From the IMG/VR virus record IMGVR_UViG_3300029511_000167: a stretch of 64,000 nucleotides of DNA. One strand, given 5' to 3'. The position numbers and the translations under genes are program-made. This document shows, in pieces, positions 1 to 64,000 of the stretch (the stretch's first letter is position 1; the number at the start of each line of letters is the position of its first letter). The notes beneath the pieces are model-generated. The model had not been told where the DNA came from. It did no database searches and saw only the letters and a program-made list of their open reading frames with translations. The stretch is from a virus. Lineage: Duplodnaviria > Heunggongvirae > Uroviricota > Caudoviricetes.

Positions 1-2397
1 TTATAAAATGAGTTCTTTTACCAGCTCCCGTTTGATGCTGAAATTGTTGCCGTCTACATCCACCACGTATTTCTCTGCTGGAGAACCGTCAATAATTTCT
101 TTTACAAACTGCCGTTTAATCTTATCATTAATCAGTCTCTGCAGATTTCTGGCTCCGTACTCGTATGAAGTTCCATCTTCTGCGATCTTTTCAATACAGT
201 TTCTGGTAAATGTTACCTCAATGTCTTTTTTCGCTAATTTACTCTTCAGGTCTGCTAGTTCCTTTTCTGCCACCATGATAGACATTTCTTTGTTTAATCC
301 ATTAAATGTAACAATGGAATCTAAACGGTTGCGGAACTCAATGGAGAATAACCGGTTTACAGCCTCTGAAATTGCATCATGATTTACAGTTTCCACATTT
401 CCAAATCCGATTGCCGGTTTTGTAGCGTCTGCTACACCTGCGTTGGAAGTCATAATCACAATCAACTGCCTGCAGTCTACCTTATGTCCCTTGCTATCTG
501 TAATCATTCCGTAATCAAACATCTGAAGGAACGTTTTAAAGATATCTGGATGAGCTTTTTCAATCTCATCTAAGAGCAGTACCGCATGAGGTGTTTTTAA
601 AATAGCATCTGTCATCAATCCTCCGTCATCGTATCCAACATATCCGGCAGGAGAGCCAAATAACTTAGCTACTGAATGTGCTTCTGAATACTCAGACATA
701 TCAAATCGGATTAAAGAAAGAGACATTGCTTCTGCAATCTGTTTTGCAAGTTCTGTTTTTCCGACTCCGGAAGGTCCTACAAATAGGAATGTACCAATTG
801 GTTTATTGTCATTTCCCAGGCCGGATTTTGATAATTTAATCATTTCTGAAACTGCAGTAATAGCATTTTCCTGGCCAAATACATGTCGGTTTAACGTTTC
901 TTCCAGACTGGAAACCGTTTTTAAATCATCTTTTCCCATTGTTTTTTTCGGGATTTTGCAAACAGTGCTTACAATGTTCTCGATATCGGACTTAGTTACT
1001 TCTGGAACATGGCCTGGAGTTACATTGACATACGCGCCTGCCTCATCGATCATATCAATTGCTTTATCTGGAAGATACCTGTCATGGATATGTTTAGCTG
1101 TTAATTCAACTGCAGCTGCAATAGCATCCTCAGAATAGGTTACATGATGGTACTCTTCATAGTGCTCTTTTAATCCGTCCAGAATAGCGATAGCATCCTC
1201 AATAGAAGGCTCTTTAATCTCAATTTTCTGGAATCGTCTCATAAGAGCCGGATCCTTTTCAATAAACTGGGTATACTCCTTATAAGTCGTAGCACCAATG
1301 AATTTAATTTTGCTGTCAGTGAGATACGGCTTTAAGATATTAGCAGCATCCATACTTCCGGTTCCACCGTTTCCTGCTCCAATTAACATGTGTATTTCAT
1401 CGATAAAGAGAATTGGCTTTTCCAGTTGATCCAGCTCATCAAGAACCGCTTTAATTCTGTTCTCAAAGTCGCCACGGTAACAGGTTCCCGCCAGTAATGC
1501 TGTCAAATCAAGTTCGTATAACTTGGACCCTTTTAAAATCTCAGGAACTTTATCTTCTGAAAGCATTTTAGCTAATCCCTTGGTTACCGCCGATTTTCCT
1601 ACACCAGGCTCACCTAAATGAAGCGGATTGGACTTATCCGCCTTACAGAGTACCTGCATGGTTCTCTGGATTACATCTTCTCGTCCAATAAACGGTTTGT
1701 GATAAGACTTTGCTTTTTCAATTAAGTCTACACAGTAGTTTTTCAGGGCTTTCTTTGGTTTCTCTCCTGCTTCTTTTCTTGCGCCTGCCCGTTTCATGAT
1801 CTCCTCTTCTTCTCTTGCAGCTTCTTCTGCCTCTTTTTCATAGTCTTCTTTTTCTTTTGTGCAGCATCTTACAGTACGCTTTGTCATATCGATCTTATAC
1901 TGTCTATTCTTTAAATCGGAGAAATCTGGTTTCTCTGTTAAATCTCCATAAGCAACTAAGAGATTGGCAAATACTTCCATTTTATTGACTCCATTTGCTT
2001 CCATGAAGTCTTCTATATGAAGCTCATCATATTCCGCACAAAGGCCAAGAAATAAGTGGCCGACTGTAATATCCTCAGTATGAATTTTTCCATCCAGAAA
2101 GGTATGTACATTGTAAAGGATTTTATTACAAACAGCCGTTAAATCATATCCCATAAAACTTCCACTTGTTTTTTTCTCTGCTGGATAAGAATAAATGGTT
2201 GCACCCATTTTTGTGAGTCGTTTTAATGCATTCAGATCTCCTGTATAAGCTGTTACGAATTCTGGCTCCTCATACAGCTGCAGCAGCGCATGCGGAATTC
2301 CATAGGCAGTTAATTTACTTTTCTTTGCTGTTTCTTCTGTCTTATTTAAAATATTCATTGCTTTTGCATTTAATCTCATTCTTTTACTCCTCCTCAA
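1..2397 (-). CDS. clpA: ATP-dependent Clp protease ATP-binding subunit ClpA-like (two AAA+ modules)
   Basis: 798-aa ORF with two Walker A motifs (GEPGVGKSAV and GPSGVGKTELAK) and a ClpA-type N-domain. The start overlaps the upstream clpS stop. Confidence 0.85.
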   Translation of the reverse strand: MRRSKRMRLNAKAMNILNKTEETAKKSKLTAYGIPHALLQLYEEPEFVTAYTGDLNALKRLTKMGATIYSYPAEKKTSGSFMGYDLTAVCNKILYNVHTFLDGKIHTEDITVGHLFLGLCAEYDELHIEDFMEANGVNKMEVFANLLVAYGDLTEKPDFSDLKNRQYKIDMTKRTVRCCTKEKEDYEKEAEEAAREEEEIMKRAGARKEAGEKPKKALKNYCVDLIEKAKSYHKPFIGREDVIQRTMQVLCKADKSNPLHLGEPGVGKSAVTKGLAKMLSEDKVPEILKGSKLYELDLTALLAGTCYRGDFENRIKAVLDELDQLEKPILFIDEIHMLIGAGNGGTGSMDAANILKPYLTDSKIKFIGATTYKEYTQFIEKDPALMRRFQKIEIKEPSIEDAIAILDGLKEHYEEYHHVTYSEDAIAAAVELTAKHIHDRYLPDKAIDMIDEAGAYVNVTPGHVPEVTKSDIENIVSTVCKIPKKTMGKDDLKTVSSLEETLNRHVFGQENAITAVSEMIKLSKSGLGNDNKPIGTFLFVGPSGVGKTELAKQIAEAMSLSLIRFDMSEYSEAHSVAKLFGSPAGYVGYDDGGLMTDAILKTPHAVLLLDEIEKAHPDIFKTFLQMFDYGMITDSKGHKVDCRQLIVIMTSNAGVADATKPAIGFGNVETVNHDAISEAVNRLFSIEFRNRLDSIVTFNGLNKEMSIMVAEKELADLKSKLAKKDIEVTFTRNCIEKIAEDGTSYEYGARNLQRLINDKIKRQFVKEIIDGSPAEKYVVDVDGNNFSIKRELVKELIL

Positions 2398-2695
2398 TTG
2401 TGAATTTTAAGTCACAATCATAATCTTTTGAAATTTCATTTGCTTTTAATACTTTTTTATTTGCCTCGAAATACGAATTTCCGCTGCATACCACCGCTTT
2501 TCCTTCTGTTTGGGCGATATCTATTATTTTTAGCGATTCTCCTAATGACTTACCAAACACTTCCTGTAAGATTGAAATTACAATATTAATAAGTGTCGTG
2601 TCGTCATTGTGTATAATAACGGAATAGGTCTGATCGAGCAAAATTTCTTCTTCAATCGTTGTTTCAGTTATTATTCTTGTTTTTTCACAAATCAT
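2384..2695 (-). CDS. clpS: Clp protease adaptor protein ClpS
   Basis: 103 aa. The VIIHNDDTTLINIVISILQEVFGKS block matches the ClpS core. It sits immediately upstream of clpA with a 14-nt overlap. Confidence 0.8.
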   Translation of the reverse strand: MICEKTRIITETTIEEEILLDQTYSVIIHNDDTTLINIVISILQEVFGKSLGESLKIIDIAQTEGKAVVCSGNSYFEANKKVLKANEISKDYDCDLKFTIEEE

Positions 2696-2762
2696 GATTC
2701 TCTCCTTTCATTCTTATTCTTATTTATAATGGTGTTTTTTTTCTCAAATAATTCCAAGAATG

Positions 2763-2792
2763 AAAAAAAGAGCGGAAAATCCGCTCTTTTGT
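2763..2792. terminator. bidirectional rho-independent terminator
   Basis: Hairpin agagcgg-aaaat-ccgctct flanked by A and T runs, between clpS start and the convergent 2800..4569 gene end. Confidence 0.6.
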
Positions 2793-2799
2793 TTACTGC

Positions 2800-4569
2800 T
2801 TACATGATGATGTCTACGTCGTTTCCAGACTCACCCTTGTCGATAGAGTCCTTTCCCTCATCATCGGAATCCTCATCTGCATCTGCATCAGAGTCCTCAG
2901 TCTGGTCGATAAACTCAAGTTCAGTTCTTGCCTGATCCTCGTTGTTTAAGTACAGCCAGCCTTCGTTGATTGCATCGTAGCCATTCTCTGTCTTCATGAT
3001 AGAAGTGTAAGTATAAATATCGTCATCATACAGCTGGATAAACGGCATAGCAACGATTGTATCCTCTGTTACTTTCTCAAGGTCAGAAACCTCTTCGATC
3101 ATCATATCGATCAGGTCAGCTGCAGTGTAATCGAAGTTGCCGTTAGCAGACTCAATTCTCTCTACCTTTCCGGCGCTGTTGGTATATACCATTACGTCCT
3201 CTTCATCTACACCACGGTTCTCAAGGTCGAACTTCTTGCCGTCCTTAGCTGTCTGGATCTTACCTTTCTTATTTACCAGGTAAACATCTCCGTCATAGAA
3301 GAATAACTTGTTGTCATCCTCTGCCTGAAGACGCTTTCCGTTGAAGTACAGGTAGTCGTCCTTCTCGCCCTTCTGGCCCATGCCGTTCTTTCCGTTCTTT
3401 GTGTTAAAGTAGAAGGCGTAGTCATCGTCATCGCACTCTACAGAAGCCATTCTTCCGGTCTTTAAGTAACCGTTCTCATCGAAGAAGTAGAAGCCATGAT
3501 CATCATTGATGTACTGAAGACCTGTCTGCATCTGGCCCTTCTCATTAAATGCGAAGTATTTGCCGTCGATCTTAATCTTAGCTACATAAACAGGGCCGTC
3601 GTCATCATAAGTAGCAAAATCGGCTGCTCCACCATCTGCGTACTTAACCTCGCCATCATCGATGTAGTACCAGCTGGTCTCATCATCATCGCCAACGTCC
3701 TCGGCACCATCCATCTCGTACCAGCCATTTCCTCTGGAACCATCCTCTACTACATTGTAATACATCATCTTGTCGATTGCCGCATTACTTGCAGTTGCAC
3801 CTAAGTTGCCGTCAAGCTGTGCATGAGAACCGTGTGTTACAGATGTGTCGCCATCGATCCACTCATACAGCATCTGTCCATGCTCATTGAACATGTAGTA
3901 GCGGCCATTTACTTTCTTCTTCTTAGCCTCGTCATAGGTTCTTCCAGATGCCTGGAACCAGTACCAGCCCTCGTCGTCACAGTTATCATCCTCGCTACAG
4001 TCTAAAGCGGCCATGCCGTGTGTTGTATTGTCCTCATCCTCGGAAAGACCAGATTTCTCAAGCCATAACCACTGGTTCTCAGCTCTCCAGCCCTCGTCTT
4101 CTCCGCCAAGGTAATATGCATGACCATCAATCTCCTGCCAACCTGTCTTCATCTTGCCATCTTCATCAAAGTAATAGGTTCTGCCGTTGATTTTCTTGCT
4201 ATCGTCAGTGATTTTCTTACCCTTACTATTGAAGTAGTACCAGTTCTCGCCGCCATCCTCTGGATCATCGTATCCATCTGCACCTACTGTCTTCACCCAG
4301 TCATTGGTAACCATGCGGCCATCTGCACCTACATAAGACTCATCGTCTACCCAGGAATCAGTTGACATATCGCCATCCTCATCCAGATAGAACCAATATG
4401 CGCCGTCTTTCTTCCACTCATCTGTTACCATCTCATCATTTGAATCATAGTAATGCCAGGAACCAGAATCGTCTTTCTCCCATCCCTCTGCAAAAGAGGT
4501 CATAGATGCGCCCATTGCAAGCAATGCTGCTGTTGAGAGGATTGCTACTAATTTTCTATTCTTTCTCAT
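2800..4569 (-). CDS. secreted cell-wall-binding repeat protein (choline-binding/YG-type repeats) with acidic C-terminal tail
   Basis: N-terminal signal peptide MRKNRKLVAILSTAALLAMGASMTSFA. Repeated W-x-Y/F-Y-F-x-x-x-G-x-M-x-T-G-W modules. The D/E-rich tail DSDADADEDSDDEG. Confidence 0.7.
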   Translation of the reverse strand: MRKNRKLVAILSTAALLAMGASMTSFAEGWEKDDSGSWHYYDSNDEMVTDEWKKDGAYWFYLDEDGDMSTDSWVDDESYVGADGRMVTNDWVKTVGADGYDDPEDGGENWYYFNSKGKKITDDSKKINGRTYYFDEDGKMKTGWQEIDGHAYYLGGEDEGWRAENQWLWLEKSGLSEDEDNTTHGMAALDCSEDDNCDDEGWYWFQASGRTYDEAKKKKVNGRYYMFNEHGQMLYEWIDGDTSVTHGSHAQLDGNLGATASNAAIDKMMYYNVVEDGSRGNGWYEMDGAEDVGDDDETSWYYIDDGEVKYADGGAADFATYDDDGPVYVAKIKIDGKYFAFNEKGQMQTGLQYINDDHGFYFFDENGYLKTGRMASVECDDDDYAFYFNTKNGKNGMGQKGEKDDYLYFNGKRLQAEDDNKLFFYDGDVYLVNKKGKIQTAKDGKKFDLENRGVDEEDVMVYTNSAGKVERIESANGNFDYTAADLIDMMIEEVSDLEKVTEDTIVAMPFIQLYDDDIYTYTSIMKTENGYDAINEGWLYLNNEDQARTELEFIDQTEDSDADADEDSDDEGKDSIDKGESGNDVDIIM

Positions 4570-4707
4570 GTTTCTTTTCTCCTTTTGAATTATAAATTTA
4601 TGTTTCGATTTTATTATGCAAGAAATAATTAGGAATAGCGAAAGATTTGATGTATTTTTTTTAACTAAAATCTTACGGTATTCTTACAGTCTGTATTTCC
4701 CTTGATT

Positions 4708-5409
4708 TTAAAGGATCATTTCGGTGTTTGAAACCCTGCAGTTATGTTTTACGATTGCATTCCAAGCTGTATCCTTCTGCTCTTTGGTTGGCTTAAAACA
4801 AATATCCTGTTTGGCAGAAATATAATTTCCCATGGACGGAAGATATCGTGTGGCAATCCAGCCAGCATCGATTAAGTTATCAAGCGCCTGATCCATTGGA
4901 ACTTTTTCATATACTTCATTTCTGCTGGTAAAACCAAACTCTTTATAATATGCAGCAATGTAGTAAAAAGCTTTCGCATTGTGTCCACCAAACTCACAAG
5001 AAAAAAATGCTCCATCCGGACGAATAAGCCCTTCAAATTTTTCCATATCATCTGGAATGACTCGAACATCTAAGGAACCAGGCCTGCGGTTTATTATATG
5101 TAAGATAAACTCTTCCGGTGCCATATCACTAATGCTTTTTTCGCTGCTTTTGCCCTGCTGCCGCTTCTGCTCTGTTTTTGTTGGCGTTTTTTGCATACGC
5201 TTAGTGGCCAAATATCTCTGATTTCTTTTTTTAAAACCGGGTTCTTCTTTACCCTTAATCTGCTCATAGATGGTTTCCCAGAAAGCATCTGCTTCTGCAG
5301 TTGCAAATGCGGGTGCTATTTTTCCATAGCAGCGAGCGATCAGCTTTTTAGCATTGCAGCGGTTTAGCAGCCACAGACCACACTGTGTATCCGGATCCCT
5401 ATTTGTCAT
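4708..5409 (-). CDS. hypothetical protein
   Basis: ORF track. The start was chosen at MTNRD, where ATG overlaps the upstream stop (ATGA) and so is translationally coupled to 5406..5855. Confidence 0.5.
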   Translation of the reverse strand: MTNRDPDTQCGLWLLNRCNAKKLIARCYGKIAPAFATAEADAFWETIYEQIKGKEEPGFKKRNQRYLATKRMQKTPTKTEQKRQQGKSSEKSISDMAPEEFILHIINRRPGSLDVRVIPDDMEKFEGLIRPDGAFFSCEFGGHNAKAFYYIAAYYKEFGFTSRNEVYEKVPMDQALDNLIDAGWIATRYLPSMGNYISAKQDICFKPTKEQKDTAWNAIVKHNCRVSNTEMIL

Positions 5410-5855
5410 ATCATTTTTCTTCCAATAGTCATGATCTGAAAGCAAAAATAATCATAAACATCCGTATAGGAATGGATCTCTTTTTGCTTAGCGTATTCAA
5501 TAGATTTAACGGTTGCATATGGGTCAATGTAGTTCATGGGATGCAGTTCCATATCCTGCTCAATTTCTTCTTCCAGAAGCTTTGTCCGCAGTTCTGCCAC
5601 TTTTTCCTGAATGGGACGAACCTTTTCATTATCTTCCACTAGCTCAAACACATTTGTTCCAATTAATTTCTTTTTTCCTTCTAGAATATCTCTTGCAATT
5701 GTTTTCTTTTCGCTTAGAGAAATTTCATCTGTTTCCAGCACAGTCAACAACAGTTCTTCTGACTTTTCATAAGCCTTATTTTCATGCCAGAACCATGTCC
5801 TTGCAAGGTCACAGATAAATTCTCCACAAATGCTCCAGTTTAAGGTTTTCATCAT
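5406..5855 (-). CDS. hypothetical protein
   Basis: ORF track. The start was chosen at MMKTLNW, preceded by the RBS agagggaaaac. Confidence 0.5.
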   Translation of the reverse strand: MMKTLNWSICGEFICDLARTWFWHENKAYEKSEELLLTVLETDEISLSEKKTIARDILEGKKKLIGTNVFELVEDNEKVRPIQEKVAELRTKLLEEEIEQDMELHPMNYIDPYATVKSIEYAKQKEIHSYTDVYDYFCFQIMTIGRKMI

Positions 5856-6082
5856 TTTGTTTTCCCTCTTTTCTTCTTTGCTGTAAATAGTATGGTGCGA
5901 TGATGGGCAAAACAATGATCTAAAATAGAGAAAAAACAAAAAAACCGGCATATGCCGGTTTCATGTTTTAATCAAACTATGTCAATGTGTACTTATTTTT
6001 CACTCAGTTGCCCAATAGAATTCTCCAACTTCTGGAGTTATTGTCTTCTCGTTTTTGTTTACCCACATAATGTTTTCCTTTC

Positions 6083-6568
6083 TTAATCGGAATCTGTTTC
6101 CAGCGCAATGTATCCGTTAAATACAAAGGTTGTATAACTCATATTTTTACAAAATGATTCCATGCCATAGTAATCTGATAAGGTCTGGTGGTCAATTCCT
6201 GCTGCGGAGACTGTTTTTGGTTCAATTAAAATACCATCACAGGTTCTATATTGTCTGACATATTCACAGATCTGCTGTTCCAAATTTTTAAACTCCCAGG
6301 ATTCAACAAAATCTTCAATGTCAAAAAAGGAACCGGTACAATAGCCAATAGTCAAAAGGTAGGATAATTTTTCTTCCTGTGTATCATAAATGCAGTGCTC
6401 TTTTCCAAAATACTGAAGTGGGACGATGATATAGCTTCCCATCACGCCATCTATTTTTCTTTTCTTAATGGTTAAATTAGGCCGTTCCAATCCTTTTTCA
6501 GAAATAGCCAGAGAATGTACACTGGAACTATTGGTTTCAAATACGTGTCTTCTTATTTTTCTTATCAT
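6083..6568 (-). CDS. hypothetical protein
   Basis: 161-aa ORF with no recognisable motif. A terminator hairpin lies downstream at 5942-5962. Confidence 0.5.
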   Translation of the reverse strand: MIRKIRRHVFETNSSSVHSLAISEKGLERPNLTIKKRKIDGVMGSYIIVPLQYFGKEHCIYDTQEEKLSYLLTIGYCTGSFFDIEDFVESWEFKNLEQQICEYVRQYRTCDGILIEPKTVSAAGIDHQTLSDYYGMESFCKNMSYTTFVFNGYIALETDSD

Positions 6569-6582
6569 CCGCTCATTCCTTT

Positions 6583-7230
6583 CTAGAAATTAACAATCGC
6601 AGCCGGGTCTCCATCCGGGTCTGCAGCAGAATAGACTCTTCCTACAATACAGTGCCTGTTTGGGTCGTATTCTACGATTACACCTGGTTCTCCTGGCGCA
6701 TCTGTCAGAGTTGCGATTCCAGGATATTCTTTATCTTTCATAATCTTTGCAGATATTGTACCTTTTGGTGTTTTGACTATTAGCTCCTGCTGTTTATCAA
6801 TAACAGCTGCTTCATCAAGAGGAATATCTTTCCACTCAGCATCTTCTACAATGGAACATTTTAGTCCCTGTTCATCTTGAATATATACTTTTAGCGTCCT
6901 GCCATCTGGCAAAATGACTTCTATCCCTTCTCTATCTTCTTCAGAAAATCCAAACGCTTCGAATCTAGCTTGGTGTTTCAAACCGTCAGAGTCTTTTACC
7001 ATAGCTATACTGCTGGATACATGTTCGGTTGCATATAAAGCATTTTCTGAGATGCTCCAATCTTCTGCGACTTTTTTTATGGCAGAATCCGGATCCGTAG
7101 CATATACTACATCCAAAAGAAGGTCCTGGGAAACATCCATCCACTTATTTTCTTCTGTCGTATCATTTAACTCAACAGTACAAATCTGAGCATCTCTCAT
7201 ATGTTTTGCATATACATTGTATTCTTTCAT
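6583..7230 (-). CDS. hypothetical protein
   Basis: 215-aa ORF with non-repetitive composition. Confidence 0.5.
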   Translation of the reverse strand: MKEYNVYAKHMRDAQICTVELNDTTEENKWMDVSQDLLLDVVYATDPDSAIKKVAEDWSISENALYATEHVSSSIAMVKDSDGLKHQARFEAFGFSEEDREGIEVILPDGRTLKVYIQDEQGLKCSIVEDAEWKDIPLDEAAVIDKQQELIVKTPKGTISAKIMKDKEYPGIATLTDAPGEPGVIVEYDPNRHCIVGRVYSAADPDGDPAAIVNF

Positions 7231-7250
7231 ATTTAATAATCCTTTCCTTT

Positions 7251-8144
7251 TCAGTTTCTGACGATCTGGAACATATCGGTTGCGTCATTTAAAAGCTTAA
7301 ATCTTTCATTTTCAGGAGCCGTTGAGCTTTTTGCAAAGGTCCTTTCTACTGCATCAATATAGTAAGTAAAGGAAGCATCTTCTCCCATGTAAAATTCTTC
7401 CCACTCTTCTTCTGTGAGCCTTTCTTTTATTTCCATCTGTTCAATGGCTAAATTGTCAAAGCTGATGGTATGAAATTTCCCAACATAGTCGCTTAAATTA
7501 TTTCTTAGCCACTGCATCTTCCTCTGAATTGCTTCTGTTTCTGCTTTATAGTAGCGTTCTCCTCTGCGAAGTTTTTTATATCCAAGAATCAGCAATTTGA
7601 TATTTTGGTTACTTAAAGCATCCAGTTCTTTTTCTGTAACAAGCCCTGCAATCACATGAACAACGGCATTTGGGAAATCCTTTACCATCTGAATCAATTC
7701 TTTTGTTGGCTTTGAAAGGGAAATTCCAAGCCCGTAAATGAGATTTTCTTTTACCAGCCTTTGGATGAATTTTCGGTTTTGTTCAAAATGGATTTGGTTT
7801 ACGGTGATATTGGTAATTACCTTCTGCTTTTTTAAAATATGTAAAAGCTCCACCAGGTCCGGATGCTCTAACACATTTCCACCACCGATGGCCACTTCCT
7901 GATAAGGCTTTAATGTATAGATAAAATCTTCCTTTAAAATATCCGCATGCTTTCCGGTTGCGCTACTGCTCTCATGACAAAACGGACAATTTGCACCAGT
8001 ACAGCGGTTGGTAATCTTTAAATCAATATTTTCAGCAAACTGAGGATGAAAGGTTCCTTCCTCCAGTTCTCTTATTTTTGTTCCATCTTCAAAAATCTTT
8101 ACAGTATAATTTCCATTTTTGTATTTTGCTAATTGTCGAATCAT
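7251..8144 (-). CDS. radical SAM domain protein (variant CX4CX2C cluster motif), paralog of 23027..23878
   Basis: ITNRCTGANCPFCHE near the N-terminus and an AIGGGNVLEHPDLVELL (GGE-type) motif. Start at MIRQLAKYK with RBS aaaaggagac. Confidence 0.6.
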   Translation of the reverse strand: MIRQLAKYKNGNYTVKIFEDGTKIRELEEGTFHPQFAENIDLKITNRCTGANCPFCHESSSATGKHADILKEDFIYTLKPYQEVAIGGGNVLEHPDLVELLHILKKQKVITNITVNQIHFEQNRKFIQRLVKENLIYGLGISLSKPTKELIQMVKDFPNAVVHVIAGLVTEKELDALSNQNIKLLILGYKKLRRGERYYKAETEAIQRKMQWLRNNLSDYVGKFHTISFDNLAIEQMEIKERLTEEEWEEFYMGEDASFTYYIDAVERTFAKSSTAPENERFKLLNDATDMFQIVRN

Positions 8145-8194
8145 AGATGAGTCTCCTTTTTTCTTTGATACCATTAGCATGTCGTTTTTTGAGT

Positions 8195-8221
8195 AAAAAA
8201 AAGAGACCGAAGTCTCTTTTC
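8195..8221. terminator. rho-independent terminator (hairpin gagaccgaagtctc)
   Basis: aaaaaaaagagaccgaagtctcttttcg. The identical 26-mer recurs at 18784-18811. Confidence 0.65.
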
Positions 8222-8236
8222 GAATTAATTTAGCTT

Positions 8237-8665
8237 CTATTTTTCCAAAAACTCCTGAAAAGACAGCATCTCTTCTGAGCATTCATTCATCAGCAATTTT
8301 TTAACTTCATATTGTAAAGAAATATTTCGTGGATCGATGGCAATAACTTGCTGCGCTGATACTCCGCGTTCTCTTAAGTCATTTCTATAAACCGATAATA
8401 ACTCTTCATCTGAGGTACATTCATAGTTTTCATCCGAATCATGATAATGAATCATTCCGACATAGAGAGAATTATCATTCCATAGACTTTCTAATGTTTG
8501 ATACACTTTTCCGCATTTTTCACAAACAAAATCGCCAGTAAATCCTGTTGAAATAAGCTTCTCTTCTTTTTTAATATTATAGTTCCCATCAATTACCACA
8601 TTTTGAACAACAGTTCTTTTTGTTTTAAATTTTGGGCATCCGCATTTCGAACAACGTTTCACCAT
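8237..8665 (-). CDS. zinc-ribbon hypothetical protein
   Basis: 142 aa with CSKCGC...CEKCG Cys pairs. Confidence 0.5.
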   Translation of the reverse strand: MVKRCSKCGCPKFKTKRTVVQNVVIDGNYNIKKEEKLISTGFTGDFVCEKCGKVYQTLESLWNDNSLYVGMIHYHDSDENYECTSDEELLSVYRNDLRERGVSAQQVIAIDPRNISLQYEVKKLLMNECSEEMLSFQEFLEK

Positions 8666-8677
8666 ATTCGCTCCTTT

Positions 8678-9475
8678 TTAATGTTCTGTATTCAGCTGCT
8701 CTTTCATTTTTACAAAGAAATCTCTGGTCTCATTTCTGTTTTTAAGCATTGCTGCTTTCTCATATTCTGAATATACATATGGTTCGTTCTTATTTAAATT
8801 ATTTAAGAAAGACAAGTCGATCTCGTCTTCCTCCGTTTCTTCTTCTTTTTTTGCCTTTTCACTGGCATCATCCAGGGTATCACTTTCTTCACCTATTGAT
8901 CGTACCCGTTTTCTTGAAGTATCATAATCAAAGCCGAACCAGGTCATTTCATATAAAATATTGGCGGCCACTTGGATTTCTCCATAGGTCCGAATTAAAG
9001 AATGAGGTATCTTATAAGTGATAACAGCTTTCCAGTCTTCCGCCATAAAATTATAGGTTGTAATTGGAAGCATTGCCTGTTTCATATCTTCCAATGTTTT
9101 GCAGACAGGAAACTGCTCTGGATCAAACTGTTTTAACTCCGCTTCATCAAATACGAACGTATCGTAACCGGTTGGGACTTCTAGGCCAGTCTCTTCTTCC
9201 AATTCATCATAGTATGGAACAATTCCTATGATGCAGGATTCGGTTTCTTTTCTTTGCTTCAGATTGCATATCTCACTGATGCACGTTTGTATTTTTCCTT
9301 TAAGGTCACTTGTTCCACAACTTAATTTTTCTTCCTTTGAAAGACTGGACGTATTGTGCTCCCGGTCGTAGCGCTCTATGATTTTTTCTGTACTGAAAAA
9401 GTTCGATACAAAATAATCGGCCAGTGTTTCTGGCTTTAATGCTTTAAATAGTTCCTGCACTGTAATGCTCTTCAT
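8678..9475 (-). CDS. hypothetical acidic protein
   Basis: 265-aa ORF. Motif agtatg lies at 9531-9536, upstream of the start. Confidence 0.5.
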   Translation of the reverse strand: MKSITVQELFKALKPETLADYFVSNFFSTEKIIERYDREHNTSSLSKEEKLSCGTSDLKGKIQTCISEICNLKQRKETESCIIGIVPYYDELEEETGLEVPTGYDTFVFDEAELKQFDPEQFPVCKTLEDMKQAMLPITTYNFMAEDWKAVITYKIPHSLIRTYGEIQVAANILYEMTWFGFDYDTSRKRVRSIGEESDTLDDASEKAKKEEETEEDEIDLSFLNNLNKNEPYVYSEYEKAAMLKNRNETRDFFVKMKEQLNTEH

Positions 9476-9624
9476 AAAAAACCTCCATTTTCAATGATTT
9501 ACTTTCTCTCTCTTTTTCTTTCTTTTTTTAGTATGTCTGATTTTTGTTCCTTTTGATAGCTCTTTCCTTTTCCTTTTCTTTTTTCTTACATACTAAATAA
9601 AACGGATACAGGGAGGAAGAAAAA

Positions 9625-9990
9625 ATGGAACAGATTACGGAGACATTAGAATATGTGAGTATGTTGATTCGCAACCGCGACGCAGCTGCAGCAAGCCTGA
9701 ATCGGAATTATTCAGAGGATGAGCGTCTTATGATTTTGATGAATGCAAAAAAATTATTTGCATATGCGGCTGCAGAAGAAATGCAGCCGATGTGCGGAGC
9801 CTGCTACACCTGCAAGCATCGAGGAACGATTCCAGGAGATGCTCATAGTTGCTGCAAGAACCCGCTTGCAATTGCCATCGGAGACGAATCCGGTGTGAAA
9901 CACGGGTGGTTCATGCATCCTTTTAATTTTGATCCAGTGTGGCTTCGCTACTGCGATGGATATGAGAAGAAAGAAAAAAAGAGAGCGTGA
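9625..9990 (+). CDS. hypothetical Cys/His-rich protein
   Basis: RBS gggaggaag, ATG at 9625. The plus-strand CATACTAAA motif lies 31 nt upstream. A terminator hairpin lies downstream at 9975-10006. Confidence 0.55.
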   Translation: MEQITETLEYVSMLIRNRDAAAASLNRNYSEDERLMILMNAKKLFAYAAAEEMQPMCGACYTCKHRGTIPGDAHSCCKNPLAIAIGDESGVKHGWFMHPFNFDPVWLRYCDGYEKKEKKRA

Positions 9991-10004
9991 CTGCTCTCTT
10001 TTTT

Positions 10005-10199
10005 TCAATTTAATATTGAACCGTCGGTAGTTTCCCAGCCAGTCACATGTTCTTTGTAAAACTCGTGTCCTTTTTCTCCGCTCCACTCTTCTTTTTTCTT
10101 GTCAAATTCAATGACTTCCTCGATCCAACAACCATTTTCTCCATAGTAGCAAACCTTATAGCGTCCACTCTTTCCCGGTTCAAATCGTTTCTGTGCCAT
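10005..10199 (-). CDS. hypothetical small protein
   Basis: 64-aa ORF ending at a bidirectional terminator. Confidence 0.4.
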   Translation of the reverse strand: MAQKRFEPGKSGRYKVCYYGENGCWIEEVIEFDKKKEEWSGEKGHEFYKEHVTGWETTDGSILN

Positions 10200-10908
10200 C
10201 TTCTTTCTCCTTTTTCTCTTCTAATGGGCTGAAGACATCGATTCCAAAAAAATCGAGTCCCTGGAATAATCCAAGCGTATAAAAAAGCGTGAAATCCATA
10301 TCCCAGAAAACAAGGCCAAAATCCTCATTTAGATCGTAGTACATATGAGGAAAATCCGTAGCTGCCTTAATCTTATGATTTAAGGCGCGTTTACACTCGG
10401 CTTTAAACTGCGTTGCTTCTTTCCCTTTCAGCTGTTCTTTTTCTATCGTCTCTTTCATTTTCTGTTCCATCTCAGACGCAAAAAAAGTAGCCGCTGCATC
10501 TGCATCTTCAACAGCATTAGAATGCTCTTCTTTGAATTTTTTCCACTTTGCACCGGTTCGGTCTCCGGTTCGCTTCTTCATGTATGCTGCTGACTCCAGA
10601 ATCATTTCATATAGAAGCAATGTTTCAAAGAAATCAAAGTCATAGTCGGTCTGATCGCTTTCCAAGATCTGATACATATGCTCCAAGCGCTTTTTTGTGT
10701 AGTCTGAAACTTTCACCTTCTCTCCTGTGTATGGATTTTCAATCTGGATGCCTTCATATTGCCGCAAAAAATCAGAGTTTGAAAAGAAGGAAGAAAGATT
10801 TTCATCAGAAATCTCCTTATCCAGTCCCAAGTATTCTGCACCCATTTTGATTTGTCTTGTCACCAGTTCTGCCATTGTTGGAGTTTCATACTGTGGAAGA
10901 TTGTACAT
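10180..10908 (-). CDS. hypothetical protein
   Basis: 242-aa ORF. Motif agtatg at 10943-10948 lies 35 nt upstream of the start. Confidence 0.5.
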   Translation of the reverse strand: MYNLPQYETPTMAELVTRQIKMGAEYLGLDKEISDENLSSFFSNSDFLRQYEGIQIENPYTGEKVKVSDYTKKRLEHMYQILESDQTDYDFDFFETLLLYEMILESAAYMKKRTGDRTGAKWKKFKEEHSNAVEDADAAATFFASEMEQKMKETIEKEQLKGKEATQFKAECKRALNHKIKAATDFPHMYYDLNEDFGLVFWDMDFTLFYTLGLFQGLDFFGIDVFSPLEEKKEKEDGTETI

Positions 10909-11081
10909 TGTTTATTCTCCTTTTCTTCTTTTTCTTCATGCATAGTATGTGTTTTTTTTGTTGCAACAGCAGGTTCGGCAAAATGCTGGTCATAAGTTTT
11001 TTTCATTATAACACGGGTTTTATTGTTTGGAAAAAATTATAGCCATATTAATGATAATCACGAAAAAGGGAGGTTATATTT

Positions 11082-11243
11082 ATGTTAATTCAGAGAATGG
11101 ACAAAAGATTTGAGGAGTATGAAAAAAAATCGGAGACAAGAGTTGCTGTAAGTGAATCTACATGTACATATAAGTTTGGTTTATCAGATGCTTTCAAAAC
11201 AGCAGGACAGATTCTGTCAGTTTTTGTGGAAGCAATGGGTTAA
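11082..11243 (+). CDS. small hypothetical protein (53 aa)
   Basis: Strong RBS aaagggaggtt 8 nt before ATG. It is not in the ORF track because it is under 60 aa. Confidence 0.35.
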   Translation: MLIQRMDKRFEEYEKKSETRVAVSESTCTYKFGLSDAFKTAGQILSVFVEAMG

Positions 11244-11340
11244 ATCTTGTTTGCTGTGGTTCATCAACAGAATAGATTTTGTAGTTAAATTGCAAATGCA
11301 GCCGCATGACGCAGCGTAGATGCAGCGGAAAAGAGAGACA

Positions 11341-11472
11341 ATGGACGAAAAATTAGAAAATCTGTTATCTCGCATGGAAGCAGAGATTGCAGAATTAAGA
11401 GAAATTGGAGAAGAGGAATATGCCGAAGGGATTGAATATGCACTGAAGCTGATTCGTTCCCAATTATTTTGA
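11341..11472 (+). CDS. small hypothetical protein (43 aa, predicted helical)
   Basis: ATG at 11341. Followed at 11478-11507 by a strong terminator. Confidence 0.35.
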   Translation: MDEKLENLLSRMEAEIAELREIGEEEYAEGIEYALKLIRSQLF

Positions 11473-11477
11473 CAAAA

Positions 11478-11507
11478 AAGAAAAACCGGTTAATACCGGT
11501 TTTTTTA
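11478..11507. terminator. bidirectional rho-independent terminator
   Basis: accggttaataccggt hairpin with an A-run before and a T-run after. It separates the plus-strand small ORFs from the convergent minus-strand tRNA array. Confidence 0.7.
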
Positions 11508-11579
11508 TGTTTCTGAAGAGATTCGAACTCTTAATGCCCAGTCCGTAGCAGGGCGGTTTTTCCATTAGCCTACAGAAAC
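11508..11579 (-). tRNA. tRNA-Arg(ACG)-like, with mismatches in the D and anticodon stems
   Basis: Acceptor GTTTCTG/CAGAAAC, T-arm AAGAG-TTCGAAT-CTCTT, anticodon loop CTACGGA. The anticodon stem CCCTG/CTGGG has one T-T mismatch. The D-stem is imperfect. Confidence 0.5.
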
Positions 11580-11583
11580 AAAC

Positions 11584-11663
11584 TGCCCATGAAGGGATTC
11601 AAACCCTTATGCGTTCGCGCTTGATTTTGAGTCAAGTATGTATACCAATTCCATCACATGGGC
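11584..11663 (-). tRNA. tRNA-Leu(CAA)
   Basis: Acceptor GCCCATG/CATGGGC, anticodon arm CTTGA-CTCAAAA-TCAAG, 11-nt variable arm, T-arm AAGGG-TTTGAAT-CCCTT. Confidence 0.8.
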
Positions 11664-11981
11664 ATGGACTACGATGATAGCTGGCAGCTTGAGATTCTTG
11701 TCTCCGAGATGAAAGCCCAAATTTTTAAAAAGATGAGGCGTGGAGTTACTCGCATTTAGGATTTCTTTAAATACAGGCTCACCACTTTGCACAGATAAGG
11801 CTTAAAAGGCCCTGTTTTTTTACAGCCATACTTTTACCATCAGCACATAGTTTTTCAGGTCCTGTCTGCTCCGCAGTTCATAGTTGTTAATTCCCTGCGT
11901 CTTTGCTTTCTACCAAATGTCCGTTTTGTGCTGTTTCCGAAACACCTCGTAGTTTTTTTGCCAAAGAGACCTCATCTTTAG

Positions 11982-12053
11982 AGCACCGTGTCAGAGTCGA
12001 ACTGACCAATTATGGTTTTGCAGACCATCTCCATTCCGCATGGATTACGATGC
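11982..12053 (-). tRNA. tRNA-Cys(GCA)
   Basis: Acceptor GCATCGT/ACGGTGC (one G-U pair), D-stem TCCA/TGGA, anticodon arm ATGGT-CTGCAAA-ACCAT, T-arm GTCAG-TTCGACT-CTGAC, discriminator U. Confidence 0.8.
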
Positions 12054-12072
12054 GCATATAAATATATTAAAC

Positions 12073-12152
12073 TGCCCGTGAAGGGATTCGAACCCTTATG
12101 CTTTCGCGCTTGATCCTAAGTCAAGTGTGTATACCAATTCCACCACACGGAC
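12073..12152 (-). tRNA. tRNA-Leu(TAG)
   Basis: Near-duplicate of the Leu(CAA) backbone with anticodon loop CTTAGGA. Acceptor GTCCGTG/CACGGGC. Confidence 0.8.
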
Positions 12153-12169
12153 ATGAGATGCAATGATAA

Positions 12170-12241
12170 TAGGCAGCCTGAGATTTGAGCTCAGAAGACT
12201 GGTTTTGGAGATCAGCATGTTACCGTTACATCAAACCACCC
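12170..12241 (-). tRNA. tRNA-Trp(CCA)-like, degenerate (acceptor stem has 3 Watson-Crick and 4 G-U pairs)
   Basis: Anticodon loop CTCCAAA (the typical Trp loop), T-arm CTGAG-CTCAAAT-CTCAG, D-stem ATGT/ACAT. The acceptor GGGTGGT/GGCTGCC pairs only with wobbles. It may be a pseudo-tRNA. Confidence 0.4.
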
Positions 12242-12246
12242 AAACA

Positions 12247-12319
12247 TGTGCCTAGCGGGAATTGAACCCGCGACCTCCGGATTAAAAGTCCGCTGCTCTT
12301 CCGACTGAGCTACAGGCAC
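12247..12319 (-). tRNA. tRNA-Lys(TTT)
   Basis: Acceptor GTGCCTG/TAGGCAC, D-arm TAGCTCAGTCGGAAGAGCA, anticodon loop CTTTTAA, T-arm GCGGG-TTCAATT-CCCGC. Confidence 0.8.
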
Positions 12320-12324
12320 ATAAA

Positions 12325-12397
12325 TGACCTCGGCGGGAATTGAACCCGGCATCTGAAGCTTGAAAGGCTTCTGTCCTAACCACTAGACCACGAGGCC
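12325..12397 (-). tRNA. tRNA-Glu(TTC)
   Basis: Acceptor GGCCTCG/CGAGGTC, anticodon arm GAAGC-CTTTCAA-GCTTC, T-arm GCCGG-GTTCAAT-TCCCGC. Confidence 0.8.
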
Positions 12398-12401
12398 GAA
12401 A

Positions 12402-12473
12402 TACGGCTGGTTGGATTTGAACCAACGAATACAGGAGTCAAAGTCCTGTGCCTTACCTCTTGGCGACAACCGT
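12402..12473 (-). tRNA. tRNA-Gln(TTG)
   Basis: Acceptor ACGGTTG/CAGCCGT, D-arm TCGCCAAGAGGTAAGGCA, anticodon arm CAGGA-CTTTGAC-TCCTG, T-arm GTTGG-TTCAAAT-CCAAC. Confidence 0.8.
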
Positions 12474-12479
12474 ATAAGA

Positions 12480-12563
12480 TACTCCTGAAGGGACTTGAAC
12501 CCTCACGAATTTGCATTCAACGGATTTTAAGTCCGTAGCGTCTGCCAATTCCGCCACAGGAGC
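12480..12563 (-). tRNA. tRNA-Leu(TAA)
   Basis: D-arm TGGCGGAATTGGCAGACGC, anticodon arm ACGGA-CTTAAAA-TCCGT, long variable arm, T-arm with TTCAAGT loop. 84 nt. Confidence 0.8.
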
Positions 12564-12897
12564 AAAAAAATCGGGCTGCACAAAGCAGCCCACGTCAGTA
12601 TGTATAGATTCAAAAAGAGAATTTGAAAATTATAACAGATACTGTGCTACGAAAGGACTTTGTGCGTTTTTAGCATCGACAAAGAGCCGCTCTTGTTTCA
12701 GAGTAGTTTTCTGTTCTTCTGATTTTAAGCAAACGTACAATCTTTTCATATTTTTTCAGCGGAGAAACCCATGGGCTTGCCCGTGGAAGGAACCGCCTCT
12801 AACCTACCTTTCTTTGTTCTATCAGATAATTAGTGTTTAATTCCTCACTCCGAAGAGTGGTTCATATTAACTCCTTTTTCTTGTTTCTTTAAGTCTC

Positions 12898-12915
12898 ATT
12901 TATAGTATGAAAGAT
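12898..12915 (-). promoter_or_regulatory. CATACTATAAAT promoter-like element upstream of the tRNA array
   Basis: Minus-strand reading tttcatacTATAAAtga, about 335 nt upstream of the first tRNA (Leu-TAA). The same motif class precedes at least 25 genes in the window. Confidence 0.45.
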
Positions 12916-12997
12916 TTTTTAAAAATGGAGCAACAAAAATTGTATTTTTTTTAGTACAATATTAAATTCCATAAAAAAAGAGCCAAACGGCCCTTTC

Positions 12998-13777
12998 TTA
13001 TTGGTTCAAATTTTTCCTGTCGCGTGTGTATTCATACCTTTTTTGAGATTCGTTCAGCCAGTTTTGATATTTTTCTTTCTTTTCCTTCTTCTGTTCCCTT
13101 TCTATTTTTTTCTTTAACCAACGTATCGCAGTTCGATATGCACCTAGAAGCTCTTTTCGCATTACCCTGGACGTTTTAACGTCCTTTTCATACCGTGAAA
13201 CGGTTTTCTTCTCAAATTCTTCCATATGTTCTTCATACGCTTTTCGTTCTATTTCCGCATCTGGTTTTAAACTAGCATAAACACTCAGGCATTCGTTTTT
13301 CTCTTCTTCAGACAATTGACGAATTCCTAAAAGCAGTTTCTCCAGTTTTTTATTAACCGGCATGCAATCTTTTCGGTATCGGATTCGTTCAAGATAACAT
13401 AAGCGAAACTGTTCAATATAATCCATAGCATCTTCTTTCGTCTTAATTCGCAGCCAGTTGCCATAACGATTGATGCAGCGCTCCATTTTCTTCCAGTCTT
13501 TATTCGTTGTGTCCACCAGATCCTTAACATCTTTTAGACGTCCATCTCTTATGATGATAACTGTGTCTGGTTCAGGATACTCCCAAAAACTGTTGAGAAT
13601 CAGAATATTGAAGTTTTTCGTATAGTTGTACCAGCTCGTCCGATATGGAACTTTTTGGTTTTTCTGATAATATTTTAAGGATCCATTACTTTCCCATAAT
13701 GTTCCATCTGAAATATATGGAACCGGAAAACATTTAACTTGCTCATAGAGCATACAATCATACATTCCCATAATCAT
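12998..13777 (-). CDS. hypothetical protein
   Basis: 259-aa ORF with a K/E-rich C-terminus. A terminator-like hairpin lies downstream at 12975-13000. Confidence 0.5.
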   Translation of the reverse strand: MIMGMYDCMLYEQVKCFPVPYISDGTLWESNGSLKYYQKNQKVPYRTSWYNYTKNFNILILNSFWEYPEPDTVIIIRDGRLKDVKDLVDTTNKDWKKMERCINRYGNWLRIKTKEDAMDYIEQFRLCYLERIRYRKDCMPVNKKLEKLLLGIRQLSEEEKNECLSVYASLKPDAEIERKAYEEHMEEFEKKTVSRYEKDVKTSRVMRKELLGAYRTAIRWLKKKIEREQKKEKKEKYQNWLNESQKRYEYTRDRKNLNQ

Positions 13778-14178
13778 TTTCCTTCCTTTAGTTCTTTTTC
13801 TAGATCTGATATTTTTTTTATCAAATTATGAGTTAGTACCTGCTTGTTGACCTTTTTTTCTTCTCGTAATTTCTCCAGCAGCTTCTCAATTTGGGATAAG
13901 GATGTCGTTTTTTCTATTCGTTTAGCAATTTCTTTAGTTTGTTTCTTTGGAATATGATAAGAGGGTAACCAGCTTTCTTTTAATGATGAAGAGTTAACAA
14001 TTACAATGTTCTCTTGAATAAGTTTTATTCCCGTGTATTCAATGTTATCTAGTTCTTGAATCAGCTCCTTTTTTAATTCTTCTAACTCTTTCTTGTATTT
14101 TTTTTCTAATTCTCTGATTTCATTAACCTTCATTTTTCTCCTCACTTGAATACATCTTGAAAATGCACTCAACCGCAT
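13774..14178 (-). CDS. hypothetical coiled-coil protein
   Basis: 134-aa ORF, K/E/L-rich. A 4-nt overlap with the downstream gene suggests coupling. Confidence 0.5.
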   Translation of the reverse strand: MRLSAFSRCIQVRRKMKVNEIRELEKKYKKELEELKKELIQELDNIEYTGIKLIQENIVIVNSSSLKESWLPSYHIPKKQTKEIAKRIEKTTSLSQIEKLLEKLREEKKVNKQVLTHNLIKKISDLEKELKEGK

Positions 14179-15016
14179 CTCCTGCTTCTTTTAGCTGTTT
14201 TTCAAATTGTTTAGCCTCTTTATTTTTCCATGACGAAAATTCTTCGGTTGTAAATACGCTGTAATTGGAACCTGTGAATTCCGGATAAGGTATAAGATAT
14301 TCTACTAATCTTTGACATCTTTTTTCAAGTGGTTTCTTATATTCTTCATAGGAAGATGTCTTTATGATTTCCTTTACTGATATTGGAAGCCAGTTTTCTG
14401 AAAACAATTTTACCGAAAATCCAAACTCTCCTGGAATCCAGGTTGGCATTGCAGTTTTCCAGTCCTGATATCTCCTTTTCCACTCTTCTTCCGAAATCTT
14501 CTCTGGTTTGTCTGTCTGATTTTGATAATGATACTCTTCTATTCCCATGGATGCAGATACATCTTGAATCAGATCGTCTATTTCCGAATTTCCAAACGAA
14601 AGAATCATCAGCTTATCCTGAAGCGGCAGCAGCTGCAGCTGAGCCGATAAATTATATGGGCTGTACTTTCCTGATGCTGATACCTTTGCAATTTTATCAA
14701 AAAGGCTCCACAACAGATTATCGGCTAATGTTTCTGAAAAAGTTTCTTTTTGGAGGAATAAATTAATGTTATTTTCTTCCAATATTTTTTTGCATGTATC
14801 TGGATTAACAACATATAAGTCGGAATAGAGGGAGAATTTTTCAAAATACAGTTTCTTATACATTCGAAGCACTTTCTTCTGCCACTTCTTTCTTAGTGTA
14901 TTCATCAATTCATTAAGTTCCATTAATGTCAGATTTTTTCTAATGATATATCCATTATAGATTTTAATGCTCATGCTACTTTTTCCTTTCTTTTTTACAA
15001 GTGTCAATTTTTCCAC
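14123..15016 (-). CDS. hypothetical protein
   Basis: 297-aa ORF. The start is uncertain; MSIKIYNGY is an alternative. Confidence 0.5.
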   Translation of the reverse strand: MEKLTLVKKKGKSSMSIKIYNGYIIRKNLTLMELNELMNTLRKKWQKKVLRMYKKLYFEKFSLYSDLYVVNPDTCKKILEENNINLFLQKETFSETLADNLLWSLFDKIAKVSASGKYSPYNLSAQLQLLPLQDKLMILSFGNSEIDDLIQDVSASMGIEEYHYQNQTDKPEKISEEEWKRRYQDWKTAMPTWIPGEFGFSVKLFSENWLPISVKEIIKTSSYEEYKKPLEKRCQRLVEYLIPYPEFTGSNYSVFTTEEFSSWKNKEAKQFEKQLKEAGDAVECIFKMYSSEEKNEG

Positions 15017-15594
15017 TGTCTTTTTCTTTTTGTGTTATCTTTCCAACTTTTTGAATACTCCCGGAACGGTTCTATGTCCCATTTATCAATTTTCTTTTTG
15101 TAGGGCTTGATACCATATTCCTTACATTGGTCATCTTCTGAAAGAAGTATGGTATTTTTGTATTTAATTGGCCTTACGTATGTATGAAACTGTTTTCTTC
15201 CAGTACCTGAGACAGGTTCCTTTCGATATCCAGAATCTTTCTTCCTTAGTTTCTTTTTTCGATTCCAGTTTCTTTCTGGGACTCTCATATCATAGGAATG
15301 TCCGAAAAAGTCATAGAATACGAAGTTCAGCTTATGAGGTGGAATCATTCGTTCATGATTGTCAAAAATCATTAGTTTTCTTAAAAATATCGGTTCCATT
15401 GGATACGTCTCTTCTTCTCGATTAAATTTAACCGAGCTGATCGCGGTTTTTGAATCCTTGAGAAAATAAGATTTCTTTCCTGCCATTTCCAGAATTTGAA
15501 TGCACAGGACATTTTCTGATTCAATCCAATGGGAGGTTTCTCCTGTATAAATGTTGATAACCAAATATCTGGTCTTATGATCGGTTTCAAACAT
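15004..15594 (-). CDS. hypothetical basic protein
   Basis: 196-aa ORF. Motif agtatg at 15627-15632 lies 33 nt upstream. A terminator hairpin aatcccgtttgaaacgggatt lies at 15651-15680. Confidence 0.5.
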   Translation of the reverse strand: MFETDHKTRYLVINIYTGETSHWIESENVLCIQILEMAGKKSYFLKDSKTAISSVKFNREEETYPMEPIFLRKLMIFDNHERMIPPHKLNFVFYDFFGHSYDMRVPERNWNRKKKLRKKDSGYRKEPVSGTGRKQFHTYVRPIKYKNTILLSEDDQCKEYGIKPYKKKIDKWDIEPFREYSKSWKDNTKRKRQWKN

Positions 15595-15681
15595 AAGGTT
15601 CTCTCCTTCTTTTCTTAACTATAGATAGTATGACAGTTTTTCCTGGATTAAAAAAATCCCGTTTGAAACGGGATTTCGTAA

Positions 15682-15876
15682 TTAATCTGAATAAGCAAGC
15701 ATTTCTTCTTCAGTAAATACTTCCTGCCTGCTTAATTCCGGCCTTACATGAATTTCAAAAAAATGTCCTTCTCCGTCTTTTACCAGAACGCAGCTTGCAT
15801 ATTTCTTTTCAATGTAAATATCACCGTATTCATCTAATGCGCTGCTGATTCGGCTGCTTAACTCGTCTGCTCTCAT
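15682..15876 (-). CDS. hypothetical small protein
   Basis: 64-aa ORF directly downstream of the 15913..16083 gene. Confidence 0.4.
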   Translation of the reverse strand: MRADELSSRISSALDEYGDIYIEKKYASCVLVKDGEGHFFEIHVRPELSRQEVFTEEEMLAYSD

Positions 15877-15912
15877 ATTTATCTCCTTATCCTGCGAAAA
15901 TCTTGATAAGTT

Positions 15913-16083
15913 TTAATTTCTTTTTTCATTTTTAGGGCACCAATCTGGAATTTCGGCTTTTCTTAAGTTGTATGGATGATACGCATACAAAGACATTCCG
16001 GTCAGTTCGCATATCATATCTCCTGGGACATGCATCCCTTTTGGTCTTTTAAAGTGTTTACATTCAGTGCATCGTTTTGCCAT
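15913..16083 (-). CDS. small Cys-rich (zinc-ribbon-like) protein, 56 aa
   Basis: Translation: MAKRCTECKHFKRPKGMHVPGDMICELTGMSLYAYHPYNLRKAEIPDWCPKNEKRN. Strong RBS ataaggagaaat. Absent from the ORF track because of its size. Confidence 0.45.
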   Translation of the reverse strand: MAKRCTECKHFKRPKGMHVPGDMICELTGMSLYAYHPYNLRKAEIPDWCPKNEKRN

Positions 16084-16105
16084 ATTTCTCCTTATCTTTT
16101 ACAAC

Positions 16106-16540
16106 CTATCCAAATATCTCGAAACTTCCGCACCAGCTTGTCTTGGATTGTTCCATCCATCTTTTTTTAACAGAATTTTTTTCAGCATTAATTTTTTCAA
16201 AGAAGTTTAAAAATCTCTTGTATTCTCTTTTTTTCATTGGAAAGATTGCGCAAGTGCCACATCTTCGATTTGAATCGAAACAACTTTCTGGATCCAGATA
16301 CACCATGGTTAGTTCGGGTGAAAGTAACTCCATTCCGATTCCCACACCATTTGCTGTTAGATGCGGAATATATTCAACTGGATTCTTGCTGACGATTATG
16401 TCAGTTAGTTCATCATCGCTGAGATTGTTGAAATATCCCAGTTCCAGTAATCTTGCAAGAAATCCCGTGACCTGCTGATCTTTTCCTTCCAGAAATTTTG
16501 CCTTTAAGATGTCCAGTTTTTCTTTCTTTTCTTTTTTCAT
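16106..16540 (-). CDS. hypothetical protein
   Basis: 144-aa ORF with RBS aaaaaaggaggaatatgaaag. Confidence 0.5.
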   Translation of the reverse strand: MKKEKKEKLDILKAKFLEGKDQQVTGFLARLLELGYFNNLSDDELTDIIVSKNPVEYIPHLTANGVGIGMELLSPELTMVYLDPESCFDSNRRCGTCAIFPMKKREYKRFLNFFEKINAEKNSVKKRWMEQSKTSWCGSFEIFG

Positions 16541-16777
16541 CTTTCATATTCCTCCTTTTTTATTGATATACTTAATATGTGAAAATAATCAATGAAATAA
16601 AAAAAGAACTGTTAATCTCCAATGAACTACTCAGCAACAAGTTACCGAGCTTTTTGCTTCACCACCACTGCTTGAGTAGTCAATACATATAACATTCAAA
16701 TTTAGGCGGATAAAATGGCCAACTTCTGCGAAGCTGAAGTTCATGTTCCATGAACTTGCTTTCATCTCGGAGACAAT

Positions 16778-17149
16778 TCAGTAAGAATTCCTGCCTGAAT
16801 TCTTAAATTTAAAGTCATATCCATTTACTGTGATACCTATATATGAACCATCTTCATAAATACCAAAAGTATCTCCTTCCATATAATAATCAAATTTAAA
16901 ATCAATGATGTTTTCTTTGATTTCGGCAATAGCTTCCATGATCTGGCTGTGTTTTTCTATTGCGATTTTATATGCCTTTTTGTAATGTTTCACGGCTTCT
17001 TCTTCAGTTGAAAAATAATTAATTCCTTTCCGATATAACTCCCTTTTAATGACCACATAATTATCATTAAATTTAGGGTCTACCCGGTAATATAATACTT
17101 TTTCCATGTTAACTTTCTCCTTTTGTGAAAAATTAGCCAGGAGACTCAA
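16778..17149 (-). CDS. hypothetical protein
   Basis: 123-aa ORF. A palindrome taagaattc-ctgcctg-gaattctta overlaps its stop. Confidence 0.5.
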   Translation of the reverse strand: MSLLANFSQKEKVNMEKVLYYRVDPKFNDNYVVIKRELYRKGINYFSTEEEAVKHYKKAYKIAIEKHSQIMEAIAEIKENIIDFKFDYYMEGDTFGIYEDGSYIGITVNGYDFKFKNSGRNSY

Positions 17150-17167
17150 CCCGACCCTTTGAATCAG

Positions 17168-17449
17168 CTAGAGAGGTTCGCATGCATGCCTCACTGGAAT
17201 TCGTTCAAAATCAGGGCCTACACTTTTTTCCAGAAAGCATTCTCCCAGTTTTGCAATCTGACAGGTTTTAGGATTTGTATCCTCATAATATACTTGAATG
17301 CTTCCAAACCCAATGGCCTGCTGCAGCTGTTTTTTTGCTTCTGCTTCTGTTTTTGCACCTACACGATATCTTCCTGCTGTGTTTCTTTTTCTGGATGGAC
17401 GCCGATAGCCGTCTACAATGCAAATATAATTTTTAACTGGTTTTCCCAT
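17168..17449 (-). CDS. hypothetical basic protein
   Basis: 93-aa ORF. The overlapping plus-strand ORF 17159..17452 was judged spurious. Confidence 0.45.
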   Translation of the reverse strand: MGKPVKNYICIVDGYRRPSRKRNTAGRYRVGAKTEAEAKKQLQQAIGFGSIQVYYEDTNPKTCQIAKLGECFLEKSVGPDFERIPVRHACEPL

Positions 17450-17459
17450 TAATTTCTCC

Positions 17460-17768
17460 TTAGAAATGTATGTACTCGGTTGGAATATCCTTAGCTGGAT
17501 TTTTGAAAGTCCATTCTTTTAGAAAATCATAAGCTTTCTTAATTGCCGTTTCATCGTCTGCTGCTGCATATGCCACTGCTTGATTTCTTCTTTTTCTTGG
17601 CACATATCCTGTCCTACACTTATAGCAATCACAAAGCTTATGAATTTCAAGCATTTTTTGTCCCGTTACTTTTCCACCCTTGTAGCAAATTCGCTCAATC
17701 ATAATTTCTTTCATGATGTTTCCTTTCTGGGTTGTCCTACCATTCGTACTCAAGCAACTTTTCAGCAT
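17460..17768 (-). CDS. hypothetical Cys-containing protein
   Basis: 102-aa ORF. MKEIMIER is the probable start. Confidence 0.45.
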   Translation of the reverse strand: MLKSCLSTNGRTTQKGNIMKEIMIERICYKGGKVTGQKMLEIHKLCDCYKCRTGYVPRKRRNQAVAYAAADDETAIKKAYDFLKEWTFKNPAKDIPTEYIHF

Positions 17769-18228
17769 TTTGATTATTTGATTCGTATTCTTCCTTGGTG
17801 CAACAATCTACATCTGTTACCTGATAACCTTTTTCCTGGTATAAGTTGCTGCAATCGATGCAAGCCTGCCTGCAGATGATCGGAACAAGTTCTTCTGTTA
17901 ACTCTCGATTAAAATCCATGCAGATTTTTCCATATCCAGCAATATCTTCGTCGTTTTCTTTACAGTGGATTACAAAGTAAATGGAAATATATCCAAGTGG
18001 CTCACGGTCTTCTTTTACTCTGGTTTCATATTCTTTTTTGGTACAAAATTTTAACTGAGACACATCCGTTCCAAATTCCTGGCTCAGTTTATCTTTTACC
18101 ATTTCCAGATCGGATCTTATAACCCGGTTAACCTGTGTTTCTTTGGTCGCCACATAAGTATTTACCGTTTTTCCGCTTTTGTTTTTTGTTACTTTGGCAT
18201 AATGGTTTACGTAGAGGATTGTTTTCAT
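17737..18228 (-). CDS. hypothetical protein
   Basis: Start at MKTILYV with RBS aaaaaggagaaaaaaaga. Confidence 0.5.
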   Translation of the reverse strand: MKTILYVNHYAKVTKNKSGKTVNTYVATKETQVNRVIRSDLEMVKDKLSQEFGTDVSQLKFCTKKEYETRVKEDREPLGYISIYFVIHCKENDEDIAGYGKICMDFNRELTEELVPIICRQACIDCSNLYQEKGYQVTDVDCCTKEEYESNNQNAEKLLEYEW

Positions 18229-18244
18229 TCTTTTTTTCTCCTTT

Positions 18245-18727
18245 TTAAATGGTTTCAAAGCTGCTTCCATTATTTTTTAACCCATAAGCATTCAACATGG
18301 TTTTGTACACATACGGGTTTGGAACGTAGTGGTCACCTGTGAAATACTTGGAATCATCGCCGTTGTAGACACGTTCTAATGCAGCTGCAACGGCAGCCGA
18401 ACGGCTGATGCCTGCATAACAGTGGATGATTAAAAAATTAATCTGGTCCTTCTTTACCAGGTGCTCTACAAACGCTTTAATTTTAGCCGCATCTGCATCT
18501 GCCATGAGACGGCAGCCGCGGGCGGGTACTTCCGTATCGGAAAAGTAGATATTTAATACATCTTTCAGATTTCCGTTTGGAACGTACTGAAAAGCAGCTC
18601 TCCCTGGCTCTTCTTCCCGAATACTGATCATGGCAAAGCTATTCGGTGGGTTTTTCTGTACCGAATGGTTGTACACGTAATCAAATGCTTCTTTGTAGCT
18701 CATAACATAAATTGGAAAATTTAACAT
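18245..18727 (-). CDS. protein-tyrosine/dual-specificity phosphatase-like protein (CX5R active site)
   Basis: IHCYAGISRSAAV matches the HCxAGxxR(S) P-loop of Cys-based phosphatases. Motif agtatg lies 32 nt upstream. Confidence 0.65.
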   Translation of the reverse strand: MLNFPIYVMSYKEAFDYVYNHSVQKNPPNSFAMISIREEEPGRAAFQYVPNGNLKDVLNIYFSDTEVPARGCRLMADADAAKIKAFVEHLVKKDQINFLIIHCYAGISRSAAVAAALERVYNGDDSKYFTGDHYVPNPYVYKTMLNAYGLKNNGSSFETI

Positions 18728-18783
18728 ATAGTCTCTCCTTTTTTCTATATTTTTTATTAGTATGGATTTAAAAACAGGAAAAC

Positions 18784-18811
18784 AAAAAAAAGAGACCGAA
18801 GTCTCTTTTCT
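18784..18811. terminator. rho-independent terminator, second copy of the gagaccgaagtctc hairpin
   Basis: aaaaaaaagagaccgaagtctcttttc, identical to 8195-8221. Confidence 0.65.
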
Positions 18812-18821
18812 AAGGAAAGCG

Positions 18822-19727
18822 TTATGAGCGCTCTGGTTCTGTATTTGATAAGCTTTCTGAATGGTTCCTGGTTTCTAATGACAGCTCCTTCTTGGTATCA
18901 GAAATCATCCCATCCAGTGCACTTAAAGGTTCTTTCGTATACTCATAGAGAAAATCTTTAAGAACTGAGTAATACTTTGCCTGCTCTTTTTCAAAAAACT
19001 GGCAAAGTTCTTTGTACTCTTTTTTGGTTTGAGCCGTATTGAGTGCATGATAGTATTCAAGCTTATTCTCATCCTGAATAATAACGGGAATGATGTCAGA
19101 CGCAAGGCATTCCCGAAGCAGCAGCAGGCGGCCGGTTCTTCCGTTTCCATCTTGAAATGGATGAATGGTTTCATATGCAGCGTGAAACCTAGCCAAGCCT
19201 TCCACTGTATGTTTCTTTTCCGGGTCATAGTTTTGTAACAGTTCTTTCATCCGGTCGGAAACCTCATCTGGCCTTGCTGTTTTAATATTTGCAACCTGGT
19301 TTAATCGATTCTTATACTCTCCTACTGGATAACCATTTGCCAAATCTTCGAAGACTCCTGATTTTAATCGAAAATGAAATTTCTTTATCAGGTCTTCGGA
19401 TAGCGGTTCATGAAGAGTCTTAAGCATCTCATTGAACATAGCGAAATGTCCTGTCATCTCTTCAATGTCTTTCGCCTTAAAAATTTCTCCATCAGCCAGT
19501 ATCGTTCCTGTATCAAACAGAGACGCGGTCTGATCTGGAGTTAAGGTACTGCCTTCAATCTTATTGGAGTTATATGCCATTAGTTTTTGTGTTTTTGCAT
19601 AAATTCCACTCCGATCCATCTTTTCATGTTCAATTTTGAATCGTTCTTTTAACTGCTTTACCAGCGTTTCTTCATCATAAGTAGATAACTCATGAAAAGA
19701 GTTTTCTAAGATTTTATTAATATTCAT
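18822..19727 (-). CDS. fic: Fic family protein (AMPylase-type, with SxxxEG inhibitory motif)
   Basis: Canonical Fic motif HPFQDGNGRTGR. N-terminal SNKIEGS matches the [S/T]xxxE[G/N] autoinhibitory helix. Confidence 0.8.
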   Translation of the reverse strand: MNINKILENSFHELSTYDEETLVKQLKERFKIEHEKMDRSGIYAKTQKLMAYNSNKIEGSTLTPDQTASLFDTGTILADGEIFKAKDIEEMTGHFAMFNEMLKTLHEPLSEDLIKKFHFRLKSGVFEDLANGYPVGEYKNRLNQVANIKTARPDEVSDRMKELLQNYDPEKKHTVEGLARFHAAYETIHPFQDGNGRTGRLLLLRECLASDIIPVIIQDENKLEYYHALNTAQTKKEYKELCQFFEKEQAKYYSVLKDFLYEYTKEPLSALDGMISDTKKELSLETRNHSESLSNTEPERS

Positions 19728-19738
19728 GTTGATACTCC

Positions 19739-21205
19739 TTATCGTTCTATCTCTTCTTTTTCCAATTTCCCTGTTTCCATCTGGTCAATGATTTGTGTTA
19801 GTTTTTTTGAAAAGTCATGGAGAGATTCGTACTTTAATAAGAATGTTCCAAACGCCAACTCTTCATCATTTTCTTTCACATTTAATTCTTTCGTTTTTCC
19901 ATCGACACAAAAAGTCAGCTCTGGAACCTGCTTTGGAATAATCTCAAGCTCCAGGTTTCCATCTTCTTTTTCGTTTATGAAGCAGGTACCCATCAGACTC
20001 TTCTCAATGGAAGCTTTGATTTTTTCCAGATAGGTTTCCTGTTCTGAAACGTCTTTCTTTTCTGGTTTTGGTTTTTCTGGTTCCATATCTGGAATGAATA
20101 CGTCTTTTGTATATAAGGTTTCTTTAAAAAGCAGTGCAGCTGCCTGTTTATGAATCAGTTCTTCCAACCACTTGACTCGTTTTTTTGAAAAGTTTAAATC
20201 TCCCTGGAAGGAAAACTCGAAGTCTTTTAACGAAATTAAGTCTTTTCTGATTTCGCTTGTCACGGCCAGCTGCCCGACTCGGGTAAAATCGTCTCCGATT
20301 CGTGGGCCATATTCCAGAAGTTTTGTTCCAATTTTTGTGAACTCATCTTCTTCCACATAAGGAAGCATAGCCATATTTAAGTCAAAAACTGGAGCCATTT
20401 TAATTGGCTCTAATGTGTCGTTATGAATCAGAATTCCATAATTTCCCAGATGCCTGTCAACGTTAAAGGTTAATGCATCCAGCACCAGCATCCTTCGAAA
20501 GGTATCTTCTGAACCGATTGATGAAAAATACTGTAACACAGTATCCAGTGTCTTATTTTCCAGTGGAATTTTCGCCATAGGCACGTAGCCATATGTCTCA
20601 TTGGTAAATAATTGGCATTTTGTAGCGAGTTTTCCATGAAGCTTAACCAAATGATACGGAACGCATCCCGGACACAGCTGCAGCGCAATCTCAGACGCCA
20701 AGGCTTCGCAGTATGGCTCCAGTCCTGCATTTCTGGCTCCTTCCGAGCCTCTCTTGTAAAGAAAAATGCCATCGCTTTCTTTTTTCCAGCACTTTTTAAA
20801 GGAACCTTCTGTGGAAAGTTCTGGAGATGTATCAGAAAATTGAAAGTCCTGGAGACCTACACCTTCAAACGCCAGCTTTGAAATGATTTCATTGAATTCA
20901 TTTTGATAGAGAGAAACATCTTCCCATTTAAGAGTTTCATTTTCTGTTTTAACCCAAAACGTATCGTTTAAGGATGCGGCATGAGTGACTTGAATAAATC
21001 CAGACGTGGTACCACAGCCGCACTCTTCCATGATTTTTCGAATACTGGCATTGTGTTTTGAGGCTTTCCTATTTTCAAGCCATTCATTGATCTCATTCAT
21101 ACCAATGGGTAGTTTTCCAGATATTTCATCAAACACATAGTTTTCTGCTAACACTCCAGCGTCATGAAATTTTGCCACAATCTGGTTCTTGTTCATCAAA
21201 AACAT
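19739..21205 (-). CDS. HipA-like Ser/Thr kinase family protein
   Basis: LDALTFNVDRHLGNYGILI resembles the HipA catalytic-loop region. It is a paralog of 54029..55084 (shared SWEDI..QN.F block). ATG start MFLMNK with RBS gaggaggaaa. Confidence 0.6.
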   Translation of the reverse strand: MFLMNKNQIVAKFHDAGVLAENYVFDEISGKLPIGMNEINEWLENRKASKHNASIRKIMEECGCGTTSGFIQVTHAASLNDTFWVKTENETLKWEDVSLYQNEFNEIISKLAFEGVGLQDFQFSDTSPELSTEGSFKKCWKKESDGIFLYKRGSEGARNAGLEPYCEALASEIALQLCPGCVPYHLVKLHGKLATKCQLFTNETYGYVPMAKIPLENKTLDTVLQYFSSIGSEDTFRRMLVLDALTFNVDRHLGNYGILIHNDTLEPIKMAPVFDLNMAMLPYVEEDEFTKIGTKLLEYGPRIGDDFTRVGQLAVTSEIRKDLISLKDFEFSFQGDLNFSKKRVKWLEELIHKQAAALLFKETLYTKDVFIPDMEPEKPKPEKKDVSEQETYLEKIKASIEKSLMGTCFINEKEDGNLELEIIPKQVPELTFCVDGKTKELNVKENDEELAFGTFLLKYESLHDFSKKLTQIIDQMETGKLEKEEIER

Positions 21206-21238
21206 AGCTTTCCTCCTCAAAACATCAATTCTATGTCA

Positions 21239-21268
21239 ATTATAGTATGAGATTTTTTTCATGTCAAC
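21239..21268 (-). promoter_or_regulatory. sigma-70-type promoter TTGACA-17-TATAAT with embedded CATAC
   Basis: Minus-strand reading TTGACAtgaaaaaaatctcatacTATAAT, about 35 nt upstream of the 19739..21205 start. Confidence 0.6.
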
Positions 21269-21322
21269 GAAGGCACAGCTCCTTCTCTTTCTATGAAAAA
21301 AGGGCCTTAAGCCCTTTCTTAG

Positions 21323-22090
21323 TTAGTTAAGCCTAACAATCTGTTCATATAGCAAAATATCCTTATCGTTCATCGCATAGTTCAGGTGCATATGTCCCAT
21401 GAACCATTTTCTGTATTCCATTTTCTGTCTTATTTCTTCCAGATATTTTGTTAGAATGTCCTGTTCATAGAGACCTCGCCCAAGTAAAGCAATCATACTG
21501 GCCGATGGGCTGTGTGTTAGAATGAAGTCTACCTGATACTGATTCTTTTCAAGGTTTTTTCTTCCATTTTCCATTTCTTCCTCAGTTGGAAGCTCTTCTT
21601 CCCACCAGGAAAGTCCCTTTACCCGGAATCTGTATTTTCCTTCTTTTTCAAGTTTCTTAGCTTTTTCCTTCCATTTTTCATCCTTCCCATCTAGAATGCC
21701 ATCAGAAATGTCATGGGAGGAGGCTCCGCCAAAGGCAAAGAATTTCTTTCCTTCTAGGGTATAAATCTCTCCTCTTCTAAGCCTTACCACATTGGGTCTG
21801 ATTTCATTGACAAGGCCGCCATTCCATTCTTTTAATGGGAACTGGTTAAGTCTTGGGATATTATCATGATTCCCATCGATAAATGCTGTGGTAAACGGTT
21901 TCTCTTTTAACCAGTTTAAGTTATAATTTTCTTTTTTTGTTTCTTTGGGATCCCAGATGAGACCAAAATCGCCTAACTGTATCATGGTATTTTCTGCCGG
22001 ATCTATTCCAAACTCTTTCTGTTCGTAAAAAATTTTAGAGGAGAACCTGGATGGATCTCCATGAATATCTCCTGTTACATAAATGCCCAT
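21323..22090 (-). CDS. calcineurin-like metallophosphoesterase
   Basis: Motifs GDIHGD, GDFG, GNHD and GHMH. A terminator agggccttaagccct lies downstream. Confidence 0.7.
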   Translation of the reverse strand: MGIYVTGDIHGDPSRFSSKIFYEQKEFGIDPAENTMIQLGDFGLIWDPKETKKENYNLNWLKEKPFTTAFIDGNHDNIPRLNQFPLKEWNGGLVNEIRPNVVRLRRGEIYTLEGKKFFAFGGASSHDISDGILDGKDEKWKEKAKKLEKEGKYRFRVKGLSWWEEELPTEEEMENGRKNLEKNQYQVDFILTHSPSASMIALLGRGLYEQDILTKYLEEIRQKMEYRKWFMGHMHLNYAMNDKDILLYEQIVRLN

Positions 22091-22107
22091 AAATCATTCT
22101 TCCTTCC

Positions 22108-22533
22108 TTAAGACTGAACGGGTTTCCATTTCGCTCGGATGTCAAAAAAATCTCCAATGGCACGAATCGTAAGACCCAACTGCTTACTCAGCTGCTTCTT
22201 CTGCTGCAGCTGCATTTCTTCTGTTTCTGTACTGATTATATCTGAAAAGGTTCTGGCAAGGCTGCTTTCTGGCAGCTTATTCTTCTCTGCACAGGATACA
22301 ACCGAATTTAATACTTCTTTTAATCTCTTAATTAACGAATCCATCCATTGACTATCTTTGCTTTCCAGTACCAGATCCATTTCTTCTTCTGTCAGGTCTG
22401 AAAAACAGATGCTCTCCCATTTTCCACTTCGTTCTATTCTGAAGTATACACCATCCAAATCTCTATTCATAGTCTTTTTCCTTTCCCTGAAGCAAAACAA
22501 GATATGCTTCAAAATATGAGTCTGTATTTCCAT
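22108..22533 (-). CDS. hypothetical protein
   Basis: 141-aa ORF. It overlaps the 3' end of 22463..23014, so its start is uncertain. Confidence 0.4.
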   Translation of the reverse strand: MEIQTHILKHILFCFRERKKTMNRDLDGVYFRIERSGKWESICFSDLTEEEMDLVLESKDSQWMDSLIKRLKEVLNSVVSCAEKNKLPESSLARTFSDIISTETEEMQLQQKKQLSKQLGLTIRAIGDFFDIRAKWKPVQS

Positions 22534-23014
22534 AAAACAATTGATACAGACTATCGCAATAGTTCATCCACTGCTCATTAGTTCCAAAATTTGGAATCCA
22601 ATAATGATGTTCTTTCTCATCTTCTGGAATAGTTCCGGTTAAGGAATATTCCAGATACATGCGAAGAAGATAACGGCTGATATCGGCAGAATACGCAGAA
22701 GTTCCACGCTTTTTACCTAAGAGCTTCTCTATATGATGTTTCAGATAACTATAATTTAGATAAATGAACTGAGGCTTGTACGGATCTGATACACTACTAT
22801 CTTTCGGCTTATGAAGATGTCTGACTGTTTTTTCCAGGATTTGCCTTAATGGAAATAAGAACATTACATCAAAATTTTCTGGATTGCTTAGCTTATAGGG
22901 ACTTTCTTTTAACTGCTCGGCCAGAGATTTTGAAAGTGTCCCATATTCTTTGTCTTCTTTTGAAGTAATGCTTTTTAACATTTCTTCCATTATTTCTCTT
23001 AATTCGTTTTCCAT
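22463..23014 (-). CDS. hypothetical protein
   Basis: 183-aa ORF downstream of, and co-oriented with, the radical SAM gene. Confidence 0.5.
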   Translation of the reverse strand: MENELREIMEEMLKSITSKEDKEYGTLSKSLAEQLKESPYKLSNPENFDVMFLFPLRQILEKTVRHLHKPKDSSVSDPYKPQFIYLNYSYLKHHIEKLLGKKRGTSAYSADISRYLLRMYLEYSLTGTIPEDEKEHHYWIPNFGTNEQWMNYCDSLYQLFYGNTDSYFEAYLVLLQGKEKDYE

Positions 23015-23026
23015 TTTTTTCCTTTC

Positions 23027-23878
23027 TTATGTTCTGTTTTCCTGTTTCCATCCGTTTGAACAAACGCCATTTTCATAGAGAACCAACTGTTCATTACTTT
23101 TATTTTTTGTTAGCAGCCGCAGACTTTTCACAAAGTCAGCCGCAGAAGCCCGCAGCATTGGATTCACTAAAAAGCAGGAACGCTTAAGCGTTATCAAAAG
23201 CGGATGCCCTGGCAGCTGCAGCTGCGTCTGACACCCATATGCGAATGGACTTTTGTACTTCACACCGTATGCTTTTTCAAATGATACATAAAGGTCTTTT
23301 TCAAATTGAAGTTCGTTAATCTTAACATGCTGAACGCCACACTCTTCCATTTTTTTTAGAAATGCATCAATTTCTTCTTTGGTATCAATCTGACCTTTTA
23401 TGAGGTTTATTGATACCCGTACTTTGTCAGCATAAGCGTTGCAAATTTTCTTTGTTAAGGCAATCCTGTCATGTCTTGATGAAGCATGAAGAATGTCATT
23501 ATTTTTCTCTGGATCATAATGCTGCAAAGAAATATTAAGACCATCAATGTAGTCCATAATTTTTGTAAATGTATTCCAGTTATCTTCTACCGTCTTTGGC
23601 AAAGAAGTTGTAACATAGATATGATCCACAAAGGATCTGATTCCTCTTACATACAGCAGCAGCTCATGCGGCAGCAGAAGCGGTTCTCCACCAAGAACCA
23701 AAATCTCTTTTTTTCCTGTTTTAATGGTTTCCATGATTAGCCGGTTTACATCGGTTTTCTCGCCTTTCACTCCATTTCGCTCAATACAAAACGGACAGGT
23801 GTTATCGCACCTCTTTGTAAAGCGAACGTCCAGGCTATCTTTATAAAAACCATCACATGAATTATTAAATGAAATCAT
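23027..23878 (-). CDS. radical SAM domain protein (CX3CX2C; viperin/MoaA-like N-terminal layout)
   Basis: FTKRCDNTCPFCIE near the N-terminus and LVLGGEPLL. Nine Cys in total. The RBS aaaggag lies directly after the stop of the upstream micro-ORF. Confidence 0.7.
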   Translation of the reverse strand: MISFNNSCDGFYKDSLDVRFTKRCDNTCPFCIERNGVKGEKTDVNRLIMETIKTGKKEILVLGGEPLLLPHELLLYVRGIRSFVDHIYVTTSLPKTVEDNWNTFTKIMDYIDGLNISLQHYDPEKNNDILHASSRHDRIALTKKICNAYADKVRVSINLIKGQIDTKEEIDAFLKKMEECGVQHVKINELQFEKDLYVSFEKAYGVKYKSPFAYGCQTQLQLPGHPLLITLKRSCFLVNPMLRASAADFVKSLRLLTKNKSNEQLVLYENGVCSNGWKQENRT

Positions 23879-23889
23879 GGTACTCCTTT

Positions 23890-23967
23890 CTAATGGCAGC
23901 CGATAGAGTGGCAGCCGCAGCTGCGTTTGGCAGTTTTAATAATGAATTTTGTTAATTTTGTAAACAT
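23890..23967 (-). CDS. 25-aa Cys-rich micro-ORF (MFTKLTKFIIKTAKRSCGCHSIGCH), candidate precursor or leader peptide
   Basis: RBS aaggagacgact before ATG. Its stop is 11 nt from the radical SAM start (translationally coupled). The C-terminus is SCGCHSIGCH. Confidence 0.4.
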   Translation of the reverse strand: MFTKLTKFIIKTAKRSCGCHSIGCH

Positions 23968-23984
23968 AGTCGTCTCCTTATTTT

Positions 23985-24506
23985 TTAAATCATCATCAGA
24001 TGTCCTAATCTTTCATATCCGGCTTTTTCAGTCAGTTCTGCAAATTCAGGACAAGTATCAGTAAGATATGCAAACACCAATCCAGTAAAAGACTGCTGAA
24101 GGGTTCTGTGTTCCCTTGTAAACAGCATGGCTACCTCATACGGGTTATTACATTTAAATCGTGGTTCATGATAATAATCAGATGTCTCCGGATCAAAGTC
24201 TTTTGTTTGTTTGAAAATTACATTGTCTGTTTCTGTAAGCAGAAGTTTATTGCAAATCTTATATGCCTGCTCATTTCTGGCATCATAAGCGTATGGATTT
24301 TTAAACAGTGTTCCAATGGTTCGGATCCAGTACCATGAAATTTCATCCATTCTCTTCTTTGCAGTCTCAGCCGCAGCGATGGCTTGGATCATTTCTTTGG
24401 TTGACATGGAAAATGAGTTAACCATGTTTGAAATGGTTTTTGTCATAGTTTCCGGTTCATAATCAGTTTTTAACAGCTCTACAAAATTTGCTTCATATTC
24501 TCTCAT
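23985..24506 (-). CDS. hypothetical protein
   Basis: 173-aa ORF, first gene of the putative operon containing the micro-ORF and the radical SAM gene. Confidence 0.5.
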   Translation of the reverse strand: MREYEANFVELLKTDYEPETMTKTISNMVNSFSMSTKEMIQAIAAAETAKKRMDEISWYWIRTIGTLFKNPYAYDARNEQAYKICNKLLLTETDNVIFKQTKDFDPETSDYYHEPRFKCNNPYEVAMLFTREHRTLQQSFTGLVFAYLTDTCPEFAELTEKAGYERLGHLMMI

Positions 24507-24704
24507 AGTTTTCTTCCTTTCTTTTTCTCTCCTGGTTTCTTGTGTCTTACTTATTATGGAGCAGAATTGAATGGAACAAATGAACGTTGATTATTTCCTG
24601 TCCGTATCTTTATCCCAAAAAAGCTCCTAAAAGGAGCCTTATTTTTTGCGTATTTCTTAGAAATTCAAGACGCAATTTTTGCGCATAGTTGGCATTGTTA
24701 ATGA

Positions 24705-25703
24705 TTAGGATTTCTTCTCTTCTGTCTTTTCTTCCGATTTCTCTTTTTCTTTCTTCTTTTTCTTTCTAGAAATTGTTAAAATCGGCAAAGCAACAGCTGC
24801 TGCTGCACCGCAAAGGGCCAGCGTTGGCAGATGTGATAAAGTTACGACTAGCATGTTTTCTGTGCTTTCTTTAATATCTTCTACGTTCTGTTTCATTCCA
24901 GTTGAAATCCGGACAGAAAGTGGGTCTTTTTCTTTTGCTGTATAAACAACAACTTCGGATACATGCATATCAATGGTGGTATAATCTACCTGATTATCAT
25001 AAATATTTAACCGGGTTTGATAAGAAGCCAGCTCATATTGAATTTCTGATAGTCGTTTTTCAAGAAGGATTATAGTATCCACAGACTCTGCTTCTTTAAG
25101 AAGTTCTAAGAGACGAGTCTGTTCGGTTTTAAGTGTTTCAATCCGGTCTTTTGAATCATAGTATTCCAGTGTAATATCAGAGAGATTTTCTGTGTGCTCT
25201 GTCATGTTTCCGGCTTCAGCTGCTGCTTGCAAAAACTCGTCTGCCTTTGCGGCTGGAATTCGGATGCTTAAATTTCCGTATGATTCACCTTCCTCCATGA
25301 TTGGCTCTGAACTGTATTCATCCGATAAATTTCCGTGGAGACTGATTCTTTCTATATATCCTCCAAGCGCTGCTACTTTTTTCCTTATCTCAGCAATTGT
25401 TTCGTCGAAGTTAGTTGTTTCTAACTGCATGGATATATTTCGCACCAGTTTCCGTTCTACTTCGGAATTCATTGATTCCTCTTTTAAACTTTCCTGTTCT
25501 GCTTCCATTGTTGTCGTATTTGCCATTTCTCCCGGAATTCCACCTCTAGCTGAGACATCAGCAACTTTCATTATCGAAGAATCAGACGCATTATAGGCTG
25601 TAACAGCAGAAGAAGATTCAGACGCAGAGCCGCCGCAGCCAGTTAGCATTGCAGACGCGACTGCAGTCATTACTAAAAAATTAGTCAACTTTTTTTGTTT
25701 CAT
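24705..25703 (-). CDS. lipoprotein with C-terminal transmembrane anchor (DUF4349-like architecture)
   Basis: Start MKQKKLTNFLVMTAVASAMLTGC (lipobox LTGC), a C-terminal hydrophobic segment, then a K/E-rich tail. Confidence 0.6.
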   Translation of the reverse strand: MKQKKLTNFLVMTAVASAMLTGCGGSASESSSAVTAYNASDSSIMKVADVSARGGIPGEMANTTTMEAEQESLKEESMNSEVERKLVRNISMQLETTNFDETIAEIRKKVAALGGYIERISLHGNLSDEYSSEPIMEEGESYGNLSIRIPAAKADEFLQAAAEAGNMTEHTENLSDITLEYYDSKDRIETLKTEQTRLLELLKEAESVDTIILLEKRLSEIQYELASYQTRLNIYDNQVDYTTIDMHVSEVVVYTAKEKDPLSVRISTGMKQNVEDIKESTENMLVVTLSHLPTLALCGAAAAVALPILTISRKKKKKEKEKSEEKTEEKKS

Positions 25704-25778
25704 ATCGATTACCTCGTTTTTTTTAAGTATGTTATTTTGGAAGAAAAAAAAGAGAGCCAACGGGCCCTCTCTTTCTTA

Positions 25779-27028
25779 TTATTTTGTGTCAGGTGTTTCA
25801 TCTGCTTTTTCTTCAGCAGCATTTTTCTCTTTTCCAGCTTCTTCTACTTTCTTCTTTTCCACTGGTTTCTTTTCTTCCTTTGCTTTTTCTGACCTTTCTT
25901 CTTCTTTTACGGTCTCTTCCAGAATGTCCGCTGCAATTGCTTTTTTCGCTGGGTCTGAATCTAGATCTGTTAGTCCGGTCAAATTGATGTTTCGTGTTAC
26001 CTTCGCATCATAAGAATCCGCTCTCATAATTTCAGCCAGATCCACACCGGTTGTCTCTTTCATAGACTCAAACAGCTTCATCATAACGGCAGGAACATTG
26101 CCAGCAATCGCATCCACAGAGTCATTGCTGCTGCCGCCGCCAATGATTGTAATCTTATCAATCTGGGATAATGGTTCTGCAATTTTTCCTGCAATTTCAG
26201 GAAGAACCTTAATCATCATCTCGGCCATGGCAACCTTGTTGTATTTCTGATAAGCTTCTGCTTTCTTTTCCATTGCTTCCGCTTCCGCAATACCTTTCGC
26301 CTGGATCGCAGCCGCCTCCGCTTCACCTTTTGCACGGATTCCTTCTGCTTCCTGAAGCATCGCGTATTTGTCTGCTTCGGCCTGGGCTCTTCTTGCTTCG
26401 GCATCTTTTTCCTGCTCATATTTCTTTGCTTCGGCTTCTCTCTGACGTTTTGCAAGAGTTGCAGCAGCTTCCTGCTCTACTTTATATCGCTCTGCGTCTG
26501 CTTTTCGGTTGATTTCTGCTTCCAGTCTCTGCTGTTCTACTTCAACCTGCTGCCGGTTTAACTCGGCTTCTCTCTCTGCTCTTGCAATCTGTGCATTTAC
26601 AGTAGTCGTCTGAATGGTCTTTTCCTGCATCTGCGCCTGAATCTTATACGCAGCATCAGCCTCAGCCAGTTTCGCATCCGCCAGTTTTTTCAGCTCTGCT
26701 TTCTTGATTTCCAGCTCATTATTTTTCTGGGCAATCTCTGTCTGAGCCATTACTTTTGCATCATTCGCAGCCTTATCCGCCTCCGCCTGAGCAATAGCAA
26801 CGTCACGTTCTGCCTGCGCTCTTGCAATGGAAGCATCTTTCTTGATTTTGGCTGTATTATCTGCACCCAGATCTCGAATGAGACCATTTTCATCTGTTAC
26901 ATTCTGGATGTTGCAGGATAAGATTTCAATTCCCAGTTTTGCCATGTCCTTGGAAGCTTTTTCCATTACCTGGTCAGAGAAAGAATCTCGATCTGTATTG
27001 ATAGCTTTTAATGATAATGTACCGATGA
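25779..27028 (-). CDS. floT: flotillin (FloT/YuaG-like) exon 2, the C-terminal two thirds
   Basis: An EA-rich flotillin repeat region plus the conserved KVLPEIA...IDKITIIGGGS block. The reading frame continues upstream of the annotated M to the intron junction. Confidence 0.75.
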
Positions 27029-27764
27029 ATAGCCATAGGTAAACGTTTGATATTATCTCCGGCTTTTCCCTGGCTCCACACCGTGCGTGAGAGTTTCCTG
27101 CTCACACGGCGCTCCATCGTTAGTAAAACTTTTTTCGATGATTTCGTTTTCCTAACGACTTGAGGCTGTTGCTCCATTCTCATTACAAGAACTTCATCGC
27201 TCGTGCCTCTACTTTCACAACGATTAAAATAAGTTATATTTTTCAATTTTCCTTATTAACGCTTCTCTGGATTTTGGACTCCTCTTCGTTCGTTGCTTCC
27301 CTTGTTCCAATAAACCTATCTGTGCATATACTTTTAGGCCGTTCCTTTAACCCTGAGTGCTTGAATATGCCTGTAACATATTAAGGACTTTCATAGCGAA
27401 AATTTTTACTAATCCTCACACTCTCCACCTTTTGTGGAACCTACCATTTCTAATAGGTCATGCTATAGAGTTGTACCCTCGGAACTTCGTCTCTGTTTTT
27501 CACACATTCTAGCCATGAGTATTTTATAGAACTCCGAACTATCAAATACAAATTCCACCTCTGGAATCCTTTCGTGTATTTCTACTTACGGTATTCTTCA
27601 TTCGACTTCATCGAGCTTTATACAGACAATCTTCCAAACGATTGCTGCATATCGAATATTAAGTATGACGTTTCAAGGCGTTACCCTATCATTCCATCAT
27701 TCGGTTTATCAGTTCAATAATTTAAAATTATTGGCTAAACTTTTCATTTAGCAACAAGTCGCAC
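27029..27764 (-). mobile_element. ORF-less group II intron (about 736 nt) interrupting the flotillin gene
   Basis: The 5' end is GTGCG. A domain V hairpin GAGCGCCGTGTGAGCAGGAAACTCTCACGCACGGTGT lies about 40 nt from the 3' end. The intron ends in ...GGCTAT (AY). Splicing restores ...LQGNMRE-IIGTLSLKAINTDRDSFSDQVMEKASKDMAKLGIEIL, colinear with FloT. Confidence 0.75.
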
Positions 27765-28158
27765 TCTCTCTCATGTTTCCCTGCAGGGAATCTTTAAGCT
27801 CCATAGCAATGTCATCTGGATTTTTGTTTAAAAAGTTCTTAGCAGCCAGCTTAATGCCATTTGGCGTCTGTTCGATACGAACTTTTGCAACTGCGTCTAC
27901 ATCCACATTAATAAAGTCATTGGTTGGAACCGGTTCTCCTGTTTTAATATCGACTGTCATCTGCCCTAAGTACAGGCGATCCAGTCTCTCTAAAAACGGG
28001 ATTCGGATGCCGGAACGGCCAATCAGGATTTTCGGTTCTTTTTTAAGTCCAGAAATAATAAATGCCTTATCCGGTGGTGCCTTGACATACCCAAGGGCGG
28101 CAATAATAATTAAAAAGATAATGAGTGCTGCACCAAGCAGCCAGAATGAAATTTTCAT
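27765..28158 (-). CDS. floT: flotillin (FloT/YuaG-like) exon 1, N-terminal TM helix plus start of SPFH domain
   Basis: MKISFWLLGAALIIFLIIIAALGYVKAPPDKAFIISGL matches the flotillin N-terminus. RBS aaaaggagaaaagcat. Confidence 0.75.
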
Positions 28159-28270
28159 ATGCTTTTCTCCTTTTGTGTTTATACTCAATTATTAGTATGT
28201 GTCTTTTCTCGTTAAATAACTGAAAAAGTGTAGCTTGGACAATTCTTCAATCTCAGAAAAAAAAGTTCAT

Positions 28271-28283
28271 CTTTCATACTAAA
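28271..28283 (+). promoter_or_regulatory. plus-strand TTTCATACTAAAA promoter-like motif
   Basis: 30 nt upstream of the plus-strand gene 28310..29098. The reverse-oriented copy at 28191-28200 serves the divergent flotillin gene. Confidence 0.45.
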
Positions 28284-28309
28284 AACAAAAAAAATAAAAA
28301 GGAGAACCT

Positions 28310-29098
28310 ATGTATCAGATTAAGAATTATTTGAATAATGATGATGTTAAAATCATCGACAAACTTGGGCCCTTTCAGGTCATTGAATATCAAAGAGACT
28401 TGAGTGTAACACCGGAAAGTGCTTTGTTTGCTTACTACTGCAATGCAATGAATGTCCGAAAACGTCAGGTGGTTTGCGATTTAAAACAGGCGAATGTTAC
28501 TATTCAGGCAGGTGCTATGCAATGGATGCTTGGAAATGTTGCAGCGACCACTGGCTTAAAAGGTGTGGGAGATCTGTTTGGAAAGGCAATCCGTGGAAAG
28601 GCGACGGGAGAAGCTGCTATTAAGCCAGAATATAAGGGAGACGGTCTTTTGGTATTGGAACCTACTTATCGCCATATCCTTCTCATTGATGTGTCTGAGT
28701 GGAATGGTGGAATTGTTCTTGATGACGGGCTTTTTCTTGCCTGCGACTCAAGCCTTCAGCACAAAGCTATTATGCGAAGCAATTTAAGTTCTGCTGTTGC
28801 TGGTGGAGAAGGACTCTTTAATCTGAGCATCAACGGATCCGGTGTGGTTTGCCTAGAGTCTCAGGTCCCAAAAGAAGAGCTGATTGAAGTATCTCTGGAA
28901 AACGATGTAATTAAAATTGATGGAAATATGGCGATTGCTTGGAGCCGGAGTTTGGAATTTACCGTGGAGCGTTCTGGGAAAACACTGCTTGGCTCTGCTG
29001 CTTCTGGCGAAGGATTAGTAAATGTCTATCGCGGAACCGGAAAAATTCTAATGGCTCCAACTGCCAGACCTCCAGTTGTCACATTCTCAAAACAATAA
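28310..29098 (+). CDS. AIM24/DUF124 family protein
   Basis: 262 aa with VTIQAGAMQWMLGNV, GGEGLFNLSINGSGVVCLES and GEGLVNVYRGTGKILMAP blocks typical of TIGR00266/AIM24. Confidence 0.7.
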   Translation: MYQIKNYLNNDDVKIIDKLGPFQVIEYQRDLSVTPESALFAYYCNAMNVRKRQVVCDLKQANVTIQAGAMQWMLGNVAATTGLKGVGDLFGKAIRGKATGEAAIKPEYKGDGLLVLEPTYRHILLIDVSEWNGGIVLDDGLFLACDSSLQHKAIMRSNLSSAVAGGEGLFNLSINGSGVVCLESQVPKEELIEVSLENDVIKIDGNMAIAWSRSLEFTVERSGKTLLGSAASGEGLVNVYRGTGKILMAPTARPPVVTFSKQ

Positions 29099-29125
29099 AA
29101 AAAGAGCCATTAGGCTCTTTTTTGT
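29098..29125. terminator. bidirectional terminator of the agagcc-NNNN-ggctct family
   Basis: aaaaaaagagccattaggctcttttttg. Sibling hairpins lie at 53993-54024, 59760-59790 and 60672-60700. Confidence 0.65.
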
Positions 29126-29823
29126 TAGATTCGTTTGCAAATATCTTTCTGATAGGCTTCCTTGAAACCATACAAATCAACGATGGCTTCTGATTCAGCC
29201 TGAAAATAGCAAATGATTCTTTTTTTGGGAATCTGGATGGTCCAGAGTTCTCCTTCGTTGTCAAAGCGTGTGGCAAAACGTTCTGCGATTTCTTTTTCCA
29301 AGCTCCAGGATAATGCCTTTGTGTTTTTCTGATTGTATTTTGACACACCACGATATAATGTGACCATATCTGGAAGATTTCTTATGAAATTCAACTCTTC
29401 TGCATTCATTAGATTTTCCTTCTTAGCTTTTTTAAACCAGGAAACCAATGTTTTTGTAGATACTCCACCGTTTGAATTTGGCCATTCAATCGATTGCCAA
29501 AAATTCTTTAAGACTCTTCCCAGCTCTGCTTCATCCAAATCATCCACAATATATTTAAGAAACGTCAAAATGTAGGGTTTATGAAACAGCATCAGAAGCT
29601 GAATCAGATCTTCAGATTCATTAATTTTTGCCTGTAGATTATCTCGCCAAAGTTTTACATCTTCTTTTTCATGTAGATCCAATGTCTTATACGTTCCTTG
29701 AGCGAAGATAGCAGTCAGCCACATATTGGTAAACGGATGAGTTGCAATGAAGGAAAAATCAGTTTCCTTGATGTCCAATTGCAAAAAAACATTTGCCATT
29801 TTCTTTATTTTTGCTAAATTCAT
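29125..29823 (-). CDS. hypothetical protein with a possible minimal R-S-E ADP-ribosyltransferase-like motif in its C-terminal third
   Basis: TLYRG ... LSWSL ... QAESEA is arranged like the Arg / S-x-S / (Q)ExE motifs of ADP-ribosyltransferases. It lies 8 nt downstream of the macrodomain gene. This is a weak, motif-only call. Confidence 0.3.
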   Translation of the reverse strand: MNLAKIKKMANVFLQLDIKETDFSFIATHPFTNMWLTAIFAQGTYKTLDLHEKEDVKLWRDNLQAKINESEDLIQLLMLFHKPYILTFLKYIVDDLDEAELGRVLKNFWQSIEWPNSNGGVSTKTLVSWFKKAKKENLMNAEELNFIRNLPDMVTLYRGVSKYNQKNTKALSWSLEKEIAERFATRFDNEGELWTIQIPKKRIICYFQAESEAIVDLYGFKEAYQKDICKRI

Positions 29824-29831
29824 AATTCTCC

Positions 29832-30611
29832 TTATTTTTCAAATACATTTCGAAATGCATTCAGATTCGGGCCTGACGGAATCGCAAATACTACGGTGTC
29901 AAAGCTTTGTCTCTGCTTTAATGCCTCTGCGAAACACTCTGCTGTTTCTTCTGCTGCTTGCCCAAATACACCACATCCGAATGCGCCTAGAATCAGTATA
30001 TCAACTTTTTTGGAATTTGCAATATCAACCACAAACTGAATCCTGTCTTTTAATGCTTTTAGATTTTCTTCGTCTGATACATGCTGATACGTTTGTGCCG
30101 CGTGTTTGTTTGGCGCAGCGCAGGTAATAACATCGCAATGAACAGATTTTCCATTTCGTTCAAATCGCACATTTGGCGTATACAGCGCCCGATTGGTATA
30201 GAGAGCCTTGTTTTTGTGTGCCTGATTCCACTCATAATAGCTTTCTTTTTTTGAAAGCACGTTATAGAGAAATGACTCATGGCATAAGGACTCTTCCTGG
30301 GCAGAACTTCCATTTAAGAACATGCCACCCGGATTCTTATAGGAGGCAAAATTTAATACAGCAGTTTTTCCATCCTTTGCGTGTCTCATGATACTTTCTA
30401 CACTGTCGGATTCTTCCAAGAGAATTTTCATTCTTCCTTTTTCATCCATTCTTTTTGCTGTTTTTTCAAATGGTACTGCTTTTTCGGTTGCTGTTAATAC
30501 GATTGTCTCTGCGGCTGCCTTTGCAATTTCGTCTGCATGAGTTTCTTCCATTAATTTCGTATGAAGAACGGCCTTCTTTGCACGTTCTTCCTTGTTTTTC
30601 CAATAGCTCAT
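29832..30611 (-). CDS. macrodomain protein of the bacterial PARG-like / TIGR02452 (DUF2263) type
   Basis: LNFASYKNPGGMFLNGSSAQEESLCHESFLY contains the PARG signature GG-X8-QEE. C-terminal ILGAFGCGVFGQ. Confidence 0.65.
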   Translation of the reverse strand: MSYWKNKEERAKKAVLHTKLMEETHADEIAKAAAETIVLTATEKAVPFEKTAKRMDEKGRMKILLEESDSVESIMRHAKDGKTAVLNFASYKNPGGMFLNGSSAQEESLCHESFLYNVLSKKESYYEWNQAHKNKALYTNRALYTPNVRFERNGKSVHCDVITCAAPNKHAAQTYQHVSDEENLKALKDRIQFVVDIANSKKVDILILGAFGCGVFGQAAEETAECFAEALKQRQSFDTVVFAIPSGPNLNAFRNVFEK

Positions 30612-30622
30612 ATGGTTTCTCC

Positions 30623-32803
30623 TTATTTTTCTTCTGTTTTCTGTTTTCTTTTTTCATAAAGTTTCCTGACATGGCAGATATTGCTGCTTGGATCGTTAAG
30701 CTGAATGATTCCTTTTTCCAGTAATTCTTTTGCAAATACAATGAATCTGAAATCATCTGCTGATAATGCAGCCATATTTAGCAGCTGCAGCCGCCCAAGC
30801 AGGCCGCGTCTGCGTTTCCATGTCTTATAGTAGTTTAATTTGAGTTTGAACATGAAGTGGTTTGTATCTTCAAGCACAAACCCTTCAATGGGCTTTCCAT
30901 TATAGGTGTATGTACCATTCTGATCCGATTTTAGCAGGTTCTGATACCAGGCATCAAATTCATCGTAGGTGTTAAACTTAAATACCAGCTTTTTCGGCTG
31001 CAGATGGTAGGCAGCTGCAAAGGCCAATAGCTCTTCATAGCTTTTTTTCTGGAAATCAAACTCGTTTTTAATGATATCCAGAAGATAGACCTCGCTGTCT
31101 TCATAATCGATGATATGCGGGTCGTTTACCTGGTCCACACACTCAAAGACCAGCGTTTCAGAATGTTCTTTCAGATACTTCTTTAATGATTCTATCGTTT
31201 CTTCTGAAAGTTTCTTATAAAGCATATCTTTAAAACAGCCTGCGGCTTTTCCCGTCGGATCTGATTTTGTGGTGATAAACAGCTCATCTTTTTCTTTGTT
31301 AAAGCTTACCATACCAAGAAATCCATTTTCTTTAACATACGCTTCTACTGGAAATACCAGTTTTTCTTTCAGATTATGATACATGGTTTCTTCTACTTCG
31401 TCTACAGCGAAAAACTTATCATATCCACGACAGACCAGTTCTTCTGTTTTTGTATTAAGGTAAAGTCCACGGGCCTTGACCGTTCGTTCATTCCATACCC
31501 GGTTATTGAAAGCTTCCCTTGAAAAATTAAAAGAAGAAATCGAATCAAACTTTTTTTCTTTAATGTACGGGTCTTTTCTTAAGGTTTCAATTGCATCATG
31601 AACTGTTGAAAAATCAGTTTCCGGCTTTCGGTATACGGTGTTTCTAATTTCAGTTGTTTCTATCCCAGCAGCAGAGACAACAGCAGCCCGCAAGAAGCCG
31701 CCAAGTTCTACTTTTCCTTCTAGATTGTAGTTTCGATTGGTAGAATGAACTGGATAGCCAAAATTTCGATGTCCGTGAATCTGGTAGATATGATTGGGCA
31801 TGGATGCATCAAACATTTCTTCGGCTTCTTTTACATCAGGATAACCGCCAACACCGTGGATCATCTGTTCGGTAGAAAGAAAGATTGGATTTCCAGGAAT
31901 GGTACTTACACCGCCATGGCAGCCAAAGACAACTTTATCGTGATAGCGGTAGTATACACACTGAGCAAGCTTTCGATAAAAAATACGTACTTCTTTTTTT
32001 GAAATACCTGCTGCTTCCAGTTCTTTTGCCGTATGCTCCTCAAATTCTTTTGACGGAGTATGCTCATTATGTGCCCATAGGTGTAACCACCGCTCATGAT
32101 TTCCTTCCAGCAGCAGAACATTTTCTCTTTTTGAAAGGTTCATCATAAGTTTTAAAGTGTTCACATTATCTGGGCCGCGATCCAGATAGTCGCCATGGAA
32201 AATGTAAAACTCATCTTCTTTCAGTCCGCCTTTAAGATAACACTGCAATGCGTCAAAGCACCCGTGAATATCTCCAATGTGGTGGATCTTCTTATATTTA
32301 CTGAAATCCAGCGGCATAAGCAGCAGTTTTTCAAACTCATCTGGCTTGATAAATGGAAAATCTGCATAAAACGGCAGCTGCAGCCACTTACAAAACTTTT
32401 CCATCACCTCATCTGGCACTTGTTCTACCTGGCTGCGGCTACGGTTGCGGCGCATCGCATCTGCGAGGCTAATATCCGTAAAATCCACACCTATAATGCG
32501 GTAGCGATAGGTTTTTGCAAGGGTGCGATACTTATTTACATCTTTCTGAAGAATATTAGTGGCGTCAATGATTAAAAATTCACCTCGCGCCATTCTCTTT
32601 TCTGCAATCTTTGTTAGAAGCTCCCACACTTCCTTATCGTTCATTCGGGATGTTTTAATCCTTCCATCAATACCCAACACTGGGCCTTCATAAAGTCTTC
32701 GAATAGTATCTGAGCTTAATGTATAAGGCTCCAGCTGGTGTTCTTTTATCCAGGTTGTTTTTCCAGAAGCTGGAATTCCTCTAAGTAATACTAGTGTTCT
32801 CAT
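30623..32803 (-). CDS. pnkp: polynucleotide kinase-phosphatase Pnkp with C-terminal ligase-like nucleotidyltransferase domain (RNA end-healing/sealing enzyme)
   Basis: N-terminal P-loop LRGIPASGKTT, as in a 5' kinase. Central calcineurin-type phosphoesterase motifs IGDIHGC, GDYLDRGP and GNHE. C-terminal covalent-NTase-like motifs EGFVLED and FKLKL. No hen1 gene is adjacent. Confidence 0.75.
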   Translation of the reverse strand: MRTLVLLRGIPASGKTTWIKEHQLEPYTLSSDTIRRLYEGPVLGIDGRIKTSRMNDKEVWELLTKIAEKRMARGEFLIIDATNILQKDVNKYRTLAKTYRYRIIGVDFTDISLADAMRRNRSRSQVEQVPDEVMEKFCKWLQLPFYADFPFIKPDEFEKLLLMPLDFSKYKKIHHIGDIHGCFDALQCYLKGGLKEDEFYIFHGDYLDRGPDNVNTLKLMMNLSKRENVLLLEGNHERWLHLWAHNEHTPSKEFEEHTAKELEAAGISKKEVRIFYRKLAQCVYYRYHDKVVFGCHGGVSTIPGNPIFLSTEQMIHGVGGYPDVKEAEEMFDASMPNHIYQIHGHRNFGYPVHSTNRNYNLEGKVELGGFLRAAVVSAAGIETTEIRNTVYRKPETDFSTVHDAIETLRKDPYIKEKKFDSISSFNFSREAFNNRVWNERTVKARGLYLNTKTEELVCRGYDKFFAVDEVEETMYHNLKEKLVFPVEAYVKENGFLGMVSFNKEKDELFITTKSDPTGKAAGCFKDMLYKKLSEETIESLKKYLKEHSETLVFECVDQVNDPHIIDYEDSEVYLLDIIKNEFDFQKKSYEELLAFAAAYHLQPKKLVFKFNTYDEFDAWYQNLLKSDQNGTYTYNGKPIEGFVLEDTNHFMFKLKLNYYKTWKRRRGLLGRLQLLNMAALSADDFRFIVFAKELLEKGIIQLNDPSSNICHVRKLYEKRKQKTEEK

Positions 32804-32884
32804 ATTTCTTCCTCCATGTTTGATTTTCTCTTATAATGTGGAAAAAAAAGAAAAGATAAAGAAAAAAGAGAGGAAGTTCCTCTC

Positions 32885-33472
32885 TTAAATATATTCTCCT
32901 TTGATATGACCGGATACGATTCCGTTTACTTCCAGAAATGCCATCCACTTTTCTACGGCTTCATATACCTGCACGGCAACCTTGTTTGGCTCTGAGTAGC
33001 TTTCTTTTGATAACATTGCCTGATACTCATAAGGCTGACAAAAATCATCATCCAGTACATCAATCCGAAAATCGGTTGGATCGTCTTTATTAATGGAAAT
33101 GGAAAAACTGATACTGGATACGATTCCACGGCAGAAATACCAGTATCCTTCTCTATAATCCGTAAAACCAAGGGTCCGCATTTCTTCTTCTGGCAGTAAA
33201 TGAATCTGAATCTTTTTGTTGATACCACGATCATTTACCTCAAAATCTGGAAACGTCAGATATGGTTTCTTCTTTTCAATCTTCATAGGTTCTGGCTGTG
33301 GCTCATCCCACCATCCTTCTATCTTTGAATAGGTTCGATTGGAATCTGCATCTTTCCACTGATTGTTTCCCATATATCTACAGGCAACTACATTTGGTTT
33401 TCCAAATTTAATAGTCGTTGTCCAATATACGTTTCCCTTTTTTGCTTCTTTTTCGTTTGCTTTCATCCACAT
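32885..33472 (-). CDS. hypothetical protein
   Basis: 195-aa ORF. Confidence 0.5.
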   Translation of the reverse strand: MWMKANEKEAKKGNVYWTTTIKFGKPNVVACRYMGNNQWKDADSNRTYSKIEGWWDEPQPEPMKIEKKKPYLTFPDFEVNDRGINKKIQIHLLPEEEMRTLGFTDYREGYWYFCRGIVSSISFSISINKDDPTDFRIDVLDDDFCQPYEYQAMLSKESYSEPNKVAVQVYEAVEKWMAFLEVNGIVSGHIKGEYI

Positions 33473-33499
33473 GATAGGTTCCTTTCTCTTTTCTTTGTT

Positions 33500-34690
33500 C
33501 TACATTTTTTCTGGTATTTCCTTGGAAAATTTCTTATTAAAAATCTTGTTTTGCAAGGACACTGGCGATATTGGATAGGAAATGTCATTTAAGATCTCAT
33601 AGCTTTCATGAAACTTATCACACATTTCTTTCGCCTGCACTTCATTAAATGCTTCGAACTTAATTTTTAAGTCAAATCGTCCTTCTCTGATAAGTGCTGG
33701 ATCCAATCGGTCTATATGGTTCGTTGTGGCTAATATGATTGTATTTTCTGGAGACATTGGACCATCCAGAAACTGAAGCATTGCATTTACCTTTGCTTCG
33801 TCTTCTTTTGATGATTCTTCCCTGTCCTTTGGCAGCAGCTCATCAAGTTCTTCCATAACAACGATGTTAATTCGTTTTCCCTGTTTGAAATCCAGATCCT
33901 GGCTGTTCTGATAGATGTATCGCAAATCCCGCTGCAGTAGATCGATGTTTTTTGACAAATCCAGGTATGTCACCTGATTCTGGCATTCATAGGAATCGCT
34001 GGCATAGCTGATAATCGCTTTTACGACACTTGATTTTCCAGTTCCTGGTTCTCCATATAGAAGAATTCCAAGCTTATACGGGATTCCATAATGCTGGAAT
34101 GTTGCATGGTTTTTTCTAAAATTGTCCAGGGAGGTTAAGATCTTCTTTTTATCTTTTAAAATAATCTCATCAAAGGACTTATACGGAAAATATATGTATC
34201 CACCACCTGACTGATAATTCGCACTGATGAATCGTCCCTGGTCTCTGTTTTTCTTCATTTTTGCTTTAATGAAGGTAATGAGCCGATGGGCGTGATAGTA
34301 GGCATTCAGTCCAATAAAGGTTACTGACACATAGCTCAGTTCTTCTCTATATTTACAGTCATCTTCCAGCTCTCTTCTATCAAACCGGATGCTGCAATAA
34401 GTCATATCATCCAGATAGAATGAAAATCTGGTTGGCCTTAATGATACTTCAAGCTTTGATGGATTTCCGCTTGCGATATCCAGGTAGGTATTTCCATCCC
34501 GGTTTCGCTTCTTATAAACATGCTTAATGTATTTTTCTACATATCTTGAATATACTTCGCTGCTGAAATTTACCGTAGCGCAAAAGCGTCGACTTGCTTT
34601 AGAACGAACATAAACCGCAGCTGCCTTTCCGGCTGCAGATGCAGAGGCTGCTGTATATTCTTTCAATAATTTAGATATGAGTGGATTCAA
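33500..34690 (-). CDS. AAA+ ATPase (BCS1-like architecture: N-terminal domain plus single AAA module)
   Basis: Walker A GILLYGEPGTGKSS. Sensor/arginine-finger region ATTNHIDRLDPALIREGRFD. Confidence 0.7.
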   Translation of the reverse strand: MNPLISKLLKEYTAASASAAGKAAAVYVRSKASRRFCATVNFSSEVYSRYVEKYIKHVYKKRNRDGNTYLDIASGNPSKLEVSLRPTRFSFYLDDMTYCSIRFDRRELEDDCKYREELSYVSVTFIGLNAYYHAHRLITFIKAKMKKNRDQGRFISANYQSGGGYIYFPYKSFDEIILKDKKKILTSLDNFRKNHATFQHYGIPYKLGILLYGEPGTGKSSVVKAIISYASDSYECQNQVTYLDLSKNIDLLQRDLRYIYQNSQDLDFKQGKRINIVVMEELDELLPKDREESSKEDEAKVNAMLQFLDGPMSPENTIILATTNHIDRLDPALIREGRFDLKIKFEAFNEVQAKEMCDKFHESYEILNDISYPISPVSLQNKIFNKKFSKEIPEKM

Positions 34691-34729
34691 TTTTTGTCCT
34701 CCTTATAACCGGTTTCTTTCTCATTGCGC

Positions 34730-35077
34730 TTATGCCGTTTTTTCATAAAATGTAAAATACCCTTCGCCTAGGTTAAACACTGCTTCATAATAGGTATTTT
34801 CTTTTTTGCAAACTAAGATGTCTCGATCGTTCCAGCGCTCGTAGCTGAAGATTTGACATCCCAAAGCTTTTACTAAATTCTTTAAATCCTGAATGGAAAT
34901 GAAAATGCGACTGTCGACTTCTTTTATTTTTCCTGCAATGACTGCAGATAAAGTACGTCTGTAATACCGATTTAATTCGGTGTTTAATTCTGATTCCGTT
35001 TTTCCCAAAATTTTATCTCCTTCAAGTTCTGAAATTTCATTTTGAGAAATTGTGTGGTTATGATTATATGTTCTCAT
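34730..35077 (-). CDS. hypothetical protein
   Basis: 115-aa ORF. Motif agtatg at 35107-35112. Confidence 0.45.
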   Translation of the reverse strand: MRTYNHNHTISQNEISELEGDKILGKTESELNTELNRYYRRTLSAVIAGKIKEVDSRIFISIQDLKNLVKALGCQIFSYERWNDRDILVCKKENTYYEAVFNLGEGYFTFYEKTA

Positions 35078-35152
35078 GTTTTTCTCCTTCTTTCATTTTC
35101 ATTATTAGTATGAGAGTTTCATGGAAAAACAAAAACCTGCACAAGGCAGGTT

Positions 35153-36214
35153 TTAAAATAATTGGATCCAGGCTCCGTCCGCATCTACAGTATATCCATC
35201 CGGTGTAACTGCATTGGCCCACATCGCTCCACTTGATGGATCCAGGTAGTACCATTTTCCGCTTGGGCCTGAAGTATGCCATCCAGTTTTCATAGAGCCA
35301 TCTTGATTTAGGTAATACCACTGACCATTTACATGAACCCAGCCGGTCATCATGGTACAGGTATCGGAGAAGAAGTACCATTTCTCATTCAGTAGTCTCC
35401 ATCCAGATCTGGCAGCACGATTGCCATCTGCTGGATCAAAGTAATACCAATGTCCGTTAATCATCTGCCAGCCGCTGGCCGGGTTTCCATTGTCATCCTT
35501 AAAATAGTAATTTTCATAGTTGCCAGCAAATGAACCATATACTGTATTGTCAGCTGCAGAAACAGACTCATCGCAATTGACCCAGTCAGACGCTAATAAA
35601 TATTTTGATTCTCCGTCTTCAATTCCTGCTGCCCTGATATCGAATGTAATGTCATCAGAATCTGTTGCATAATCGGACAGGTCAATCTTTTCATTGGATG
35701 TTTCAATCGTCTTATAATACTCTCCATCCCTATAAAGCTTTAATTCATATCCAGTTGCGTATTCCACCTCATCCCAGGTAGCTTCATACTCATCTTCGAA
35801 ATAAATGTTTTCGGGCGCTTCTAACTGAACTTTTGGAACGTAGTTTAGTTTCATGCGAATTTCATTTCTGGAAATCGATGTACTTTTGGGAATGCTGGCA
35901 TTTCCAGAGCAGTGAACTTTTGTTTCACTCTTGCTGAAGAAATTTCCATCCGTTGGAACAATTGTAATGTCATAGGTGATTTTTCGTCCTGGCTTCCAGT
36001 CACTGTAATCTTTGGTTGCGCTGATGGATTCAATCTCATAATCGTTTGAATTACATTTTACTTCAACCGGATAGACCACTCCGGGTGATGGCTTATCCTC
36101 TTCCACAGATATACCAACAGATGTGATCCGATTAGACCCTGCATAAGCAGGAATGGATGATAATGCGGCTATTCCCGCGGCTGCTAACAGCACTTTCTTA
36201 CTTTTTCTTTTCAT
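35153..36214 (-). CDS. secreted protein with C-terminal cell-wall-binding (YG/choline-binding-type) repeats
   Basis: Start MKRKSKKVLLAAAGIAALSSIPAYA (signal peptide). C-terminal GW..NGHWYYF / KWYFFS / GQWYYLNQDGSMKTGW / GKWYYL repeats. Confidence 0.65.
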   Translation of the reverse strand: MKRKSKKVLLAAAGIAALSSIPAYAGSNRITSVGISVEEDKPSPGVVYPVEVKCNSNDYEIESISATKDYSDWKPGRKITYDITIVPTDGNFFSKSETKVHCSGNASIPKSTSISRNEIRMKLNYVPKVQLEAPENIYFEDEYEATWDEVEYATGYELKLYRDGEYYKTIETSNEKIDLSDYATDSDDITFDIRAAGIEDGESKYLLASDWVNCDESVSAADNTVYGSFAGNYENYYFKDDNGNPASGWQMINGHWYYFDPADGNRAARSGWRLLNEKWYFFSDTCTMMTGWVHVNGQWYYLNQDGSMKTGWHTSGPSGKWYYLDPSSGAMWANAVTPDGYTVDADGAWIQLF

Positions 36215-36404
36215 ATCTTTTTTCTCCTCTCTATATTTTTCTGATGTTACAAAAATAGTATGCAAGAATTGGTACTTCTTTAAGAAGTCAGAAGAAAAAG
36301 AGGAAGAAGCTCTTCTTTCTTTTCCATTTTCTATTTCCTTCTTCTTATATCACTATTGTTGGTATAAAAAAAAGAGGTGCAAAAACACCTCTTATCACAG
36401 CTTC

Positions 36405-37046
36405 TTACTCAGCGGCTGCTTCACTCTCTACATCTGTCTCTGTCTCAGACTCTGCAACTGTCTCGGCTTCCTCTTCTGCTGCCGTTTCATTTGCAACATC
36501 AGCTGCAGACTCATCAGAATCTACGGTTGCCTCATCGGTCTTACTCTCATCGGTTTCAACACTCTTTGTCGTCTCTGCGCTGCTTTCTTTCTTTTCATCA
36601 TCTGTAATAGTTAAGGATTCTGCATCATCCACTGGCTCGATTTCGTATACACGGCTGTAGATCGGCGGTAAGCTTCTGGTAGCAATGGCACTGTGATGCA
36701 CCATATACTTGGTTCCAGGTTCCATTTCCTCCGGAACAATCGTGAATTCACTTACCAGTGCCTGGAACTCATTTCCTTTTTCATCGATAAAGATTAACTT
36801 ATCCTGGGTGCCATTCTCATCTTCCATCGGTTCTGAATACTGGTAGGTAGCTACGGTCTGCATTACAGCAGTTGCATCCGGCTGCGTCTCATCCATTGGT
36901 GTAATCGGGACATCAGCATCCTCAATTGTCTCTCCATCTACGCCAATGTGAACGACCGGATCCTGCTTCTTTGCACAACCAGTAAACATCATGCAGGCGG
37001 AAGCTGCAACTGCAGCACACAGTAACATCTTTTTTGTTTTTTTCAT
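36405..37046 (-). CDS. acidic lipoprotein
   Basis: Start MKKTKKMLLCAAVAASACMMFTGC (lipobox). D/E/T-rich C-terminus. Terminator hairpin agaggtg-caaaaa-cacctct at about 36375-36400. Confidence 0.6.
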   Translation of the reverse strand: MKKTKKMLLCAAVAASACMMFTGCAKKQDPVVHIGVDGETIEDADVPITPMDETQPDATAVMQTVATYQYSEPMEDENGTQDKLIFIDEKGNEFQALVSEFTIVPEEMEPGTKYMVHHSAIATRSLPPIYSRVYEIEPVDDAESLTITDDEKKESSAETTKSVETDESKTDEATVDSDESAADVANETAAEEEAETVAESETETDVESEAAAE

Positions 37047-37220
37047 AATATTTTTCTCCTCTTTTTGGTTTAACAATGTTAGTATGAAAGATCCCACAAC
37101 GAAAACTGGGATTTTTTAAAAGGTATCAAAAATAGTGATACCAGGCATGAAAAAAAGAAAGAAGAAAGAATTCCCTGAAATGTTTCAAGACAGGGAACTC
37201 TTATCGTTTCTTAATCTTTT

Positions 37221-37562
37221 TTATACTAGCTTCTTTTTTGATGCTGGGTGAGCCATCTGCTTTCTCATGTAAGCCTCAAATCTCTCCACGATCATCTCCC
37301 GCTGCTTTACAATGGTACGGTTTAACTTTCTAACGGCTTCTCTTCTGCCAGTCTCTTCATCATAAGGATCTGCTTCGTGGCATTTAACTCTGGCCACTAA
37401 CTTATCCTCGCCATACAGCCAATCCTGCGCCATCATCCAGTCCAGATCAATCCAGGGATACCTGACTGCGATAAGTGCAATTCCATCTACTGCGTGGCCG
37501 ATCTCAACTGCGGTTGTATATGCTCCGTTCACTGCAATTTTAATATTTCTTTCATTTCTCAT
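37221..37562 (-). CDS. hypothetical protein
   Basis: 113-aa ORF. Motif catacTATAAT 37 nt upstream. Confidence 0.5.
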   Translation of the reverse strand: MRNERNIKIAVNGAYTTAVEIGHAVDGIALIAVRYPWIDLDWMMAQDWLYGEDKLVARVKCHEADPYDEETGRREAVRKLNRTIVKQREMIVERFEAYMRKQMAHPASKKKLV

Positions 37563-37684
37563 GATTGGTTCTCCTTATTTAAAAAATGTTCTAATTATAG
37601 TATGAGAGAAATTCTCAAAACGGTGCGCCTTAATTTAAAAAATATCAGTAATTATGATATTCACTCAAATGAATCCGTTTTTTT

Positions 37685-37954
37685 CTACATCATTACTTTT
37701 CCGGTCAGGGAATCGGACTCGTTTGCCACAAAGTATGCAGCTGCTTCTGCTACATTAATGTAGATGCGCATGGATTTTAACTTTTCAGAATATGCAGCAG
37801 CAAATGCAACGGCAGCTTTTTCTTCGATCTCTTTCATATCGATCTGGCGTCCATTTAACTCAAGCACTACGGTATTTTTGGGTTTTACTGCTCTTTTCCT
37901 GGTTTCTTTTTCTTTCTTCTCTTCTTTCTTCATCTCTTTTGAAATATCAATCAT
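37685..37954 (-). CDS. hypothetical protein
   Basis: 89-aa ORF. Motif agtatg at 37993-37998. Confidence 0.45.
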   Translation of the reverse strand: MIDISKEMKKEEKKEKETRKRAVKPKNTVVLELNGRQIDMKEIEEKAAVAFAAAYSEKLKSMRIYINVAEAAAYFVANESDSLTGKVMM

Positions 37955-38633
37955 AGTAATTACCTTCCTTTTTTAATTTTATTTTTTCTTTAGTATGAAA
38001 GATGAAAGGAAAAAATTGAGAAATGATGTATCAAAAATCCTGATACTTTTAAAAAATGAAAGAAAAAGGGAGAGGAAACTCCAGGAAAGATAAGAAGGAA
38101 TATTTTACAGTAGCTGCAAATGCGGATGCGGTGGCAGATGGGAAAGGGAATCGGCAGCAGGTACGGGTGTAACTGTTAAACAGACGCAGACGAATGAGGT
38201 GGGCAGCTGCAGCTGGGAGGCAATTGAGATTGAAACTGAAAAAGGAAAAAGAAAGAGGAAAAATGGATGGATTCGCAGTGTAAGGAAAAAAAGAGAACTG
38301 AGGTGGTCACATTGGGTGCTAGGTTTATGAAAGGAAAGAAAATGAAAAAGGAAAGAAGGAAAAAGAAAAAAAGGAAGAAAATATATCTTTTTCGGTAAGT
38401 CTATACATTGTGACGAATTTTCATTTTTTTGGTCTCTTTATTACTTATTACGCATTTTTTCTTCCTGCCTCATAAAATCACTTTTTTCCTGCGTATTTTC
38501 GTGAGTTTCTTCTCTTTTTTACAGGGAAAAATGTGCGGAAAAAAGTATTGAAAAAAGGCCTGTAAAAAACAGACCCTTTTAACAATATCTCCTAATTTAG
38601 CTGTTCTACTTTTCCTATCTCCTATTCTCTTTT

Positions 38634-39116
38634 CTAGAAAAAGGCAAACGCTCCCTGCCAGAAAAAGCAAAGAAGAAGGGTAATTAGAAAATCTGCATAG
38701 CTTCCACTCTTAAAAAATCCCAGGCTTATTTTCTTTTTATAGAAGGGATATAGGAGGGAAATTCCTCTTTTTGTGAACATATCCTGAACTAAATGAGCGG
38801 AATATCCAAGTAAAAATCCGAAGGAAACTTTCGAGAAGCCATAAGGATAGGTGACGCCATAAAGGATTGTCCATAAGGCTAACATGAAGATTGGCGTGTG
38901 AATTAGGCCACGATGCCCGAAGTTTTTTTTGAAAAATTTTGGAAGAACTGGAATGTGTTTTCCAAGCATCGAACCAGGTTCATCAATATCCGGAAACAAA
39001 GAACCAACCATGGCGGCTGAAATAAAAAACAGACTTTCTTCTGGTGTAGTATTTAATAAAACAGCACCTGTAGCGCCTACATAGGCACCAAAAAATAAGT
39101 GCATATTTCCATTCAT
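38634..39116 (-). CDS. membrane-bound metal-dependent hydrolase, YdjM/DUF457-like
   Basis: Multi-pass hydrophobic protein with HRGLIHTP and HLVQD His motifs. Confidence 0.55.
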   Translation of the reverse strand: MNGNMHLFFGAYVGATGAVLLNTTPEESLFFISAAMVGSLFPDIDEPGSMLGKHIPVLPKFFKKNFGHRGLIHTPIFMLALWTILYGVTYPYGFSKVSFGFLLGYSAHLVQDMFTKRGISLLYPFYKKKISLGFFKSGSYADFLITLLLCFFWQGAFAFF

Positions 39117-39196
39117 AGATTGTATGACTCCATTTCTCTTTTTCTTTAGTATGTAGGAAAAACAAAAAGAAAAAAGGCTGTAAAGCCTTTTTTCTC

Positions 39197-39451
39197 TTAA
39201 GACCGGATATAATTTCTTCTGCGATATAACAAAAGCTTCATTTCCGGTGTGGCTGCATCCACATACGTCTCATTCCTTACTTCTTTTTTTGAAATAATCT
39301 CAGCTCCCGCAATCTCCCGGTTCTTTAAATAAATTTCCAGCTCTTTTCTGGAATGAATCATCCGAAGGGAAGACTCGGCTGGAAGGGTTCGAATCATTAA
39401 ATGAACCGGGTAATCAATCGTTTCTTTCTTTAATAAATCTTTTACTGTCAT
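39197..39451 (-). CDS. hypothetical protein
   Basis: 84-aa ORF with a terminator hairpin aaggctgtaaagcctt downstream. Confidence 0.45.
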   Translation of the reverse strand: MTVKDLLKKETIDYPVHLMIRTLPAESSLRMIHSRKELEIYLKNREIAGAEIISKKEVRNETYVDAATPEMKLLLYRRRNYIRS

Positions 39452-39462
39452 ATGTTCCTCTC

Positions 39463-40017
39463 CTATTTTTCCTGAATTTCTTTCTGTACATTTTTAAGCA
39501 TTTCAATGATTTCTTTCTGATTCTTATCATTCTGGGCTTTTTCAAATGCTTCACGTTCTCTTTTTTCCTTTTCGCTCTCTTCTTCCATTTCAAATTCTTC
39601 TTCAAGCTCGATTCGTGTGCAGGATGAATCTTCCAGCTGATTCATTGCCTCGTCAATACTTTGAATTACTTCTCTTTTTCTTGAATTGCAGTTCTCATAA
39701 AATAACCCAAAGTATGTCATCTGAGTAAAAATAGCAGCAGCAACAGCCGCAGCTCCATAGGCAGAGACAGAAGACTTTGCCACTTCCCAGCCAAGAATAT
39801 CTTCCCAATCAGAAAACTCAAATCCAGATCGAAGGAATAATTCGTCTTCATATTCCTTTCCTGGTTCAACTTTCATTCCTTCTTCAAAAATAGTTTTTTC
39901 CTGCAATTTTTTTTTTGGAAACAACGGATGCTTCCAGAAATGATTCATTGGTTTCATTATCAGTTCCAAGATTATAGATGTTTTCAATCCAAACGCAAAG
40001 GATGATATTATCTTCAT
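39463..40017 (-). CDS. hypothetical acidic protein (start uncertain; overlaps next ORF)
   Basis: ORF track. An E/K-rich C-terminus and a hydrophobic segment. Confidence 0.4.
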   Translation of the reverse strand: MKIISSFAFGLKTSIILELIMKPMNHFWKHPLFPKKKLQEKTIFEEGMKVEPGKEYEDELFLRSGFEFSDWEDILGWEVAKSSVSAYGAAAVAAAIFTQMTYFGLFYENCNSRKREVIQSIDEAMNQLEDSSCTRIELEEEFEMEEESEKEKREREAFEKAQNDKNQKEIIEMLKNVQKEIQEK

Positions 40018-40213
40018 TTTGGCGGACTGGAAGTCTCATCATCTCTTCTGCTGCTTCTTTTACTTTTTCTTTCACTGCTTCGATTATTTTTTCTTTTTCT
40101 GTTTTGTTTTTTTTGGTGTCATATAATATTCCCGGCATTTTTTTTGCGATTTCTCTTCCGATATAATCAAAATTCACCAGTTTAAACAATTCCAGAACGG
40201 TCATAAGAAACAC
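39884..40213 (-). CDS. hypothetical protein
   Basis: 109-aa ORF. Motif agtatg at 40239-40244, 26 nt upstream. Confidence 0.45.
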   Translation of the reverse strand: MFLMTVLELFKLVNFDYIGREIAKKMPGILYDTKKNKTEKEKIIEAVKEKVKEAAEEMMRLPVRQNEDNIILCVWIENIYNLGTDNETNESFLEASVVSKKKIAGKNYF

Positions 40214-40341
40214 TCTCCTTTTTTAAGTTCTTATCTTTAGTATGAGAGTTTTGGAAAAAATGCAGTTCTCAGAACAATAATTTTTACAATAAAAAAAGCC
40301 AGATACCACTGGCTTTTAATTTTTTTCTGACCTATAAGGGA

Positions 40342-40704
40342 TTACGGTCTGAACTGACTGCGAAGGATTTCTGACAAGTCATACTCAATCTGATTAATTT
40401 CAATAGCTCCTTTGAAAAGATTCTTATCCGTAATGCTGCTACACTCTTTTGATAATTCGGAAATGCTATTATGATAGCTGTTCTTCATAAACTCATAGGC
40501 TTTCTTGTCTTTCTCAAGCCCAGTCATCCGATATCTTTCATTCAGTCGATTGAGATAATCCGTTTCTAATGACTCAGCTGGAAAAACGATAGCATACTCC
40601 TCTGTGCCATACTCTTCCACATATTTTCTGACTTCTGCATGAGAAGAAACAAACACTGCATGTCCCTGCCTGGAGAGATACTCGGCCATCTGAACATAGT
40701 ACAC
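40342..40704 (-). CDS. hypothetical protein
   Basis: 120-aa ORF. Confidence 0.45.
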   Translation of the reverse strand: MYYVQMAEYLSRQGHAVFVSSHAEVRKYVEEYGTEEYAIVFPAESLETDYLNRLNERYRMTGLEKDKKAYEFMKNSYHNSISELSKECSSITDKNLFKGAIEINQIEYDLSEILRSQFRP

Positions 40705-40831
40705 GTACCAATCATTTGGACGTGTTCTTACGCCGTTTTCATCTGTTTTCCGAAAACATGAACTTTCAAGATCATATCGCTGGATCCATTTCTTTCATAT
40801 TAAGAGTATCAATATGAAAGGATGACAAGTT

Positions 40832-41455
40832 ATGAAAAATGATATGCGGCCGCAGCTGCGTTTTCCTGGGTTTGCAGATGCGTGGGTAGAGAAGAAGCTG
40901 GGCGAGGTAGGCAATACTTTTACTGGTTTATCAGGTAAAACAGCTGATGATTTTGGGCATGGAAATGCTTCATTTATAACTTACATGAATGTTTATTCAA
41001 ATCCAGTGGCCAACCCAGAAATGGTTGGACAAATAGAAATAGATCCACGGCAAAAAGAAGTAAATGTGGGAGATGTATTTTTTACGACTTCATCAGAAAC
41101 ACCCGAAGAAGTTGGAATGTCAAGTGTTCTAAAAGAAAAAAACGGTATAATGTATCTTAACAGTTTTTGTTTTGGTTTTAGACCATCCCTGACATTTGAT
41201 TTAGATTATCTTGCATATTTGCTTCGCTCAGAATTTGTACGGAGAAAGATCAAAATTTTGGCTCAAGGAATTTCCAGATATAATATCTCAAAAAACAAAA
41301 TGATGGAAATAGAAATTCAATATCCTACTCTTCCAGAGCAGCATCTCATTGGAACGTTCTTCAGCTCCCTGGATCGCCTTATTGCCCTTAATAAGCACAA
41401 GCTCTCGGCCATGAAAGAATATAAAAAGTCCATGTTGCAGCGAATGTTTGTATAA
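40832..41455 (+). CDS. hsdS: type I restriction-modification specificity subunit HsdS, half-size with a single target-recognition domain (orphan)
   Basis: N-terminal LRFPGFADAW..LGEV and C-terminal conserved PTLPEQHLIGTFFSSLDRLIALNKHKL...SMLQRMF blocks. No hsdM or hsdR in the window. Confidence 0.65.
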   Translation: MKNDMRPQLRFPGFADAWVEKKLGEVGNTFTGLSGKTADDFGHGNASFITYMNVYSNPVANPEMVGQIEIDPRQKEVNVGDVFFTTSSETPEEVGMSSVLKEKNGIMYLNSFCFGFRPSLTFDLDYLAYLLRSEFVRRKIKILAQGISRYNISKNKMMEIEIQYPTLPEQHLIGTFFSSLDRLIALNKHKLSAMKEYKKSMLQRMFV

Positions 41456-41839
41456 AAACTTTATTTTTTTTTGTTATTTTGTCATAAATCTCTCATAATA
41501 TTTATGACGAAAAGATTTCTGGAGATTAGATTATATTGTATTAAGTGGCCACTAAGGATTAATTAGTTTTATTCTGGAATCTTGATGTGTCATATTCTTT
41601 ATTTTTTATTTCAGCCAGTGCAATAGTAATTGCATTTTAAAATTATAATTGCATTTTAAAAAAACCATAAACACAGTTCTTATTTAACTAAATTATTTTG
41701 TCTATTTTGGGACTGTGGTTAATATGCTACATGCTTTGGTCTGGAGCGGTTTTCTCGTTTTGAAAGTAAATTAGAAGAGATGTGATCGAGTTTTTGTGGG
41801 CGAATAGAATATAGTATTCAGTAGCCCTGAGCGTATTAA

Positions 41840-41920
41840 GTTAACGATGCGAATTGGTCAGCAAGCGGTCTCGAAAACTGTCGGTCTTTGGACTTGTGGG
41901 TTCGAATCCCACCGTTAACG
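41840..41920 (+). other. tRNA-like element (perfect 7-bp acceptor pairing plus canonical T-arm, but no cloverleaf D/anticodon arms); possible att core
   Basis: 5' GTTAACG ... GTGGG-TTCGAAT-CCCAC-CGTTAAC-G, followed by the terminator aaaaaaaagcaccaaacaggtgcttttt at 41924-41960. Confidence 0.35.
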
Positions 41921-41957
41921 CGCAAAAAAAAGCACCAAACAGGTGCTTTTTCTTTTT

Positions 41958-42932
41958 TTAAACAGTTGCTAATTTCAGCTTCTTAGCTGTGCTTGCCCGA
42001 AGTACGGCATAATCTTTTATAACCGTATCACACAGGCAGTTTTTTCTTTTTCCAGGGACACTGTGATAAACCTTAAATGCAGAACGAATACATTCATTGA
42101 AATTGTTGGATTCAATCTCTCCTCGATAAGATGCGAATGCTTTGCCAAATCTTCTGCTGCTGAAGCCATAATCCATCATGAGATAGCTGACAGCATTTAA
42201 AAACTTATCCTCATACCGAACACATTTAAAGAGATTCGATTTCCTTGCAATAAATACAAGTTCCGATAAATCTTTCAAACATTTTCGAATCTTCTTCTCC
42301 TGCTCCTGTGACATGGTAAAGAGACCATTTTTGATCATCTTTGAACCATTTCCATTGGAATTATTTCCATAACTTCCAGTTGCCACAGCCAAAATGCATT
42401 TGCTGCTAAGAGAGTATTTAAAGTCTTCAATGACCTGAACTAATCTCTTGTAATCATCGCTGTAATCAGCAAAAGATGCTACATAATCATAAAGCTTCCA
42501 CTTAGACTGGCAGATGTTCATAACTCTGGCCTGCTCTAATGTATATCCAGGCTGGCAGACTACGCGTACCGGAATCGCCTCTCCTTTTTCCCTTGAAAGA
42601 TCTATAATGGCGCTTAATCGATGCTGCCCATCCAGAATCTCTCCATTCTCATTTACAATGATTGGTGCAATCTGACCGTGACGTTTAATGGAATTTTTAA
42701 TTCTCTTTTTCACTTTATCTGTAATTGGCCGGTTTCCCTTTAACTTTTCTGAGAACAGCTGGTGATTGGCTGTTTCAAAAACAACATTAGTTACTTTGGT
42801 CTGTTTGTCAAAACCATACAGTTCTCCAAGCAGCTGGAACAGAATCTCTTCCTTCTCTACGTCTGTTACGATTTCTGATAAAAAGCCTCTCATGTTCTCT
42901 TTTACCTGGTTCTTATCAATTGTCTTATTCAT
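41958..42932 (-). CDS. ParB/Srx-fold protein with DGQHR motif (ParB-like nuclease / DndB-like family)
   Basis: PIIVNENGEILDGQHRLSAIIDL. Motif agtatg at 42965-42970, 33 nt upstream. Confidence 0.55.
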   Translation of the reverse strand: MNKTIDKNQVKENMRGFLSEIVTDVEKEEILFQLLGELYGFDKQTKVTNVVFETANHQLFSEKLKGNRPITDKVKKRIKNSIKRHGQIAPIIVNENGEILDGQHRLSAIIDLSREKGEAIPVRVVCQPGYTLEQARVMNICQSKWKLYDYVASFADYSDDYKRLVQVIEDFKYSLSSKCILAVATGSYGNNSNGNGSKMIKNGLFTMSQEQEKKIRKCLKDLSELVFIARKSNLFKCVRYEDKFLNAVSYLMMDYGFSSRRFGKAFASYRGEIESNNFNECIRSAFKVYHSVPGKRKNCLCDTVIKDYAVLRASTAKKLKLATV

Positions 42933-43012
42933 TTCTTATCTCTCCTTTTTTCTTTTATGAATACAGTATGCTGTTTATTTATCTAAACAAAAAAGAAGGC
43001 AAAGCCTTCCTT

Positions 43013-43795
43013 TTATGCTGCAATCAGAGATTTCATGGTTTCTATATTTGATATGGCTGTTTGAAACATATCATACAGACATTTTCTTTCGATTTTAGTT
43101 AAAGCGAATGCATCGCTTCCATTTTTTTCTTTCTTTATTTGCTTGATTATGGATATTTCTGTATAAACATTGGTTGTATGAATCATACTTGAATGTTTCT
43201 CGTAGAATTTGTCTAATAGATAATGAGTGATTTGTTCTTGTTCTGAATCGGAAATCCTGTTTTCGTAGATGTCAATGAATGTTGTATCTTCCCAGGTTCC
43301 GTAATCTTTTGGTCTAAGTCGGATAATTTCTTTATAACCATGTTCGTGATAGACCCTATCTTTTTCTTGATCCTCTTCTTCTTTTAGCTCATGATGACCA
43401 CCATCGACTTCAATACAAAGTGAAAAATCCGGAAGAAAAATATCGGTTTCGTATTTTCTGTCTTTAATCAGATTTTCATTGATTTGAATCGGTCCAAGTC
43501 CTACATGATATTTCTCATTTAAATAATCATCCACTGCCTCTGCGACTAAAATGACCTGCCGCTGCAGACTTGAAACTTTGGAATCTTTCGATGCTAACAC
43601 ACATTTTTCGAAATAACCTGAAAGAGTGGAATCTGGCTCTCCATCTGAGAGTTTCATAATCACCTTTTCATAGAGAGTATCCTCTTTACTTGTTAATACT
43701 AGTTCCTTTGACTTTTTATTTCCTTTAAAATTTTTAATAGAAAACATGTTATTGTTAAATGCAAATAAGCATTTTCTCCTTCTGTCTTTTTTCAC
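43013..43795 (-). CDS. PD-(D/E)xK nuclease-like protein (DUF559/Vsr-like C-terminal core)
   Basis: LCIEVDGGHHELKEEEDQEKDRVYHEHGYKEIIRL resembles the IEVDG..H....D..R...L..GY.I.R block of DUF559 endonucleases. The start is uncertain. Confidence 0.4.
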   Translation of the reverse strand: MKKDRRRKCLFAFNNNMFSIKNFKGNKKSKELVLTSKEDTLYEKVIMKLSDGEPDSTLSGYFEKCVLASKDSKVSSLQRQVILVAEAVDDYLNEKYHVGLGPIQINENLIKDRKYETDIFLPDFSLCIEVDGGHHELKEEEDQEKDRVYHEHGYKEIIRLRPKDYGTWEDTTFIDIYENRISDSEQEQITHYLLDKFYEKHSSMIHTTNVYTEISIIKQIKKEKNGSDAFALTKIERKCLYDMFQTAISNIETMKSLIAA

Positions 43796-43886
43796 TTATA
43801 TAATGGGAAAAAAATGGGAAGATAAAGAACGAAAATCATTTGACTACAAAAAATTGCATACTATGGCAGAAAAAAGAAAAAAGGAG

Positions 43887-44615
43887 TTTGATTTTATGAT
43901 AGATACTGCTACTGCTCATGCATGTATTAAAGATTTTTTAAAGAAACCAAGACCGGAAATTCCCATTTCAGTGAATGAACGAAGTCTTGAAGTGTTTGGA
44001 AATGAAAAATATTTAGCTTCTGCAGAATGTAAGAAACTGTTACATAAGAATCATTTATCATTTTCATTATTTAATGTGTATGAAACACCAGAACCATTTT
44101 TTTATTATCATTGTCATAATTTTTCTGGTATTGGCCTGATTGTTGAAAATAAGGATACCTGGTATTCCATGCGAAAGATCTTAATGAAAACCGGACAAAT
44201 TTGCGGGCTGCCAGTTCAGGCTTTAATTTATGGAGAAGGACGAAAAATACAAAAATCCTTTCAGTATATTGCGGCAGAGGATACAAAGGACATTCATAAT
44301 GTGAAAACATTCTATTACTTTGGAGATATGGATTCTTCTGGAATTGATATTCTATATAAGATCGTAAGCAGCTATCCAGAGTATTCGATTCTTCCCTTTA
44401 AGCCCGGTTATGAATATTTATATTGCCACCGAATGGAAGGCCGGACAAAAGAACTTGAAATATCTATTCCAATTTCTATGAAGGAAGTCTCCATTTTGGA
44501 TTTTTTTGATGAACATTGCTTGAATGATATCTATACCTTTTGTAACCATGACTATATCATTCCACAGGAATTGCTCAATTACCATGTTCTTGACACTTGG
44601 AATTTGCCTTGCTAA
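43887..44615 (+). CDS. Toprim-like (E...DxD) domain protein
   Basis: Start MIDTATAHAC with RBS aaaaaggag. GLIVENKD (Glu) and YYFGDMDSSG (DxD) are spaced as in Toprim folds. The plus-strand CATACT motif lies 24 nt upstream. Confidence 0.4.
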   Translation, partial: FDFMIDTATAHACIKDFLKKPRPEIPISVNERSLEVFGNEKYLASAECKKLLHKNHLSFSLFNVYETPEPFFYYHCHNFSGIGLIVENKDTWYSMRKILMKTGQICGLPVQALIYGEGRKIQKSFQYIAAEDTKDIHNVKTFYYFGDMDSSGIDILYKIVSSYPEYSILPFKPGYEYLYCHRMEGRTKELEISIPISMKEVSILDFFDEHCLNDIYTFCNHDYIIPQELLNYHVLDTWNLPC

Positions 44616-44649
44616 ATGAAAAATAAAAAAATGAAAAGGAAAAAATTAT

Positions 44650-45075
44650 ATGCTAATTCGAAAATGGAAATCTCACAGCACTTGGTACCGCATGATTGCA
44701 AATTTTAAGTATGGCGTTGTCTATACCAACATCATTCAAATCTCATTAAAAAATCCATGGCTTCTTCCAAAATATGAAGATAACTTTGCAGGCATTGATG
44801 GCTTTCGATTATACGGTTGGTTATTTTTCTATTTTGGAAGAGCTTATTATGGCTTTCTGTATCCTGCGGAAAAGGAAACCACTGGCGGATTTTTGGACAA
44901 AAATGGAACTAGATGGTTTATTGCTGGAAAAAATAAAAGAAAAGATGAAATCGATACGTTTCTAACTGACGTAAAAAACGTCAAAAAGCTGATTAAAATG
45001 GGATATCATATTGTTTGGACTCGTACTTATCTGGAGAATGGTCACTATAATATTTCCGCTGTTATTCAAAAGTAA
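44650..45075 (+). CDS. hypothetical protein co-transcribed with the Toprim-like gene
   Basis: 141-aa ORF with a bidirectional terminator agcacctctaaggtgct immediately downstream. Confidence 0.45.
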   Translation: MLIRKWKSHSTWYRMIANFKYGVVYTNIIQISLKNPWLLPKYEDNFAGIDGFRLYGWLFFYFGRAYYGFLYPAEKETTGGFLDKNGTRWFIAGKNKRKDEIDTFLTDVKNVKKLIKMGYHIVWTRTYLENGHYNISAVIQK

Positions 45076-45099
45076 AAGCACCTCTAAGGTGCTTTTTCG

Positions 45100-45387
45100 T
45101 TAATCAAATTCGAATTCATCCGTTTCTTTTTTAGTAACTGTATCAAACCCATTTAATACATTTACATACTTCACCAGTTTATCATCTTTTAAAGTGATCC
45201 CAGAAGAAGCGGCTCCTACCATTTCATTTTTATAAATACTTTCGTTTTCATTATTTTTAACACACACGGAAACAAACATAGGAACCTTATTCCGGTTGCA
45301 CGCAATCCTTAATTTTGTAATCAAATCTAAAATTTCCTTCTCATATACCTCACTGGCATCAAATTCTGTTACTGAATTCTGTCTCAT
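45100..45387 (-). CDS. hypothetical protein
   Basis: 95-aa ORF. Confidence 0.45.
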   Translation of the reverse strand: MRQNSVTEFDASEVYEKEILDLITKLRIACNRNKVPMFVSVCVKNNENESIYKNEMVGAASSGITLKDDKLVKYVNVLNGFDTVTKKETDEFEFD

Positions 45388-45391
45388 CTTT

Positions 45392-45643
45392 TTAATCCTC
45401 CACTGAAATTAAAATATCTTTTATCGCATTTAAAAACTCTTTGACATGTTCTGTATTCCACTCATCATTAATAGAAAGAACACAGGGTTTTGAAAAGTCG
45501 GAACTTAACACTCCAAGCAAACTCTTGGCATCTGTAATGCGTCTGCCATTAGAAAAATCAACATCACAGGGCATCTGCATGGCGGCTTTCACCATATGGA
45601 CTGCGTCTGCATTTGTTTTAATTTGAATATTTACTTTAATCAC
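45392..45643 (-). CDS. HPr-like phosphocarrier-fold protein
   Basis: ADAVHMVKAAMQ (His region) and KSLLGVLSS resemble HPr GIHARPA and KSIMGVMSLG. Confidence 0.4.
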   Translation of the reverse strand: MIKVNIQIKTNADAVHMVKAAMQMPCDVDFSNGRRITDAKSLLGVLSSDFSKPCVLSINDEWNTEHVKEFLNAIKDILISVED

Positions 45644-46151
45644 TTCTTCGTACCTCCACGGAGTCTAATGCTCCTGCCTGCCGTAACAGGTCTTCCTGAT
45701 CCTTAGTCAAAATCACATAGTCTTTTTTCTTTCTTTTTTTCATAGGTTTTAAAGTTTCAAGGTTTAGCATATGGTTTTCAATATTTATCATTCTTTTGTT
45801 TGTTTCATCTGTTAAAATCTCTTCATATGCATAGGCAACCGGCCCTGCAAGATAAGATCGGAGTAGATTTTTCAGGAATGAATTCCTGTAAAAACGCTTT
45901 AAAGTAGACAAATACTGAATGACATCAGCATCCTCTTCTTCACTTAATTTGATATGAAACTGTGCATGCTTAATGTTTGAAAGTTCATCATTTTTCACAT
46001 GAGTGACTGGAACCTGAAAGAATACAGGTTCGTCTCTCACATACGCGATGAGGGCTCGCTTCATCGCTTCTTTAATTGGAAACCGCAGATTTTTGTATAA
46101 ATAAATTAAATCAAAATCATGCAGTTTATATAATCGAACTGTGATATTCAC
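45636..46151 (-). CDS. hypothetical protein
   Basis: 171-aa ORF. Confidence 0.45.
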   Translation of the reverse strand: MNITVRLYKLHDFDLIYLYKNLRFPIKEAMKRALIAYVRDEPVFFQVPVTHVKNDELSNIKHAQFHIKLSEEEDADVIQYLSTLKRFYRNSFLKNLLRSYLAGPVAYAYEEILTDETNKRMINIENHMLNLETLKPMKKRKKKDYVILTKDQEDLLRQAGALDSVEVRRSD

Positions 46152-46160
46152 AAATACCTC

Positions 46161-46508
46161 CTATGCCAAAATACACATCAGTCCACCGGCGGCAATGCAC
46201 AGGTAACCAATGTATCTCCATTTTTTGTCCGGATAATAGATCGTAACTCCTGTTTCAGTTATCTGAAGCATCAGATCCTCTCCAATACTTCTCGGCTTTC
46301 GTTTCTTTACTTCTTTTATCTGACATTGTTCAAAGGTTTCTTTATCTTCTCTAAGCAAAAGCACAGAAAGAATTGTTTCATCGTTTTGTGTTTCAATTTT
46401 ATGAATGGTTCCACAGCGCATTTCATCCGCAGACGGGAGCAGACGCTTTGGAAGCCAAAATGCCAGGAAAAAACCAATTATCTCACATACAATCCCTAAC
46501 AATATCAT
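46161..46508 (-). CDS. hypothetical membrane protein
   Basis: 115 aa with N- and C-terminal hydrophobic segments. Confidence 0.45.
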   Translation of the reverse strand: MILLGIVCEIIGFFLAFWLPKRLLPSADEMRCGTIHKIETQNDETILSVLLLREDKETFEQCQIKEVKKRKPRSIGEDLMLQITETGVTIYYPDKKWRYIGYLCIAAGGLMCILA

Positions 46509-46624
46509 TCATTACTCTCTTTCTTATGATTCTTTTTCCTCTTCTGCCTCTGCAAATGGGCATTTAACCAGATCGTCAAAAAAATCCTCTTCAAATAGTG
46601 GAAGGCTGCACTTCCTATCGTTTA

Positions 46625-47965
46625 ATTTGTCTTGAACTACTCCGACTTATAGAAGTCGGCGATTCTCGTTTCATCCCAGCGGCCAGATATTTCTGGTCTT
46701 ATACCAGTCCACGAAAGGGCTGTCCCAGCCCTCTAATCATTTATATAGACAGGATTCTTAATCCTTCCTTTTGAATGTTTAATGCCGCGTTTATATCTCT
46801 ATCATGTAGGGCACCACATTCTGGGCATGTCCACTGCCTAACACTTAAATCCTTAACCTCTGTATTTTTATAACCACAAGTACTACATAGCTGACTTGAT
46901 GAAAAGAATCTTCCTACTTTTACAACTGTCCTTCCATACCAATCAGACTTATAGGATAACATTCTTTGGAAAGTCCCAAATGCCGCATCCTGAATCTCTT
47001 TTGATAGTTTGTGATTCTTTAACATACCTTTTATGTTTAAATCTTCAATACAGAATGTTCCATATGTTTGGATTAACCAAGTAGTTAATTTATTTAGAAA
47101 GTCTTTTCTTAAATTGGCTACCTTTTCGTGTAAACGAGATACCAAAAGTCTCTGTTTTTCATAACGCCTACTGCCAATTGTTTTTCTTGACAGGATACGT
47201 TGTTCCTTAGAGAGTCTTTTTAACATCTGTTTCAAGCATTTTGGATTATGGATTTTTATTTTATTTGATAATACTGCATAATCCTTAATCCCTAAATCAA
47301 TCCCTACTGTTATATTGTTTTCTGGTAAATGATGTATTTCTTCTTCACAAAGAATCGATACATAATATTTTTCAGAAGGCGTTTGGCTTACGGTAGCGGA
47401 TAAGATCTTCCCATTGCAAGGTCTTGATATTTTTGTTTTTACATATCCAAGTTTTGGGAGTTTTACGAACTTTTCTAATACCGATATACTGTTATTGTTA
47501 TTTTTTGAAGTATAACTGTACTTATGTTTCTTTTTCGATTTAAACTTAGGAAACTTCGCTCTTTTAGAAAAGAAGTTCTTATAGGCCGTATCCAAATTTT
47601 TAATCGCAGACTGTAGCGCTGTTGAATCTACTTCATTTAACCACGAAAAATCCTCATCCTGTTTTAACTTAGTCAATTCTTCTGAGCCGCAGCTGTAGGA
47701 TACCGATTTGTATTCCATACGATATTCCTGAATTCTCATATTTAAGAAATAATTGTATACAAATCTTGCCGATCCAAATGTTTTAGCTAATAGCTTCTTT
47801 TGTTCTTTATTTGGATAGATCCGATATTTATATGTACGATTTATATGCATGGAAGCCTCCTTTCATAGACTACTTATATTATGACCTATTTTTTTAATTT
47901 GACAACTATAGTTTTGTCAATTCATCTCACCGGTTATAGAACCGGGAGTGTTCTTGACGTTTTTT
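46625..47965 (-). mobile_element. IS200/IS605-family element carrying tnpB only (IS1341-like), with matching subterminal hairpins
   Basis: LE hairpin ccggTTATAGAAccgg (47930-47945) and RE hairpin ccgacTTATAGAAgtcgg (46643-46660). No tnpA. An extra hairpin gggctgtcccagccc lies in the predicted omega-RNA region. Confidence 0.6.
46741..47850 (-). CDS. tnpB: TnpB (OrfB) RNA-guided endonuclease of IS200/IS605 family
   Basis: N-terminal [31 protein letters not shown]-terminal zinc finger CSTCGYKN...[18 protein letters not shown]. Confidence 0.85.
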
Positions 47966-48041
47966 GATAAACAAAAATACAAACAGCAGCCGAAGCTACC
48001 GCAGCAGCTGCAGCAATGGCAGTTAATTTTAATTTTGTCAT
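47934..48041 (-). CDS. small hydrophobic protein (35 aa) whose 3' end is formed by the IS left end
   Basis: RBS aggagattgtgccc. Translation MTKLKLTAIAAAAAVASAAVCIFVYQKTSRTLPVL. Motif agtatg at 48090-48095. Confidence 0.3.
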   Translation of the reverse strand: MTKLKLTAIAAAAAVASAAVCIFVYQKTSRTLPVL

Positions 48042-48409
48042 GGGCACAATCTCCTTTACTTTAATATCGTCAATTTTGGTATCTCTTTTAGTATGAAAGA
48101 AATCAGAAAAAAATTTCTTTTATTATGAAAAAAAGCATGAAAAAAAAGCCGCATTTGCGGCTTGAACAAAAACAGATATGTCCGTTTTCTTAAAAGGATC
48201 TGCGAATCATAACAGTGGATTGAGCACCCAAATGGGAAAAATACTTGCTTTTCAGCAAACTTTCTTTTAATCTTTAATATATGTTGTATGAAGGAACCAC
48301 TGTCTCCGCTGCAGTCATAATTAGTATGAGAGAAATGAAGAAAAAAGTGCTGATTTTTTGAAAAAAAATTTAAAAAAAGATGACACAGTGATTTGTGTCA
48401 TCTTTTCTT

Positions 48410-50491
48410 TTAGTATCCTGGCAACCAGTAAACAAATAAAGTGATTGGATCCGACAGGCTGTCTCCTGCATTGTTGTTTAACACGATTCTGTATTTTGTA
48501 TTATGAATGCTTCTGACTGCATGGTCAATCTCCAGATAGAAAGTTCCTGCTTCCGCCTCGTCTGGATAAGTCCGGTACGTTACTCCATTTGCTTCGGTTC
48601 TGGTTTCACCTTCTGAAAGTAAATCATTCCAGGTTGTGCCGTCTGTTGAAATCTGCCAGGTCCAGTGGTTGGTGGATCCGTCTTCTGCCACTCCGCCGCC
48701 TGTATATGCGGCTATTTTTGTTTTGGAGTATGGATACTGAAGTTTCCCTTCCTGAATTAAGTCAGAACTTAGTGGTCCGTATTGTTTGATATACTCTGCT
48801 TCTTCTACTCCCAGATATTCAATAACTTCCGGATTTGCAGTAGTATCAACAATTACCGGTGGCTTTGCAATCCAGTGTGCATAGAGAGTGTGTTCTCTTG
48901 TTGCATTTACGATACTTTCTGCCGTAATTTTTTTGCCACCAGCGGCTTCTGTATACCAGCCATCAAACTGGTAATCCAGTAATTCCGGTTCCGGCAGAAT
49001 TCCGTATGGCTGCAATGGAATGACGATAATGCTGTCCTTGCTGCAGCTTGGCTCTGCATTTGATGCGGCCGGTTTATTTAAATCAAGTGTTACTTTGATT
49101 TCGTTTAATCTACAGTAGCGATAAACCGTTGCGCCAGTTACGGTTACTTTTGCAGCAGTTTCAATGTTTCCATCCATATTTAATCGATACGGTCTGTCGT
49201 CTCCATCAATATAGAAAACGTGGTTTGTATCTGGTTTTAACTTCTGGTCAATATCGCTTCCTTTTACAGTTGTATCATAATTAATATTCTTCTCAAACCG
49301 TTTCAGTTCCTTCTTTTGTGTCTCATCATAAACGATATAGGTAACCGGATACTGATTTACACTCCATTTTGCATAAAGATTTACAGTTCCATTATCATCC
49401 GTTGTCAGATTTTTAACTGCCTGTTGATCCGAATAATTGGTTCCGGTACCTACTTCATTGCTGTTCCATCCAATAAAGGAATGTCCTGTCTTTGCAAATC
49501 CATTGGGTGTCAATGTTTTTTCTGTTTCATAAGTATGAACGGAATATGCCGTACTTCCGGATGTAGCTCCATTTCCATTATATTTTATAGTGTAGGAGAT
49601 ATAGCGAACAAAGATCACATGGTTACACCGGGTACATTTCTTTTTAATCTGACCATTCTCGCTGTATTCCGCTCCATAGTTATGCCCTAATGCAGAGGTC
49701 GCAGCAGACGCAACGTAGCCGCAAGTGCCGCATTTCCGGTACTGAGTTCCACCGACGGTACAGGTTGCCGTATTTCCATACCAGCTGCCAAAGCCATGAG
49801 CGACGGACGACCATGTAAGTCCACACACATTACAGTATTTCCAATGGTTGGAGCCATTGTACTGCCATTTCCAGTTACCATTTCGATTATGGCTTGTTGA
49901 CCAGGTTCCGCACTGTGTACAGGCTCTATAATGATTTTCTCCAGAGGTTAACCAGCCGCTGACGCATTGACCTGGGTGGCTGCAGCTGGTGCCGACGTTG
50001 TTGAAATATTTGATAGTTCTTCTGTTATAATAATCAGAATTTTTTGCATTTAAATTTGACGTCCAAATATATAATGTATAATTGGCACCAGTATTGTATA
50101 ATGCCCTACCGCCAATGGACATGTTTCCATTTCGTCTTAAATAGATATTGGTTGCAGCAGTTCCATAAAACGCCTCAGATCCTATACTGCTAACATTTGC
50201 AGCGACATCAATGCTTCCTGTAATTCTGCCACGTAAATGATACCACGGATATGCACTGTCTACACTTGCAGCATCACACGTTCCGTCTCCACCACTTCTC
50301 TGACGAATATACAATGTCCCGCCTGTAAAGTTCCACTCAATCCCGTCCCATGCACTGTAATATCCTTCGCCTGCTTCTGCTTCTATCCTGCTACTGCTGA
50401 CGGTAAGAAATAAAATTAAAATCAACATAGATAGGATTTTAAGCCAAACCGGATCATCCCGCATATATTTTCTTTTTTTATTTTCTATCAT
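48410..50491 (-). CDS. secreted surface protein with Listeria-Bacteroides (Flg_new) type repeats
   Basis: Signal/TM region LKILSMLILILFLTVSSS. Repeats such as YTIKYNGNGATSGS...TLTPNGFAKTGHSFIGWNS. Terminator agatgacacagtgatttgtgtcatct downstream. Confidence 0.6.
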   Translation of the reverse strand: MIENKKRKYMRDDPVWLKILSMLILILFLTVSSSRIEAEAGEGYYSAWDGIEWNFTGGTLYIRQRSGGDGTCDAASVDSAYPWYHLRGRITGSIDVAANVSSIGSEAFYGTAATNIYLRRNGNMSIGGRALYNTGANYTLYIWTSNLNAKNSDYYNRRTIKYFNNVGTSCSHPGQCVSGWLTSGENHYRACTQCGTWSTSHNRNGNWKWQYNGSNHWKYCNVCGLTWSSVAHGFGSWYGNTATCTVGGTQYRKCGTCGYVASAATSALGHNYGAEYSENGQIKKKCTRCNHVIFVRYISYTIKYNGNGATSGSTAYSVHTYETEKTLTPNGFAKTGHSFIGWNSNEVGTGTNYSDQQAVKNLTTDDNGTVNLYAKWSVNQYPVTYIVYDETQKKELKRFEKNINYDTTVKGSDIDQKLKPDTNHVFYIDGDDRPYRLNMDGNIETAAKVTVTGATVYRYCRLNEIKVTLDLNKPAASNAEPSCSKDSIIVIPLQPYGILPEPELLDYQFDGWYTEAAGGKKITAESIVNATREHTLYAHWIAKPPVIVDTTANPEVIEYLGVEEAEYIKQYGPLSSDLIQEGKLQYPYSKTKIAAYTGGGVAEDGSTNHWTWQISTDGTTWNDLLSEGETRTEANGVTYRTYPDEAEAGTFYLEIDHAVRSIHNTKYRIVLNNNAGDSLSDPITLFVYWLPGY

Positions 50492-50765
50492 ACTTTCCTC
50501 CCAAGCACTGCTGCTGCATCTGAATAATATACTTATTCTTTAGTATGCAAGATGGAATATGCGTTTGATTTTCTTTTGATCAAAAAAGTTTATTCTTTCA
50601 ATAACAATGGATAAAGAAAAATAGGCTATTCGATAACTACGAATGGCCTATTTTTTTGTTAATATTAATTTTCTGAATCCAACAAGCGGAAAAGAATCGT
50701 ATCAATGTTTCGAAAGTAAGCCATTTCTCCAGAGGAGAGATTCGGCTTAACTTAATAACATTGGC

Positions 50766-52355
50766 TTACGCTTCCTTATAAATCAGATGTTCTTTTCTAG
50801 ACAGCTTTTTACAAAATTCTTTTGCAAAATCAATTACATCTTTTCGATGTACTTTATTATTGTATTTTCCAAGAATCTGAACCAGTTCTCCATCTTTGTA
50901 CTCAGCAGTTACAAACGATTCTTCCGGATGTTCTTTTGTCCGAACAAAGAAAACGATATCTTTTTTTCTAATCACAGACTCTACATAAGATGCAACGCAG
51001 TTATGCTGTTCTCTTCCTTCTACAACAAAATCCATTGTAGATTTTGGAATGATAATCGTTAATTCCGGATGTGCTGGGATCTGTTTTTCGCAGTTAACTG
51101 CAATCTGGTGTAACACAATATCATTGTGTTCATTTTTATGTGCGTGATAAGCGTTCATCATATTATCATGTGCTTGTCTAATATTTGAAGGAAATAAATC
51201 TGGTTTTACGCCCATAATAGAAGACATTTCCAAATAATCTTCAAGAAATCTTATAGAACTCCAATCATCATCATCATCAGATTGTCGTTTAAGATAATTC
51301 AAAAGTTTCTCTATCTTATATCCATATTTCAATAAACTCGCGATTGCAGCTAACCGATCATTATACATGGTAGTTATTTCATTTGACTGGTACAGTTTTA
51401 AAAAGTGTTCTTTGCTTAATGGGTCATAGGAAAATATCTCAGCCCACATTTCATATTCGCACAATGGCGCATCAATCTCTTTAAAATAGTCAGCTACAAA
51501 TTTAGGTACGCATAGAGCTAAAGAACCTTTTGTAGTGTCTTTTACAATCTTTGAAATTTTCTTCCCATTTTTTCGGATCCCTTCTTTATTATATGCACAC
51601 ATGACTTCTTTGAATATTCCTGCTATCAATTTTGTATAATTCATTTTAACCAGAAGCTCAATTGCAGGATATTCTGTCAATAAATACAGATATAACATGA
51701 ACGCTACATTTCTTGGAATTTCCAATTCGATATTATTCATGAACTGGATAAATCCAGTTTTTTTTGCAAAATCTTTATTTTTCAAGATAAAATCCATCAA
51801 ATTATCAGCGCCCTGAAATATCATAGGAATACCTTCACGAATAGTCCTTGTATTGATTCGAAAAGAATCAAAAAGATCCGTTGGTTCCTCTCCAGTTCTT
51901 GTCAGCTTAAAGGCCTTTGACTTTTCACCAATTTTAATCTCAATGTAATCAAATATTTTTAATTTTAATTCAACTGGTGTTTCCTGAGTCTTAATTATGT
52001 TGCTCTGTATTTGAAAAAAAATAATCTGAATTCCATTTTCAATATTTTTTACGAAAAACTGTTTTTCGCTTAAATATTGAGATGGTTTTTTTTCTCTAAA
52101 ATTTTTGGGATATATTTCTGTTACATACTGATGACATCTCGGACAACAATATCCTTTGAACGGTTTTCCATTATTTGGCTTGCAAAAACAGGTAGAAGAA
52201 ATGCCCACAACATGCTTTCGCTGCCATGCCTCATATTTAGGATTAATTTCGGTAACAACTCCATAAGATATTTTCATTTTTTCTTTGATGTAATCCTGCT
52301 CTTCTTTTGTTAGTTCTAACATATTCATTGTTTCCTTTCTATTATTATTCTTCAA
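50766..52355 (-). CDS. PcfJ-like protein
   Basis: C-terminal VVEGREQHNCVASYV resembles the PcfJ family signature. 529 aa. Confidence 0.5.
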   Translation of the reverse strand: MKNNNRKETMNMLELTKEEQDYIKEKMKISYGVVTEINPKYEAWQRKHVVGISSTCFCKPNNGKPFKGYCCPRCHQYVTEIYPKNFREKKPSQYLSEKQFFVKNIENGIQIIFFQIQSNIIKTQETPVELKLKIFDYIEIKIGEKSKAFKLTRTGEEPTDLFDSFRINTRTIREGIPMIFQGADNLMDFILKNKDFAKKTGFIQFMNNIELEIPRNVAFMLYLYLLTEYPAIELLVKMNYTKLIAGIFKEVMCAYNKEGIRKNGKKISKIVKDTTKGSLALCVPKFVADYFKEIDAPLCEYEMWAEIFSYDPLSKEHFLKLYQSNEITTMYNDRLAAIASLLKYGYKIEKLLNYLKRQSDDDDDWSSIRFLEDYLEMSSIMGVKPDLFPSNIRQAHDNMMNAYHAHKNEHNDIVLHQIAVNCEKQIPAHPELTIIIPKSTMDFVVEGREQHNCVASYVESVIRKKDIVFFVRTKEHPEESFVTAEYKDGELVQILGKYNNKVHRKDVIDFAKEFCKKLSRKEHLIYKEA

Positions 52356-52371
52356 TTAAATTTCTTCCATC

Positions 52372-52698
52372 CTATAAATTAAGGAAATTCATGTTTTTCT
52401 TTCTTCGCTTAGCTTGCTTATAATCTTTGTGTGTGTTTACAAAGTTAAATATCCATATCGCTTCAACAATAGGGTATACAATGTATTCTAAAACGGTAAA
52501 TGCTATATTATAAGTTGCTATCATATACTCTTGAATACACAATCCAAATATAAATGCACCAGTCAATATTATATTGCACACAATATATCCACTCATATAG
52601 GCTTTAATTTCATCAACTGAATGATATAGGTATGAATAGTCTTTATCCTTTTTTTTGATATAATCTCGTTCTTCTTTTCTTGGTTCTATCATATTCAT
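52372..52698 (-). CDS. hypothetical membrane protein sharing a duplicated N-terminus with the PcfJ-like gene
   Basis: Start MNMIEPRKEERDYIKKK versus MNMLELTKEEQDYIKEK; both lie inside an approximately 80-bp direct repeat. Confidence 0.45.
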   Translation of the reverse strand: MNMIEPRKEERDYIKKKDKDYSYLYHSVDEIKAYMSGYIVCNIILTGAFIFGLCIQEYMIATYNIAFTVLEYIVYPIVEAIWIFNFVNTHKDYKQAKRRKKNMNFLNL

Positions 52699-52715
52699 TG
52701 TTTCCTTTCTATTTT

Positions 52716-52955
52716 TTATTCTTCAATTAACAATGGAAAATTTTCAAAGATCACTGTTTTTTGTTCCAGTTTTTCCCATTCCTTCTTCCACTTTCCTTCT
52801 TTGATTTCCTTAATGATATGACATCCATTCCCACCCGCTGCGGCTGCGGTGCTTGCCTGTGGTGTTATTCCTGACATAGCTGCAGCTGCAATGAGAGTTC
52901 CAATTATCTGTTTCTTGTATTTTCTGATAAGCTTTCTTTTTAATCTTTTGAGCAT
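52716..52955 (-). CDS. hypothetical protein
   Basis: 79-aa ORF with a STAAAAGGNGC segment. Confidence 0.4.
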   Translation of the reverse strand: MLKRLKRKLIRKYKKQIIGTLIAAAAMSGITPQASTAAAAGGNGCHIIKEIKEGKWKKEWEKLEQKTVIFENFPLLIEE

Positions 52956-53048
52956 GACTAATTCCTTTCTCTTTTTCTCTTATTTTCTTTAATATGGAAA
53001 ATTTTCCAGCATAATAATATTGAAAACAGAAAAAAAGGAGAACTTATT

Positions 53049-53675
53049 ATGAAATACTATGCAGTAAAAAAAGGAAGGAAAACAGGAATTTTTTCAACCT
53101 GGGATGCTTGTAAAGCTTCTGTTCATGGCTATCCTGGTGCGATTTATAAAAGCTTTGCATCTATGGAAGATGCCAAGGCATTCATTTCAGGATCTGAAGG
53201 AAAAAAGAAAATGAAAAAGCCCTCTTCTGTCAGCAATGATGCAGTAGCCTACGTGGATGGCAGCTACAACCGAAGTACAAAGACATACGGTTCTGGTGTT
53301 GTGTTTTTCATGAATGGGACACAGGAAAATATCAAGAAAGCGGGAACGGATCCAGAAATGGAGGAAATGTGGAATGTGGCTGGTGAAGTGGTTGCAGCTA
53401 TGATTGCAATGGAACGAGCCAAAGAACTTGGAGCGAAGAAATTAACTATCTACCACGATTATAACGGCATTGCTGGTTGGGTAGTCGGATCTGAAAACGG
53501 GTCTTATCGAACAAAAGTATGGAACGCAGAAAAAGCCGGTGCGATTCGCTACAAGGGCTTCGCTGAAAAAATGCTAAAAGATATGAAAATTGAATTTGTG
53601 AAAGTAAAAGCCCATTCCGGAGATCAATATAATGAGCTGGCAGACAAATTAGCAAAACAAGCCTGTGGAGTCTAG
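53049..53675 (+). CDS. rnhA: ribonuclease HI with N-terminal hybrid-binding domain
   Basis: N-terminal YYAVKKGRKTGIFSTWDACKASVHGYPGAIYKSFASMEDAKAF. RNase H motifs AYVDGSY and HSGDQYNELADKLAK. RBS aaaaaggagaac. Confidence 0.8.
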   Translation: MKYYAVKKGRKTGIFSTWDACKASVHGYPGAIYKSFASMEDAKAFISGSEGKKKMKKPSSVSNDAVAYVDGSYNRSTKTYGSGVVFFMNGTQENIKKAGTDPEMEEMWNVAGEVVAAMIAMERAKELGAKKLTIYHDYNGIAGWVVGSENGSYRTKVWNAEKAGAIRYKGFAEKMLKDMKIEFVKVKAHSGDQYNELADKLAKQACGV

Positions 53676-53994
53676 AAAGGAACATGAAAAAATGAAAGCA
53701 GAACGAGCCATTGAAAAAATGTTGGTAGCTAATATCAGACATATCCGACCGCAGACAGCGGAATGGTTAACTGAAGGTGGCTATCAAAATATGATGTATG
53801 AAAAACGGGATGGAGATTTATACGGATGGTTTCTTTCCATCAATTTGGATGAACCTGACTCATATACATCAGCGGACATTCCGGATGACTTGCGAGACGT
53901 GTTTGCAGCTGCTGCCGCAGAGCATTGCTGGTGGGTTTGTCTGGATCCAGAAGGATTTGAAATTGATTCTTTACTGCTATATGATTGGGATTAA
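53665..53994 (+). CDS. hypothetical protein
   Basis: 109-aa ORF. Terminator aaaaagagccttatggctcttttttt downstream. Confidence 0.45.
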   Translation: MESRKEHEKMKAERAIEKMLVANIRHIRPQTAEWLTEGGYQNMMYEKRDGDLYGWFLSINLDEPDSYTSADIPDDLRDVFAAAAAEHCWWVCLDPEGFEIDSLLLYDWD

Positions 53995-54028
53995 AAAAAG
54001 AGCCTTATGGCTCTTTTTTTTAAGCGGT

Positions 54029-55084
54029 TTAATTATTGATGATGAATAAATAATTTTCCTTCAGTTCTCTTTTGGCTTTTTGAAAACAAGATTCTGGAAT
54101 TTGAAAATCTTCGTAGGCAGCTTGAATAATATGTTCCATTTCTGTCAGGTTTGGAAGTTCTATATGAAATGAGTCTGTTAATTCCAGCTGTTCTTTCCTG
54201 GTATTTGCAAATGGTTTAATTTCTTTTGTACCATTCCATCCAAGACAGGATCCTGAGTCAAATAACGGAGCAAATTTTAAAACCTCTAACGTATTAGAAT
54301 TTCTAATTATCCCAAAATTTTTCTCATGACGATCTGTATTTCCAATGAGAATATCAAATACAATCATCTGGTTTAATTCTTTTTTGAATCCGAGTTCGGA
54401 AAATGCCTGGTATAATGCTACTCCAGATGCTTTTCTTCCTTTTCCAATTTGATTTGCATTAATAAATTCTTCTCTATCATTTTTTATAAAACTTTTGCAG
54501 CCGCAAACCATTTCATCCACATCGTTTAATTTTACAGAAAAGTATTCTACCGCCTGCAGCTGCATCAGCTTTGCAATCGCAGATGCGGCTACTTCGTTTG
54601 CGCTGAGCAAATTTTTTCCGTCTGCATGTGGTCCATAATTTCCAAATTTAAGCAAAATCGAAGTATTATCATGTAGTATCCATTGCTTTTTCAAGTCTCC
54701 GTCTGTTGTTAGGTCTGGAGTATCAAACGTTCTTCTATAACGACTGCAATCAAACGGATTCTGATGAAAATTAATATCTTCCCAGGATATTTCCTCGCCT
54801 ACGTTTTTCATCCAGTAGCAATCGGTTAAACTTGCCATATGACCGTTTTTCAGCGCATGTTCCAGTGGCAGCACATCCTTTAAACTTGCAATCTCCTGCC
54901 GTGTATCAGGAATACTTCTCATCGCATTCCAGGCGGAAAGAAGATGCGGCTGCAGCTGCGGATATTCAGTATAAGTCCCAACCGGTAGCAGACTTCGATT
55001 TAACACAGAAGCAGCTGCAATTTTGCGGCCGCAGACGCGGATAGCGGCAACCGGTGTGTTCTTGTGCATGAGTATACGTTCCAT
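54029..55084 (-). CDS. HipA-like Ser/Thr kinase family protein
   Basis: VFDILIGNTDRHEKNFGII matches the HipA catalytic motif. Paralog of 19739..21205. Confidence 0.7.
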   Translation of the reverse strand: MERILMHKNTPVAAIRVCGRKIAAASVLNRSLLPVGTYTEYPQLQPHLLSAWNAMRSIPDTRQEIASLKDVLPLEHALKNGHMASLTDCYWMKNVGEEISWEDINFHQNPFDCSRYRRTFDTPDLTTDGDLKKQWILHDNTSILLKFGNYGPHADGKNLLSANEVAASAIAKLMQLQAVEYFSVKLNDVDEMVCGCKSFIKNDREEFINANQIGKGRKASGVALYQAFSELGFKKELNQMIVFDILIGNTDRHEKNFGIIRNSNTLEVLKFAPLFDSGSCLGWNGTKEIKPFANTRKEQLELTDSFHIELPNLTEMEHIIQAAYEDFQIPESCFQKAKRELKENYLFIINN

Positions 55085-55238
55085 ATTTTTTTCCTCCTAT
55101 CATTAGGATGACAGAAAATGGAAAAAAAAGAGAAAAAAAGAGCCGAAAATGGCTCTTTCCAACTACAAGTGCAATGCTTGTACGTTGATATTACATTATA
55201 GATAGAATATACGAAATTTTCATGTTTGTCAATTAATT

Positions 55239-55886
55239 TTAATCTTCTTTTAAATTTAAAGTATCTTTGATCTTGTCATCAATATCCGTGAATATCCTTT
55301 TTGAACAATCTTTTAGTTTTTTCTCATCTTTAAGATAAACTAATTCGTCATAGATATCCAATGTTTCTTTTTTTGCTACTATCATTATAATTTTCTTTTC
55401 CTCATCTGCATCTTTTGACGTTCCAGCTTTTCTCAAACTTCTGGCTTTATTAATGGAACCGACAAAGGCTACACAGGTCTTCATGCTATCATTTCTTATC
55501 GCAGTTGGAAAAATTTTTGTGTGCGTATTTAAATTTTTCAACAATAATATTTTGTCTGATTTTGAATACAATAGTTCTTGTAAATTTGCAATTCGTGTCA
55601 CTTTACTTTTCAACGTACTCCAGTCATATTTCTGTTCAGATAAAATATTTCCGTTATTAATTTTTTCTTCCAAACACATTCTGAAAAAGTCATTTTCGGA
55701 TAAGTCAGTTTCTATTCCCGTCAAGTGTTTAAAATCATCTGAAAAAAATCGAATGCATACTGTTGTTTCGTCATGACATAGAATTTTAAACACTTTTCCA
55801 TTTAAGAAAGTATCATAATTTTTCGCACCTTTAATAATGTTTTTACGTATTCTATTTTTATTTCCATCTGTTAAATGATGTTTCAT
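55239..55886 (-). CDS. hypothetical protein
   Basis: 215-aa ORF. A terminator hairpin agagccgaaaatggctct lies at about 55138-55156. Confidence 0.5.
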   Translation of the reverse strand: MKHHLTDGNKNRIRKNIIKGAKNYDTFLNGKVFKILCHDETTVCIRFFSDDFKHLTGIETDLSENDFFRMCLEEKINNGNILSEQKYDWSTLKSKVTRIANLQELLYSKSDKILLLKNLNTHTKIFPTAIRNDSMKTCVAFVGSINKARSLRKAGTSKDADEEKKIIMIVAKKETLDIYDELVYLKDEKKLKDCSKRIFTDIDDKIKDTLNLKED

Positions 55887-55917
55887 GTTTAATTATCCTT
55901 TGTTTATAAAATAAAAG

Positions 55918-55937
55918 GCAGGAGAATTTCTCCTGCC
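55918..55937 (-). terminator. rho-independent terminator hairpin gcaggagaatttctcctgcc
   Basis: Followed on the minus strand by TTTTATTTTAT. It closes the transcript containing the AbrB-like gene and the tandem repeats. Confidence 0.5.
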
Positions 55938-55940
55938 CTG

Positions 55941-56108
55941 CAAGTTTTCTGCTGGTTATCAGCCTTGTATATCCTATAGATATACCATACCGGACTTGGA
56001 TTTTTACCGACTTCCAATTGTCTACAAGTTTTCTGTTGCTTGTCAACCTTGTATATCCTATAGACATACTATACCGGACTTGGATTTTTACCGACTTCCA
56101 ATTGTCTA
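55941..56108. repeat. tandem direct repeat, 2 x 84 bp (about 90 percent identical)
   Basis: Unit 1 is 55941-56024 and unit 2 is 56025-56108. Each contains the palindrome GTATATC-CTATAG-GATATAC (degenerate in unit 2). Unit 2 carries a plus-oriented CATACTA motif. Confidence 0.8.
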
Positions 56109-56234
56109 TAACTTAGAATGCTTGCACATTAGAATATTACTATTCTATTATCATAATATAACAAACAATTCTATTTGTCAATATTATTATGCTTGAAATT
56201 TTGATAAATAATCGTTCAATAAATTACTATCTAA

Positions 56235-56609
56235 TTATTCCGTTCCAAATACATCATCATAAGTTGCGTATTCGGCTCTACCAGCTGCGATATCTTCTGC
56301 TTTGGCAAGCATCGCTTCTGCTGCTGGCCGAATTTGCGCTTGGCGTTTTTTAAATTCTGTAAGCAGATCTTCTCCAGACAGCCCTTCCTTAATCAAATCT
56401 GTTAAGATTTGTTCTGCAAATTCACCGCCTGCAACAGTCTTGACCGGACGAATAATAAGTTCATCACCACGCACAATACATTCTGCTTCATCTCCAAAAC
56501 CGAGAGAATGGTAAAACTTTTGTGGTATTGTAATCTGTCGTTTGGAAGAAATGCTAAGAATTTTTCTATTCATTTTCGTGTTCCCTCTTTCCATTACAGC
56601 TATGGACAT
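56235..56609 (-). CDS. AbrB/MazE-type (SpoVT/AbrB swapped-hairpin) DNA-binding protein, antitoxin-like
   Basis: RKILSISSKRQITIPQKFYHSLGFGDEAECIVRGDELIIRP. Acidic C-terminal half. RBS aaaggaggtaataagt. Motif agtatg 29 nt upstream. Confidence 0.65.
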   Translation of the reverse strand: MSIAVMERGNTKMNRKILSISSKRQITIPQKFYHSLGFGDEAECIVRGDELIIRPVKTVAGGEFAEQILTDLIKEGLSGEDLLTEFKKRQAQIRPAAEAMLAKAEDIAAGRAEYATYDDVFGTE

Positions 56610-56804
56610 ACTTATTACCTCCTTTTCATTTTATGCAAGTATGTTTCTTTATATTCTTTTTCTTGATTTCTTGATTTCTTTACTTCTAATTTTAGTATAA
56701 TAGCTCTTTCCATTAAAGTCAATAGTCTGCAATGACTTTACAATCCCGTCTGAAATCCTTCAAAATTCTTACACAGGCACCAAGAGCTACACCCAAATCT
56801 GTTT

Positions 56805-56942
56805 TCAGGAAAATTTTCTGAGTTGTTCCAGCTCTTCTAATAGCAACACTGCTTCTACTTCTGTCAGGCAGCCGCTGCCGGTTGGTATGAATTCAATTAC
56901 GCCGTTTCTGAGCTCTTCAATTGCTGTTTTGAGTTCGAGCAT
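56805..56942 (-). CDS. small hypothetical protein (45 aa)
   Basis: RBS aaggagtagca before ATG, overlapping the stop of 56945..57181. Translation MLELKTAIEELRNGVIEFIPTGSGCLTEVEAVLLLEELEQLRKFS. Confidence 0.4.
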   Translation of the reverse strand: MLELKTAIEELRNGVIEFIPTGSGCLTEVEAVLLLEELEQLRKFS

Positions 56943-56944
56943 TG

Positions 56945-57181
56945 CTACTCCTTGGGCATATAGAAGGCTGTTTTTGAGTTATAGCAGCTTTTGCAGATTC
57001 TATCTAACACTTCCATGGCATGAGCTACGGTTGCATATTTTCCAAGTGTCATCCAATAAGACGAATTCTCTGAAGTTTCATGATAACCACGAATGAAAAC
57101 GGCTGATTCCACTTCTACAATCTGCAAACTTCCACCGGTTGTATCAAAAATTGTTCTTCTATCCTGAGCCATAATTAACAT
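56945..57181 (-). CDS. hypothetical protein
   Basis: 78-aa ORF whose end overlaps the metallophosphoesterase stop. Confidence 0.45.
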   Translation of the reverse strand: MLIMAQDRRTIFDTTGGSLQIVEVESAVFIRGYHETSENSSYWMTLGKYATVAHAMEVLDRICKSCYNSKTAFYMPKE

Positions 57182-57795
57182 AATTTTTCCTCCGATAATT
57201 TCTTTTCCAGTTCAATCCATTCGTCAAGCGTAAGAGGTTCATAATCTGACTTCATACAGAAGCAGTTGATCATCTCACATGGAATGTTTCTTTCTTTTCC
57301 ACAAATTTCCCGCGTATGAGATTTCGTAATTTCTACGAATTTTCGTACCAGTTCCTCATCCAGTGTATTATGTACATGCCCATAAAGCATATAAACAGCC
57401 GGTGTTTCATCTTCCATGATACGATTCTGCCCATTATAACAAAATACCGGGTAGTGGCTGAGAATCACTTTCCTTTTGTTATCATTCAGTTCCAAATAAG
57501 GAACAATCCTTTGGAACAGACTTCTGTTAAATGCCTTATCCTTTAGAAACTTATCATGATTTCCAATGATCAATGTCTTTTTTCCATTTAGTCTTTTGAT
57601 TACTTTTTCTGTCTCTTCTGTTCTTGCCACTGACAAATCGCCAAGGATGACGATTTCATCATTTTTTCTTACTTTTTTGTTCCATTTTTCAATCATGTAC
57701 TCATTCATGGTTTCCATAGAAGGAAAGCCGCGATTGTCCATTCTCTCGTTTAAATTTTTGTGGAAAAAATGGCAATCTGAAATGTAATATCTCAT
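57175..57795 (-). CDS. calcineurin-like metallophosphoesterase
   Basis: Start MRYYISDCHFFH (DxH). GDLS, GNHD and GHVH motifs. RBS aaaaggagaac. Motif agtatg 31 nt upstream. Confidence 0.7.
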   Translation of the reverse strand: MRYYISDCHFFHKNLNERMDNRGFPSMETMNEYMIEKWNKKVRKNDEIVILGDLSVARTEETEKVIKRLNGKKTLIIGNHDKFLKDKAFNRSLFQRIVPYLELNDNKRKVILSHYPVFCYNGQNRIMEDETPAVYMLYGHVHNTLDEELVRKFVEITKSHTREICGKERNIPCEMINCFCMKSDYEPLTLDEWIELEKKLSEEKLC

Positions 57796-58067
57796 AAGCT
57801 TGTTCTCCTTTTTTCGTTTGATATATTTAGTATGATAGAATGAATTCGATTTTAATGAAAATATGAAAAAAAGCGGATGCAATCCGCTTTTAAAGGCAAC
57901 CGCCGCTGTTCCAGAACTTCGGATGCATCGGCTCTCCTTTAAAACTGAATCCAAACTTCTCCTCTTTTCCGTTAATCTTTAATGTCAATACACCGCTGCA
58001 AAGGTTTGGCATTTCCCATCATATGAAACAAACTCAACATGTTTTTCCATTTCAGATTTCCTTTCTT

Positions 58068-58238
58068 CTACTTTTCATGATCCAGCTTGAAACCCTTATG
58101 ACAAAAACCGCTGAAGTCAGACAGATAATCGCTGATTTCGTCTTCATCATTCATCCCGTCAGGAATGTCAATTTCTGTTGGCAGGAACTTAAGATCTTCT
58201 TCATTGTCCACATCCCACTTAATTTCTACTGCTTTCAT
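58068..58238 (-). CDS. small conserved hypothetical protein (MKAVEIKWDVD... family)
   Basis: Start MKAVEIKW with RBS aaaaggagaaaaaaaga. 56 aa, acidic, with a C-terminal CH..F. Confidence 0.5.
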   Translation of the reverse strand: MKAVEIKWDVDNEEDLKFLPTEIDIPDGMNDEDEISDYLSDFSGFCHKGFKLDHEK

Positions 58239-58360
58239 TCTTTTTTTCTCCTTTTTTCTTTTTCTTCCTCTAATATGTTGTTTTTTTTCATAGTTAATGT
58301 TTCGCATTATCCATTTCTTTTTTTCTCCATATTATAGAAAATCGAAAATAGGAGGTTTTT

Positions 58361-59059
58361 ATGAGAAGAAAATATTTTATTGACACAGAAAATGTAGGAG
58401 ACGCCTGGATTTCATTCCTTAAAAAGGCAGAGCCGGATGATACCTTCATCCTTTTTATTTCCAAGTACACAAAACTTTCTTATAGAGATATGAGAACCAT
58501 TATGGACTCTGGAAAAACTGGACAGATTTCTTTCCATGAAGTCTACACCCAGGGAAAAGGTGGAAACGCAATGGACTATACGTTATGCAGCTCCATGCTT
58601 GAGTCTATCTATCATGATCCAGAATCCGAATTCGTTATTCTTTCTTCGGATCATGATTATGATGTCTTCTTATCAGAGCAGGTGGAACGTGGAATTCATG
58701 CCTCCCGCATCTCCTTTGTACCGGAGTTTGAAGAAATTTCTTATGCAGCTGCAGCCGAAGACGCAAATGTGGATGCTATTTTACCTCCAGTTCCTTCTCC
58801 TGCTACTCTTGCTCCCACTCTTAAACCAGCTGTTTCCGCAAAACAGATTCGAAAACTTCTAAAAAAAGAATTGGAAGACGGATATTATAAGCGTTTAACT
58901 TCGTCCTTTGATATTCAGGCTTTTTGCCAGGCAATTATCGCATGTCAGGGAGATGTTTCAAAGGCGATTAATAAGCTGGAAAGTGGAAGCGGGAAAAATA
59001 ATCTACTCTCCTGCCTTGTATCAAAGAAAGTGAGAAAGAAAATTGAAGTGTTGTTTTAA
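58361..59059 (+). CDS. NYN/LabA-like (PIN-fold) domain protein
   Basis: N-terminal YFIDTENVGDAW. RBS aataggaggttttt. A terminator aggtgctacttcgcacct follows. Confidence 0.55.
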   Translation: MRRKYFIDTENVGDAWISFLKKAEPDDTFILFISKYTKLSYRDMRTIMDSGKTGQISFHEVYTQGKGGNAMDYTLCSSMLESIYHDPESEFVILSSDHDYDVFLSEQVERGIHASRISFVPEFEEISYAAAAEDANVDAILPPVPSPATLAPTLKPAVSAKQIRKLLKKELEDGYYKRLTSSFDIQAFCQAIIACQGDVSKAINKLESGSGKNNLLSCLVSKKVRKKIEVLF

Positions 59060-59073
59060 AAAAAATAAAGGTG

Positions 59074-59226
59074 CTACTTCGCACCTTTTTTCTTTTGCAT
59101 TTCTTTCTTTGTATCAAGATCCGGTCTCCAGCGATCGCAGAGCATCTCCTTTTCCCAGCTGCAGCTATATTCATGATCGCAGTTCAGACAAGATTTCTCA
59201 AATGTTGTTTTTGATGTGTTAGACAT
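59074..59226 (-). CDS. small Cys-rich protein (50 aa)
   Basis: RBS aaggagaaaaaatat. Translation MSNTSKTTFEKSCLNCDHEYSCSWEKEMLCDRWRPDLDTKKEMQKKKGAK. Motif agtatg 40 nt upstream. Confidence 0.45.
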   Translation of the reverse strand: MSNTSKTTFEKSCLNCDHEYSCSWEKEMLCDRWRPDLDTKKEMQKKKGAK

Positions 59227-59345
59227 ATTTTTTCTCCTTTTTCTTCTTAATTATAGTCTTAATTAGTATGGAAGATATTGATAAATACAATGGCAGAAAA
59301 AAAGGCATTCGAAAATGCCTTTTTTCGTGCAGCTTACGACGCTGC

Positions 59346-59726
59346 CTACATCATTAACTGTTTGCATCTTGCCCAGGAAAACTTACCCGTGAAAATTTCT
59401 TCTGCAAGATTAAATAGTATAAGCGGAAAATGGAATAAAAATTTCAATTCGCGGAAAACAATTGCGACCTCACCTGCAAGAATATGGCCTAACCCAATCA
59501 GTAACATCGTTGTTAACAATCCTTCAGGCAAAAATTCTGAAAAAGCAAATCCGAAAAATGCCCATACGTAAAGTTTTCCGATTAGCAAAAGTAGATCGAA
59601 TCCAATGTGGAATATATATGAATCTTTCTTAAAATCATCCACACAAAAATACACTCTCATTGCCTTTTTCAATTTTTCTTTCATTTCCTCTCTTCGCAAC
59701 ATTTTAATTTCCTCCTTGTTATTCAT
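59346..59726 (-). CDS. hypothetical membrane protein
   Basis: 126 aa with two hydrophobic segments. Confidence 0.45.
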   Translation of the reverse strand: MNNKEEIKMLRREEMKEKLKKAMRVYFCVDDFKKDSYIFHIGFDLLLLIGKLYVWAFFGFAFSEFLPEGLLTTMLLIGLGHILAGEVAIVFRELKFLFHFPLILFNLAEEIFTGKFSWARCKQLMM

Positions 59727-59918
59727 TTCTTATAATATGGAATTATTTTGAGGAAATAAAAAAAGAGCCTAATGGCTCTTTTCCGGATTATTGTTTTCTT
59801 TCTCTTTAGCAGTCTTCTCTTCCTGGATTTTAAGATCTAATCCAACGAAGCAAAGCTGCCCATCACATTCATAATTATCAAAATTTTCATATGCTCTCCT
59901 ATTAATCGCTTTAACTGC

Positions 59919-60554
59919 CTACTCTTTTGCAAAATTTCGGTTTCCGATGGCAATCTGATAAAGATCTTTTCGACTATTGAGTAGTCCAATTAAATCTCCG
60001 ACATAAAATTCTTCTTTTGGATAAATATAATATTCTTCTTCTTTTTTGGGAACCAGTTTTAATTTATAGCAATCTGACGGCATTCGAAGATATTCTTCAA
60101 TGAATTTGTATTCAATCCACTCATAATCTTCTGGTTTTTCATGGTTTGAACGTACTTCAAAACTCATATGTCCACCATATGGAAGAGGAATAACTTCTAA
60201 TTTTTTGCTTTTGATTTTAAGAGTAAGACTATCAATACCATATTTTAAAAGTGTTGCACAAAGATCTTCATCCTGAATGTCACTACTGTTTGAATCAAAC
60301 TCCTTAATAAGTTCTAATGGAGAATAAGCAATGAAATCATCCATATAAAACGTCTCACGGTCCCAAATGAAGAACTTTCTTCCGTTTCTATCAGATCTGA
60401 TAAGCCTTGTATGTTCTACATATTCTCCATTGTTTAATAACTGTTCAATAGTTATTAAACCATATGTTTTATTTTTTTTATCGGCAAAAAGATTACTATA
60501 AACCTTTAATACTTCACCATTTTTTCTTTTAAACTTCAAATTCATAATATCCAT
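59919..60554 (-). CDS. hypothetical protein
   Basis: 211-aa ORF. Motif agtatg at 60579-60584, 25 nt upstream. Confidence 0.5.
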   Translation of the reverse strand: MDIMNLKFKRKNGEVLKVYSNLFADKKNKTYGLITIEQLLNNGEYVEHTRLIRSDRNGRKFFIWDRETFYMDDFIAYSPLELIKEFDSNSSDIQDEDLCATLLKYGIDSLTLKIKSKKLEVIPLPYGGHMSFEVRSNHEKPEDYEWIEYKFIEEYLRMPSDCYKLKLVPKKEEEYYIYPKEEFYVGDLIGLLNSRKDLYQIAIGNRNFAKE

Positions 60555-60683
60555 CTCCTTTTTTTCTTATTTATCATTAGTATGTATGTTTTTTTTAACA
60601 CTAAAAATTCAAGCTCTAAGTTGTTCGCAAACAATGAGCACATTGTTAGTATGTTGAAAAAACAGAACTACAAAAAAAGAGCC

Positions 60684-61751
60684 TTATGGCTCTTTTCTTA
60701 AATCGTATAGGACAAACTCAGTCATCATATCCGAAATTTTCTTCATATTCGGTTCTTTTGGAAGTACAGAATGCTCAAATGCATAAGCGACTGCTTTTTT
60801 AATATCTTCTACCATCTGAAAATATTCGTTTCGCACATGGCCGTCTGAGCTTAAAAACATTCCATTAAGAATATCTGTGAACATTGGAATGTCTTCATTC
60901 CTGCAAATCCTGACTTTTCCTGTTTCCAGTGTTTCAATACTGGTTAACATACCACGAATCGTATGCATCATCAGCTTATTGAGTTTTCTCCTTTCCCTTT
61001 CCAGATCTTCTTCCTTTGAACTTGCTTCCTTTACATTTTCTTTCTTTTCAAAATTTCCACTGATATGCTTTAGATCTCTGGCAACTTCGAAAAAATCTTC
61101 GACTGATACATCTTGCAAGGTCATGGATGCGATTCTTATTTTTTCTTCTGCTTCTGGGATTTTAAATTGAATCTTCATATTATCTGATTGGATGGTTGAA
61201 TATCTGGTATGAAAATGGCAGGTCGCATTGTTTAGAATACTGAGCTTTAAGCTATCTTTTTCTTTTTTCTTTTCAGCCAGTTTTCCGAGCTCAGCAAGTT
61301 CTATTCTTCGCAGCTGCGACTGCACATAGCCCATGCAGCTGCGATAGATTCCGTTTGCGCAGAGAAAATCGGTGTGCTTTTCTATTAATTCTGTTCCAAG
61401 GTCTGATAAGTACAGGTACTGATCCTTTTCTTGCCCTATGTACGCCAAAATGTCAGGATTTCCTTTTGAAAGCAAGTGTAACATTTTCCGGTATGAATGA
61501 ATAACAGTATCTGATGAGCTGAATGTCTTTGTTTCCCAATCAGCCGCAGCACCATTCGCATACGCCGGTTCCAAACCAACGATTCCGCGCACATCGATAT
61601 CGCTTTCAGAATAATTCGTTCCATACGCATAAGATCCGCTGACGCAGAGCAGATGCAGGTGGTTTTTAACTTTTTCAGATTCCCGGAATTCCTGGTATTC
61701 TTTTCCTGTTTGAATTAAATTTTTAATTTCGTTTAATGTGTTATTATCCAA
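60684..61751 (-). CDS. nucleotidyltransferase-fold protein (Pol-beta-type GS...DxD motif)
   Basis: LLCVSGSYAYGTNYSESDIDVRGIV matches the minimal NTase signature hG[GS]x9-13Dh[DE]h. Confidence 0.55.
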   Translation of the reverse strand: MDNNTLNEIKNLIQTGKEYQEFRESEKVKNHLHLLCVSGSYAYGTNYSESDIDVRGIVGLEPAYANGAAADWETKTFSSSDTVIHSYRKMLHLLSKGNPDILAYIGQEKDQYLYLSDLGTELIEKHTDFLCANGIYRSCMGYVQSQLRRIELAELGKLAEKKKEKDSLKLSILNNATCHFHTRYSTIQSDNMKIQFKIPEAEEKIRIASMTLQDVSVEDFFEVARDLKHISGNFEKKENVKEASSKEEDLERERRKLNKLMMHTIRGMLTSIETLETGKVRICRNEDIPMFTDILNGMFLSSDGHVRNEYFQMVEDIKKAVAYAFEHSVLPKEPNMKKISDMMTEFVLYDLRKEP

Positions 61752-61757
61752 ATAATT

Positions 61758-62171
61758 CTATTCCTTTCTTTTCGCATCATCCAGGGTAAACCCATAAAAA
61801 TCATCCTTCGGTCGCTCTTCATTATAGCCCGTAAATGGCAGGGCTATTCCTTTTTTCTTCAAAAGCTCGCAGAAATGATAATCACAAGCTTCCGGATATA
61901 ATCTTTTGTCTGGAATATAGTCTTCGTTTTTTTCAATGGCAATTACCGACATATCTTTTGGTGTTGGTACACGATCTGTATAGTCCATAAAATAGGTTAC
62001 TGCATGGATTTTTTCATTCTTTAAATACACATGAAAGGTCTTTCCTTTACATGTATAGCCATATAACAAGGTTCGATCGCGTAAAAACGGCCTTAAATCT
62101 TTTGCACAGATAATTCTTTCTCTTATATTGTCCGTTGTATTTTCTATGAATCCTAATTCTTCTCTAGTCAT
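61758..62171 (-). CDS. hypothetical protein
   Basis: 137-aa ORF. Confidence 0.45.
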   Translation of the reverse strand: MTREELGFIENTTDNIRERIICAKDLRPFLRDRTLLYGYTCKGKTFHVYLKNEKIHAVTYFMDYTDRVPTPKDMSVIAIEKNEDYIPDKRLYPEACDYHFCELLKKKGIALPFTGYNEERPKDDFYGFTLDDAKRKE

Positions 62172-62174
62172 ATT

Positions 62175-62351
62175 CTAATTTTCCTTTCCTGATAATAGTA
62201 CAACTTTATCACTATGTCCAATATCTGCTATTTCCAGCTCTGAAAAACTTCGAATATTGAGGAATTTTCCATTATCTCCATCCGAAAAAATGAACTGAAT
62301 TTCAAAATCCGGGTACTCCTTGCAGATTTTTTCTAACTCTTTTCCTTTCAT
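62175..62351 (-). CDS. small hypothetical protein (58 aa)
   Basis: RBS ggagtcagt. Translation MKGKELEKICKEYPDFEIQFIFSDGDNGKFLNIRSFSELEIADIGHSDKVVLLSGKEN. Its stop lies 4 nt from the next start. Confidence 0.4.
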   Translation of the reverse strand: MKGKELEKICKEYPDFEIQFIFSDGDNGKFLNIRSFSELEIADIGHSDKVVLLSGKEN

Positions 62352-62360
62352 ACTGACTCC

Positions 62361-62639
62361 TTAATCATTCCACCGTTCTTTAGTATTTTCCAGAAAAATC
62401 ATTCCATCTTTTCTAATTCCGCCACAGTTTTCGGCTATTTCAGTTCTTGCTGTAATAAATTCATCCAGATTGTTTTTGAAATACTGAATTGCGTTCTGTT
62501 CAGATTCAAATTTCTTATCATGCTCCCAGAAAAAATATCTCTGATTCGTACAGAAAAAAGAATCTGTATCAATGCAGTAAGCTATGATCCATGTAGCATG
62601 TTCCGTTGAAAAATCTTCTTTCATTTCTTGATATCCCAT
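62361..62639 (-). CDS. hypothetical protein
   Basis: 92-aa ORF. Confidence 0.45.
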   Translation of the reverse strand: MGYQEMKEDFSTEHATWIIAYCIDTDSFFCTNQRYFFWEHDKKFESEQNAIQYFKNNLDEFITARTEIAENCGGIRKDGMIFLENTKERWND

Positions 62640-62653
62640 TTCAGCTCCTTTCC

Positions 62654-62986
62654 TTAGCTGATTTCAATCAGGTGCTTGATTGCCTGTGCTGCAGCTGCAT
62701 AATCAACTGCAGTGCCATAGCAGATCTGATATCCGGTTTTTTCTTGCAGATTGATTAATTCTGAATACGAAAACATATCATTCCATAAATTAATAGCTTC
62801 TTCATACCCTGCTTCATAATCTATACTGCTTCTCTCATCTGTACCGTTATCGTATCCATTCTCATACCCTTCATCGTATCCAGTGGCGTATCCTTTTTGA
62901 TATGAACTCTTTAAAATTTGACTCAATTTTTTCTTGTTTTGATATCTCACATTCATTTGCGTTATTCCCTTCCTTTTATGGCTCAA
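62654..62986 (-). CDS. hypothetical protein with GY-repeat segment
   Basis: 110 aa with a YATGYDEGYENGYDNG repeat. Confidence 0.45.
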   Translation of the reverse strand: MSHKRKGITQMNVRYQNKKKLSQILKSSYQKGYATGYDEGYENGYDNGTDERSSIDYEAGYEEAINLWNDMFSYSELINLQEKTGYQICYGTAVDYAAAAQAIKHLIEIS

Positions 62987-63461
62987 TCCAAATCATTGGA
63001 CGAAATTGTTTCTTGGCATAATCAATACAGTTCTTTGTACCACCTTTTTCTCCATTCCAAAATGCAATCAGAAGATCCGAATGATCCACCATATACTCAT
63101 TTCTTATCTGCATCAAACGTGGCTGGTATGATTCTTCTGAAACAACCTGCACAAGATCTGCTTGTCTTAAGATAGAATGATATAATTCCCTGGACTTTTC
63201 AGGCCACTTTGAAGAATGATTTAAGCAGGGAATTGCACAGTGTAGCTTTAAGTCATAGCCAGATTTTTTTAACTCTAATACAGCAATCGCAAACGCAGTG
63301 TCCGCGCCAAGTGCCATTCCTGTTATAGCTTCCGTTGCTTTATAACGAATTAACAATTCCTTGAATATCTGAATGGTATATTTCCATTTTCCCGAATGAT
63401 AGTCATACCCATAATCGTTTGAAAGACTGTTGGGTCGATGTCCTGTTATCATGATCTTCAT
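62976..63461 (-). CDS. YoqJ/DUF1273-like (SLOG-fold) protein, phage-associated family
   Basis: N-terminal MKIMITGHRP plus an ITGMALGADT block typical of the SPBc2 YoqJ family. Motif agtatg 34 nt upstream. Confidence 0.6.
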   Translation of the reverse strand: MKIMITGHRPNSLSNDYGYDYHSGKWKYTIQIFKELLIRYKATEAITGMALGADTAFAIAVLELKKSGYDLKLHCAIPCLNHSSKWPEKSRELYHSILRQADLVQVVSEESYQPRLMQIRNEYMVDHSDLLIAFWNGEKGGTKNCIDYAKKQFRPMIWIEP

Positions 63462-63552
63462 CTTTCATTCTCCTTTTCTGCTTTTGATACTTCAAGTATG
63501 TTGAAATTTGAAGCGAAATAAAAAAGGCAGTAAACAACCACTTTTTTCTGGT

Positions 63553-63972
63553 TTAATTCAAATACACATAATCCATAACTTCATAATCGCTTATGAATTT
63601 TTCATATGGAATATTGCACCATTCCAGACTCCCATAGAGTGCCACATTCGTTGGATCGCAGTAACACCATTTTTCTCCGTCACGATATCTTAACCACATA
63701 TGCGGAGTCCCAAGATAATTTCCGACCATGGTTTCCACTTGGATGTCTCGTTTCTCTGCCACGACTTTCACACACTTAGCCAAAAACCAGCACACGCCTC
63801 TGTTATTGTTTAAGCAGGCCATTGCATTACAATCCATATAAGCAGGTTCGTATTCAATGTGTTCTGTTACTCGTCTGCAGGTATCGTACATAATTTCGCT
63901 TGAATTGTTTCCTTCTGGAATACCAAACTTATTAATCACTGCATTTACAATCGCTTCCCTGTCATAACGCAT
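63553..63972 (-). CDS. transglutaminase-like / papain-fold cysteine peptidase-like protein
   Basis: Candidate C-H-D triad in GVCWFLAKC, GTPHMWLRY and CYCDPTN. Confidence 0.4.
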   Translation of the reverse strand: MRYDREAIVNAVINKFGIPEGNNSSEIMYDTCRRVTEHIEYEPAYMDCNAMACLNNNRGVCWFLAKCVKVVAEKRDIQVETMVGNYLGTPHMWLRYRDGEKWCYCDPTNVALYGSLEWCNIPYEKFISDYEVMDYVYLN

Positions 63973-64000
63973 GAAATCTTCCAGTTTTGTTATCCACTTT

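What the first reader, a model, noticed from the sequence alone, without database searches (positions are those of the whole stretch)
11508..12563. Nine-gene tRNA array in a phage-like region: Lys(UUU), Glu(UUC), Gln(UUG), three Leu isoacceptors, Cys, plus degenerate Arg(ACG)- and Trp(CCA)-like tRNAs
The array encodes the three tRNAs whose U34 carries xm5s2U in bacteria (Lys-UUU, Glu-UUC, Gln-UUG). These are classic targets of anticodon nucleases such as PrrC and RloC. Leu(CAA) and Leu(TAG) are near-identical backbone copies differing mainly in the anticodon, which suggests recent duplication and retargeting. The Arg(ACG)-like copy has a mismatch in the anticodon stem. The Trp-like copy has an acceptor stem that pairs only through four G-U wobbles. 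A complete end-healing/sealing enzyme (Pnkp, 30623-32803) lies 18 kb away. This is the configuration expected for a phage that replaces or repairs host tRNAs cleaved by anticodon-nuclease defences. The mismatched copies could be decoy or nuclease-resistant variants.
Basis: partly seen in the sequence, partly recalled or inferred. Interest (0 to 1): 0.6.

Follow-up and report, generated by a model that had tools for sequence, protein, structure and literature searches.

The report
tRNA gene cluster on a prophage-like island
A low-GC mobile island in a human-gut Lachnospiraceae bacterium carries nine tightly packed tRNA genes that match the codons the island uses far more than its host; this is a known phage strategy, and one of the nine genes is visibly decaying.

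Summary
Nine tRNA genes lie on the minus strand at 11508-12563: Leu-UAA, Gln-UUG, Glu-UUC, Lys-UUU, a Trp-CCA-like gene, Leu-UAG, Cys-GCA, Leu-CAA and Arg-ACG. The reported mismatches are real. The 726-aa kinase/phosphatase/RNA-ligase at 30623-32803 is also real.

The array sits on a foreign island of at least 85 kb and 37.5% GC. The island is inserted next to purL in 'Clostridiaceae bacterium Marseille-Q3526', whose flanking genes are about 50% GC. Island-free strains have an empty site.

The tRNA set is best explained by codon supply. The nine tRNAs decode codons ranked 1, 2, 3, 5, 7, 8, 10, 11 and 13 of 61 by island-over-host enrichment (p≈0.0002).

The Trp-like gene is a decaying allele, not a decoy. 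A canonical version exists in a sister haplotype. The window copy has four changes at critical positions and has lost its cloverleaf fold.

The island does carry a phage-type RNA-repair kit: the ligase fusion, RlaP, a Thg1-like enzyme and Macro/PARG-type domains. A secondary role against tRNA-cleaving defences is therefore plausible but untested.

'Pnkp' is a functional analogy only; the protein fails the bacterial Pnkp model. This is a new member of a known kind and of modest interest.

The parts
12572..12592 (-). G+C-rich hairpin with a T-run that abuts the 5' end of the first tRNA. It is probably the terminator or attenuator of the upstream operon. No convincing promoter lies between it and the upstream gene.
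   Evidence: terminator-like site TGGGCTGCTTTGTGCAGCCCG + ATTTTTTT; sequence
12480..12563 (-). tRNA-Leu(UAA), type II with a long variable arm; reads UUA
   Evidence: (55.7 bits). A compensatory C4-G69 to U-A change separates the haplotypes.
12402..12473 (-). tRNA-Gln(UUG); reads CAA
   Evidence: (65.6 bits)
12325..12397 (-). tRNA-Glu(UUC); reads GAA
   Evidence: (60.3 bits); identical in all loci
12247..12319 (-). tRNA-Lys(UUU); reads AAA
   Evidence: (70 bits)
12170..12241 (-). Degenerating tRNA-Trp(CCA) allele. It has a 1-nt insertion at the acceptor/D junction, an A30.C40 mismatch, C54, and A73 instead of G73. Four G.U pairs in the acceptor stem are shared with the intact allele.
   Evidence: 33.1 bits; not called by ARAGORN; comparison with L011 and L001 alleles
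12073..12152 (-). tRNA-Leu(UAG) with G37; reads CUA (and CUG). Paralogue of Leu(CAA).
   Evidence: (57.4 bits)
11982..12053 (-). tRNA-Cys(GCA) with the U73 discriminator and an unusual A8/U14 arrangement
   Evidence: (44.3 bits); cloverleaf is the minimum-energy fold; identical in 13 loci
11664..11981 (-). 316-nt spacer. Its last ~80 nt (about 11665-11745) are the relic of a second Trp-like copy from the [Trp + Leu] duplication. The rest has no detectable fold, ORF or family.
   Evidence: (z = -0.21)
11584..11663 (-). tRNA-Leu(CAA) with A37; reads UUG. Paralogue of Leu(UAG).
   Evidence: (58 bits)
11508..11579 (-). tRNA-Arg(ACG), with the Firmicute-type anticodon loop CUACGGA. It has U30.U40 and C12.A23 mismatches. 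As I34 it would read CGU, CGC and CGA.
   Evidence: (50.8 bits); identical in 13 loci
11479..11506 (.). Bidirectional intrinsic terminator that closes the array
30623..32803 (-). Associated function on the same island: a phage-type trifunctional RNA end-healing and sealing enzyme (P-loop polynucleotide kinase, calcineurin-type phosphoesterase and Rnl1/Trl1-type ligase)
   Evidence: Pfam; PHROG 8238, 3e-195; 41% identity over the full length to SPbeta-like phages; PDB tRNA ligase hits
60684..61751 (-). Associated function: RlaP-family (RNA-ligase-associated Pol-beta) nucleotidyltransferase
   Evidence: PF10127; phrog_388

Best explanation
The segment is a genuine, tightly packed cluster of nine tRNA genes, probably co-transcribed. 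Eight look functional. The ninth, Trp, is decaying in this allele.

The cluster is optional cargo on a foreign mobile island of at least 85 kb and 37.5% GC. The island is inserted just downstream of purL in a human-gut Lachnospiraceae whose own genes are about 50% GC. It is most likely a large temperate phage of the SPbeta / C. difficile AR1086-1 architectural class.

The main job of the array is codon supply. It provides the U34, C34 and I34 tRNAs for the A/U-rich codons AAA, GAA, CAA, UUA, UUG, CUA, CGA and UGU. The island's genes use these codons heavily. The host prefers AAG, GAG, CAG and CUG and uses them rarely, so it presumably stocks the matching tRNAs poorly.

Shown: the genes, their structures, the mobile context, the GC and codon contrast, the match between anticodons and enriched codons, and the decay of Trp.

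Inferred: expression, aminoacylation, low host supply of these tRNAs, and phage identity.

A secondary role is plausible and not exclusive. The array could buffer the element against tRNA-depleting defences, working with the island's RNA-repair enzymes.
For: - The genes are real.
- The island is absent from the host reference genome and from other strains, which have an empty purL-argCJB site. There is an att-like ~130-nt duplication at the left junction.
- The island is 0.375 GC and the host flank is about 0.50.
- The codons read by the nine tRNAs rank 1, 2, 3, 5, 7, 8, 10, 11 and 13 of 61 by island/host enrichment. AAA and GAA rank first and second in absolute excess. The permutation p is 0.0002 for strict Watson-Crick cognates. 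All three Leu isoacceptors match the three island-enriched Leu codons, and none matches the host-preferred CUG or CUC.
- Purifying selection acts on structure. There are compensatory or neutral changes only in Leu-UAA and Lys between haplotypes, and between the Leu paralogues.
- The only tRNA for a single-codon amino acid, Trp, is the one that decays. The host has its own intact tRNA-Trp gene.
- The preferred codons of the island and the host differ. This is the criterion that PMC10264068 uses to accept or reject codon compensation.
Against: - Host codon usage was estimated from only about 6,900 codons of flanking genes.
- The host tRNA gene complement is unknown, so low host supply is inferred and not shown.
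- Some strongly enriched codons have no tRNA in the array: UCA (rank 4), CCA (rank 6) and AGU (rank 9).
- An integrated element could in time ameliorate its codon usage instead.
- The co-resident RNA-repair genes argue that tRNA damage is also a selective pressure on this element.
- Distant relatives of the island lack the array, so it is not essential.
Confidence: 0.6

Rival explanations
1. The array exists chiefly to replace host tRNAs cleaved by anticodon nucleases (PrrC/RloC/PARIS/retron-type). The island tRNAs would be insensitive variants, and they would work with the healing-and-sealing enzyme.
For: - Lys-UUU, Glu-UUC and Gln-UUG are the xm5s2U tRNAs, and Arg tRNAs are colicin D targets (established knowledge).
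- The island carries a kinase-phosphatase-Rnl1 ligase, RlaP, a Thg1-like enzyme and Macro/PARG-like domains. A related element has RtcB.
- This combination is described as the counter-defence kit of large phages in PMC7824862.
- Single base-pair changes in the anticodon stem can confer resistance to AriB, which cuts between positions 40 and 41 (PMC11464382). Arg has a U30.U40 mismatch.
Against: - It explains at most four of the nine genes. Three Leu isoacceptors and Cys are not predicted.
- The anticodon loops are canonical. The Trp loop is identical to the host's, the Leu-CAA loop is identical to that of a related Lachnospiraceae, and the Arg loop equals the Firmicute consensus CUACGGA.
- No anticodon nuclease was identified among ten candidate defence/toxin proteins from the window (PADLOC).
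- The codon test accounts for all nine genes.
Confidence: 0.25
2. The mismatched Arg-like and Trp-like genes are purpose-built decoys or nuclease-resistant variants.
For: Both carry a non-Watson-Crick 30-40 pair in the anticodon stem. This is next to the AriB cleavage site reported in PMC11464382. The Arg mismatch is invariant in 13 loci.
Against: - For Trp, a canonical allele exists (L011/L099).
- The window allele differs from it by four changes at functionally critical sites: the 8-9 junction, the 30-40 pair, T54 and the G73 discriminator.
- Its Rfam score falls from 49.4 to 37.0 to 33.1 bits through an intermediate allele.
- The cloverleaf is no longer its minimum-energy fold.
- This is the signature of relaxed selection.
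- For Arg there is no variation at all, so invariance carries no information.
Confidence: 0.07
3. It is an ordinary host tRNA operon in conserved chromosomal context.
For: It lies on contigs of 1.46 and 3.51 Mb. The tRNAs have good covariance scores.
Against: - It is absent from the same species' reference genome and from other strains, at an otherwise identical site.
- The flanking gene has no relative in 185,579 species-representative genomes.
- GC is 12 points below the host's.
- The island Trp is only 62% identical to the host Trp.
- The surrounding genes are typical mobile-element cargo.
Confidence: 0.01
4. The array is hitch-hiking or decaying cargo with no current function.
For: One gene is decaying. 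A relic of another copy and a 316-nt inert spacer are present. Distant relatives do without the array.
Against: Between haplotypes, the other tRNAs show only compensatory or structure-neutral changes. Eight genes keep strong scores and near-cloverleaf folds. The match to codon demand is too good to be accidental.
Confidence: 0.07

Closest known systems
Codon-compensating tRNA genes of phages (Bailly-Bechet et al. 2007, as summarised in PMC10264068)
   Same: The tRNAs correspond to codons that the element uses much more than its host. The cause is a GC difference between element and host, here 37.5% against about 50%.
   Different: Here the carrier is an integrated island, presumably temperate, whereas phage tRNAs are commonest in virulent phages. 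The phage identity of the island is not proven.
tRNA provisioning plus RNA-repair kit of jumbo and large phages (Iyer, Anantharaman, Krishnan, Burroughs, Aravind 2021, PMC7824862, section 3.4.9)
   Same: tRNA genes co-occur with an RNA ligase, a polynucleotide kinase, a phosphoesterase, an RlaP nucleotidyltransferase, Thg1 and Macro-type domains on one element.
   Different: The components are dispersed over more than 60 kb and do not form an operon. The element is chromosomally integrated in a gut Lachnospiraceae. No function was tested.
Nuclease-insensitive phage tRNAs (T5 tRNA-Lys against PARIS, PMC11464382; T5 tRNA-Tyr against retron Eco7, PMC11555353; mycobacteriophage tRNAs, PMC10264068)
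   Same: It includes tRNA-Lys(UUU) and other U34 tRNAs, and the backbones are diverged from the host's.
   Different: No anticodon-loop substitution was found where a comparison was possible. No cognate nuclease is known in this host. The repertoire extends well beyond known targets.
T4 Pnkp + Rnl1 and bacterial Pnkp/Hen1 RNA repair
   Same: The same three chemistries are present: 5' kinase, 3' phosphoesterase and Rnl1-type sealing. The domain order is the same as in bacterial Pnkp.
   Different: - It is a single polypeptide of the phage family PHROG 8238.
- The phosphatase is calcineurin-type, as in bacterial Pnkp and unlike T4 (established knowledge).
- The ligase domain is closest to Trl1-type tRNA ligases.
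- It fails the NCBIfam bacterial Pnkp model, and there is no Hen1.
Large temperate Firmicute phages (SPbeta-like Bacillus phages; Clostridioides phage AR1086-1, 130 kb)
   Same: Both have a long co-oriented arm of small unknown genes interspersed with RNA-repair genes (RlaP-like, RtcB, kptA), IS605 and nucleotide-metabolism genes. The ligase is 41% identical to SPbeta-like homologues.
   Different: There is no nucleotide similarity to any INPHARED or IMG/VR record. No structural module was seen.

Membership tests
Mobile-element (phage-type) tRNA gene cluster | Several bona fide tRNA genes packed head to tail | tested here: met
   Nine genes lie in 1,057 nt. There are 8 ARAGORN calls and 9 Rfam RF00005 matches of 33-70 bits. 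Spacers are 2-18 nt apart from one 316-nt gap.
Mobile-element (phage-type) tRNA gene cluster | Located on an element that is absent from otherwise isogenic genomes | tested here: met
   Empty purL-argCJB sites occur in L019, L104 and L105. There is a GC contrast and an att-like duplication.
Mobile-element (phage-type) tRNA gene cluster | The carrier is a phage (virion or packaging genes present) | tested here: inconclusive
   No terminase, portal, capsid or integrase gene was seen in the window, in 7 kb to the left or in 20 kb to the right. The gene content resembles large Firmicute phages. The right end of the island was not reached.
Codon-compensating phage tRNAs | tRNAs match codons over-used by the element relative to the host | tested here: met
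   The cognate codons rank 1, 2, 3, 5, 7, 8, 10, 11 and 13 of 61, with permutation p = 0.0002.
Codon-compensating phage tRNAs | The host supply of those tRNAs is limiting | not testable with these tools
Only the host tRNA-Trp gene was seen.
Anticodon-nuclease-evading phage tRNAs | Substitutions in the anticodon loop or stem relative to the host isoacceptor, at the nuclease recognition or cleavage site | tested here: inconclusive
   Only Trp could be compared. Its loop CUCCAAA is identical to the host's, while the stem differs. The Leu-CAA loop is identical to that of a related Lachnospiraceae. The other seven have no host comparator.
Anticodon-nuclease-evading phage tRNAs | A cognate tRNA-cleaving defence in the host, and resistance of the element's tRNA to it | not testable with these tools
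   The host genome is not available. PADLOC scans of island proteins found no anticodon nuclease.
Bacterial Pnkp/Hen1 RNA repair system | Kinase, metallophosphoesterase and ligase domains in one polypeptide | tested here: met
   Pfam finds AAA_33 at residues 4-144, Metallophos at 172-298 and RNA_lig_T4_1 at 443-659.
Bacterial Pnkp/Hen1 RNA repair system | Scores above the curated cut-off of NCBIfam TIGR04075 (bacter_Pnkp) | tested here: not met
   It scores 76.4 bits against a cut-off of 750. Only residues 3-263 align. The CthPnkp ligase domain is not among the PDB hits; only its kinase domain appears (4gp7, E = 2.8e-5).
Bacterial Pnkp/Hen1 RNA repair system | Adjacent Hen1 methyltransferase partner | tested here: not met
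   The neighbours are a PARG-like TIGR02452 protein (29832-30611) and a 195-aa protein with no family hit (32885-33472).
Phage trifunctional RNA ligase (PHROG 8238) | Full-length match to the family profile and to phage homologues | tested here: met
   phrog_8238 matches at E = 3.2e-195 over residues 1-673. It is 41% identical over 91% of its length to SPbeta-like and Alicyclobacillus phage proteins.
tRNA array units (20 or more tRNA genes, at least 2 per kb; PMC4758250) | At least 20 tRNA genes | tested here: not met
   There are nine genes. The definition is taken from the abstract shown.

The most novel reading that the evidence does not exclude
The invariant oddities of the apparently functional genes are selected features that make these tRNAs poor substrates for tRNA-cleaving defences of gut Lachnospiraceae. 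These oddities are the U30.U40 pair in Arg-ACG next to the 40/41 site cut by Toprim tRNases, the A8/U14 swap in Cys, and the backbones diverged from the host's. On this reading the array, the kinase-phosphatase-Rnl1 ligase, RlaP and the Thg1-like enzyme together form a layered 'tRNA insurance' system of a temperate mega-element. Codon matching would then reflect which tRNAs the element can least afford to lose.
Probability: 0.15. Interest if true: 0.5.

Novelty: new member of a known kind. Interest (0 to 1): 0.3.

Why it matters
The finding shows that a simple quantitative test can separate the two current explanations for phage tRNAs: compare codon usage in the element with codon usage in the flanking host genes. 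In this case the classical explanation wins.

It documents tRNA gene birth and death inside a mobile element in three forms:
- an isoacceptor pair made by duplication and anticodon-plus-position-37 remodelling;
- gene conversion between the two copies;
- a three-step allelic series of a tRNA-Trp turning into a pseudogene.

It also flags a very large, uncatalogued, low-GC island in a common human-gut Lachnospiraceae that combines RNA-repair genes with candidate defence genes. None of this changes current understanding.

Tried and rejected
- **Known phage or IMG/VR matches.** Megablast and blastn of the region against INPHARED gave only single-tRNA hits. Exact and degenerate tRNA patterns, and two island proteins, found nothing in IMG/VR.
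- **GTDB scan.** The 259-aa neighbour has no relative in the species-representative genomes.
- **Reaching the island's right junction.** The JGI scan anchored on purL returned only empty sites. One walking step gave 10 kb more cargo with no hallmark gene.
- **More tRNA relics or a structured RNA in the 316-nt gap.** Local alignments gave z of 2 or less. Relaxed ARAGORN found no genes. The fold z-score was -0.21, there was no Rfam hit, and only short spurious ORFs were present.
- **Function of the 259-aa neighbour.** It has no Pfam, PHROG or NCBIfam hit. The AlphaFold model had pLDDT 56, so no fold search was run.
- **Absence of encoded CCA as a foreign signature.** The host Trp gene also lacks CCA, so this was dropped.
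- **tRNA-dependent lysogeny (PMC10865867).** The island integrates next to purL and not into a tRNA gene, so this was rejected.
- **Ordinary host operon.** The empty sites rule this out.
Full report

Yes. ARAGORN finds eight tRNA genes on the minus strand between 11507 and 12564. In order of transcription they are:
- Leu(UAA)
- Gln(UUG)
- Glu(UUC)
- Lys(UUU)
- Leu(UAG)
- Cys(GCA)
- Leu(CAA)
- Arg(ACG)

Rfam's tRNA model scores seven of them at 50.8-70 bits. It adds a ninth, weak gene at 12171-12240 between Lys and Leu(UAG): 33.1 bits against a gathering score of 29. A permissive scan also recovers Cys at 44.3 bits.

The genes are 2-18 nt apart, except for one 316-nt gap. A hairpin with a T-run abuts the first gene, and a strong bidirectional terminator follows the last.

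- Arg(ACG) has a U30.U40 mismatch, plus a C12.A23 mismatch in the D stem.
- The Trp-like gene's acceptor stem has four G.U pairs out of seven.
- Leu(CAA) and Leu(UAG) are 70/80 identical.
- The 726-aa ORF at 30623-32803 has P-loop kinase, calcineurin-type phosphoesterase and Rnl1-type ligase domains.

None of the nine genes encodes CCA. The host's own tRNA-Trp gene does not either, so that trait carries no information.

**2. Where does it sit?**

Almost every gene in the window is on the minus strand, and the GC content is 37.5%. Exact-protein look-ups place the array's neighbours on dozens of human-gut metagenome contigs, including ones of 1.46 and 3.51 Mb. The element is therefore chromosomal.

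Beyond the window's left edge lie a ClpS/ClpA-like pair, then PBECR4, IS elements and the host argC-argJ-argB operon. The argJ product is 100% identical to that of 'Clostridiaceae bacterium Marseille-Q3526'. This organism is close to Otoolea and [Clostridium] symbiosum.

In that reference genome, and in JGI contigs of the same species, purL is followed directly by the PBECR4-arg region, so the site is empty. The junction is about 340 bp to the left of window position 1. At that end the island carries a diverged copy (94% identical, about 135 nt) of the purL-distal sequence. This is the pattern expected from site-specific integration.

To the right, the island continues for at least 20 kb at the same low GC. 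That stretch holds Macro, Thg1-like and thymidine kinase genes, then FkbH, transketolase and aldo-keto-reductase genes. The island is therefore at least 85 kb long. The host flank is about 50% GC.

No relative of the array-flanking gene exists in 185,579 species-representative genomes or in IMG/VR. This refutes an 'ordinary host tRNA operon'.

**3. Is the island a phage?**

This is probable but not shown. I saw no terminase, portal, capsid, integrase or conjugation gene. The cargo, however, has its nearest relatives in large phages of Firmicutes.
- The ligase fusion matches PHROG 8238 at 3e-195. It is 41% identical over its full length to proteins of SPbeta-like Bacillus phages, with further homologues in Staphylococcus Twort-like phages.
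- The PcfJ-like protein has relatives in Bacillus siphophages of about 160 kb.
- The best RlaP match is in the 130-kb Clostridioides phage AR1086-1.

The annotated genome of AR1086-1 shows the same architecture. It has a long co-oriented arm of small unknown genes interspersed with kptA, an RlaP-like gene, RtcB, IS605 and nucleotide-metabolism genes.

The island also carries candidate defence cargo: a Fic protein matching PDC-S04, HipA-like kinases, an orphan JetD and an IetA-like ATPase. I therefore call it a prophage-like island.

**4. What is the array for?**

I compared codon usage in 58 island ORFs (15,377 codons) with host genes flanking the insertion site (6,915 codons). Ranked by island-over-host enrichment, the 61 sense codons begin CUA, CAA, CGA, UCA, UUG, CCA, AAA, UUA, AGU, GAA, UGU, UAU, UGG. 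The nine tRNAs read codons ranked 1, 2, 3, 5, 7, 8, 10, 11 and 13. CGA is read through I34, and UGU by wobble.

AAA and GAA rank first and second in absolute excess demand. A permutation test on the strict Watson-Crick cognates gives p = 0.0002.

The host prefers AAG, GAG, CAG and CUG, whereas the island prefers AAA, GAA and UUA. The three Leu isoacceptors match exactly the three Leu codons that are enriched in the island. This is classical codon compensation, driven by a GC gap between element and host. It accounts for all nine genes.

The paper that proposed the nuclease-evasion hypothesis rejected compensation for mycobacteriophages because phage and host preferred the same codons (PMC10264068). 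Here they do not.

**5. Are the mismatched copies decoys?**

For the Trp-like gene the evidence points the other way. Thirteen loci carry the array. Two of them (L011 and L099) have a version that ARAGORN calls tRNA-Trp. This version scores 49.4 bits and has:
- a regular junction between the acceptor stem and the D arm;
- a paired G30-C40;
- T54;
- the bacterial Trp discriminator G73.

Its minimum-energy fold is a cloverleaf.

One locus (L001) is an intermediate at 37.0 bits. The common allele, which includes the window, scores 33.1 bits. It has a 1-nt insertion, A30.C40, C54 and A73, and it no longer folds as a cloverleaf.

Between the same haplotypes, the other tRNAs change by 6 bits or less. 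They show only structure-neutral or compensatory substitutions, for example C4-G69 to U-A in Leu(UAA).

Trp has a single codon, and the host has its own intact tRNA-Trp gene a few kb upstream of purL. A redundant copy that drifts into a pseudogene is what codon supply predicts. The island Trp is only 62% identical to the host gene, yet its anticodon loop is the same.

The four G.U pairs are present in the intact allele too, so they are a lineage trait and not damage.

For Arg(ACG) and Cys, all 13 loci are identical. No evolutionary test is therefore possible. The Arg anticodon loop CUACGGA is the normal Firmicute form (my knowledge of the B. subtilis sequence).

**6. History of the array**

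The duplicated unit was [Trp-like + spacer + Leu]. A relic of the second Trp-like copy survives just upstream of Leu(CAA).

After the duplication, one Leu copy changed its anticodon at positions 34 and 36. It also changed position 37: G in the CUN reader and A in the UUR reader. This fits the usual modification rules for those positions (established knowledge). Two stem pairs changed by compensatory double substitutions.

In L011 the 5' acceptor strand of Leu(UAG) has been converted to the Leu(CAA) type, which creates an A5.C68 mismatch. The first 500 nt or so of the array are about 4% diverged between haplotypes, while the rest is identical. This indicates recombination inside the array.

More distant relatives of the island keep the flanking gene but have no array, so the array is optional cargo. 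The remaining 235 nt or so of the spacer has no detectable fold, ORF or family.

**7.

This part is reasonable. In the window the island encodes the kinase-phosphatase-ligase fusion, an RlaP nucleotidyltransferase and a PARG-like protein. Just beyond the window it encodes a Macro-domain protein and a Thg1-like enzyme. A related element has RtcB.

This combination, together with tRNA provisioning, is described as a counter-defence adaptation of large phages (PMC7824862). Phage tRNAs that neutralise PARIS or retron effectors are experimentally established (PMC11464382 and PMC11555353). A secondary protective role is therefore plausible.

It remains untested here. Only one host tRNA could be compared, and no anticodon nuclease was identified.

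'Pnkp' is a fair functional label but not a family assignment. The NCBIfam bacterial Pnkp model scores 76 bits against a cut-off of 750. The ligase domain's best matches among solved structures are Trl1-type tRNA ligases. No Hen1 gene is adjacent.

**8. Verdict**

This is a new member of a well-known kind: a tRNA cluster on a phage-like mobile element. The classical codon-supply role is the best-supported mechanism (confidence about 0.6). The anti-nuclease role is a secondary possibility (about 0.25 as the primary role). The 'decoy' idea is rejected for Trp and undecidable for Arg. Interest is modest at 0.3.

Noticed in passing
window 25779-28188 (-): An ORF-less group II intron of about 690 nt splits an SPFH/flotillin gene. 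Rfam finds D1-D4 at 27523-27717 (171 bits) and D5-D6 at 27029-27114. The 5' exon ORF (27748-28188) covers Band_7 positions 3-103. The 3' exon ORF (25779-26966) covers Band_7 positions 127-176 plus the Flot domain.
   Followed up: partly
window 41840-41921 (+) and surroundings 38-48 kb: A lone, weak tRNA-Ser(CGA) (35 bits, poor D arm) lies in a patch where the coding strand switches. The patch also holds half a Type I specificity subunit (40832-41455), a ParB-like gene (41958-42932), an orphan JetD3 (43746-44615) and an IS605 TnpB (46741-47850). It looks like a scar of nested insertions. UCG is not enriched in the island.
   Followed up: partly
about 340 bp left of window position 1; L011 14630-14906; L019 4410-4540: This is the left junction of the island. 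The island carries a diverged ~135-nt copy of the sequence downstream of host purL (an att-like duplication). Strains L019, L104 and L105 have empty sites, and L105 also lacks the PBECR4/IS segment.
   Followed up: yes
L014-L018 1-10000; L187 1-10000; L184-L186: Beyond the window's right edge the island continues with Macro, TM2/DUF2752, Thg1-like, CpXC and thymidine kinase genes. Then come FkbH, aldo-keto reductase, transketolase and MaoC genes, all at island-like GC. A related element carries RtcB, thymidylate kinase, Eco57I-type methyltransferases and four DUF4869 genes.
   Followed up: partly
window 18822-19727, 19739-21220, 54029-55084, 33500-34690, 23027-23878: The island carries candidate defence or toxin cargo. 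This includes a Fic protein (PADLOC PDC-S04, 8.8e-91), two HipA_C-like kinases (PDC-M03A), an IetA-like AAA ATPase and a weakly viperin-like radical SAM protein.
   Followed up: partly
window 55239-55886 (-) and L019 5020-5694: PBECR4 (Barnase/EndoU/colicin E5-D/RelE-fold RNase) paralogues occur on the island and on the host side of the insertion site.
   Followed up: no
window 1-2695 (-): A ClpS adaptor plus a ClpA/ClpB-like double-AAA ATPase (792 aa; phrog_4871 at 5e-220) form the last operon of the island. This is unusual cargo for a mobile element.
   Followed up: no
L011 1340-1421 compared with window 12073-12152: In the diverged haplotype, Leu(UAG) carries the 5' acceptor strand of its paralogue Leu(CAA), which gives an A5.C68 mismatch. 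Divergence between haplotypes is confined to the first ~500 nt of the array. Both facts point to gene conversion or recombination inside the array.
   Followed up: partly
window 12998-13777 (-); L102 3971-4747; L103 2487-3245: The 259-aa protein of unknown function next to the array has only six homologue clusters in 5.8 billion proteins. In distant relatives that lack any tRNA array, it sits beside RlaP-like or kinase-phosphatase-ligase genes. The structure prediction failed (pLDDT 56).
   Followed up: partly
window 8678-9475 and 39463-40017 (-): There are two DUF6557 paralogues on the island. Their function is unknown.
   Followed up: no

Follow-up and report, generated by a model that had tools for sequence, protein, structure and literature searches.

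The 8-base palindrome GCAGCTGC is a genuine, element-specific and highly iterated word. In the window, the whole 64-kb stretch of DNA that was analyzed, 26 copies were found between positions 1112 and 62691 (Table 1), at a density of about 1 per 2.5 kb. The sequence-only reading had reported at least 14 copies within 22205-62695, and the sites that it listed do exist. However, its coordinates were off by 0 to 12 nt, the sites span the whole window, and 12 had been missed (five before 22205, and those at 30781, 31011, 34617, 37737, 52882, 53905, and 54556), so that the excess is stronger than claimed. The four 15-mers GCRGCYGCAGCTGCG (at 23212, 23911, 40846, and 54946) and the two NotI sites (at 40846 and 55025) were recovered. 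An assembly artifact was ruled out, as the sites were seen in many independent assemblies.

Table 1. Positions of GCAGCTGC and of free-standing copies of its sister palindrome GCTGCAGC in the window
Feature	Position	Context
GCAGCTGC	1112..1119	Ala-Ala frame, ClpC-like gene 1-2397(-)
GCAGCTGC, tract GCAGCTGCAGC	9682..9689	Ala frame, ORF 9625-9990(+)
GCAGCTGC, 17-nt tract GCGGCAGCAGCTGCAGC	14629..14636	Gln-Leu frame, ORF 14123-15016(-)
GCAGCTGC	18381..18388	Ala frame, ORF 18245-18727(-)
GCAGCTGC	20136..20143	Ala frame, ORF 19739-21220(-)
GCAGCTGC, tract GCTGCAGCTGC	22206..22213	Gln-Leu frame (EEMQLQQ), gene 22108-22470(-)
GCAGCTGC, two overlapping (GCAGCTGCAGCTGC), within 15-mer	23212..23225	Gln-Leu frame, radical-SAM gene 23027-23878(-)
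GCAGCTGC, within 15-mer	23917..23924	Outside long ORFs; possibly in 25-aa Cys-rich ORF 23890-23967(-)
GCAGCTGC, tract GCAGCTGCAGCCGC	30781..30788	Gln-Leu frame, Pnkp 30623-32803(-); missing in 70%-identical outgroup
GCAGCTGC	31011..31018	Ala frame, Pnkp; FAAAY here, FADEF in outgroup
GCAGCTGC	32374..32381	Gln-Leu frame, Pnkp; RLQLP here, RLQQP encoded CGTTTACAACAACCA in outgroup
GCAGCTGC	34617..34624	Ala frame, AAA-ATPase gene 33500-34690(-)
GCAGCTGC	37737..37744	Ala frame, ORF 37685-37954(-); sole strain-polymorphic site, GCAGTTGC in 4 loci
GCAGCTGC, tract GCAGCTGCAGC	38203..38210	Not in any ORF of at least 60 aa
GCAGCTGC, NotI site before (GCGGCCGCAGCTGCG)	40852..40859	Gln-Leu frame, start of HsdS fragment 40832-41455(+)
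GCAGCTGC, tract GCAGCAGCTGCAGC	48004..48011	37-aa ORF 47934-48047(-), upstream of tnpB
GCAGCTGC	52882..52889	Ala frame, ORF 52716-52955(-)
GCAGCTGC, tract GCAGCTGCTGCCGC	53905..53912	Ala frame, ORF 53665-53994(+)
GCAGCTGC	54556..54563	Gln-Leu frame, HipA-like gene 54029-55084(-)
GCAGCTGC (GCGGCTGCAGCTGCG)	54952..54959	Gln-Leu frame, HipA-like gene 54029-55084(-)
GCAGCTGC	55011..55018	Ala frame, HipA-like gene 54029-55084(-); NotI site 14 nt downstream
GCAGCTGC (GCAGCTGCAGC)	58745..58752	Ala frame, ORF 58361-59059(+)
GCAGCTGC	61310..61317	Gln-Leu frame, RlaP-like gene 60684-61751(-)
GCAGCTGC	61335..61342	Ser-Cys frame, RlaP-like gene 60684-61751(-); 25 nt from site 61310
GCAGCTGC (GCTGCAGCTGC)	62691..62698	Ala frame, ORF 62654-62986(-)
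GCTGCAGC	2277..2284	Free-standing
GCTGCAGC	17320..17327	Free-standing
GCTGCAGC	20677..20684	Free-standing
GCTGCAGC	49040..49047	Free-standing
GCTGCAGC	49979..49986	Free-standing
GCTGCAGC	Start 54949	Free-standing, adjacent to GCAGCTGC site 54952
GCTGCAGC	59158..59165	Free-standing

Excess of the octamer under different null models

The size of the fold excess varied with the null model chosen. Base composition predicts 0.27 copies (96-fold excess), and dinucleotide shuffles (n = 100) gave 0.54, with a highest count of 3 (48-fold). Codon permutation gave 4.1 ± 1.1 copies (6-fold). When synonymous codons were shuffled within genes (n = 500), 8.5 ± 2.0 copies were obtained (highest, 16), leaving a 3-fold excess (z = 8.6). 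The earlier figure of about 60-fold is valid against a composition null only, and about one-third of the copies is accounted for by codon usage and protein sequence. Against the synonymous-shuffle null, the family of the octamer ranked top at k values of 6, 7, and 8. The excess shrank with rising Markov order, from 3.2-fold at order 4 to 1.1-fold at order 6, because the subwords absorbed by high-order models are themselves enriched.

Each third of the window holds 5 to 11 copies (29- to 78-fold). The sites are uniform along genes, lie mostly within them, and showed no clustering across the window. Their spacing was indistinguishable from random (coefficient of variation [CV], 0.96 versus 0.95), and thus gave no sign of a regulated density. 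The periodicity or strand bias suggested earlier as a check did not appear; GCAGC and GCTGC occur 127 and 125 times, respectively, with 85% of the genes on one strand.

Independence from reading frame

As the sequence-only reading had proposed, the word is independent of frame: the Ala-Ala frame holds 12 copies, the Gln-Leu frame 10, and the Ser-Cys frame 1, whereas 3 copies are in no ORF of at least 60 aa. Compared with the synonymous null, the Gln-Leu frame had 9 copies versus 0.82, Ser-Cys 2 versus 0.28, and Ala-Ala 12 versus 4.5; in these counts, site 22206 stands as Ser-Cys, whereas its final assignment is Gln-Leu. The excess was thus strongest out of the Ala-Ala frame. GCWGC was also enriched 7-fold outside RNA genes and long ORFs. 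AAA tripeptides were enriched 8-fold, and CAG, CTG, and GCA are among the preferred codons. The signal sits at the nucleic acid level and is not a by-product of poly-Ala codons.

Word family and symmetry

Within a family of GCWGCWGC/(GCN)n words, GCAGCTGC is the peak and the commonest form. Enrichment rose stepwise from GCAG/CTGC (2.6-fold) through GCWGC (5-fold) to the octamer (about 50-fold), which holds two overlapping GCWGC sites per strand. It was sharply maximal at the exact 8-mer, every G/C position being 72 to 84% fixed given the other seven. The sister palindrome GCTGCAGC has 18 sites in the window, 11 overlapping tracts of GCAGCTGC sites and 7 free-standing. These palindromic arrangements (26 and 18) outnumber the nonpalindromic ones (9 and 7). 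Around the sites, no symmetry beyond 8 bp was found, the pattern expected where a dimer recognizes DNA and not where a hairpin forms.

Period-3 tracts reach 17 nt (e.g., GCAGCTGCAGCTGC), and mixed GCA/GCT units are commoner in them than pure repeats. The GC content of the flanks follows a period-3 pattern that fades over about 20 nt, and the neighbor words GCGGCTGC, GCTGCTGC, and GCAGAYGC are enriched as well. One-off variants pile up at both W positions (15- to 29-fold) and not at the outer bases. The family therefore looks more like GCNGCNGC than one strict 8-mer, which counts against a HIP1-like reading.

Restriction to the element

The window is part of an insertion of about 305 kb (37% GC) that is flanked by purL and argC in "Clostridiaceae bacterium Marseille-Q3526," a human-gut Lachnospiraceae bacterium of 47 to 50% GC. 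The insertion is missing from an otherwise identical strain, in agreement with the AT-rich mobile element suggested earlier. The sampling covered about 27% of the element (about 83 kb) and about 29 kb of the host chromosome. The 28.9 kb of neighboring host DNA contained no copy of GCAGCTGC, versus about 12 predicted from the element density, which rules out a host-wide oligonucleotide bias. Neither outcome that the sequence-only reading had named as refuting, enrichment throughout the host or loss of the excess under codon-aware nulls, was thus seen in the DNA sampled. The inner words were about as dense in the element as in the host (GCWGC, 3.9 versus 4.4 per kb; CAGCTG, 0.88 versus 1.08; CTGCAG, 0.67 versus 0.76), and GCAG/CTGC, GCWGC, and CAGCTG were enriched 2- to 3-fold in the host too. 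G...C flanks were present at 26 of 56 CAGCTG sites in the element and at 0 of 31 in the host; solely this flanked form distinguishes the two.

Sister-species DNA had 2 copies in 105 kb, and about 2.2 Mb of other Clostridia matched the Markov expectation. In 91 loci, each 15 kb or longer, no palindromic 8-mer exceeded 6 copies or 22-fold. The far end of the element, with Tn7-like genes, is poorer in the octamer. Other palindromes are avoided in the element (observed versus expected: TGATCA, 6 versus 32; CTCGAG, 0 versus 8; GCTAGC, 0 versus 7). Such ordinary restriction avoidance makes the accumulation of GCAGCTGC selective.

Origin and persistence of the sites

The closest outgroup element, of similar GC content, lacks the sites; they are derived within the element lineage. 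In Pnkp, all four tracts are missing from the 70%-identical outgroup and align ungapped to 11 homologues, with substitutions at variable positions; thus, they arose by substitution, in some cases with a change of amino acid. Of 155 comparisons of sites between strains, 151 showed the word intact versus 140 expected, an excess that was not significant (P = 0.10) and came from strains that are not independent. Variability was 2.7% at GCWGC-internal G/C positions and 3.9% elsewhere. Turnover among family members was observed between strains, with no copy-number variation at the sites, and the C<->T hypermutability frequent at m5C sites was absent from GCWGC cytosines in this comparison.

Evaluation of possible explanations

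A methyltransferase or nuclease recognition word, one of the candidates raised at the outset, is plausible and is the reading that we prefer. In its specific form, a HIP1-like iterated word in which each strand carries two overlapping methylation-type GCWGC sites, we give it a probability of about 0.4. Point substitutions, both synonymous and amino acid changing, have written GCWGCWGC/(GCN)n words into the 305-kb element at permissive positions, in every frame and outside long ORFs. GCAGCTGC may be the word favored by a dimeric enzyme system that works sequence-specifically on element DNA. Copies would build up either through selection for a minimum mark density or through site-directed short-patch repair biased toward making the word. 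From these patterns we infer the reading of GCAGCTGC by a protein, a role in methylation, and the nature of any benefit. In the approximately 83 kb of the element read, no DNA methyltransferase or other protein of this specificity was found; a DUF559 PD-(D/E)XK endonuclease with weak likeness to methyl-directed nucleases is encoded at 43013-43795.

A neutral origin is possible but less likely. Here, a context-dependent mutation or repair bias specific to the replication or repair of this element would turn unconstrained positions into GCW triplets, in tandem as self-complementary GCA-GCT, with no reader protein and no function. The hierarchical enrichment swallowed by high-order Markov models, the fading flanks and enriched neighbor words, the random spacing and even placement along genes, the turnover among strains, and the nonsignificant conservation excess all suit such a bias, as do short words common to host and element, which a shared replication environment would give. 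However, the host is replicated in the same cell and lacks the octamer despite equal inner-word density, and the outgroup element of similar GC lacks the tracts. Palindromic arrangements predominate, amino acid-changing substitutions were fixed, AAA tripeptides are enriched, and to our knowledge no mutational process has an 8-bp palindromic target. Replication slippage, with in-frame insertion of GCW units into tri- or hexanucleotide microsatellites, is very unlikely: multiples of three would be tolerable in every frame and could give the period-3 tracts, but the Pnkp alignments (one gene tested) are ungapped, strains do not vary in copy number, and mixed units are favored. Least credible is a coding or host-signature artifact, i.e., poly-Ala/Gln-Leu codon usage or general host bias. 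Preferred codons, the shuffled copies, and the host enrichment of short words speak for a partial contribution; as the whole explanation it is refuted by the synonymous shuffles, the out-of-frame excess with enrichment beyond long ORFs, and the zero count in the host.

An element-encoded nucleoid-organizing, silencing, or partition protein (ParB/KorB/Noc-like) might instead compact or mark the element through an array of sites, which we regard as unlikely. An element-specific palindrome at this density would suit it, as would the ParB-fold product of the gene at 41958-42932, and a role in nucleoid structure is one current proposal for HIP1 (PMC5861425). The ParB-like matches, however, are weak and far under curated cutoffs, and the sites do not cluster near that gene and show no intergenic or promoter preference. 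The random, mostly intragenic spread and the 8-bp symmetry thus speak against the partition-type array proposed earlier. Slightly less likely again is a Chi-like or self-identification signal, at which a host- or element-encoded helicase-nuclease would halt, sparing the element and destroying DNA without the word. The element has many copies and the sampled host DNA none, a palindrome can be read in both directions, and the density of about 1 per 1 to 2.5 kb resembles that of known Chi sites. The hotspot suggested earlier is nevertheless disfavored by the palindromic, unskewed word and the host count, and the element parts read revealed no gene resembling AddAB or RecBCD.

Comparison with known systems

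DUS/USS are likewise short words in coding and noncoding DNA at about 1 per kb, but they are nonpalindromic, chromosome-wide, and competence linked, none of which applies to GCAGCTGC. ParB-family operator arrays (parS, KorB OB sites of RK2, and Noc-binding sites) are also palindromes repeated over a large replicon; theirs are 13 to 16 bp, few to few dozen, and clustered or promoter proximal. Chi of RecBCD/AddAB shares the short GC-rich word, the kilobase-scale density, and the ability to tell one DNA from another, whereas it is asymmetric, strand biased, and enriched in the host core.

GCWGC is an established m5C-methyltransferase and restriction target, and the known GCWGC/GCNGC targets (TseI, ApeKI, M.GCDGC-type m5C methyltransferases, and the BisI family) match the overlapping sites and the skeleton GCNGCNGC. 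Mobile elements normally avoid restriction targets, whereas GCAGCTGC accumulates; a restriction-modification gene of matching specificity was not seen in the 83 kb.

HIP1 (GCGATCGC) and the alternate HIPs of cyanobacteria are GC-rich palindromes occurring in all frames, each with a methyltransferase for its internal sequence (Elhai 2015, PMC4390886; Xu, Lawrence & Durand 2018, PMC5861425). HIP1 is a different word and is chromosome-wide, whereas GCAGCTGC is sparser, lies on a Firmicute mobile island whose host has no copies, is embedded in a degenerate (GCN)n tract, and lacks a cognate methyltransferase in the part read; one-off variants fall at the outer bases in HIP1 and at the internal W positions here. 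Both contain the recognition sequence of a known DNA methyltransferase class. Both are GC-rich 8-bp palindromes, tens-fold overrepresented in all frames and outside genes, with a tendency to conservation among related genomes and a lineage-specific identity.

Abundance of the octamer in the window

The palindromic octamer GCAGCTGC is the top 8-mer of the window, where it occurs 26 times (first at 1112, last at 62691). Base composition predicts 0.27 copies and dinucleotide-preserving shuffles predict 0.54 (maximum, 3), an excess of 48- to 96-fold. The sequence-only reading had listed 14 sites between 22205 and 62695; these are real, with coordinates off by 0 to 12 nt, and 12 further sites had been missed. 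Its four 15-mers GCRGCYGCAGCTGCG (at 23212, 23911, 40846, and 54946) and two NotI sites (at 40846 and 55025) were found again. Because the same octamer sites are present in many independent public assemblies, an assembly artifact is excluded.

The enrichment is hierarchical, from GCAG/CTGC (2.6-fold over composition in the window) through GCWGC (5.1-fold, 252 sites) to the octamer. The 60 sites of GCWGCWGC comprise 26 copies of GCAGCTGC, 18 of its sister palindrome GCTGCAGC, 9 of GCAGCAGC, and 7 of GCTGCTGC. With increasing Markov order, the excess of GCAGCTGC falls from 48-fold (order 1) to 3.2-fold (order 4) and 1.1-fold (order 6). Such absorption is expected regardless of which inflates the other, the 8-mer or its sub-words. 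In addition, GCAGAYGC/GCRTCTGC is approximately 10-fold enriched in the whole window (22 sites versus about 2.2; e.g., 34640, 40880, 54590, and 55035) and often adjoins (GCN)n tracts.

Independence from reading frame and codon usage

For the codon-based null models, 85 ORFs were called, 72 of them on the minus strand, with a coding fraction of 85%. Synonymous-codon shuffling within genes gave 8.5 ± 2.0 copies of GCAGCTGC (maximum of 16 in 500 shuffles) and codon permutation gave 4.1 ± 1.1, compared with the 26 observed. Thus, about a third of the copies are explained by protein sequence and codon usage, and the rest are highly significant. The octamer count therefore outlasts the codon-aware background that had been suggested as a check, and the synonymous null is conservative, since the word may have influenced codon usage. 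Against this null, the GCAGCTGC family ranks first at k = 6, 7, and 8, with no strand bias.

After correction of one gene call, 12 octamers are read as Ala-Ala, 10 as Gln-Leu, and 1 as Ser-Cys, and 3 lie outside long ORFs. Before that correction, the observed and synonymous-null counts were 12 versus 4.5 for Ala-Ala, 9 versus 0.82 for Gln-Leu, and 2 versus 0.28 for Ser-Cys; the Ala-Ala frame has the smallest excess, and out of frame the excess is about 11-fold. GCWGC likewise has no excess in frame 0 and a 2.5-fold excess in frames 1 and 2, and 22 of the 46 Gln-Leu dipeptides are encoded CAG-CTG (7 expected). In the 7.9 kb (32.8% GC) that belong to neither long ORFs nor RNA genes, 28 GCWGC sites were counted versus 3.9 expected, and 3 octamers versus 0.02; at least two of these three may sit in very small ORFs. 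The earlier claim of a frame-independent signal at the DNA level thus holds, as the excess survives the synonymous null, is greatest out of frame, and is present outside long ORFs. Of the 26 sites, a codon or poly-Ala artifact accounts for only about 8.5. The proteins contain 36 AAA tripeptides versus 4.3 expected, an 8-fold excess suggesting that the DNA word has shaped the proteins and not the reverse.

Anatomy and placement of the sites

The sites share a flank consensus with a period of 3, GC-W-GCAGCTGC-W-GC-N-GC, and local GC content and GCNGC density are elevated for approximately 40 to 80 nt on either side. In the element, GC dinucleotides recur at 3, 6, and 9 nt at 3.0-, 2.6-, and 2.0-fold, compared with 1.7-, 1.2-, and 1.3-fold in the host. 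The enrichment peaks at the exact octamer, each G or C position being 72 to 84% fixed given the other seven bases. When a GC pair is broken, only 1- to 7-fold enrichment is left, compared with 15- to 29-fold when a W position is changed. Among one-off variants, those at positions 3 and 6 number 33 sites (16-fold) and those at positions 1 and 8 number 20 (5-fold). Complementarity of the flanks is found at 10 of 26 sites in the first shell and stays at the 26% background in later shells. The symmetry therefore ends at 8 bp, and a hairpin or longer palindrome is ruled out.

Octamers are distributed uniformly along genes, and 23 of the 26 lie inside ORFs. Spacing periodicity and strand bias had both been named as features to look for. 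Across the 64-kb window, spacing is random-like, neither even nor periodic (coefficient of variation, 0.96 versus 0.95 ± 0.17 for random placement), and the half-words GCAGC and GCTGC are almost equally frequent on the plus strand (127 and 125). No Rfam family overlaps an octamer site, and Vsr-type depletion of GTWGC/GCWAC is not evident in the window.

The island carrying the octamer

The window has a GC content of 37.5%, compared with 47 to 50% in the flanking chromosome, and its proteins are found on contigs of 3.2 to 3.5 Mb. To its left lie a ClpC/ClpS pair and then, within approximately 70 to 340 bp, a PBECR4 gene, transposase genes, the gene for a choline-binding protein, and argC-argJ-argB. 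"Clostridiaceae bacterium Marseille-Q3526" has an ArgJ of 100% identity; the closest relatives with names are Otoolea and [Clostridium] symbiosum. In Marseille-Q3526 and on two comparison contigs (L109 and L110), the site is empty, purL being followed directly by the PBECR4 gene; on a 3,512,663-bp contig, about 307 kb separate purL from the left junction of the window. Another contig, ERZ27273484 contig_839_polypolish (305,152 bp), spans the insertion end to end, and the distance from the Pnkp gene to the end equals that in the integrated copy, so the insertion is a discrete unit of approximately 305 kb. The description of the DNA as an AT-rich mobile element is thus confirmed by the GC contrast and by a discrete insertion whose site is empty in Marseille-Q3526.

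At the purL-proximal end, AT-rich direct repeats precede tnsA-like, tnsB, tniB, and tniQ genes, an arrangement like that of Tn7 at attTn7. The only inverted-orientation match to those repeats at the other junction is one 10-mer, CGAATTAGTT. If the insertion is one transposon, its size would be exceptional. No close relative of the element was found in IMG/VR, INPHARED phages, or PLSDB plasmids, the best phage matches being SPbeta-like (41%).

Several palindromes are depleted in the whole window, namely, TGATCA (6 versus 32 expected), CTCGAG (0 versus 8.2), GCTAGC (0 versus 7.2), GAGCTC (3 versus 12), TCGCGA (1 versus 7.6), and AGTACT (1 versus 7.5), and CTAG is at 0.15 of expectation. This avoidance indicates that the element is under restriction pressure, yet it accumulates GCAGCTGC selectively; for GCAGCTGC, CAGCTG, and CTGCAG, the restriction-avoidance test gave the opposite sign (not depleted).

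Positions of the island and of features within it
Feature	Position	Strand	Details
Insertion	ERZ27273576 contig_1093, ~2,881,700-3,189,100		~305-307 kb, 37% GC, between purL and PBECR4/argCJB in a 3.2-Mb Lachnospiraceae chromosome
Insertion junctions	~70-340 bp left of window position 1 (14636-14905 on comparison contig L020); 13939 on comparison contig L108		
tRNA genes (ten)	11507-12564 (cluster of nine); 41840-41921		tRNA-Ser(CGA) in addition to the cluster
Candidate 25-aa Cys-rich peptide MFTKLTKFIIKTAKRSCGCHSIGCH	23890-23967	-	12 nt upstream of radical-SAM gene 23027-23878 (-)
ORF-less group II intron	27029-27764	-	~736 nt; Rfam D1-D4 171 bits, D5-D6 46 bits
Pnkp	30623-32803	-	
Defence-like cluster	40832-45075		
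ParB/DGQHR/DUF262-like protein	41958-42932		matches far below threshold
DUF559 PD-(D/E)XK endonuclease	43013-43795		
Truncated Wadjet JetD	43896-44615		matches residues 123-347 of 350
IS605-type TnpB	46741-47850	-	context conserved in 23/23 contigs read
TTAGTATG sites (examples of 17)	9533, 18762, 28197, 35110, 37084, 37995, 39151, 40242, 48093, 50545, 57832, 59268, 60582		

Other features of the island were recorded during annotation. Two ORFs, 25779-26966 and 27748-28188, are the parts of a flotillin (FloT/Band_7) gene interrupted by the group II intron; in three strains (L197 to L199) this gene is intact, encodes 547 aa, and lacks the intron. Another word, TTAGTATG (CATACTAA on the coding strand), has 17 sites versus 1.7 expected, nearly always in short intergenic gaps about 15 to 35 nt upstream of the GGAG ribosome-binding site of minus-strand genes, and probably serves the island as a conserved promoter element of the -10 type. 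TCATACTAAG is also found upstream of the host-side PBECR4 gene. The putative Cys-rich ORF contains one of the "intergenic" octamers, and its arrangement with the radical-SAM enzyme possibly resembles that of a RiPP precursor with its maturase.

The HsdS specificity subunit in the defence-like cluster ranges from 203 to 409 aa across strains and is sometimes split, and neither HsdM nor HsdR is visible beside it in the cluster. One tRNA (12171-12240) was found by Rfam and missed by ARAGORN. RNA-repair and ADP-ribose genes (Pnkp, PARG, RlaP, and RNase H) lie in or beside the window, Macro, Thg1, and TK genes lie to its right, and HipA-like kinases and Fic are also on the island. TnpB apparently has one copy, which is fixed in the island and not spreading actively; as probes for other chromosomal sites, the TnpB copies all proved to share one context.

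Absence from the host and from other Clostridia

The sequence sampled covers approximately 27% of the element (about 83 kb) and 29 kb of the host. No copy of GCAGCTGC or GCTGCAGC was present in the host part (28.9 kb); the density of the element predicts about 12, and a host Markov model of order 3/4 predicts 2.6. Sister species had 2 copies of GCAGCTGC in 105 kb. In other Clostridia (approximately 1.1 Mb each of arg loci and Pnkp-bearing loci), the octamer was at Markov expectation, with 0.011 to 0.025 copies per kb versus 0.41 in the window. In none of the 91 comparison loci (each at least 15 kb long) did a palindromic 8-mer exceed 6 copies or 22-fold.

Within the island, the thirds of the window hold 5, 11, and 10 octamers (29- to 78-fold). 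The enrichment goes on to the right of the window (1 to 4 octamers in 9.4 kb in four strains), recurs in another strain (10 in 22 kb), and is weaker at the Tn7-like end. Similar GCNGC-rich patches are present in the 3' region of host purL and in the terminal 400 bp on the purL side of the element.

The inner words occur at similar densities in element and host (GCWGC, 3.9 versus 4.4 per kb; CAGCTG, 0.88 versus 1.08; CTGCAG, 0.67 versus 0.76). Element and host differ in word context; G...C flanks surround 26 of the 56 CAGCTG sites in the element and none of the 31 in the host. An equal enrichment in the host chromosome had been foreseen as a possible explanation of the signal. On the host DNA sampled, such a host-wide oligonucleotide bias is rejected for the octamer and holds only for GCAG/CTGC, GCWGC, and CAGCTG.

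Origin and persistence of the sites

Related elements were located through Pnkp homologues. Two of them, at 55% identity (L191 and L192), have Pnkp, PARG, RlaP, RNase H, DUF6557, and radical-SAM genes in common with the window and no octamer in 22 kb each; the closest outgroup (L193, 70% identity, 34% GC) also has none. In Pnkp, all four tracts align ungapped to 11 homologues at poorly conserved positions. For example, FAAAY in the window corresponds to FADEF, FVERF, or IAERF in homologues, and TGG CTG CAG CTG CCG corresponds to CGT TTA CAA CAA CCA in the outgroup. The ungapped alignment indicates that the tracts were written by point substitution in this lineage, with some amino acid changes. 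Triplet slippage or a microsatellite origin is rejected for Pnkp on the same ungapped substitutions, and tract length is constant among strains.

Among strain variants (0 to 7% divergence), 151 of 155 site comparisons were intact versus 140 expected from all 8-mers, the strains being close and nonindependent. With the same close, nonindependent strains, G/C positions in GCWGC were 2.7% variable versus 3.9% elsewhere (P = 0.10). An excess of C<->T changes at GCWGC, the signature of m5C deamination, was not seen among these variants. Turnover among strains included GCATCTGC<->GCAGCTGC and GCAGCTGC->GCAGTTGC.

The top words of L191 (ERZ16268257 scaffold_126) are TCCGGA (19 versus 2.9) and TTCCGGAA (6 versus 0.43). 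As an alternate iterated palindrome they were rejected, since their counts are ordinary for the comparison loci and CCGGA words are common in the host and in other loci as well; they are probably an ordinary Lachnospiraceae signature.

Possible explanations of the enrichment

We consider it possible, with a probability of about 40%, that GCAGCTGC is a recognition word, like the highly iterated palindromes (HIPs) of cyanobacteria, for modification or repair of the element's DNA by a sequence-specific system. This reading is preferred because of the HIP precedent and because GCAGCTGC consists of two overlapping GCWGC per strand, a word well known as an m5C and restriction target. In the enzymatic steps that we infer, the system would recognize GCAGCTGC in element DNA. 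No methyltransferase recognizing an internal sequence of the word was found in the approximately 83 kb of element and 29 kb of host DNA read, and the only suggestive gene is that for the DUF559 endonuclease. The main rival is a mutational bias that is specific to the element and has no function, which we regard as rather unlikely. Mobile elements are expected to purge GC-rich palindromes; that this element purges several palindromes yet accumulates one points to a sequence-specific DNA transaction undescribed for gut-Firmicute elements.

A further proposal, which seems improbable to us, is that GCAGCTGC serves as a symmetric self-identification mark by which the approximately 305-kb, possibly Tn7-like element would tell its own DNA from the host chromosome. 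The mark would be read by an element-encoded methyltransferase with a methyl-directed or mismatch nuclease, or by a nuclease halted by the word. The contrast in its favor is that the sampled host DNA has the inner hexamer at equal density and lacks the full octamer. If true, GCAGCTGC would be the first HIP-type palindrome to be linked with a mobile element and not a chromosome, offering a tractable system for the long-unsolved question of HIP function.

Comparison with known systems

A Chi-like hotspot and a partition-type site had been candidates in the sequence-only reading, and neither agrees well with the data. Chi is asymmetric, with a strand bias co-oriented with replication, and is over-represented in the host core genome, whereas GCAGCTGC is palindromic, has half-words without skew (127 versus 125), and is absent from the 28.9 kb of host DNA, with 2 copies in the 105 kb of the sister species. 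ParB, KorB, and Noc sites are palindromes of 13 to 16 bp that cluster near the partition locus or in promoters. In contrast, the symmetry of GCAGCTGC covers only 8 bp and its copies are randomly spaced and mostly intragenic (23/26 in ORFs); with the matches of the only ParB-like protein far below threshold, an array of the partition or operator type fits poorly.

HIPs, known for 30 years and nearly exclusively from cyanobacteria, have a debated function, for which methyl-directed repair, nucleoid structure, and transformation have been proposed. HIP1 and the alternate HIPs are GC-rich palindromes that occur in all frames and are conserved between genomes, and each is paired with a methyltransferase for an internal sequence (PMC4390886, PMC5861425). 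Biased repair, selection for the density of methyl marks, and nucleoid structure have been put forward as causes (PMC4390886, PMC5861425). Like HIP1, a GC-rich octameric palindrome at 15- to 300-fold, GCAGCTGC (48- to 96-fold) is found in all frames and between genes, beyond peptide and codon usage. Unlike HIP1, which is hyper-abundant chromosome-wide, it is confined to an integrated element and has no copy in 28.9 kb of host chromosome. One-nucleotide deviations are biased to the first and last positions in HIP1 and concentrated at positions 3 and 6 in GCAGCTGC. HIP1 has periodic spacing at 10 to 90 kb; within the 64-kb window, the local spacing of GCAGCTGC is random.

In the literature, no report of GCAGCTGC as a genomic signal was found, only primers and eukaryotic motifs. 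We regard it as an iterated palindrome of the HIP type whose word is new and which, in a Firmicute, is limited to a mobile element. With the word on a mobile island, absent from the sampled surrounding chromosome and from a close outgroup, the system provides a natural contrast inside one cell.

What the first reader, a model, noticed from the sequence alone, without database searches (positions are those of the whole stretch)
23027..23967. Cys-rich 25-aa micro-ORF translationally coupled to a radical SAM enzyme (RiPP-like or metallopeptide-like cassette); a second paralogous radical SAM elsewhere
An unannotated ORF, MFTKLTKFIIKTAKRSCGCHSIGCH, has a strong RBS (aaggag, 6-nt spacer). It ends 11 nt before the ATG of a 283-aa radical SAM protein (FTKRCDNTCPFCIE, GGEPLL; nine Cys in total, possibly an auxiliary cluster). 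The peptide has a Lys-rich leader-like N-terminus and a C-terminal SCGCHSIGCH core. A paralog at 7251-8144 carries an unusual CX4CX2C spacing and has no companion peptide. The N-terminal FT(K/R)xC(D/N)xxC(P/G)FC pattern is reminiscent of viperin/MoaA-type enzymes rather than SPASM maturases. The cassette could therefore be either a minimal peptide-modifying system or a nucleotide-modifying enzyme with a regulatory leader peptide. Either would be unusual in a phage-like context.
Basis: partly seen in the sequence, partly recalled or inferred. Interest (0 to 1): 0.65.

Follow-up and report, generated by a model that had tools for sequence, protein, structure and literature searches.

The report
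Phage radical SAM with Cys-His peptide partner
The 25-codon ORF is a real gene: it belongs to an undescribed family of short peptides or protein tails with repeated cysteine-histidine pairs that travels with one small family of phage radical SAM enzymes, which most likely modify it.

Summary
On the minus strand, a 25-aa ORF (23890-23967, MFTKLTKFIIKTAKRSCGCHSIGCH) has an AAGGAG ribosome-binding site. It ends 11 nt before a 283-aa radical SAM (rSAM) gene (23027-23878).

An ORF this short means nothing alone; comparison makes it real. About 33 of 41 dereplicated loci with a homologous rSAM (27-95% identity, GC 20-57%, mostly phage or huge-phage contigs) carry the same element. It has a basic, hydrophobic leader (M-KK-[LM]-I-T-K-[LI]...) and a C-terminal core of 2-5 glycine-flanked Cys-His or His-Cys pairs.

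The element occurs as an upstream ORF, a downstream ORF overlapping the rSAM stop, an ORF 2-3 kb away, the C-terminal tail of a 120-170-aa neighbour, or a tail fused to the rSAM. That rules out a regulatory leader ORF.

The rSAM family is small (154 cluster representatives) and fits no curated family. It is nearest to viperin and MoaA and has no SPASM domain. Six Cys are invariant, which suggests a second Fe-S cluster.

My best reading is a new phage-borne enzyme-substrate pair of the RiPP kind (ribosomal peptides modified after translation); the chemistry is unknown. The main rival is that the tail is an accessory metal, cluster or sulfur module.

The "second paralog" at 7251-8282 is an unrelated rSAM. 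In the window's closest relatives the micro-ORF is frameshifted or truncated.

The parts
23890..23967 (-). Micro-ORF, 25 aa plus stop: MFTKLTKFIIKTAKRSCGCHSIGCH. It is a member of the Cys-His-dyad peptide family.
   Evidence: Searches give the coordinates. A profile HMM of 17 family peptides hits it at E=1.6e-7 among 23,800 frames, with a clean gap to noise at E>=0.027. Homologous peptides lie next to rSAM homologs in many loci.
23923..23967 (-). Leader part of the peptide (residues 1-15, MFTKLTKFIIKTAKR). It is basic and hydrophobic, with the family motif M-x-T-K-[LI]-x-K. The amphipathic-helix reading is inferred.
   Evidence: Peptide alignments. T at the 'TK' position is nearly invariant.
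23893..23922 (-). Core part (residues 16-25, SCGCHSIGCH): two Gly-flanked Cys-His dyads, the second at the very C-terminus. The DNA holds a direct repeat CGGCTGCCA...CGGCTGCCA.
   Evidence: Dyads are conserved in all family members as CH or HC. The repeat explains the 15-nt deletion in L031.
23974..23979 (-). Shine-Dalgarno AAGGAG of the micro-ORF, 6 nt before the ATG.
   Evidence: Similar motifs lie before most family peptides.
23883..23889 (-). Shine-Dalgarno AAAGGAG of the rSAM gene, starting right after the micro-ORF stop codon.
   Evidence: It is identical in L031, L032 and L100.
23027..23878 (-). 283-aa rSAM enzyme of a small, uncharacterised, mostly phage-borne family.
   Evidence: - Pfam PF04055 at 49.8 bits.
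- No curated NCBIfam family reached its cut-off.
- 154 cluster representatives at E<=1e-30 among 1.84 billion.
- AF2 model with pLDDT 92.
23786..23809 (-). CX3CX2C rSAM cluster motif (C24, C28, C31).
   Evidence: 100% conserved in 226 family members.
23855..23857 (-). Cys8 in the N-terminal NSCDG motif; candidate ligand of an auxiliary Fe-S cluster.
   Evidence: 99% conserved. The ligand role is inferred.
23174..23233 (-). Cys216 to Cys235. The two invariant Cys flank a beta-hairpin that is followed by a helix, a twitch-like topology. They are candidate auxiliary-cluster ligands.
   Evidence: 100% conserved. Secondary structure E217-220, E228-232, H246-257. The cluster itself is inferred, not shown.
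7251..8282 (-). Second rSAM, named in the finding. It is not part of the system: a different family with CX4CX2C and no dyad peptide nearby.
   Evidence: phrog_16999 at 152 bits. Pfam rSAM at 30.2 bits. BLASTP to the first rSAM matches only 11 of 34 residues. The only peptide-HMM hit below E=3 in the 64-kb window is the micro-ORF itself; the rest are noise at E 3-10.

Best explanation
The micro-ORF and the rSAM form a self-contained two-part system carried mainly by phages.

The peptide has a short basic, hydrophobic leader and a flexible core of Gly-flanked Cys-His dyads that ends at the C-terminus. The enzyme is a compact rSAM with no SPASM or RRE domain. Besides the CX3CX2C cluster, it keeps three further invariant Cys (C8, C216, C235). 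These probably hold a second, twitch-like [4Fe-4S] cluster with one free iron.

Proposed mechanism (all inferred):
1. The leader docks on the enzyme. In fused members the covalent link replaces the leader.
2. A dyad cysteine binds the open site of the auxiliary cluster.
3. Reductive cleavage of SAM gives 5'-deoxyadenosyl radical, which abstracts a hydrogen atom at or next to the dyad.
4. The result is a Cys-centred modification, repeated at each dyad. Candidates are a thioether or other crosslink, or oxidation at the Cys beta-carbon.

No protease or exporter is conserved nearby. The motif also sits on larger proteins and on the enzyme itself. So the product probably stays inside the infected cell, as a modified peptide or tail or as a peptide-derived cofactor, and is not secreted.

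Shown: the genes, their conservation and linkage, the fusions, and the invariant Cys. Inferred: the second cluster, the substrate role, the chemistry and the biological role.
For: 1. Linkage. A dyad element is present in about 33 of 41 dereplicated rSAM lineages spanning 27-95% identity and GC 20-57%, always on the rSAM strand.
2. Natural fusions. About 25 distant family representatives, and loci L027, L028, L076, L077 and L080, carry the dyad tail fused to the rSAM C-terminus.
3. Protein tails. In L097, L098 and L015 the tail sits on the C-terminus of the 122-171-aa protein directly upstream.
4. Reverse searches.
   - A leader-plus-core DNA pattern in IMG/VR gave 7 hits. Six are true peptides; for five of them the fetched stretch also holds an rSAM homolog (the sixth stretch is only 1.6 kb), and all six belong to one Lactobacillus-phage lineage.
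   - A peptide-profile search of 5.8 billion proteins returned only 8 unnamed family members. The one new locus I could inspect, L101, has the rSAM 2 kb away.
5. Selection at the amino-acid level. Cys is encoded by TGT 50 times and TGC 28 times, and His by CAT 56 times and CAC 12 times. Spacers vary while the leader and dyads are kept.
6. Leader plus repeated core with variable copy number (2-5) is the layout typical of substrates modified iteratively.
7. Six invariant Cys in 226 members.
8. The fused tail is predicted to be disordered, with pLDDT about 30, as expected for a flexible substrate arm.
9. Split and fused enzyme-substrate architectures have precedent in RiPPs: borosins (bioRxiv 10.1101/2021.12.24.474128) and BURP cyclases (PMC10107690).
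Against: - No chemistry is shown.
- No protease, exporter or immunity gene is conserved next to the pair.
- The enzyme's nearest relatives, viperin and MoaA, act on nucleotides, not peptides.
- Fusion to the enzyme fits an accessory tail equally well.
- In the window's own lineage the peptide looks dispensable or decaying:
  - L100 is 99.9% identical in DNA and has an identical rSAM, but a 1-nt deletion removes the second dyad.
  - L031 and L032 (rSAM 95% identical; 25 synonymous and 13 non-synonymous codon changes) keep only ...KRSCGCH, with no ATG, GTG or TTG start.
- Some lineages show no partner within the DNA available: L065, L026, L029, L078 and Lak-B1.
- Two variants, L003 and L021, have Cys but no His.
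Confidence: 0.55

Rival explanations
1. The Cys-His tail or peptide is an accessory module of the enzyme, not its substrate. It could supply the fourth ligand to the auxiliary cluster, deliver metal or Fe-S, donate sulfur sacrificially, relay electrons, or gate the active site. The rSAM would then act on another substrate, perhaps a nucleotide as viperin and MoaA do. Split peptides would act as a detachable subunit held by the leader.
For: - The tail is fused to the enzyme in many members.
- In P0257 the dyads are internal, inserted before the last beta-strands.
- Flexible Cys/His-rich C-terminal tails are typical of metallochaperones (my own knowledge).
- The nearest sequence and fold relatives are the nucleotide-acting viperin and MoaA. 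MoaA has a three-Cys auxiliary cluster and a functionally essential C-terminal tail (my own knowledge).
- The rSAM stays under purifying selection where the peptide is broken.
- No tailoring, protease or export genes are present.
Against: - The number of dyads (2-5), their spacing (2-30 residues) and their order (CH or HC) all vary. That is unlike a defined ligand set or gate.
- The tail also sits on unrelated 120-170-aa proteins.
- A leader plus repeated core looks like a substrate.
- No candidate second substrate or pathway gene is conserved nearby.
Confidence: 0.3
2. The peptide is an independent small metal-binding or membrane-active phage peptide, for example a toxin, lysis modulator or metal sequestrant. 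It would sit near the rSAM only because both are accessory genes.
For: The leader is plausibly an amphipathic, basic helix, and the Cys/His core could bind Zn, Cu or Ni (inference from the sequences). The pair lies in accessory gene islands.
Against: The linkage holds across 27-95% rSAM identity, in unrelated genome backgrounds and in four architectures that include covalent fusion. No other neighbouring gene is conserved.
Confidence: 0.06
3. The micro-ORF is a regulatory upstream ORF or translational-coupling device for the rSAM, or else a chance ORF.
For: In this window the stop codon lies 11 nt before the rSAM ATG and overlaps its ribosome-binding site. ORFs of this size are common by chance.
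Against: In most clades the homologous ORF lies downstream of the rSAM, kilobases away, or is fused to it. The amino-acid motif is conserved with varied codons. The HMM separates family members from 23,800 background frames by more than two orders of magnitude in E-value. No Rfam match and no excess of promoter- or terminator-like signals was found.
Confidence: 0.03

Closest known systems
Sactipeptide and ranthipeptide (SCIFF) systems: an rSAM maturase with SPASM or twitch auxiliary clusters plus a small Cys-rich precursor (e.g. CteB/CteA, SkfB/SkfA, AlbA)
   Different: - No SPASM domain and no RRE were detected, and the enzyme has only 283 aa.
- The candidate ligands are split between the N-terminus (C8) and a C-terminal hairpin (C216, C235).
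- The core is made of Cys-His or His-Cys dyads and matches no SCIFF or other curated precursor model.
- Fused and protein-tail architectures occur.
- The context is phage, with no protease or exporter nearby.
Viperin and prokaryotic viperins (pVip)
   Different: The scores are far below the family cut-offs: 30 against 180 bits for NF038283 and 20.9 against 450 for TIGR04278. Viperin has no auxiliary-cluster Cys triad and no peptide partner. This family has its own invariant motifs: NSCDG, GCQ, KRSCF and VLYEDGxxxxGW.
MoaA (GTP 3',8-cyclase)
   Different: The score is 36.6 against a cut-off of 284 bits. The placement of the Cys ligands differs. No Moco-pathway genes are nearby. The partner is a Cys-His peptide rather than a Gly-Gly tail.
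Borosins (OphMA-type fused and bacterial split systems) and BURP-domain cyclases
   Same: The same enzyme-substrate pair exists both as a single polypeptide, with the core at the enzyme's C-terminus and self-modifying, and as separate enzyme and precursor genes (bioRxiv 10.1101/2021.12.24.474128; PMC10107690). This is the architectural pattern seen here.
   Different: The enzymes are unrelated (SAM N-methyltransferase and copper cyclase), the chemistry differs, and they are not phage-borne.
His-Xaa-Ser system (HxsA repeat peptide with the rSAMs HxsB and HxsC)
   Same: A short peptide made of repeated His-containing mini-motifs is paired with rSAM enzymes. Its chemistry is uncharacterised. There is a weak N-terminal hit to HxsC (27.8 bits).
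   Different: The score is 27.8 against a cut-off of 267.9 bits. There is one rSAM here, not two. The motif is Cys-His, not His-x-Ser.
Peptide-derived cofactor pathways (PqqA/PqqE, MftA/MftC)
   Different: Those enzymes have SPASM domains and need an RRE partner (PqqD, MftB) plus several further pathway genes. None of these is present here.

Membership tests
Radical SAM superfamily (PF04055) | CX3CX2C cluster motif and a Pfam score above the gathering threshold | tested here: met
   C24-x3-C28-x2-C31 is 100% conserved. PF04055 scores 49.8 bits against a cut-off of 29.5.
Radical SAM superfamily (PF04055) | SAM-binding GGE motif and a partial TIM-barrel fold | tested here: met
Viperin / pVip | Score at or above the curated cut-off of NF038283 (180 bits) or TIGR04278 (450 bits) | tested here: not met
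   30.0 and 20.9 bits. PADLOC pVip gives only 36.6 bits.
MoaA | Score at or above the curated cut-off of TIGR02666 (284 bits) | tested here: not met
   36.6 bits.
SPASM/twitch RiPP maturases (sactisynthases, SCIFF maturase, PqqE, MftC) | A SPASM or other curated C-terminal auxiliary-cluster domain detectable by profile | tested here: not met
   The only Pfam hit at E<=0.01 is PF04055. PqqE scores 17.3 bits against 381, and no SCIFF-maturase hit appears.
SPASM/twitch RiPP maturases (sactisynthases, SCIFF maturase, PqqE, MftC) | An auxiliary Fe-S cluster | tested here: inconclusive
   Three extra invariant Cys (C8, C216, C235), with C216 and C235 flanking a beta-hairpin followed by a helix. I had no model coordinates and no spectroscopy, so the cluster is inferred.
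SPASM/twitch RiPP maturases (sactisynthases, SCIFF maturase, PqqE, MftC) | An RRE (PqqD-like) leader-binding domain, in the enzyme or as a partner | tested here: not met
   No such domain appears in the enzyme, and no neighbouring gene is conserved.
Known Cys-rich RiPP precursor families (SCIFF TIGR03973, Clo7bot TIGR04333 and others) | The peptide matches a curated precursor model | tested here: not met
   I scanned 23 peptides against NCBIfam and Pfam at E<=10. There was only one stray hit (Clo7bot, E=0.024, one member) and nothing consistent.
RiPP (general definition) | A ribosomal precursor with a recognition (leader) region and a core, encoded with its modifying enzyme | tested here: met
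   The leader-plus-core layout and the genomic linkage hold across the family.
RiPP (general definition) | Demonstrated post-translational modification of the core, followed by leader removal | not testable with these tools
   This needs mass spectrometry of the co-expressed peptide and enzyme. No protease gene is conserved nearby.
Glycyl-radical enzyme activases | Score at or above the curated cut-off of TIGR02494 (174 bits) | tested here: not met
His-Xaa-Ser system maturase HxsC | Score at or above the curated cut-off of TIGR03977 (267.9 bits) | tested here: not met
   27.8 bits, covering only residues 20-83.

The most novel reading that the evidence does not exclude
This is a widespread class of virus-encoded rSAM systems, found in gut phages, huge-phage-like contigs and, more distantly, Lak megaphages. 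A compact two-cluster enzyme iteratively transforms Cys-His dyads into a new crosslink or peptide-derived cofactor. The dyads can sit on a free 20-60-aa peptide, on the tail of another protein, or on the enzyme's own C-terminus. The product is used inside the infected cell, possibly for counter-defence or host takeover. It would be a new RiPP-like class with new rSAM chemistry and a new minimal maturase architecture lacking both SPASM and RRE.
Probability: 0.45. Interest if true: 0.85.

Novelty: new variant of a known kind. Interest (0 to 1): 0.74.

Why it matters
rSAM enzymes that modify ribosomal peptides are a main source of new peptide chemistry, but almost all known ones are bacterial, carry SPASM and RRE domains, and sit in multi-gene clusters.

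This system differs in four ways:
- It has only two parts, and in fused members one.
- It fits no curated family.
- It is spread across phages of very different hosts (GC 20-57%).
- Its substrate-like motif, adjacent Cys-His pairs, has no described rSAM chemistry in the literature I could search.

It is directly testable by co-expressing a 25-aa peptide with a 283-aa enzyme. The natural fusions are ready-made single-protein test cases.

If the substrate reading holds, the system adds a new post-translational modification and a compact leader-dependent maturase for peptide engineering. It would also show that phages make modified peptides or cofactors during infection. If the accessory-tail reading holds, it shows a new way for an rSAM enzyme to use a detachable Cys/His tail. 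Either result would annotate a gene family that is currently labelled only 'radical SAM' or mislabelled 'MoaA'.

Tried and rejected
- Curated family assignment of the rSAM (Pfam, NCBIfam, PADLOC, PHROGs): only the superfamily model passes. The MoaA, viperin, HxsC and GRE-activase hits are far below their cut-offs, so I rejected membership of each.
- Near-identical DNA in GenBank phages: none.
- Protein search in GenBank phages: only Lak megaphages, at 36% identity. No dyad ORF lies within 3 kb in Lak-B1, even reading TAG as Gln.
- tblastn of a peptide against GenBank phages: no match.
- Core-only DNA pattern (CGCH-xx-GCH) in IMG/VR: 31 hits, all off-frame noise in GC-rich DNA. The pattern is too unspecific.
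- Conserved neighbouring genes: none beyond lineage-level synteny. The downstream 183-aa gene (phrog_32020) is shared only with near-identical phages, so I rejected it as a third component.
- Second rSAM as a paralog or second copy of the system: rejected.
- RNA element, attenuator, promoter or terminator around the micro-ORF: nothing above background.
- Structure-based assignment: only generic rSAM-core matches.
- AF2 of a fused member, to see whether the tail docks: the tail is disordered, which is uninformative about substrate versus accessory.
It ran with a 54-aa first sequence and gave only 8 hits, because most such ORFs are too short to have been called as genes.
- Homology among the larger tail-bearing 'carrier' proteins: at most weak (L097 against L098, 21% over 117 aa). 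They are not one family.
- Literature: I found no paper describing this enzyme family or these peptides. Absence from the held library is not proof that it is unpublished.
Full report
**1. What is in the window**

On the minus strand, four genes are packed head to tail:
- a 173-aa ORF (23985-24506);
- after 17 nt, a 25-codon ORF (23890-23967, MFTKLTKFIIKTAKRSCGCHSIGCH);
- after 11 nt, a 283-aa ORF (23027-23878);
- after 12 nt, a 183-aa ORF (22463-23014).

The micro-ORF has AAGGAG 6 nt before its ATG. The 11-nt gap after its stop codon holds the rSAM gene's AAAGGAG.

A 25-codon ORF is not in itself evidence of a gene: 69 ORFs of at least 20 aa overlap the surrounding 5 kb. No Rfam family matches the region, and promoter- and terminator-like signals are no more frequent than in shuffled sequence.

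**2. The enzyme**

The 283-aa protein passes only the generic rSAM model (PF04055, 49.8 bits). Every curated family is far below its cut-off:

| Family | Score (bits) | Cut-off (bits) |
|---|---|---|
| MoaA | 36.6 | 284 |
| Prokaryotic viperin | 30 | 180 |
| HxsC | 27.8 | 268 |
| GRE activases | about 26 | 174 |
| PqqE | 17 | 381 |

No SPASM or RRE domain is detected.

A profile of 30 homologs searched against 1.84 billion cluster representatives finds 154 proteins at E<=1e-30 and 316 at E<=1e-10. This is a small, sharply bounded family. The only source names are automatic labels such as 'MoaA'.

In 226 full-length members, six Cys are 99-100% conserved: C24, C28 and C31 (the rSAM cluster) plus C8, C216 and C235. 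The family has its own invariant motifs: N-S-C-D-G at the N-terminus, GGEP, K-I-N-E-L-Q, G-C-Q, K-R-S-C-F and a terminal V-L-Y-E-D-G-x4-G-W.

C216 and C235 flank a beta-hairpin that is followed by a helix. That is the topology of 'twitch' auxiliary-cluster domains. Together with C8, this suggests a second [4Fe-4S] cluster with three protein ligands. I could not measure distances in the model, so this is inference.

**3. The micro-ORF is a conserved gene and the enzyme's partner**

I collected loci that encode homologs from four sources: species-representative genomes, IMG/VR, JGI metagenomes and exact-protein look-ups.

In the window's own clade (51-60% identity), an ORF directly upstream of the rSAM encodes clearly related peptides:
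- MKKMITKITKKLLNTVGCHTVVTGCHSVRKY (L085)
- MKKMLTKLTKKVIRFCSCHLTGDGCHPRRY (L086)
- MKRFFTKMVRAIAGFTGCHSGGCHDWGWR (L089)
- MLTKICKMLLSNCSCHSRNPGCH (L066)
- MKMFQRYFTKAVRRMAGLCGCHGWGCHGWGCHS (L001, a Heritagella MAG)
- MFRHFLTYVARKMARSCGCHGWGCHGWRCH (L083)
- MLYKLYFIKSRSCHGSGGCH (L079)

A scan of all loci for short ORFs with at least two CH dyads showed the same family in other positions:
- Overlapping the rSAM stop codon: MKKLITKLARAISRSRGCHEIETGCH in Lactobacillus-phage-like contigs, MKKNKLITRIARFIAGIRGCHFTGGCHS, and others.
- 1.7-3 kb away on the same strand (L033, L068-70, L088).

A profile HMM of 17 peptides, run against all 23,800 stop-to-stop frames of these loci, gave 32 hits at E<=2e-4. 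All are on the rSAM strand. There is then a gap to noise at E>=0.027.

Directly downstream of the rSAM in loci that had seemed to lack a peptide, I found a second flavour with the dyad reversed. Examples are MGKMLTKLTKMILKIIIKSGHCGSDSGPSGHCH, MWTKFVLKMVRFAKSHAGGHCGESGGSGHCG and a form with four GGHCG units. Versions with no His also occur (L003, MIKKICITLLKLAKAVGCGGGCR).

In contigs that look like huge phages, the gene directly upstream is a 122-171-aa protein whose C-terminus carries the dyads, for example ...RCHIFVSSDGCHPIFGSSGCH (L097, L098, L015).

About 25 distant family representatives, and loci L027, L028, L076, L077 and L080, have the dyad tail fused to the rSAM's own C-terminus, for example ...GW-TN-GGCHGGCHGPPPDRGCH.

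Architecture follows the enzyme's phylogeny:

| Architecture | rSAM identity to the window |
|---|---|
| Fused to the rSAM | 27-33% |
| Downstream, overlapping the rSAM stop | 36-48% |
| Upstream, remote or on a neighbouring protein's tail | 51-60% |

In total, about 33 of 41 dereplicated lineages have a partner.

Further points:
- Most peptide ORFs have their own Shine-Dalgarno motif.
- The loci span GC 20-57%.
- Cys and His codons vary (TGT 50, TGC 28; CAT 56, CAC 12) while the residues are kept. Selection therefore acts on the peptide, not on the DNA or RNA.
- Reverse searches agree:
  - A leader-plus-core DNA pattern in IMG/VR gave seven hits. Six are true peptides. For five of them the fetched stretch also holds an rSAM homolog; the sixth stretch is only 1.6 kb. 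All six belong to one Lactobacillus-phage lineage.
  - A peptide-profile search of 5.8 billion proteins gave only eight unnamed family members. The one new locus I could inspect has the rSAM 2 kb downstream.
- The peptides match no Pfam or NCBIfam model.

**4. What this excludes and what remains**

A regulatory upstream ORF, a translational-coupling device and a chance ORF are all excluded. The position is not conserved, the residues are conserved, and the fusions exist.

An independent peptide that merely sits near the rSAM is very unlikely. The linkage survives complete turnover of every other neighbouring gene.

Two readings remain.

(a) Substrate. The layout of leader plus repeated core, with variable copy number (2-5), spacing and even dyad order, is what iteratively modified RiPP substrates look like. 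Coexisting split and fused enzyme-substrate forms have precedent in borosins and BURP cyclases (bioRxiv 10.1101/2021.12.24.474128; PMC10107690). The fused tail is predicted to be disordered (pLDDT about 30).

(b) Accessory module. A flexible Cys/His tail could supply a cluster ligand, metal, sulfur or electrons to an enzyme whose real substrate is something else. Points in favour are the viperin and MoaA affinities, the fusions, one internal insertion (P0257) and the state of the window's nearest relatives, described next.

I favour (a) at about 0.55 against about 0.30 for (b). The chemistry (thioether or other crosslink, oxidation at the Cys beta-carbon, or something new involving the neighbouring His) cannot be decided computationally.

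**5. A caveat specific to this window**

Locus L100 is the same phage: 99.9% DNA identity over 16.8 kb, with an identical rSAM. It has a single-base deletion (TCTATCGGC to TCTACGGC) that frameshifts away the second dyad, giving MFTKLTKFIIKTAKRSCGCHSTAAIRKEYHDFI.

In L031 and L032 (rSAM 95% identical), homology to the window begins inside the micro-ORF. One CGGCTGCCA repeat unit (15 nt) is deleted. The remaining frame...AKIIIAVVKRSCGCH, has no ATG, GTG or TTG. Upstream lie a duplicated 40-residue fragment of the rSAM and a TnpB gene.

The rSAM in that lineage still shows 25 synonymous against 13 non-synonymous codon changes, so it is probably still functional.

There are three possibilities: one dyad suffices, the peptide is dispensable in this lineage, or these differences are assembly errors. 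This is the strongest evidence against a strict requirement for the peptide.

**6. Context**

The window reads as an accessory region of a large uncultivated phage. All its genes are co-directional:
- ClpB-like protease (1-2397)
- endolysin-like proteins
- RNA ligase/polynucleotide kinase (30623-32803)
- microbial PARG (29832-30611)
- flotillin-like protein and a DUF4349 protein
- metallophosphoesterase (21323-22090)
- two HipA-like kinases
- Fic (18822-19727)
- TnpB (46741-47850)

Homolog loci are also phage-like. Their contigs reach 492-532 kb; the P0025 copy I inspected lies on a 137-kb contig.

Among deposited phage genomes, only the 540-550-kb Lak megaphages carry a homolog, at 36% identity.

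Genes for NAD salvage or ADP-ribose processing recur next to the rSAM in several unrelated loci. This suggests a role in counter-defence or host takeover, but only by association.

**7. The second rSAM**

The ORF at 7251-8282 does have CX4CX2C. It shares only 11 of 34 residues around the cluster motif with the first enzyme. It belongs to phrog_16999 (152 bits) and has no dyad peptide nearby. It is a separate matter.

**8. Verdict**

It is an undescribed family of Cys-His-dyad peptides and tails, tied in four architectures to a small, uncharacterised, mostly phage-borne rSAM family with a probable second cluster. I found no description of it in the literature available to me.

I rate it a new variant of a known kind (rSAM plus ribosomal peptide partner), with interest about 0.74.

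Noticed in passing
window 7251-8282 (-): A second, unrelated rSAM protein has an unusual CX4CX2C cluster motif (NRCTGANCPFC). It belongs to phrog_16999 ('Fe-S oxidoreductase', 152 bits) and barely passes Pfam PF04055 (30.2 bits against 29.5). Its function is unknown and it has no dyad peptide nearby.
   Followed up: partly
L100 10001-10102, compared with window 23890-23967: A contig of the same phage (99.9% identity over 16.8 kb, rSAM identical) has a 1-nt deletion in the micro-ORF core that removes the second Cys-His dyad. This is either real polymorphism or an assembly error.
   Followed up: partly
L031 4357-6014 and L032 1042-1688: In the lineage with a 95%-identical rSAM, the region upstream of the rSAM is rearranged. 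It holds a TnpB (OrfB_IS605) gene, a duplicated 40-residue fragment of the rSAM N-terminus (90% identical), an unrelated 97-107-aa ORF, and then only the last 7 codons' worth of homology to the micro-ORF. A 15-nt deletion lies between the CGGCTGCCA direct repeats.
   Followed up: partly
L033 2323-8406; L088 2471-2917; L101 8910-9356; L097 11171-13807; window 29832-30611: Genes for NAD salvage or ADP-ribose processing recur beside the rSAM in unrelated phage backgrounds. They include NAMPT, a PRPP-synthetase-like gene, NadE, Nudix/NrtR, isochorismatase, NADAR, NAPRTase and microbial PARG. This may reflect clustering of counter-defence genes, or a functional link.
   Followed up: no
window 18245-22090 and 54029-55084 (-): The window holds a run of host-manipulation-type enzymes: a metallophosphoesterase, a 493-aa HipA-like kinase (PADLOC PDC-M03A-like), Fic and a DSP-like phosphatase. 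A second HipA-like gene lies at 54029-55084.
   Followed up: no
window 30623-32803 (-): A 726-aa fusion combines polynucleotide kinase/phosphatase with T4-type RNA ligase (phrog_8238, 651 bits). It looks like a tRNA-repair enzyme, adjacent to the PARG gene.
   Followed up: no
L003 5807-9666 (Riflebacteria MAG, 400-kb contig): This is possibly a non-phage, chromosomal copy (the context was not examined beyond Pfam on six neighbouring ORFs). The rSAM is followed by a His-less peptide (MIKKICITLLKLAKAVGCGGGCR) and then, convergently, by two ABC exporter genes (ABC_membrane plus ABC_tran). That could hint at export in bacteria.
   Followed up: no
L099 (Prevotella phage Lak-B1, MK250020.1 7279-14121): Lak megaphages are the only deposited phage genomes with a homolog (36% identity). 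No dyad ORF lies within 3 kb, even reading TAG as Gln. I did not scan the rest of the 548-kb genome.
   Followed up: partly
L021 4616-4972: The 118-aa protein directly upstream of a 36%-identical rSAM ends in ...STSSCGSGLGSSC. This Cys/Gly tail without His may be a divergent form of the partner.
   Followed up: no
window 46741-47850 (-): A TnpB/IS605-type transposase gene (phrog_506, 458 bits) lies inside the phage region. The same kind of element sits next to the rearranged rSAM locus in L031.
   Followed up: no
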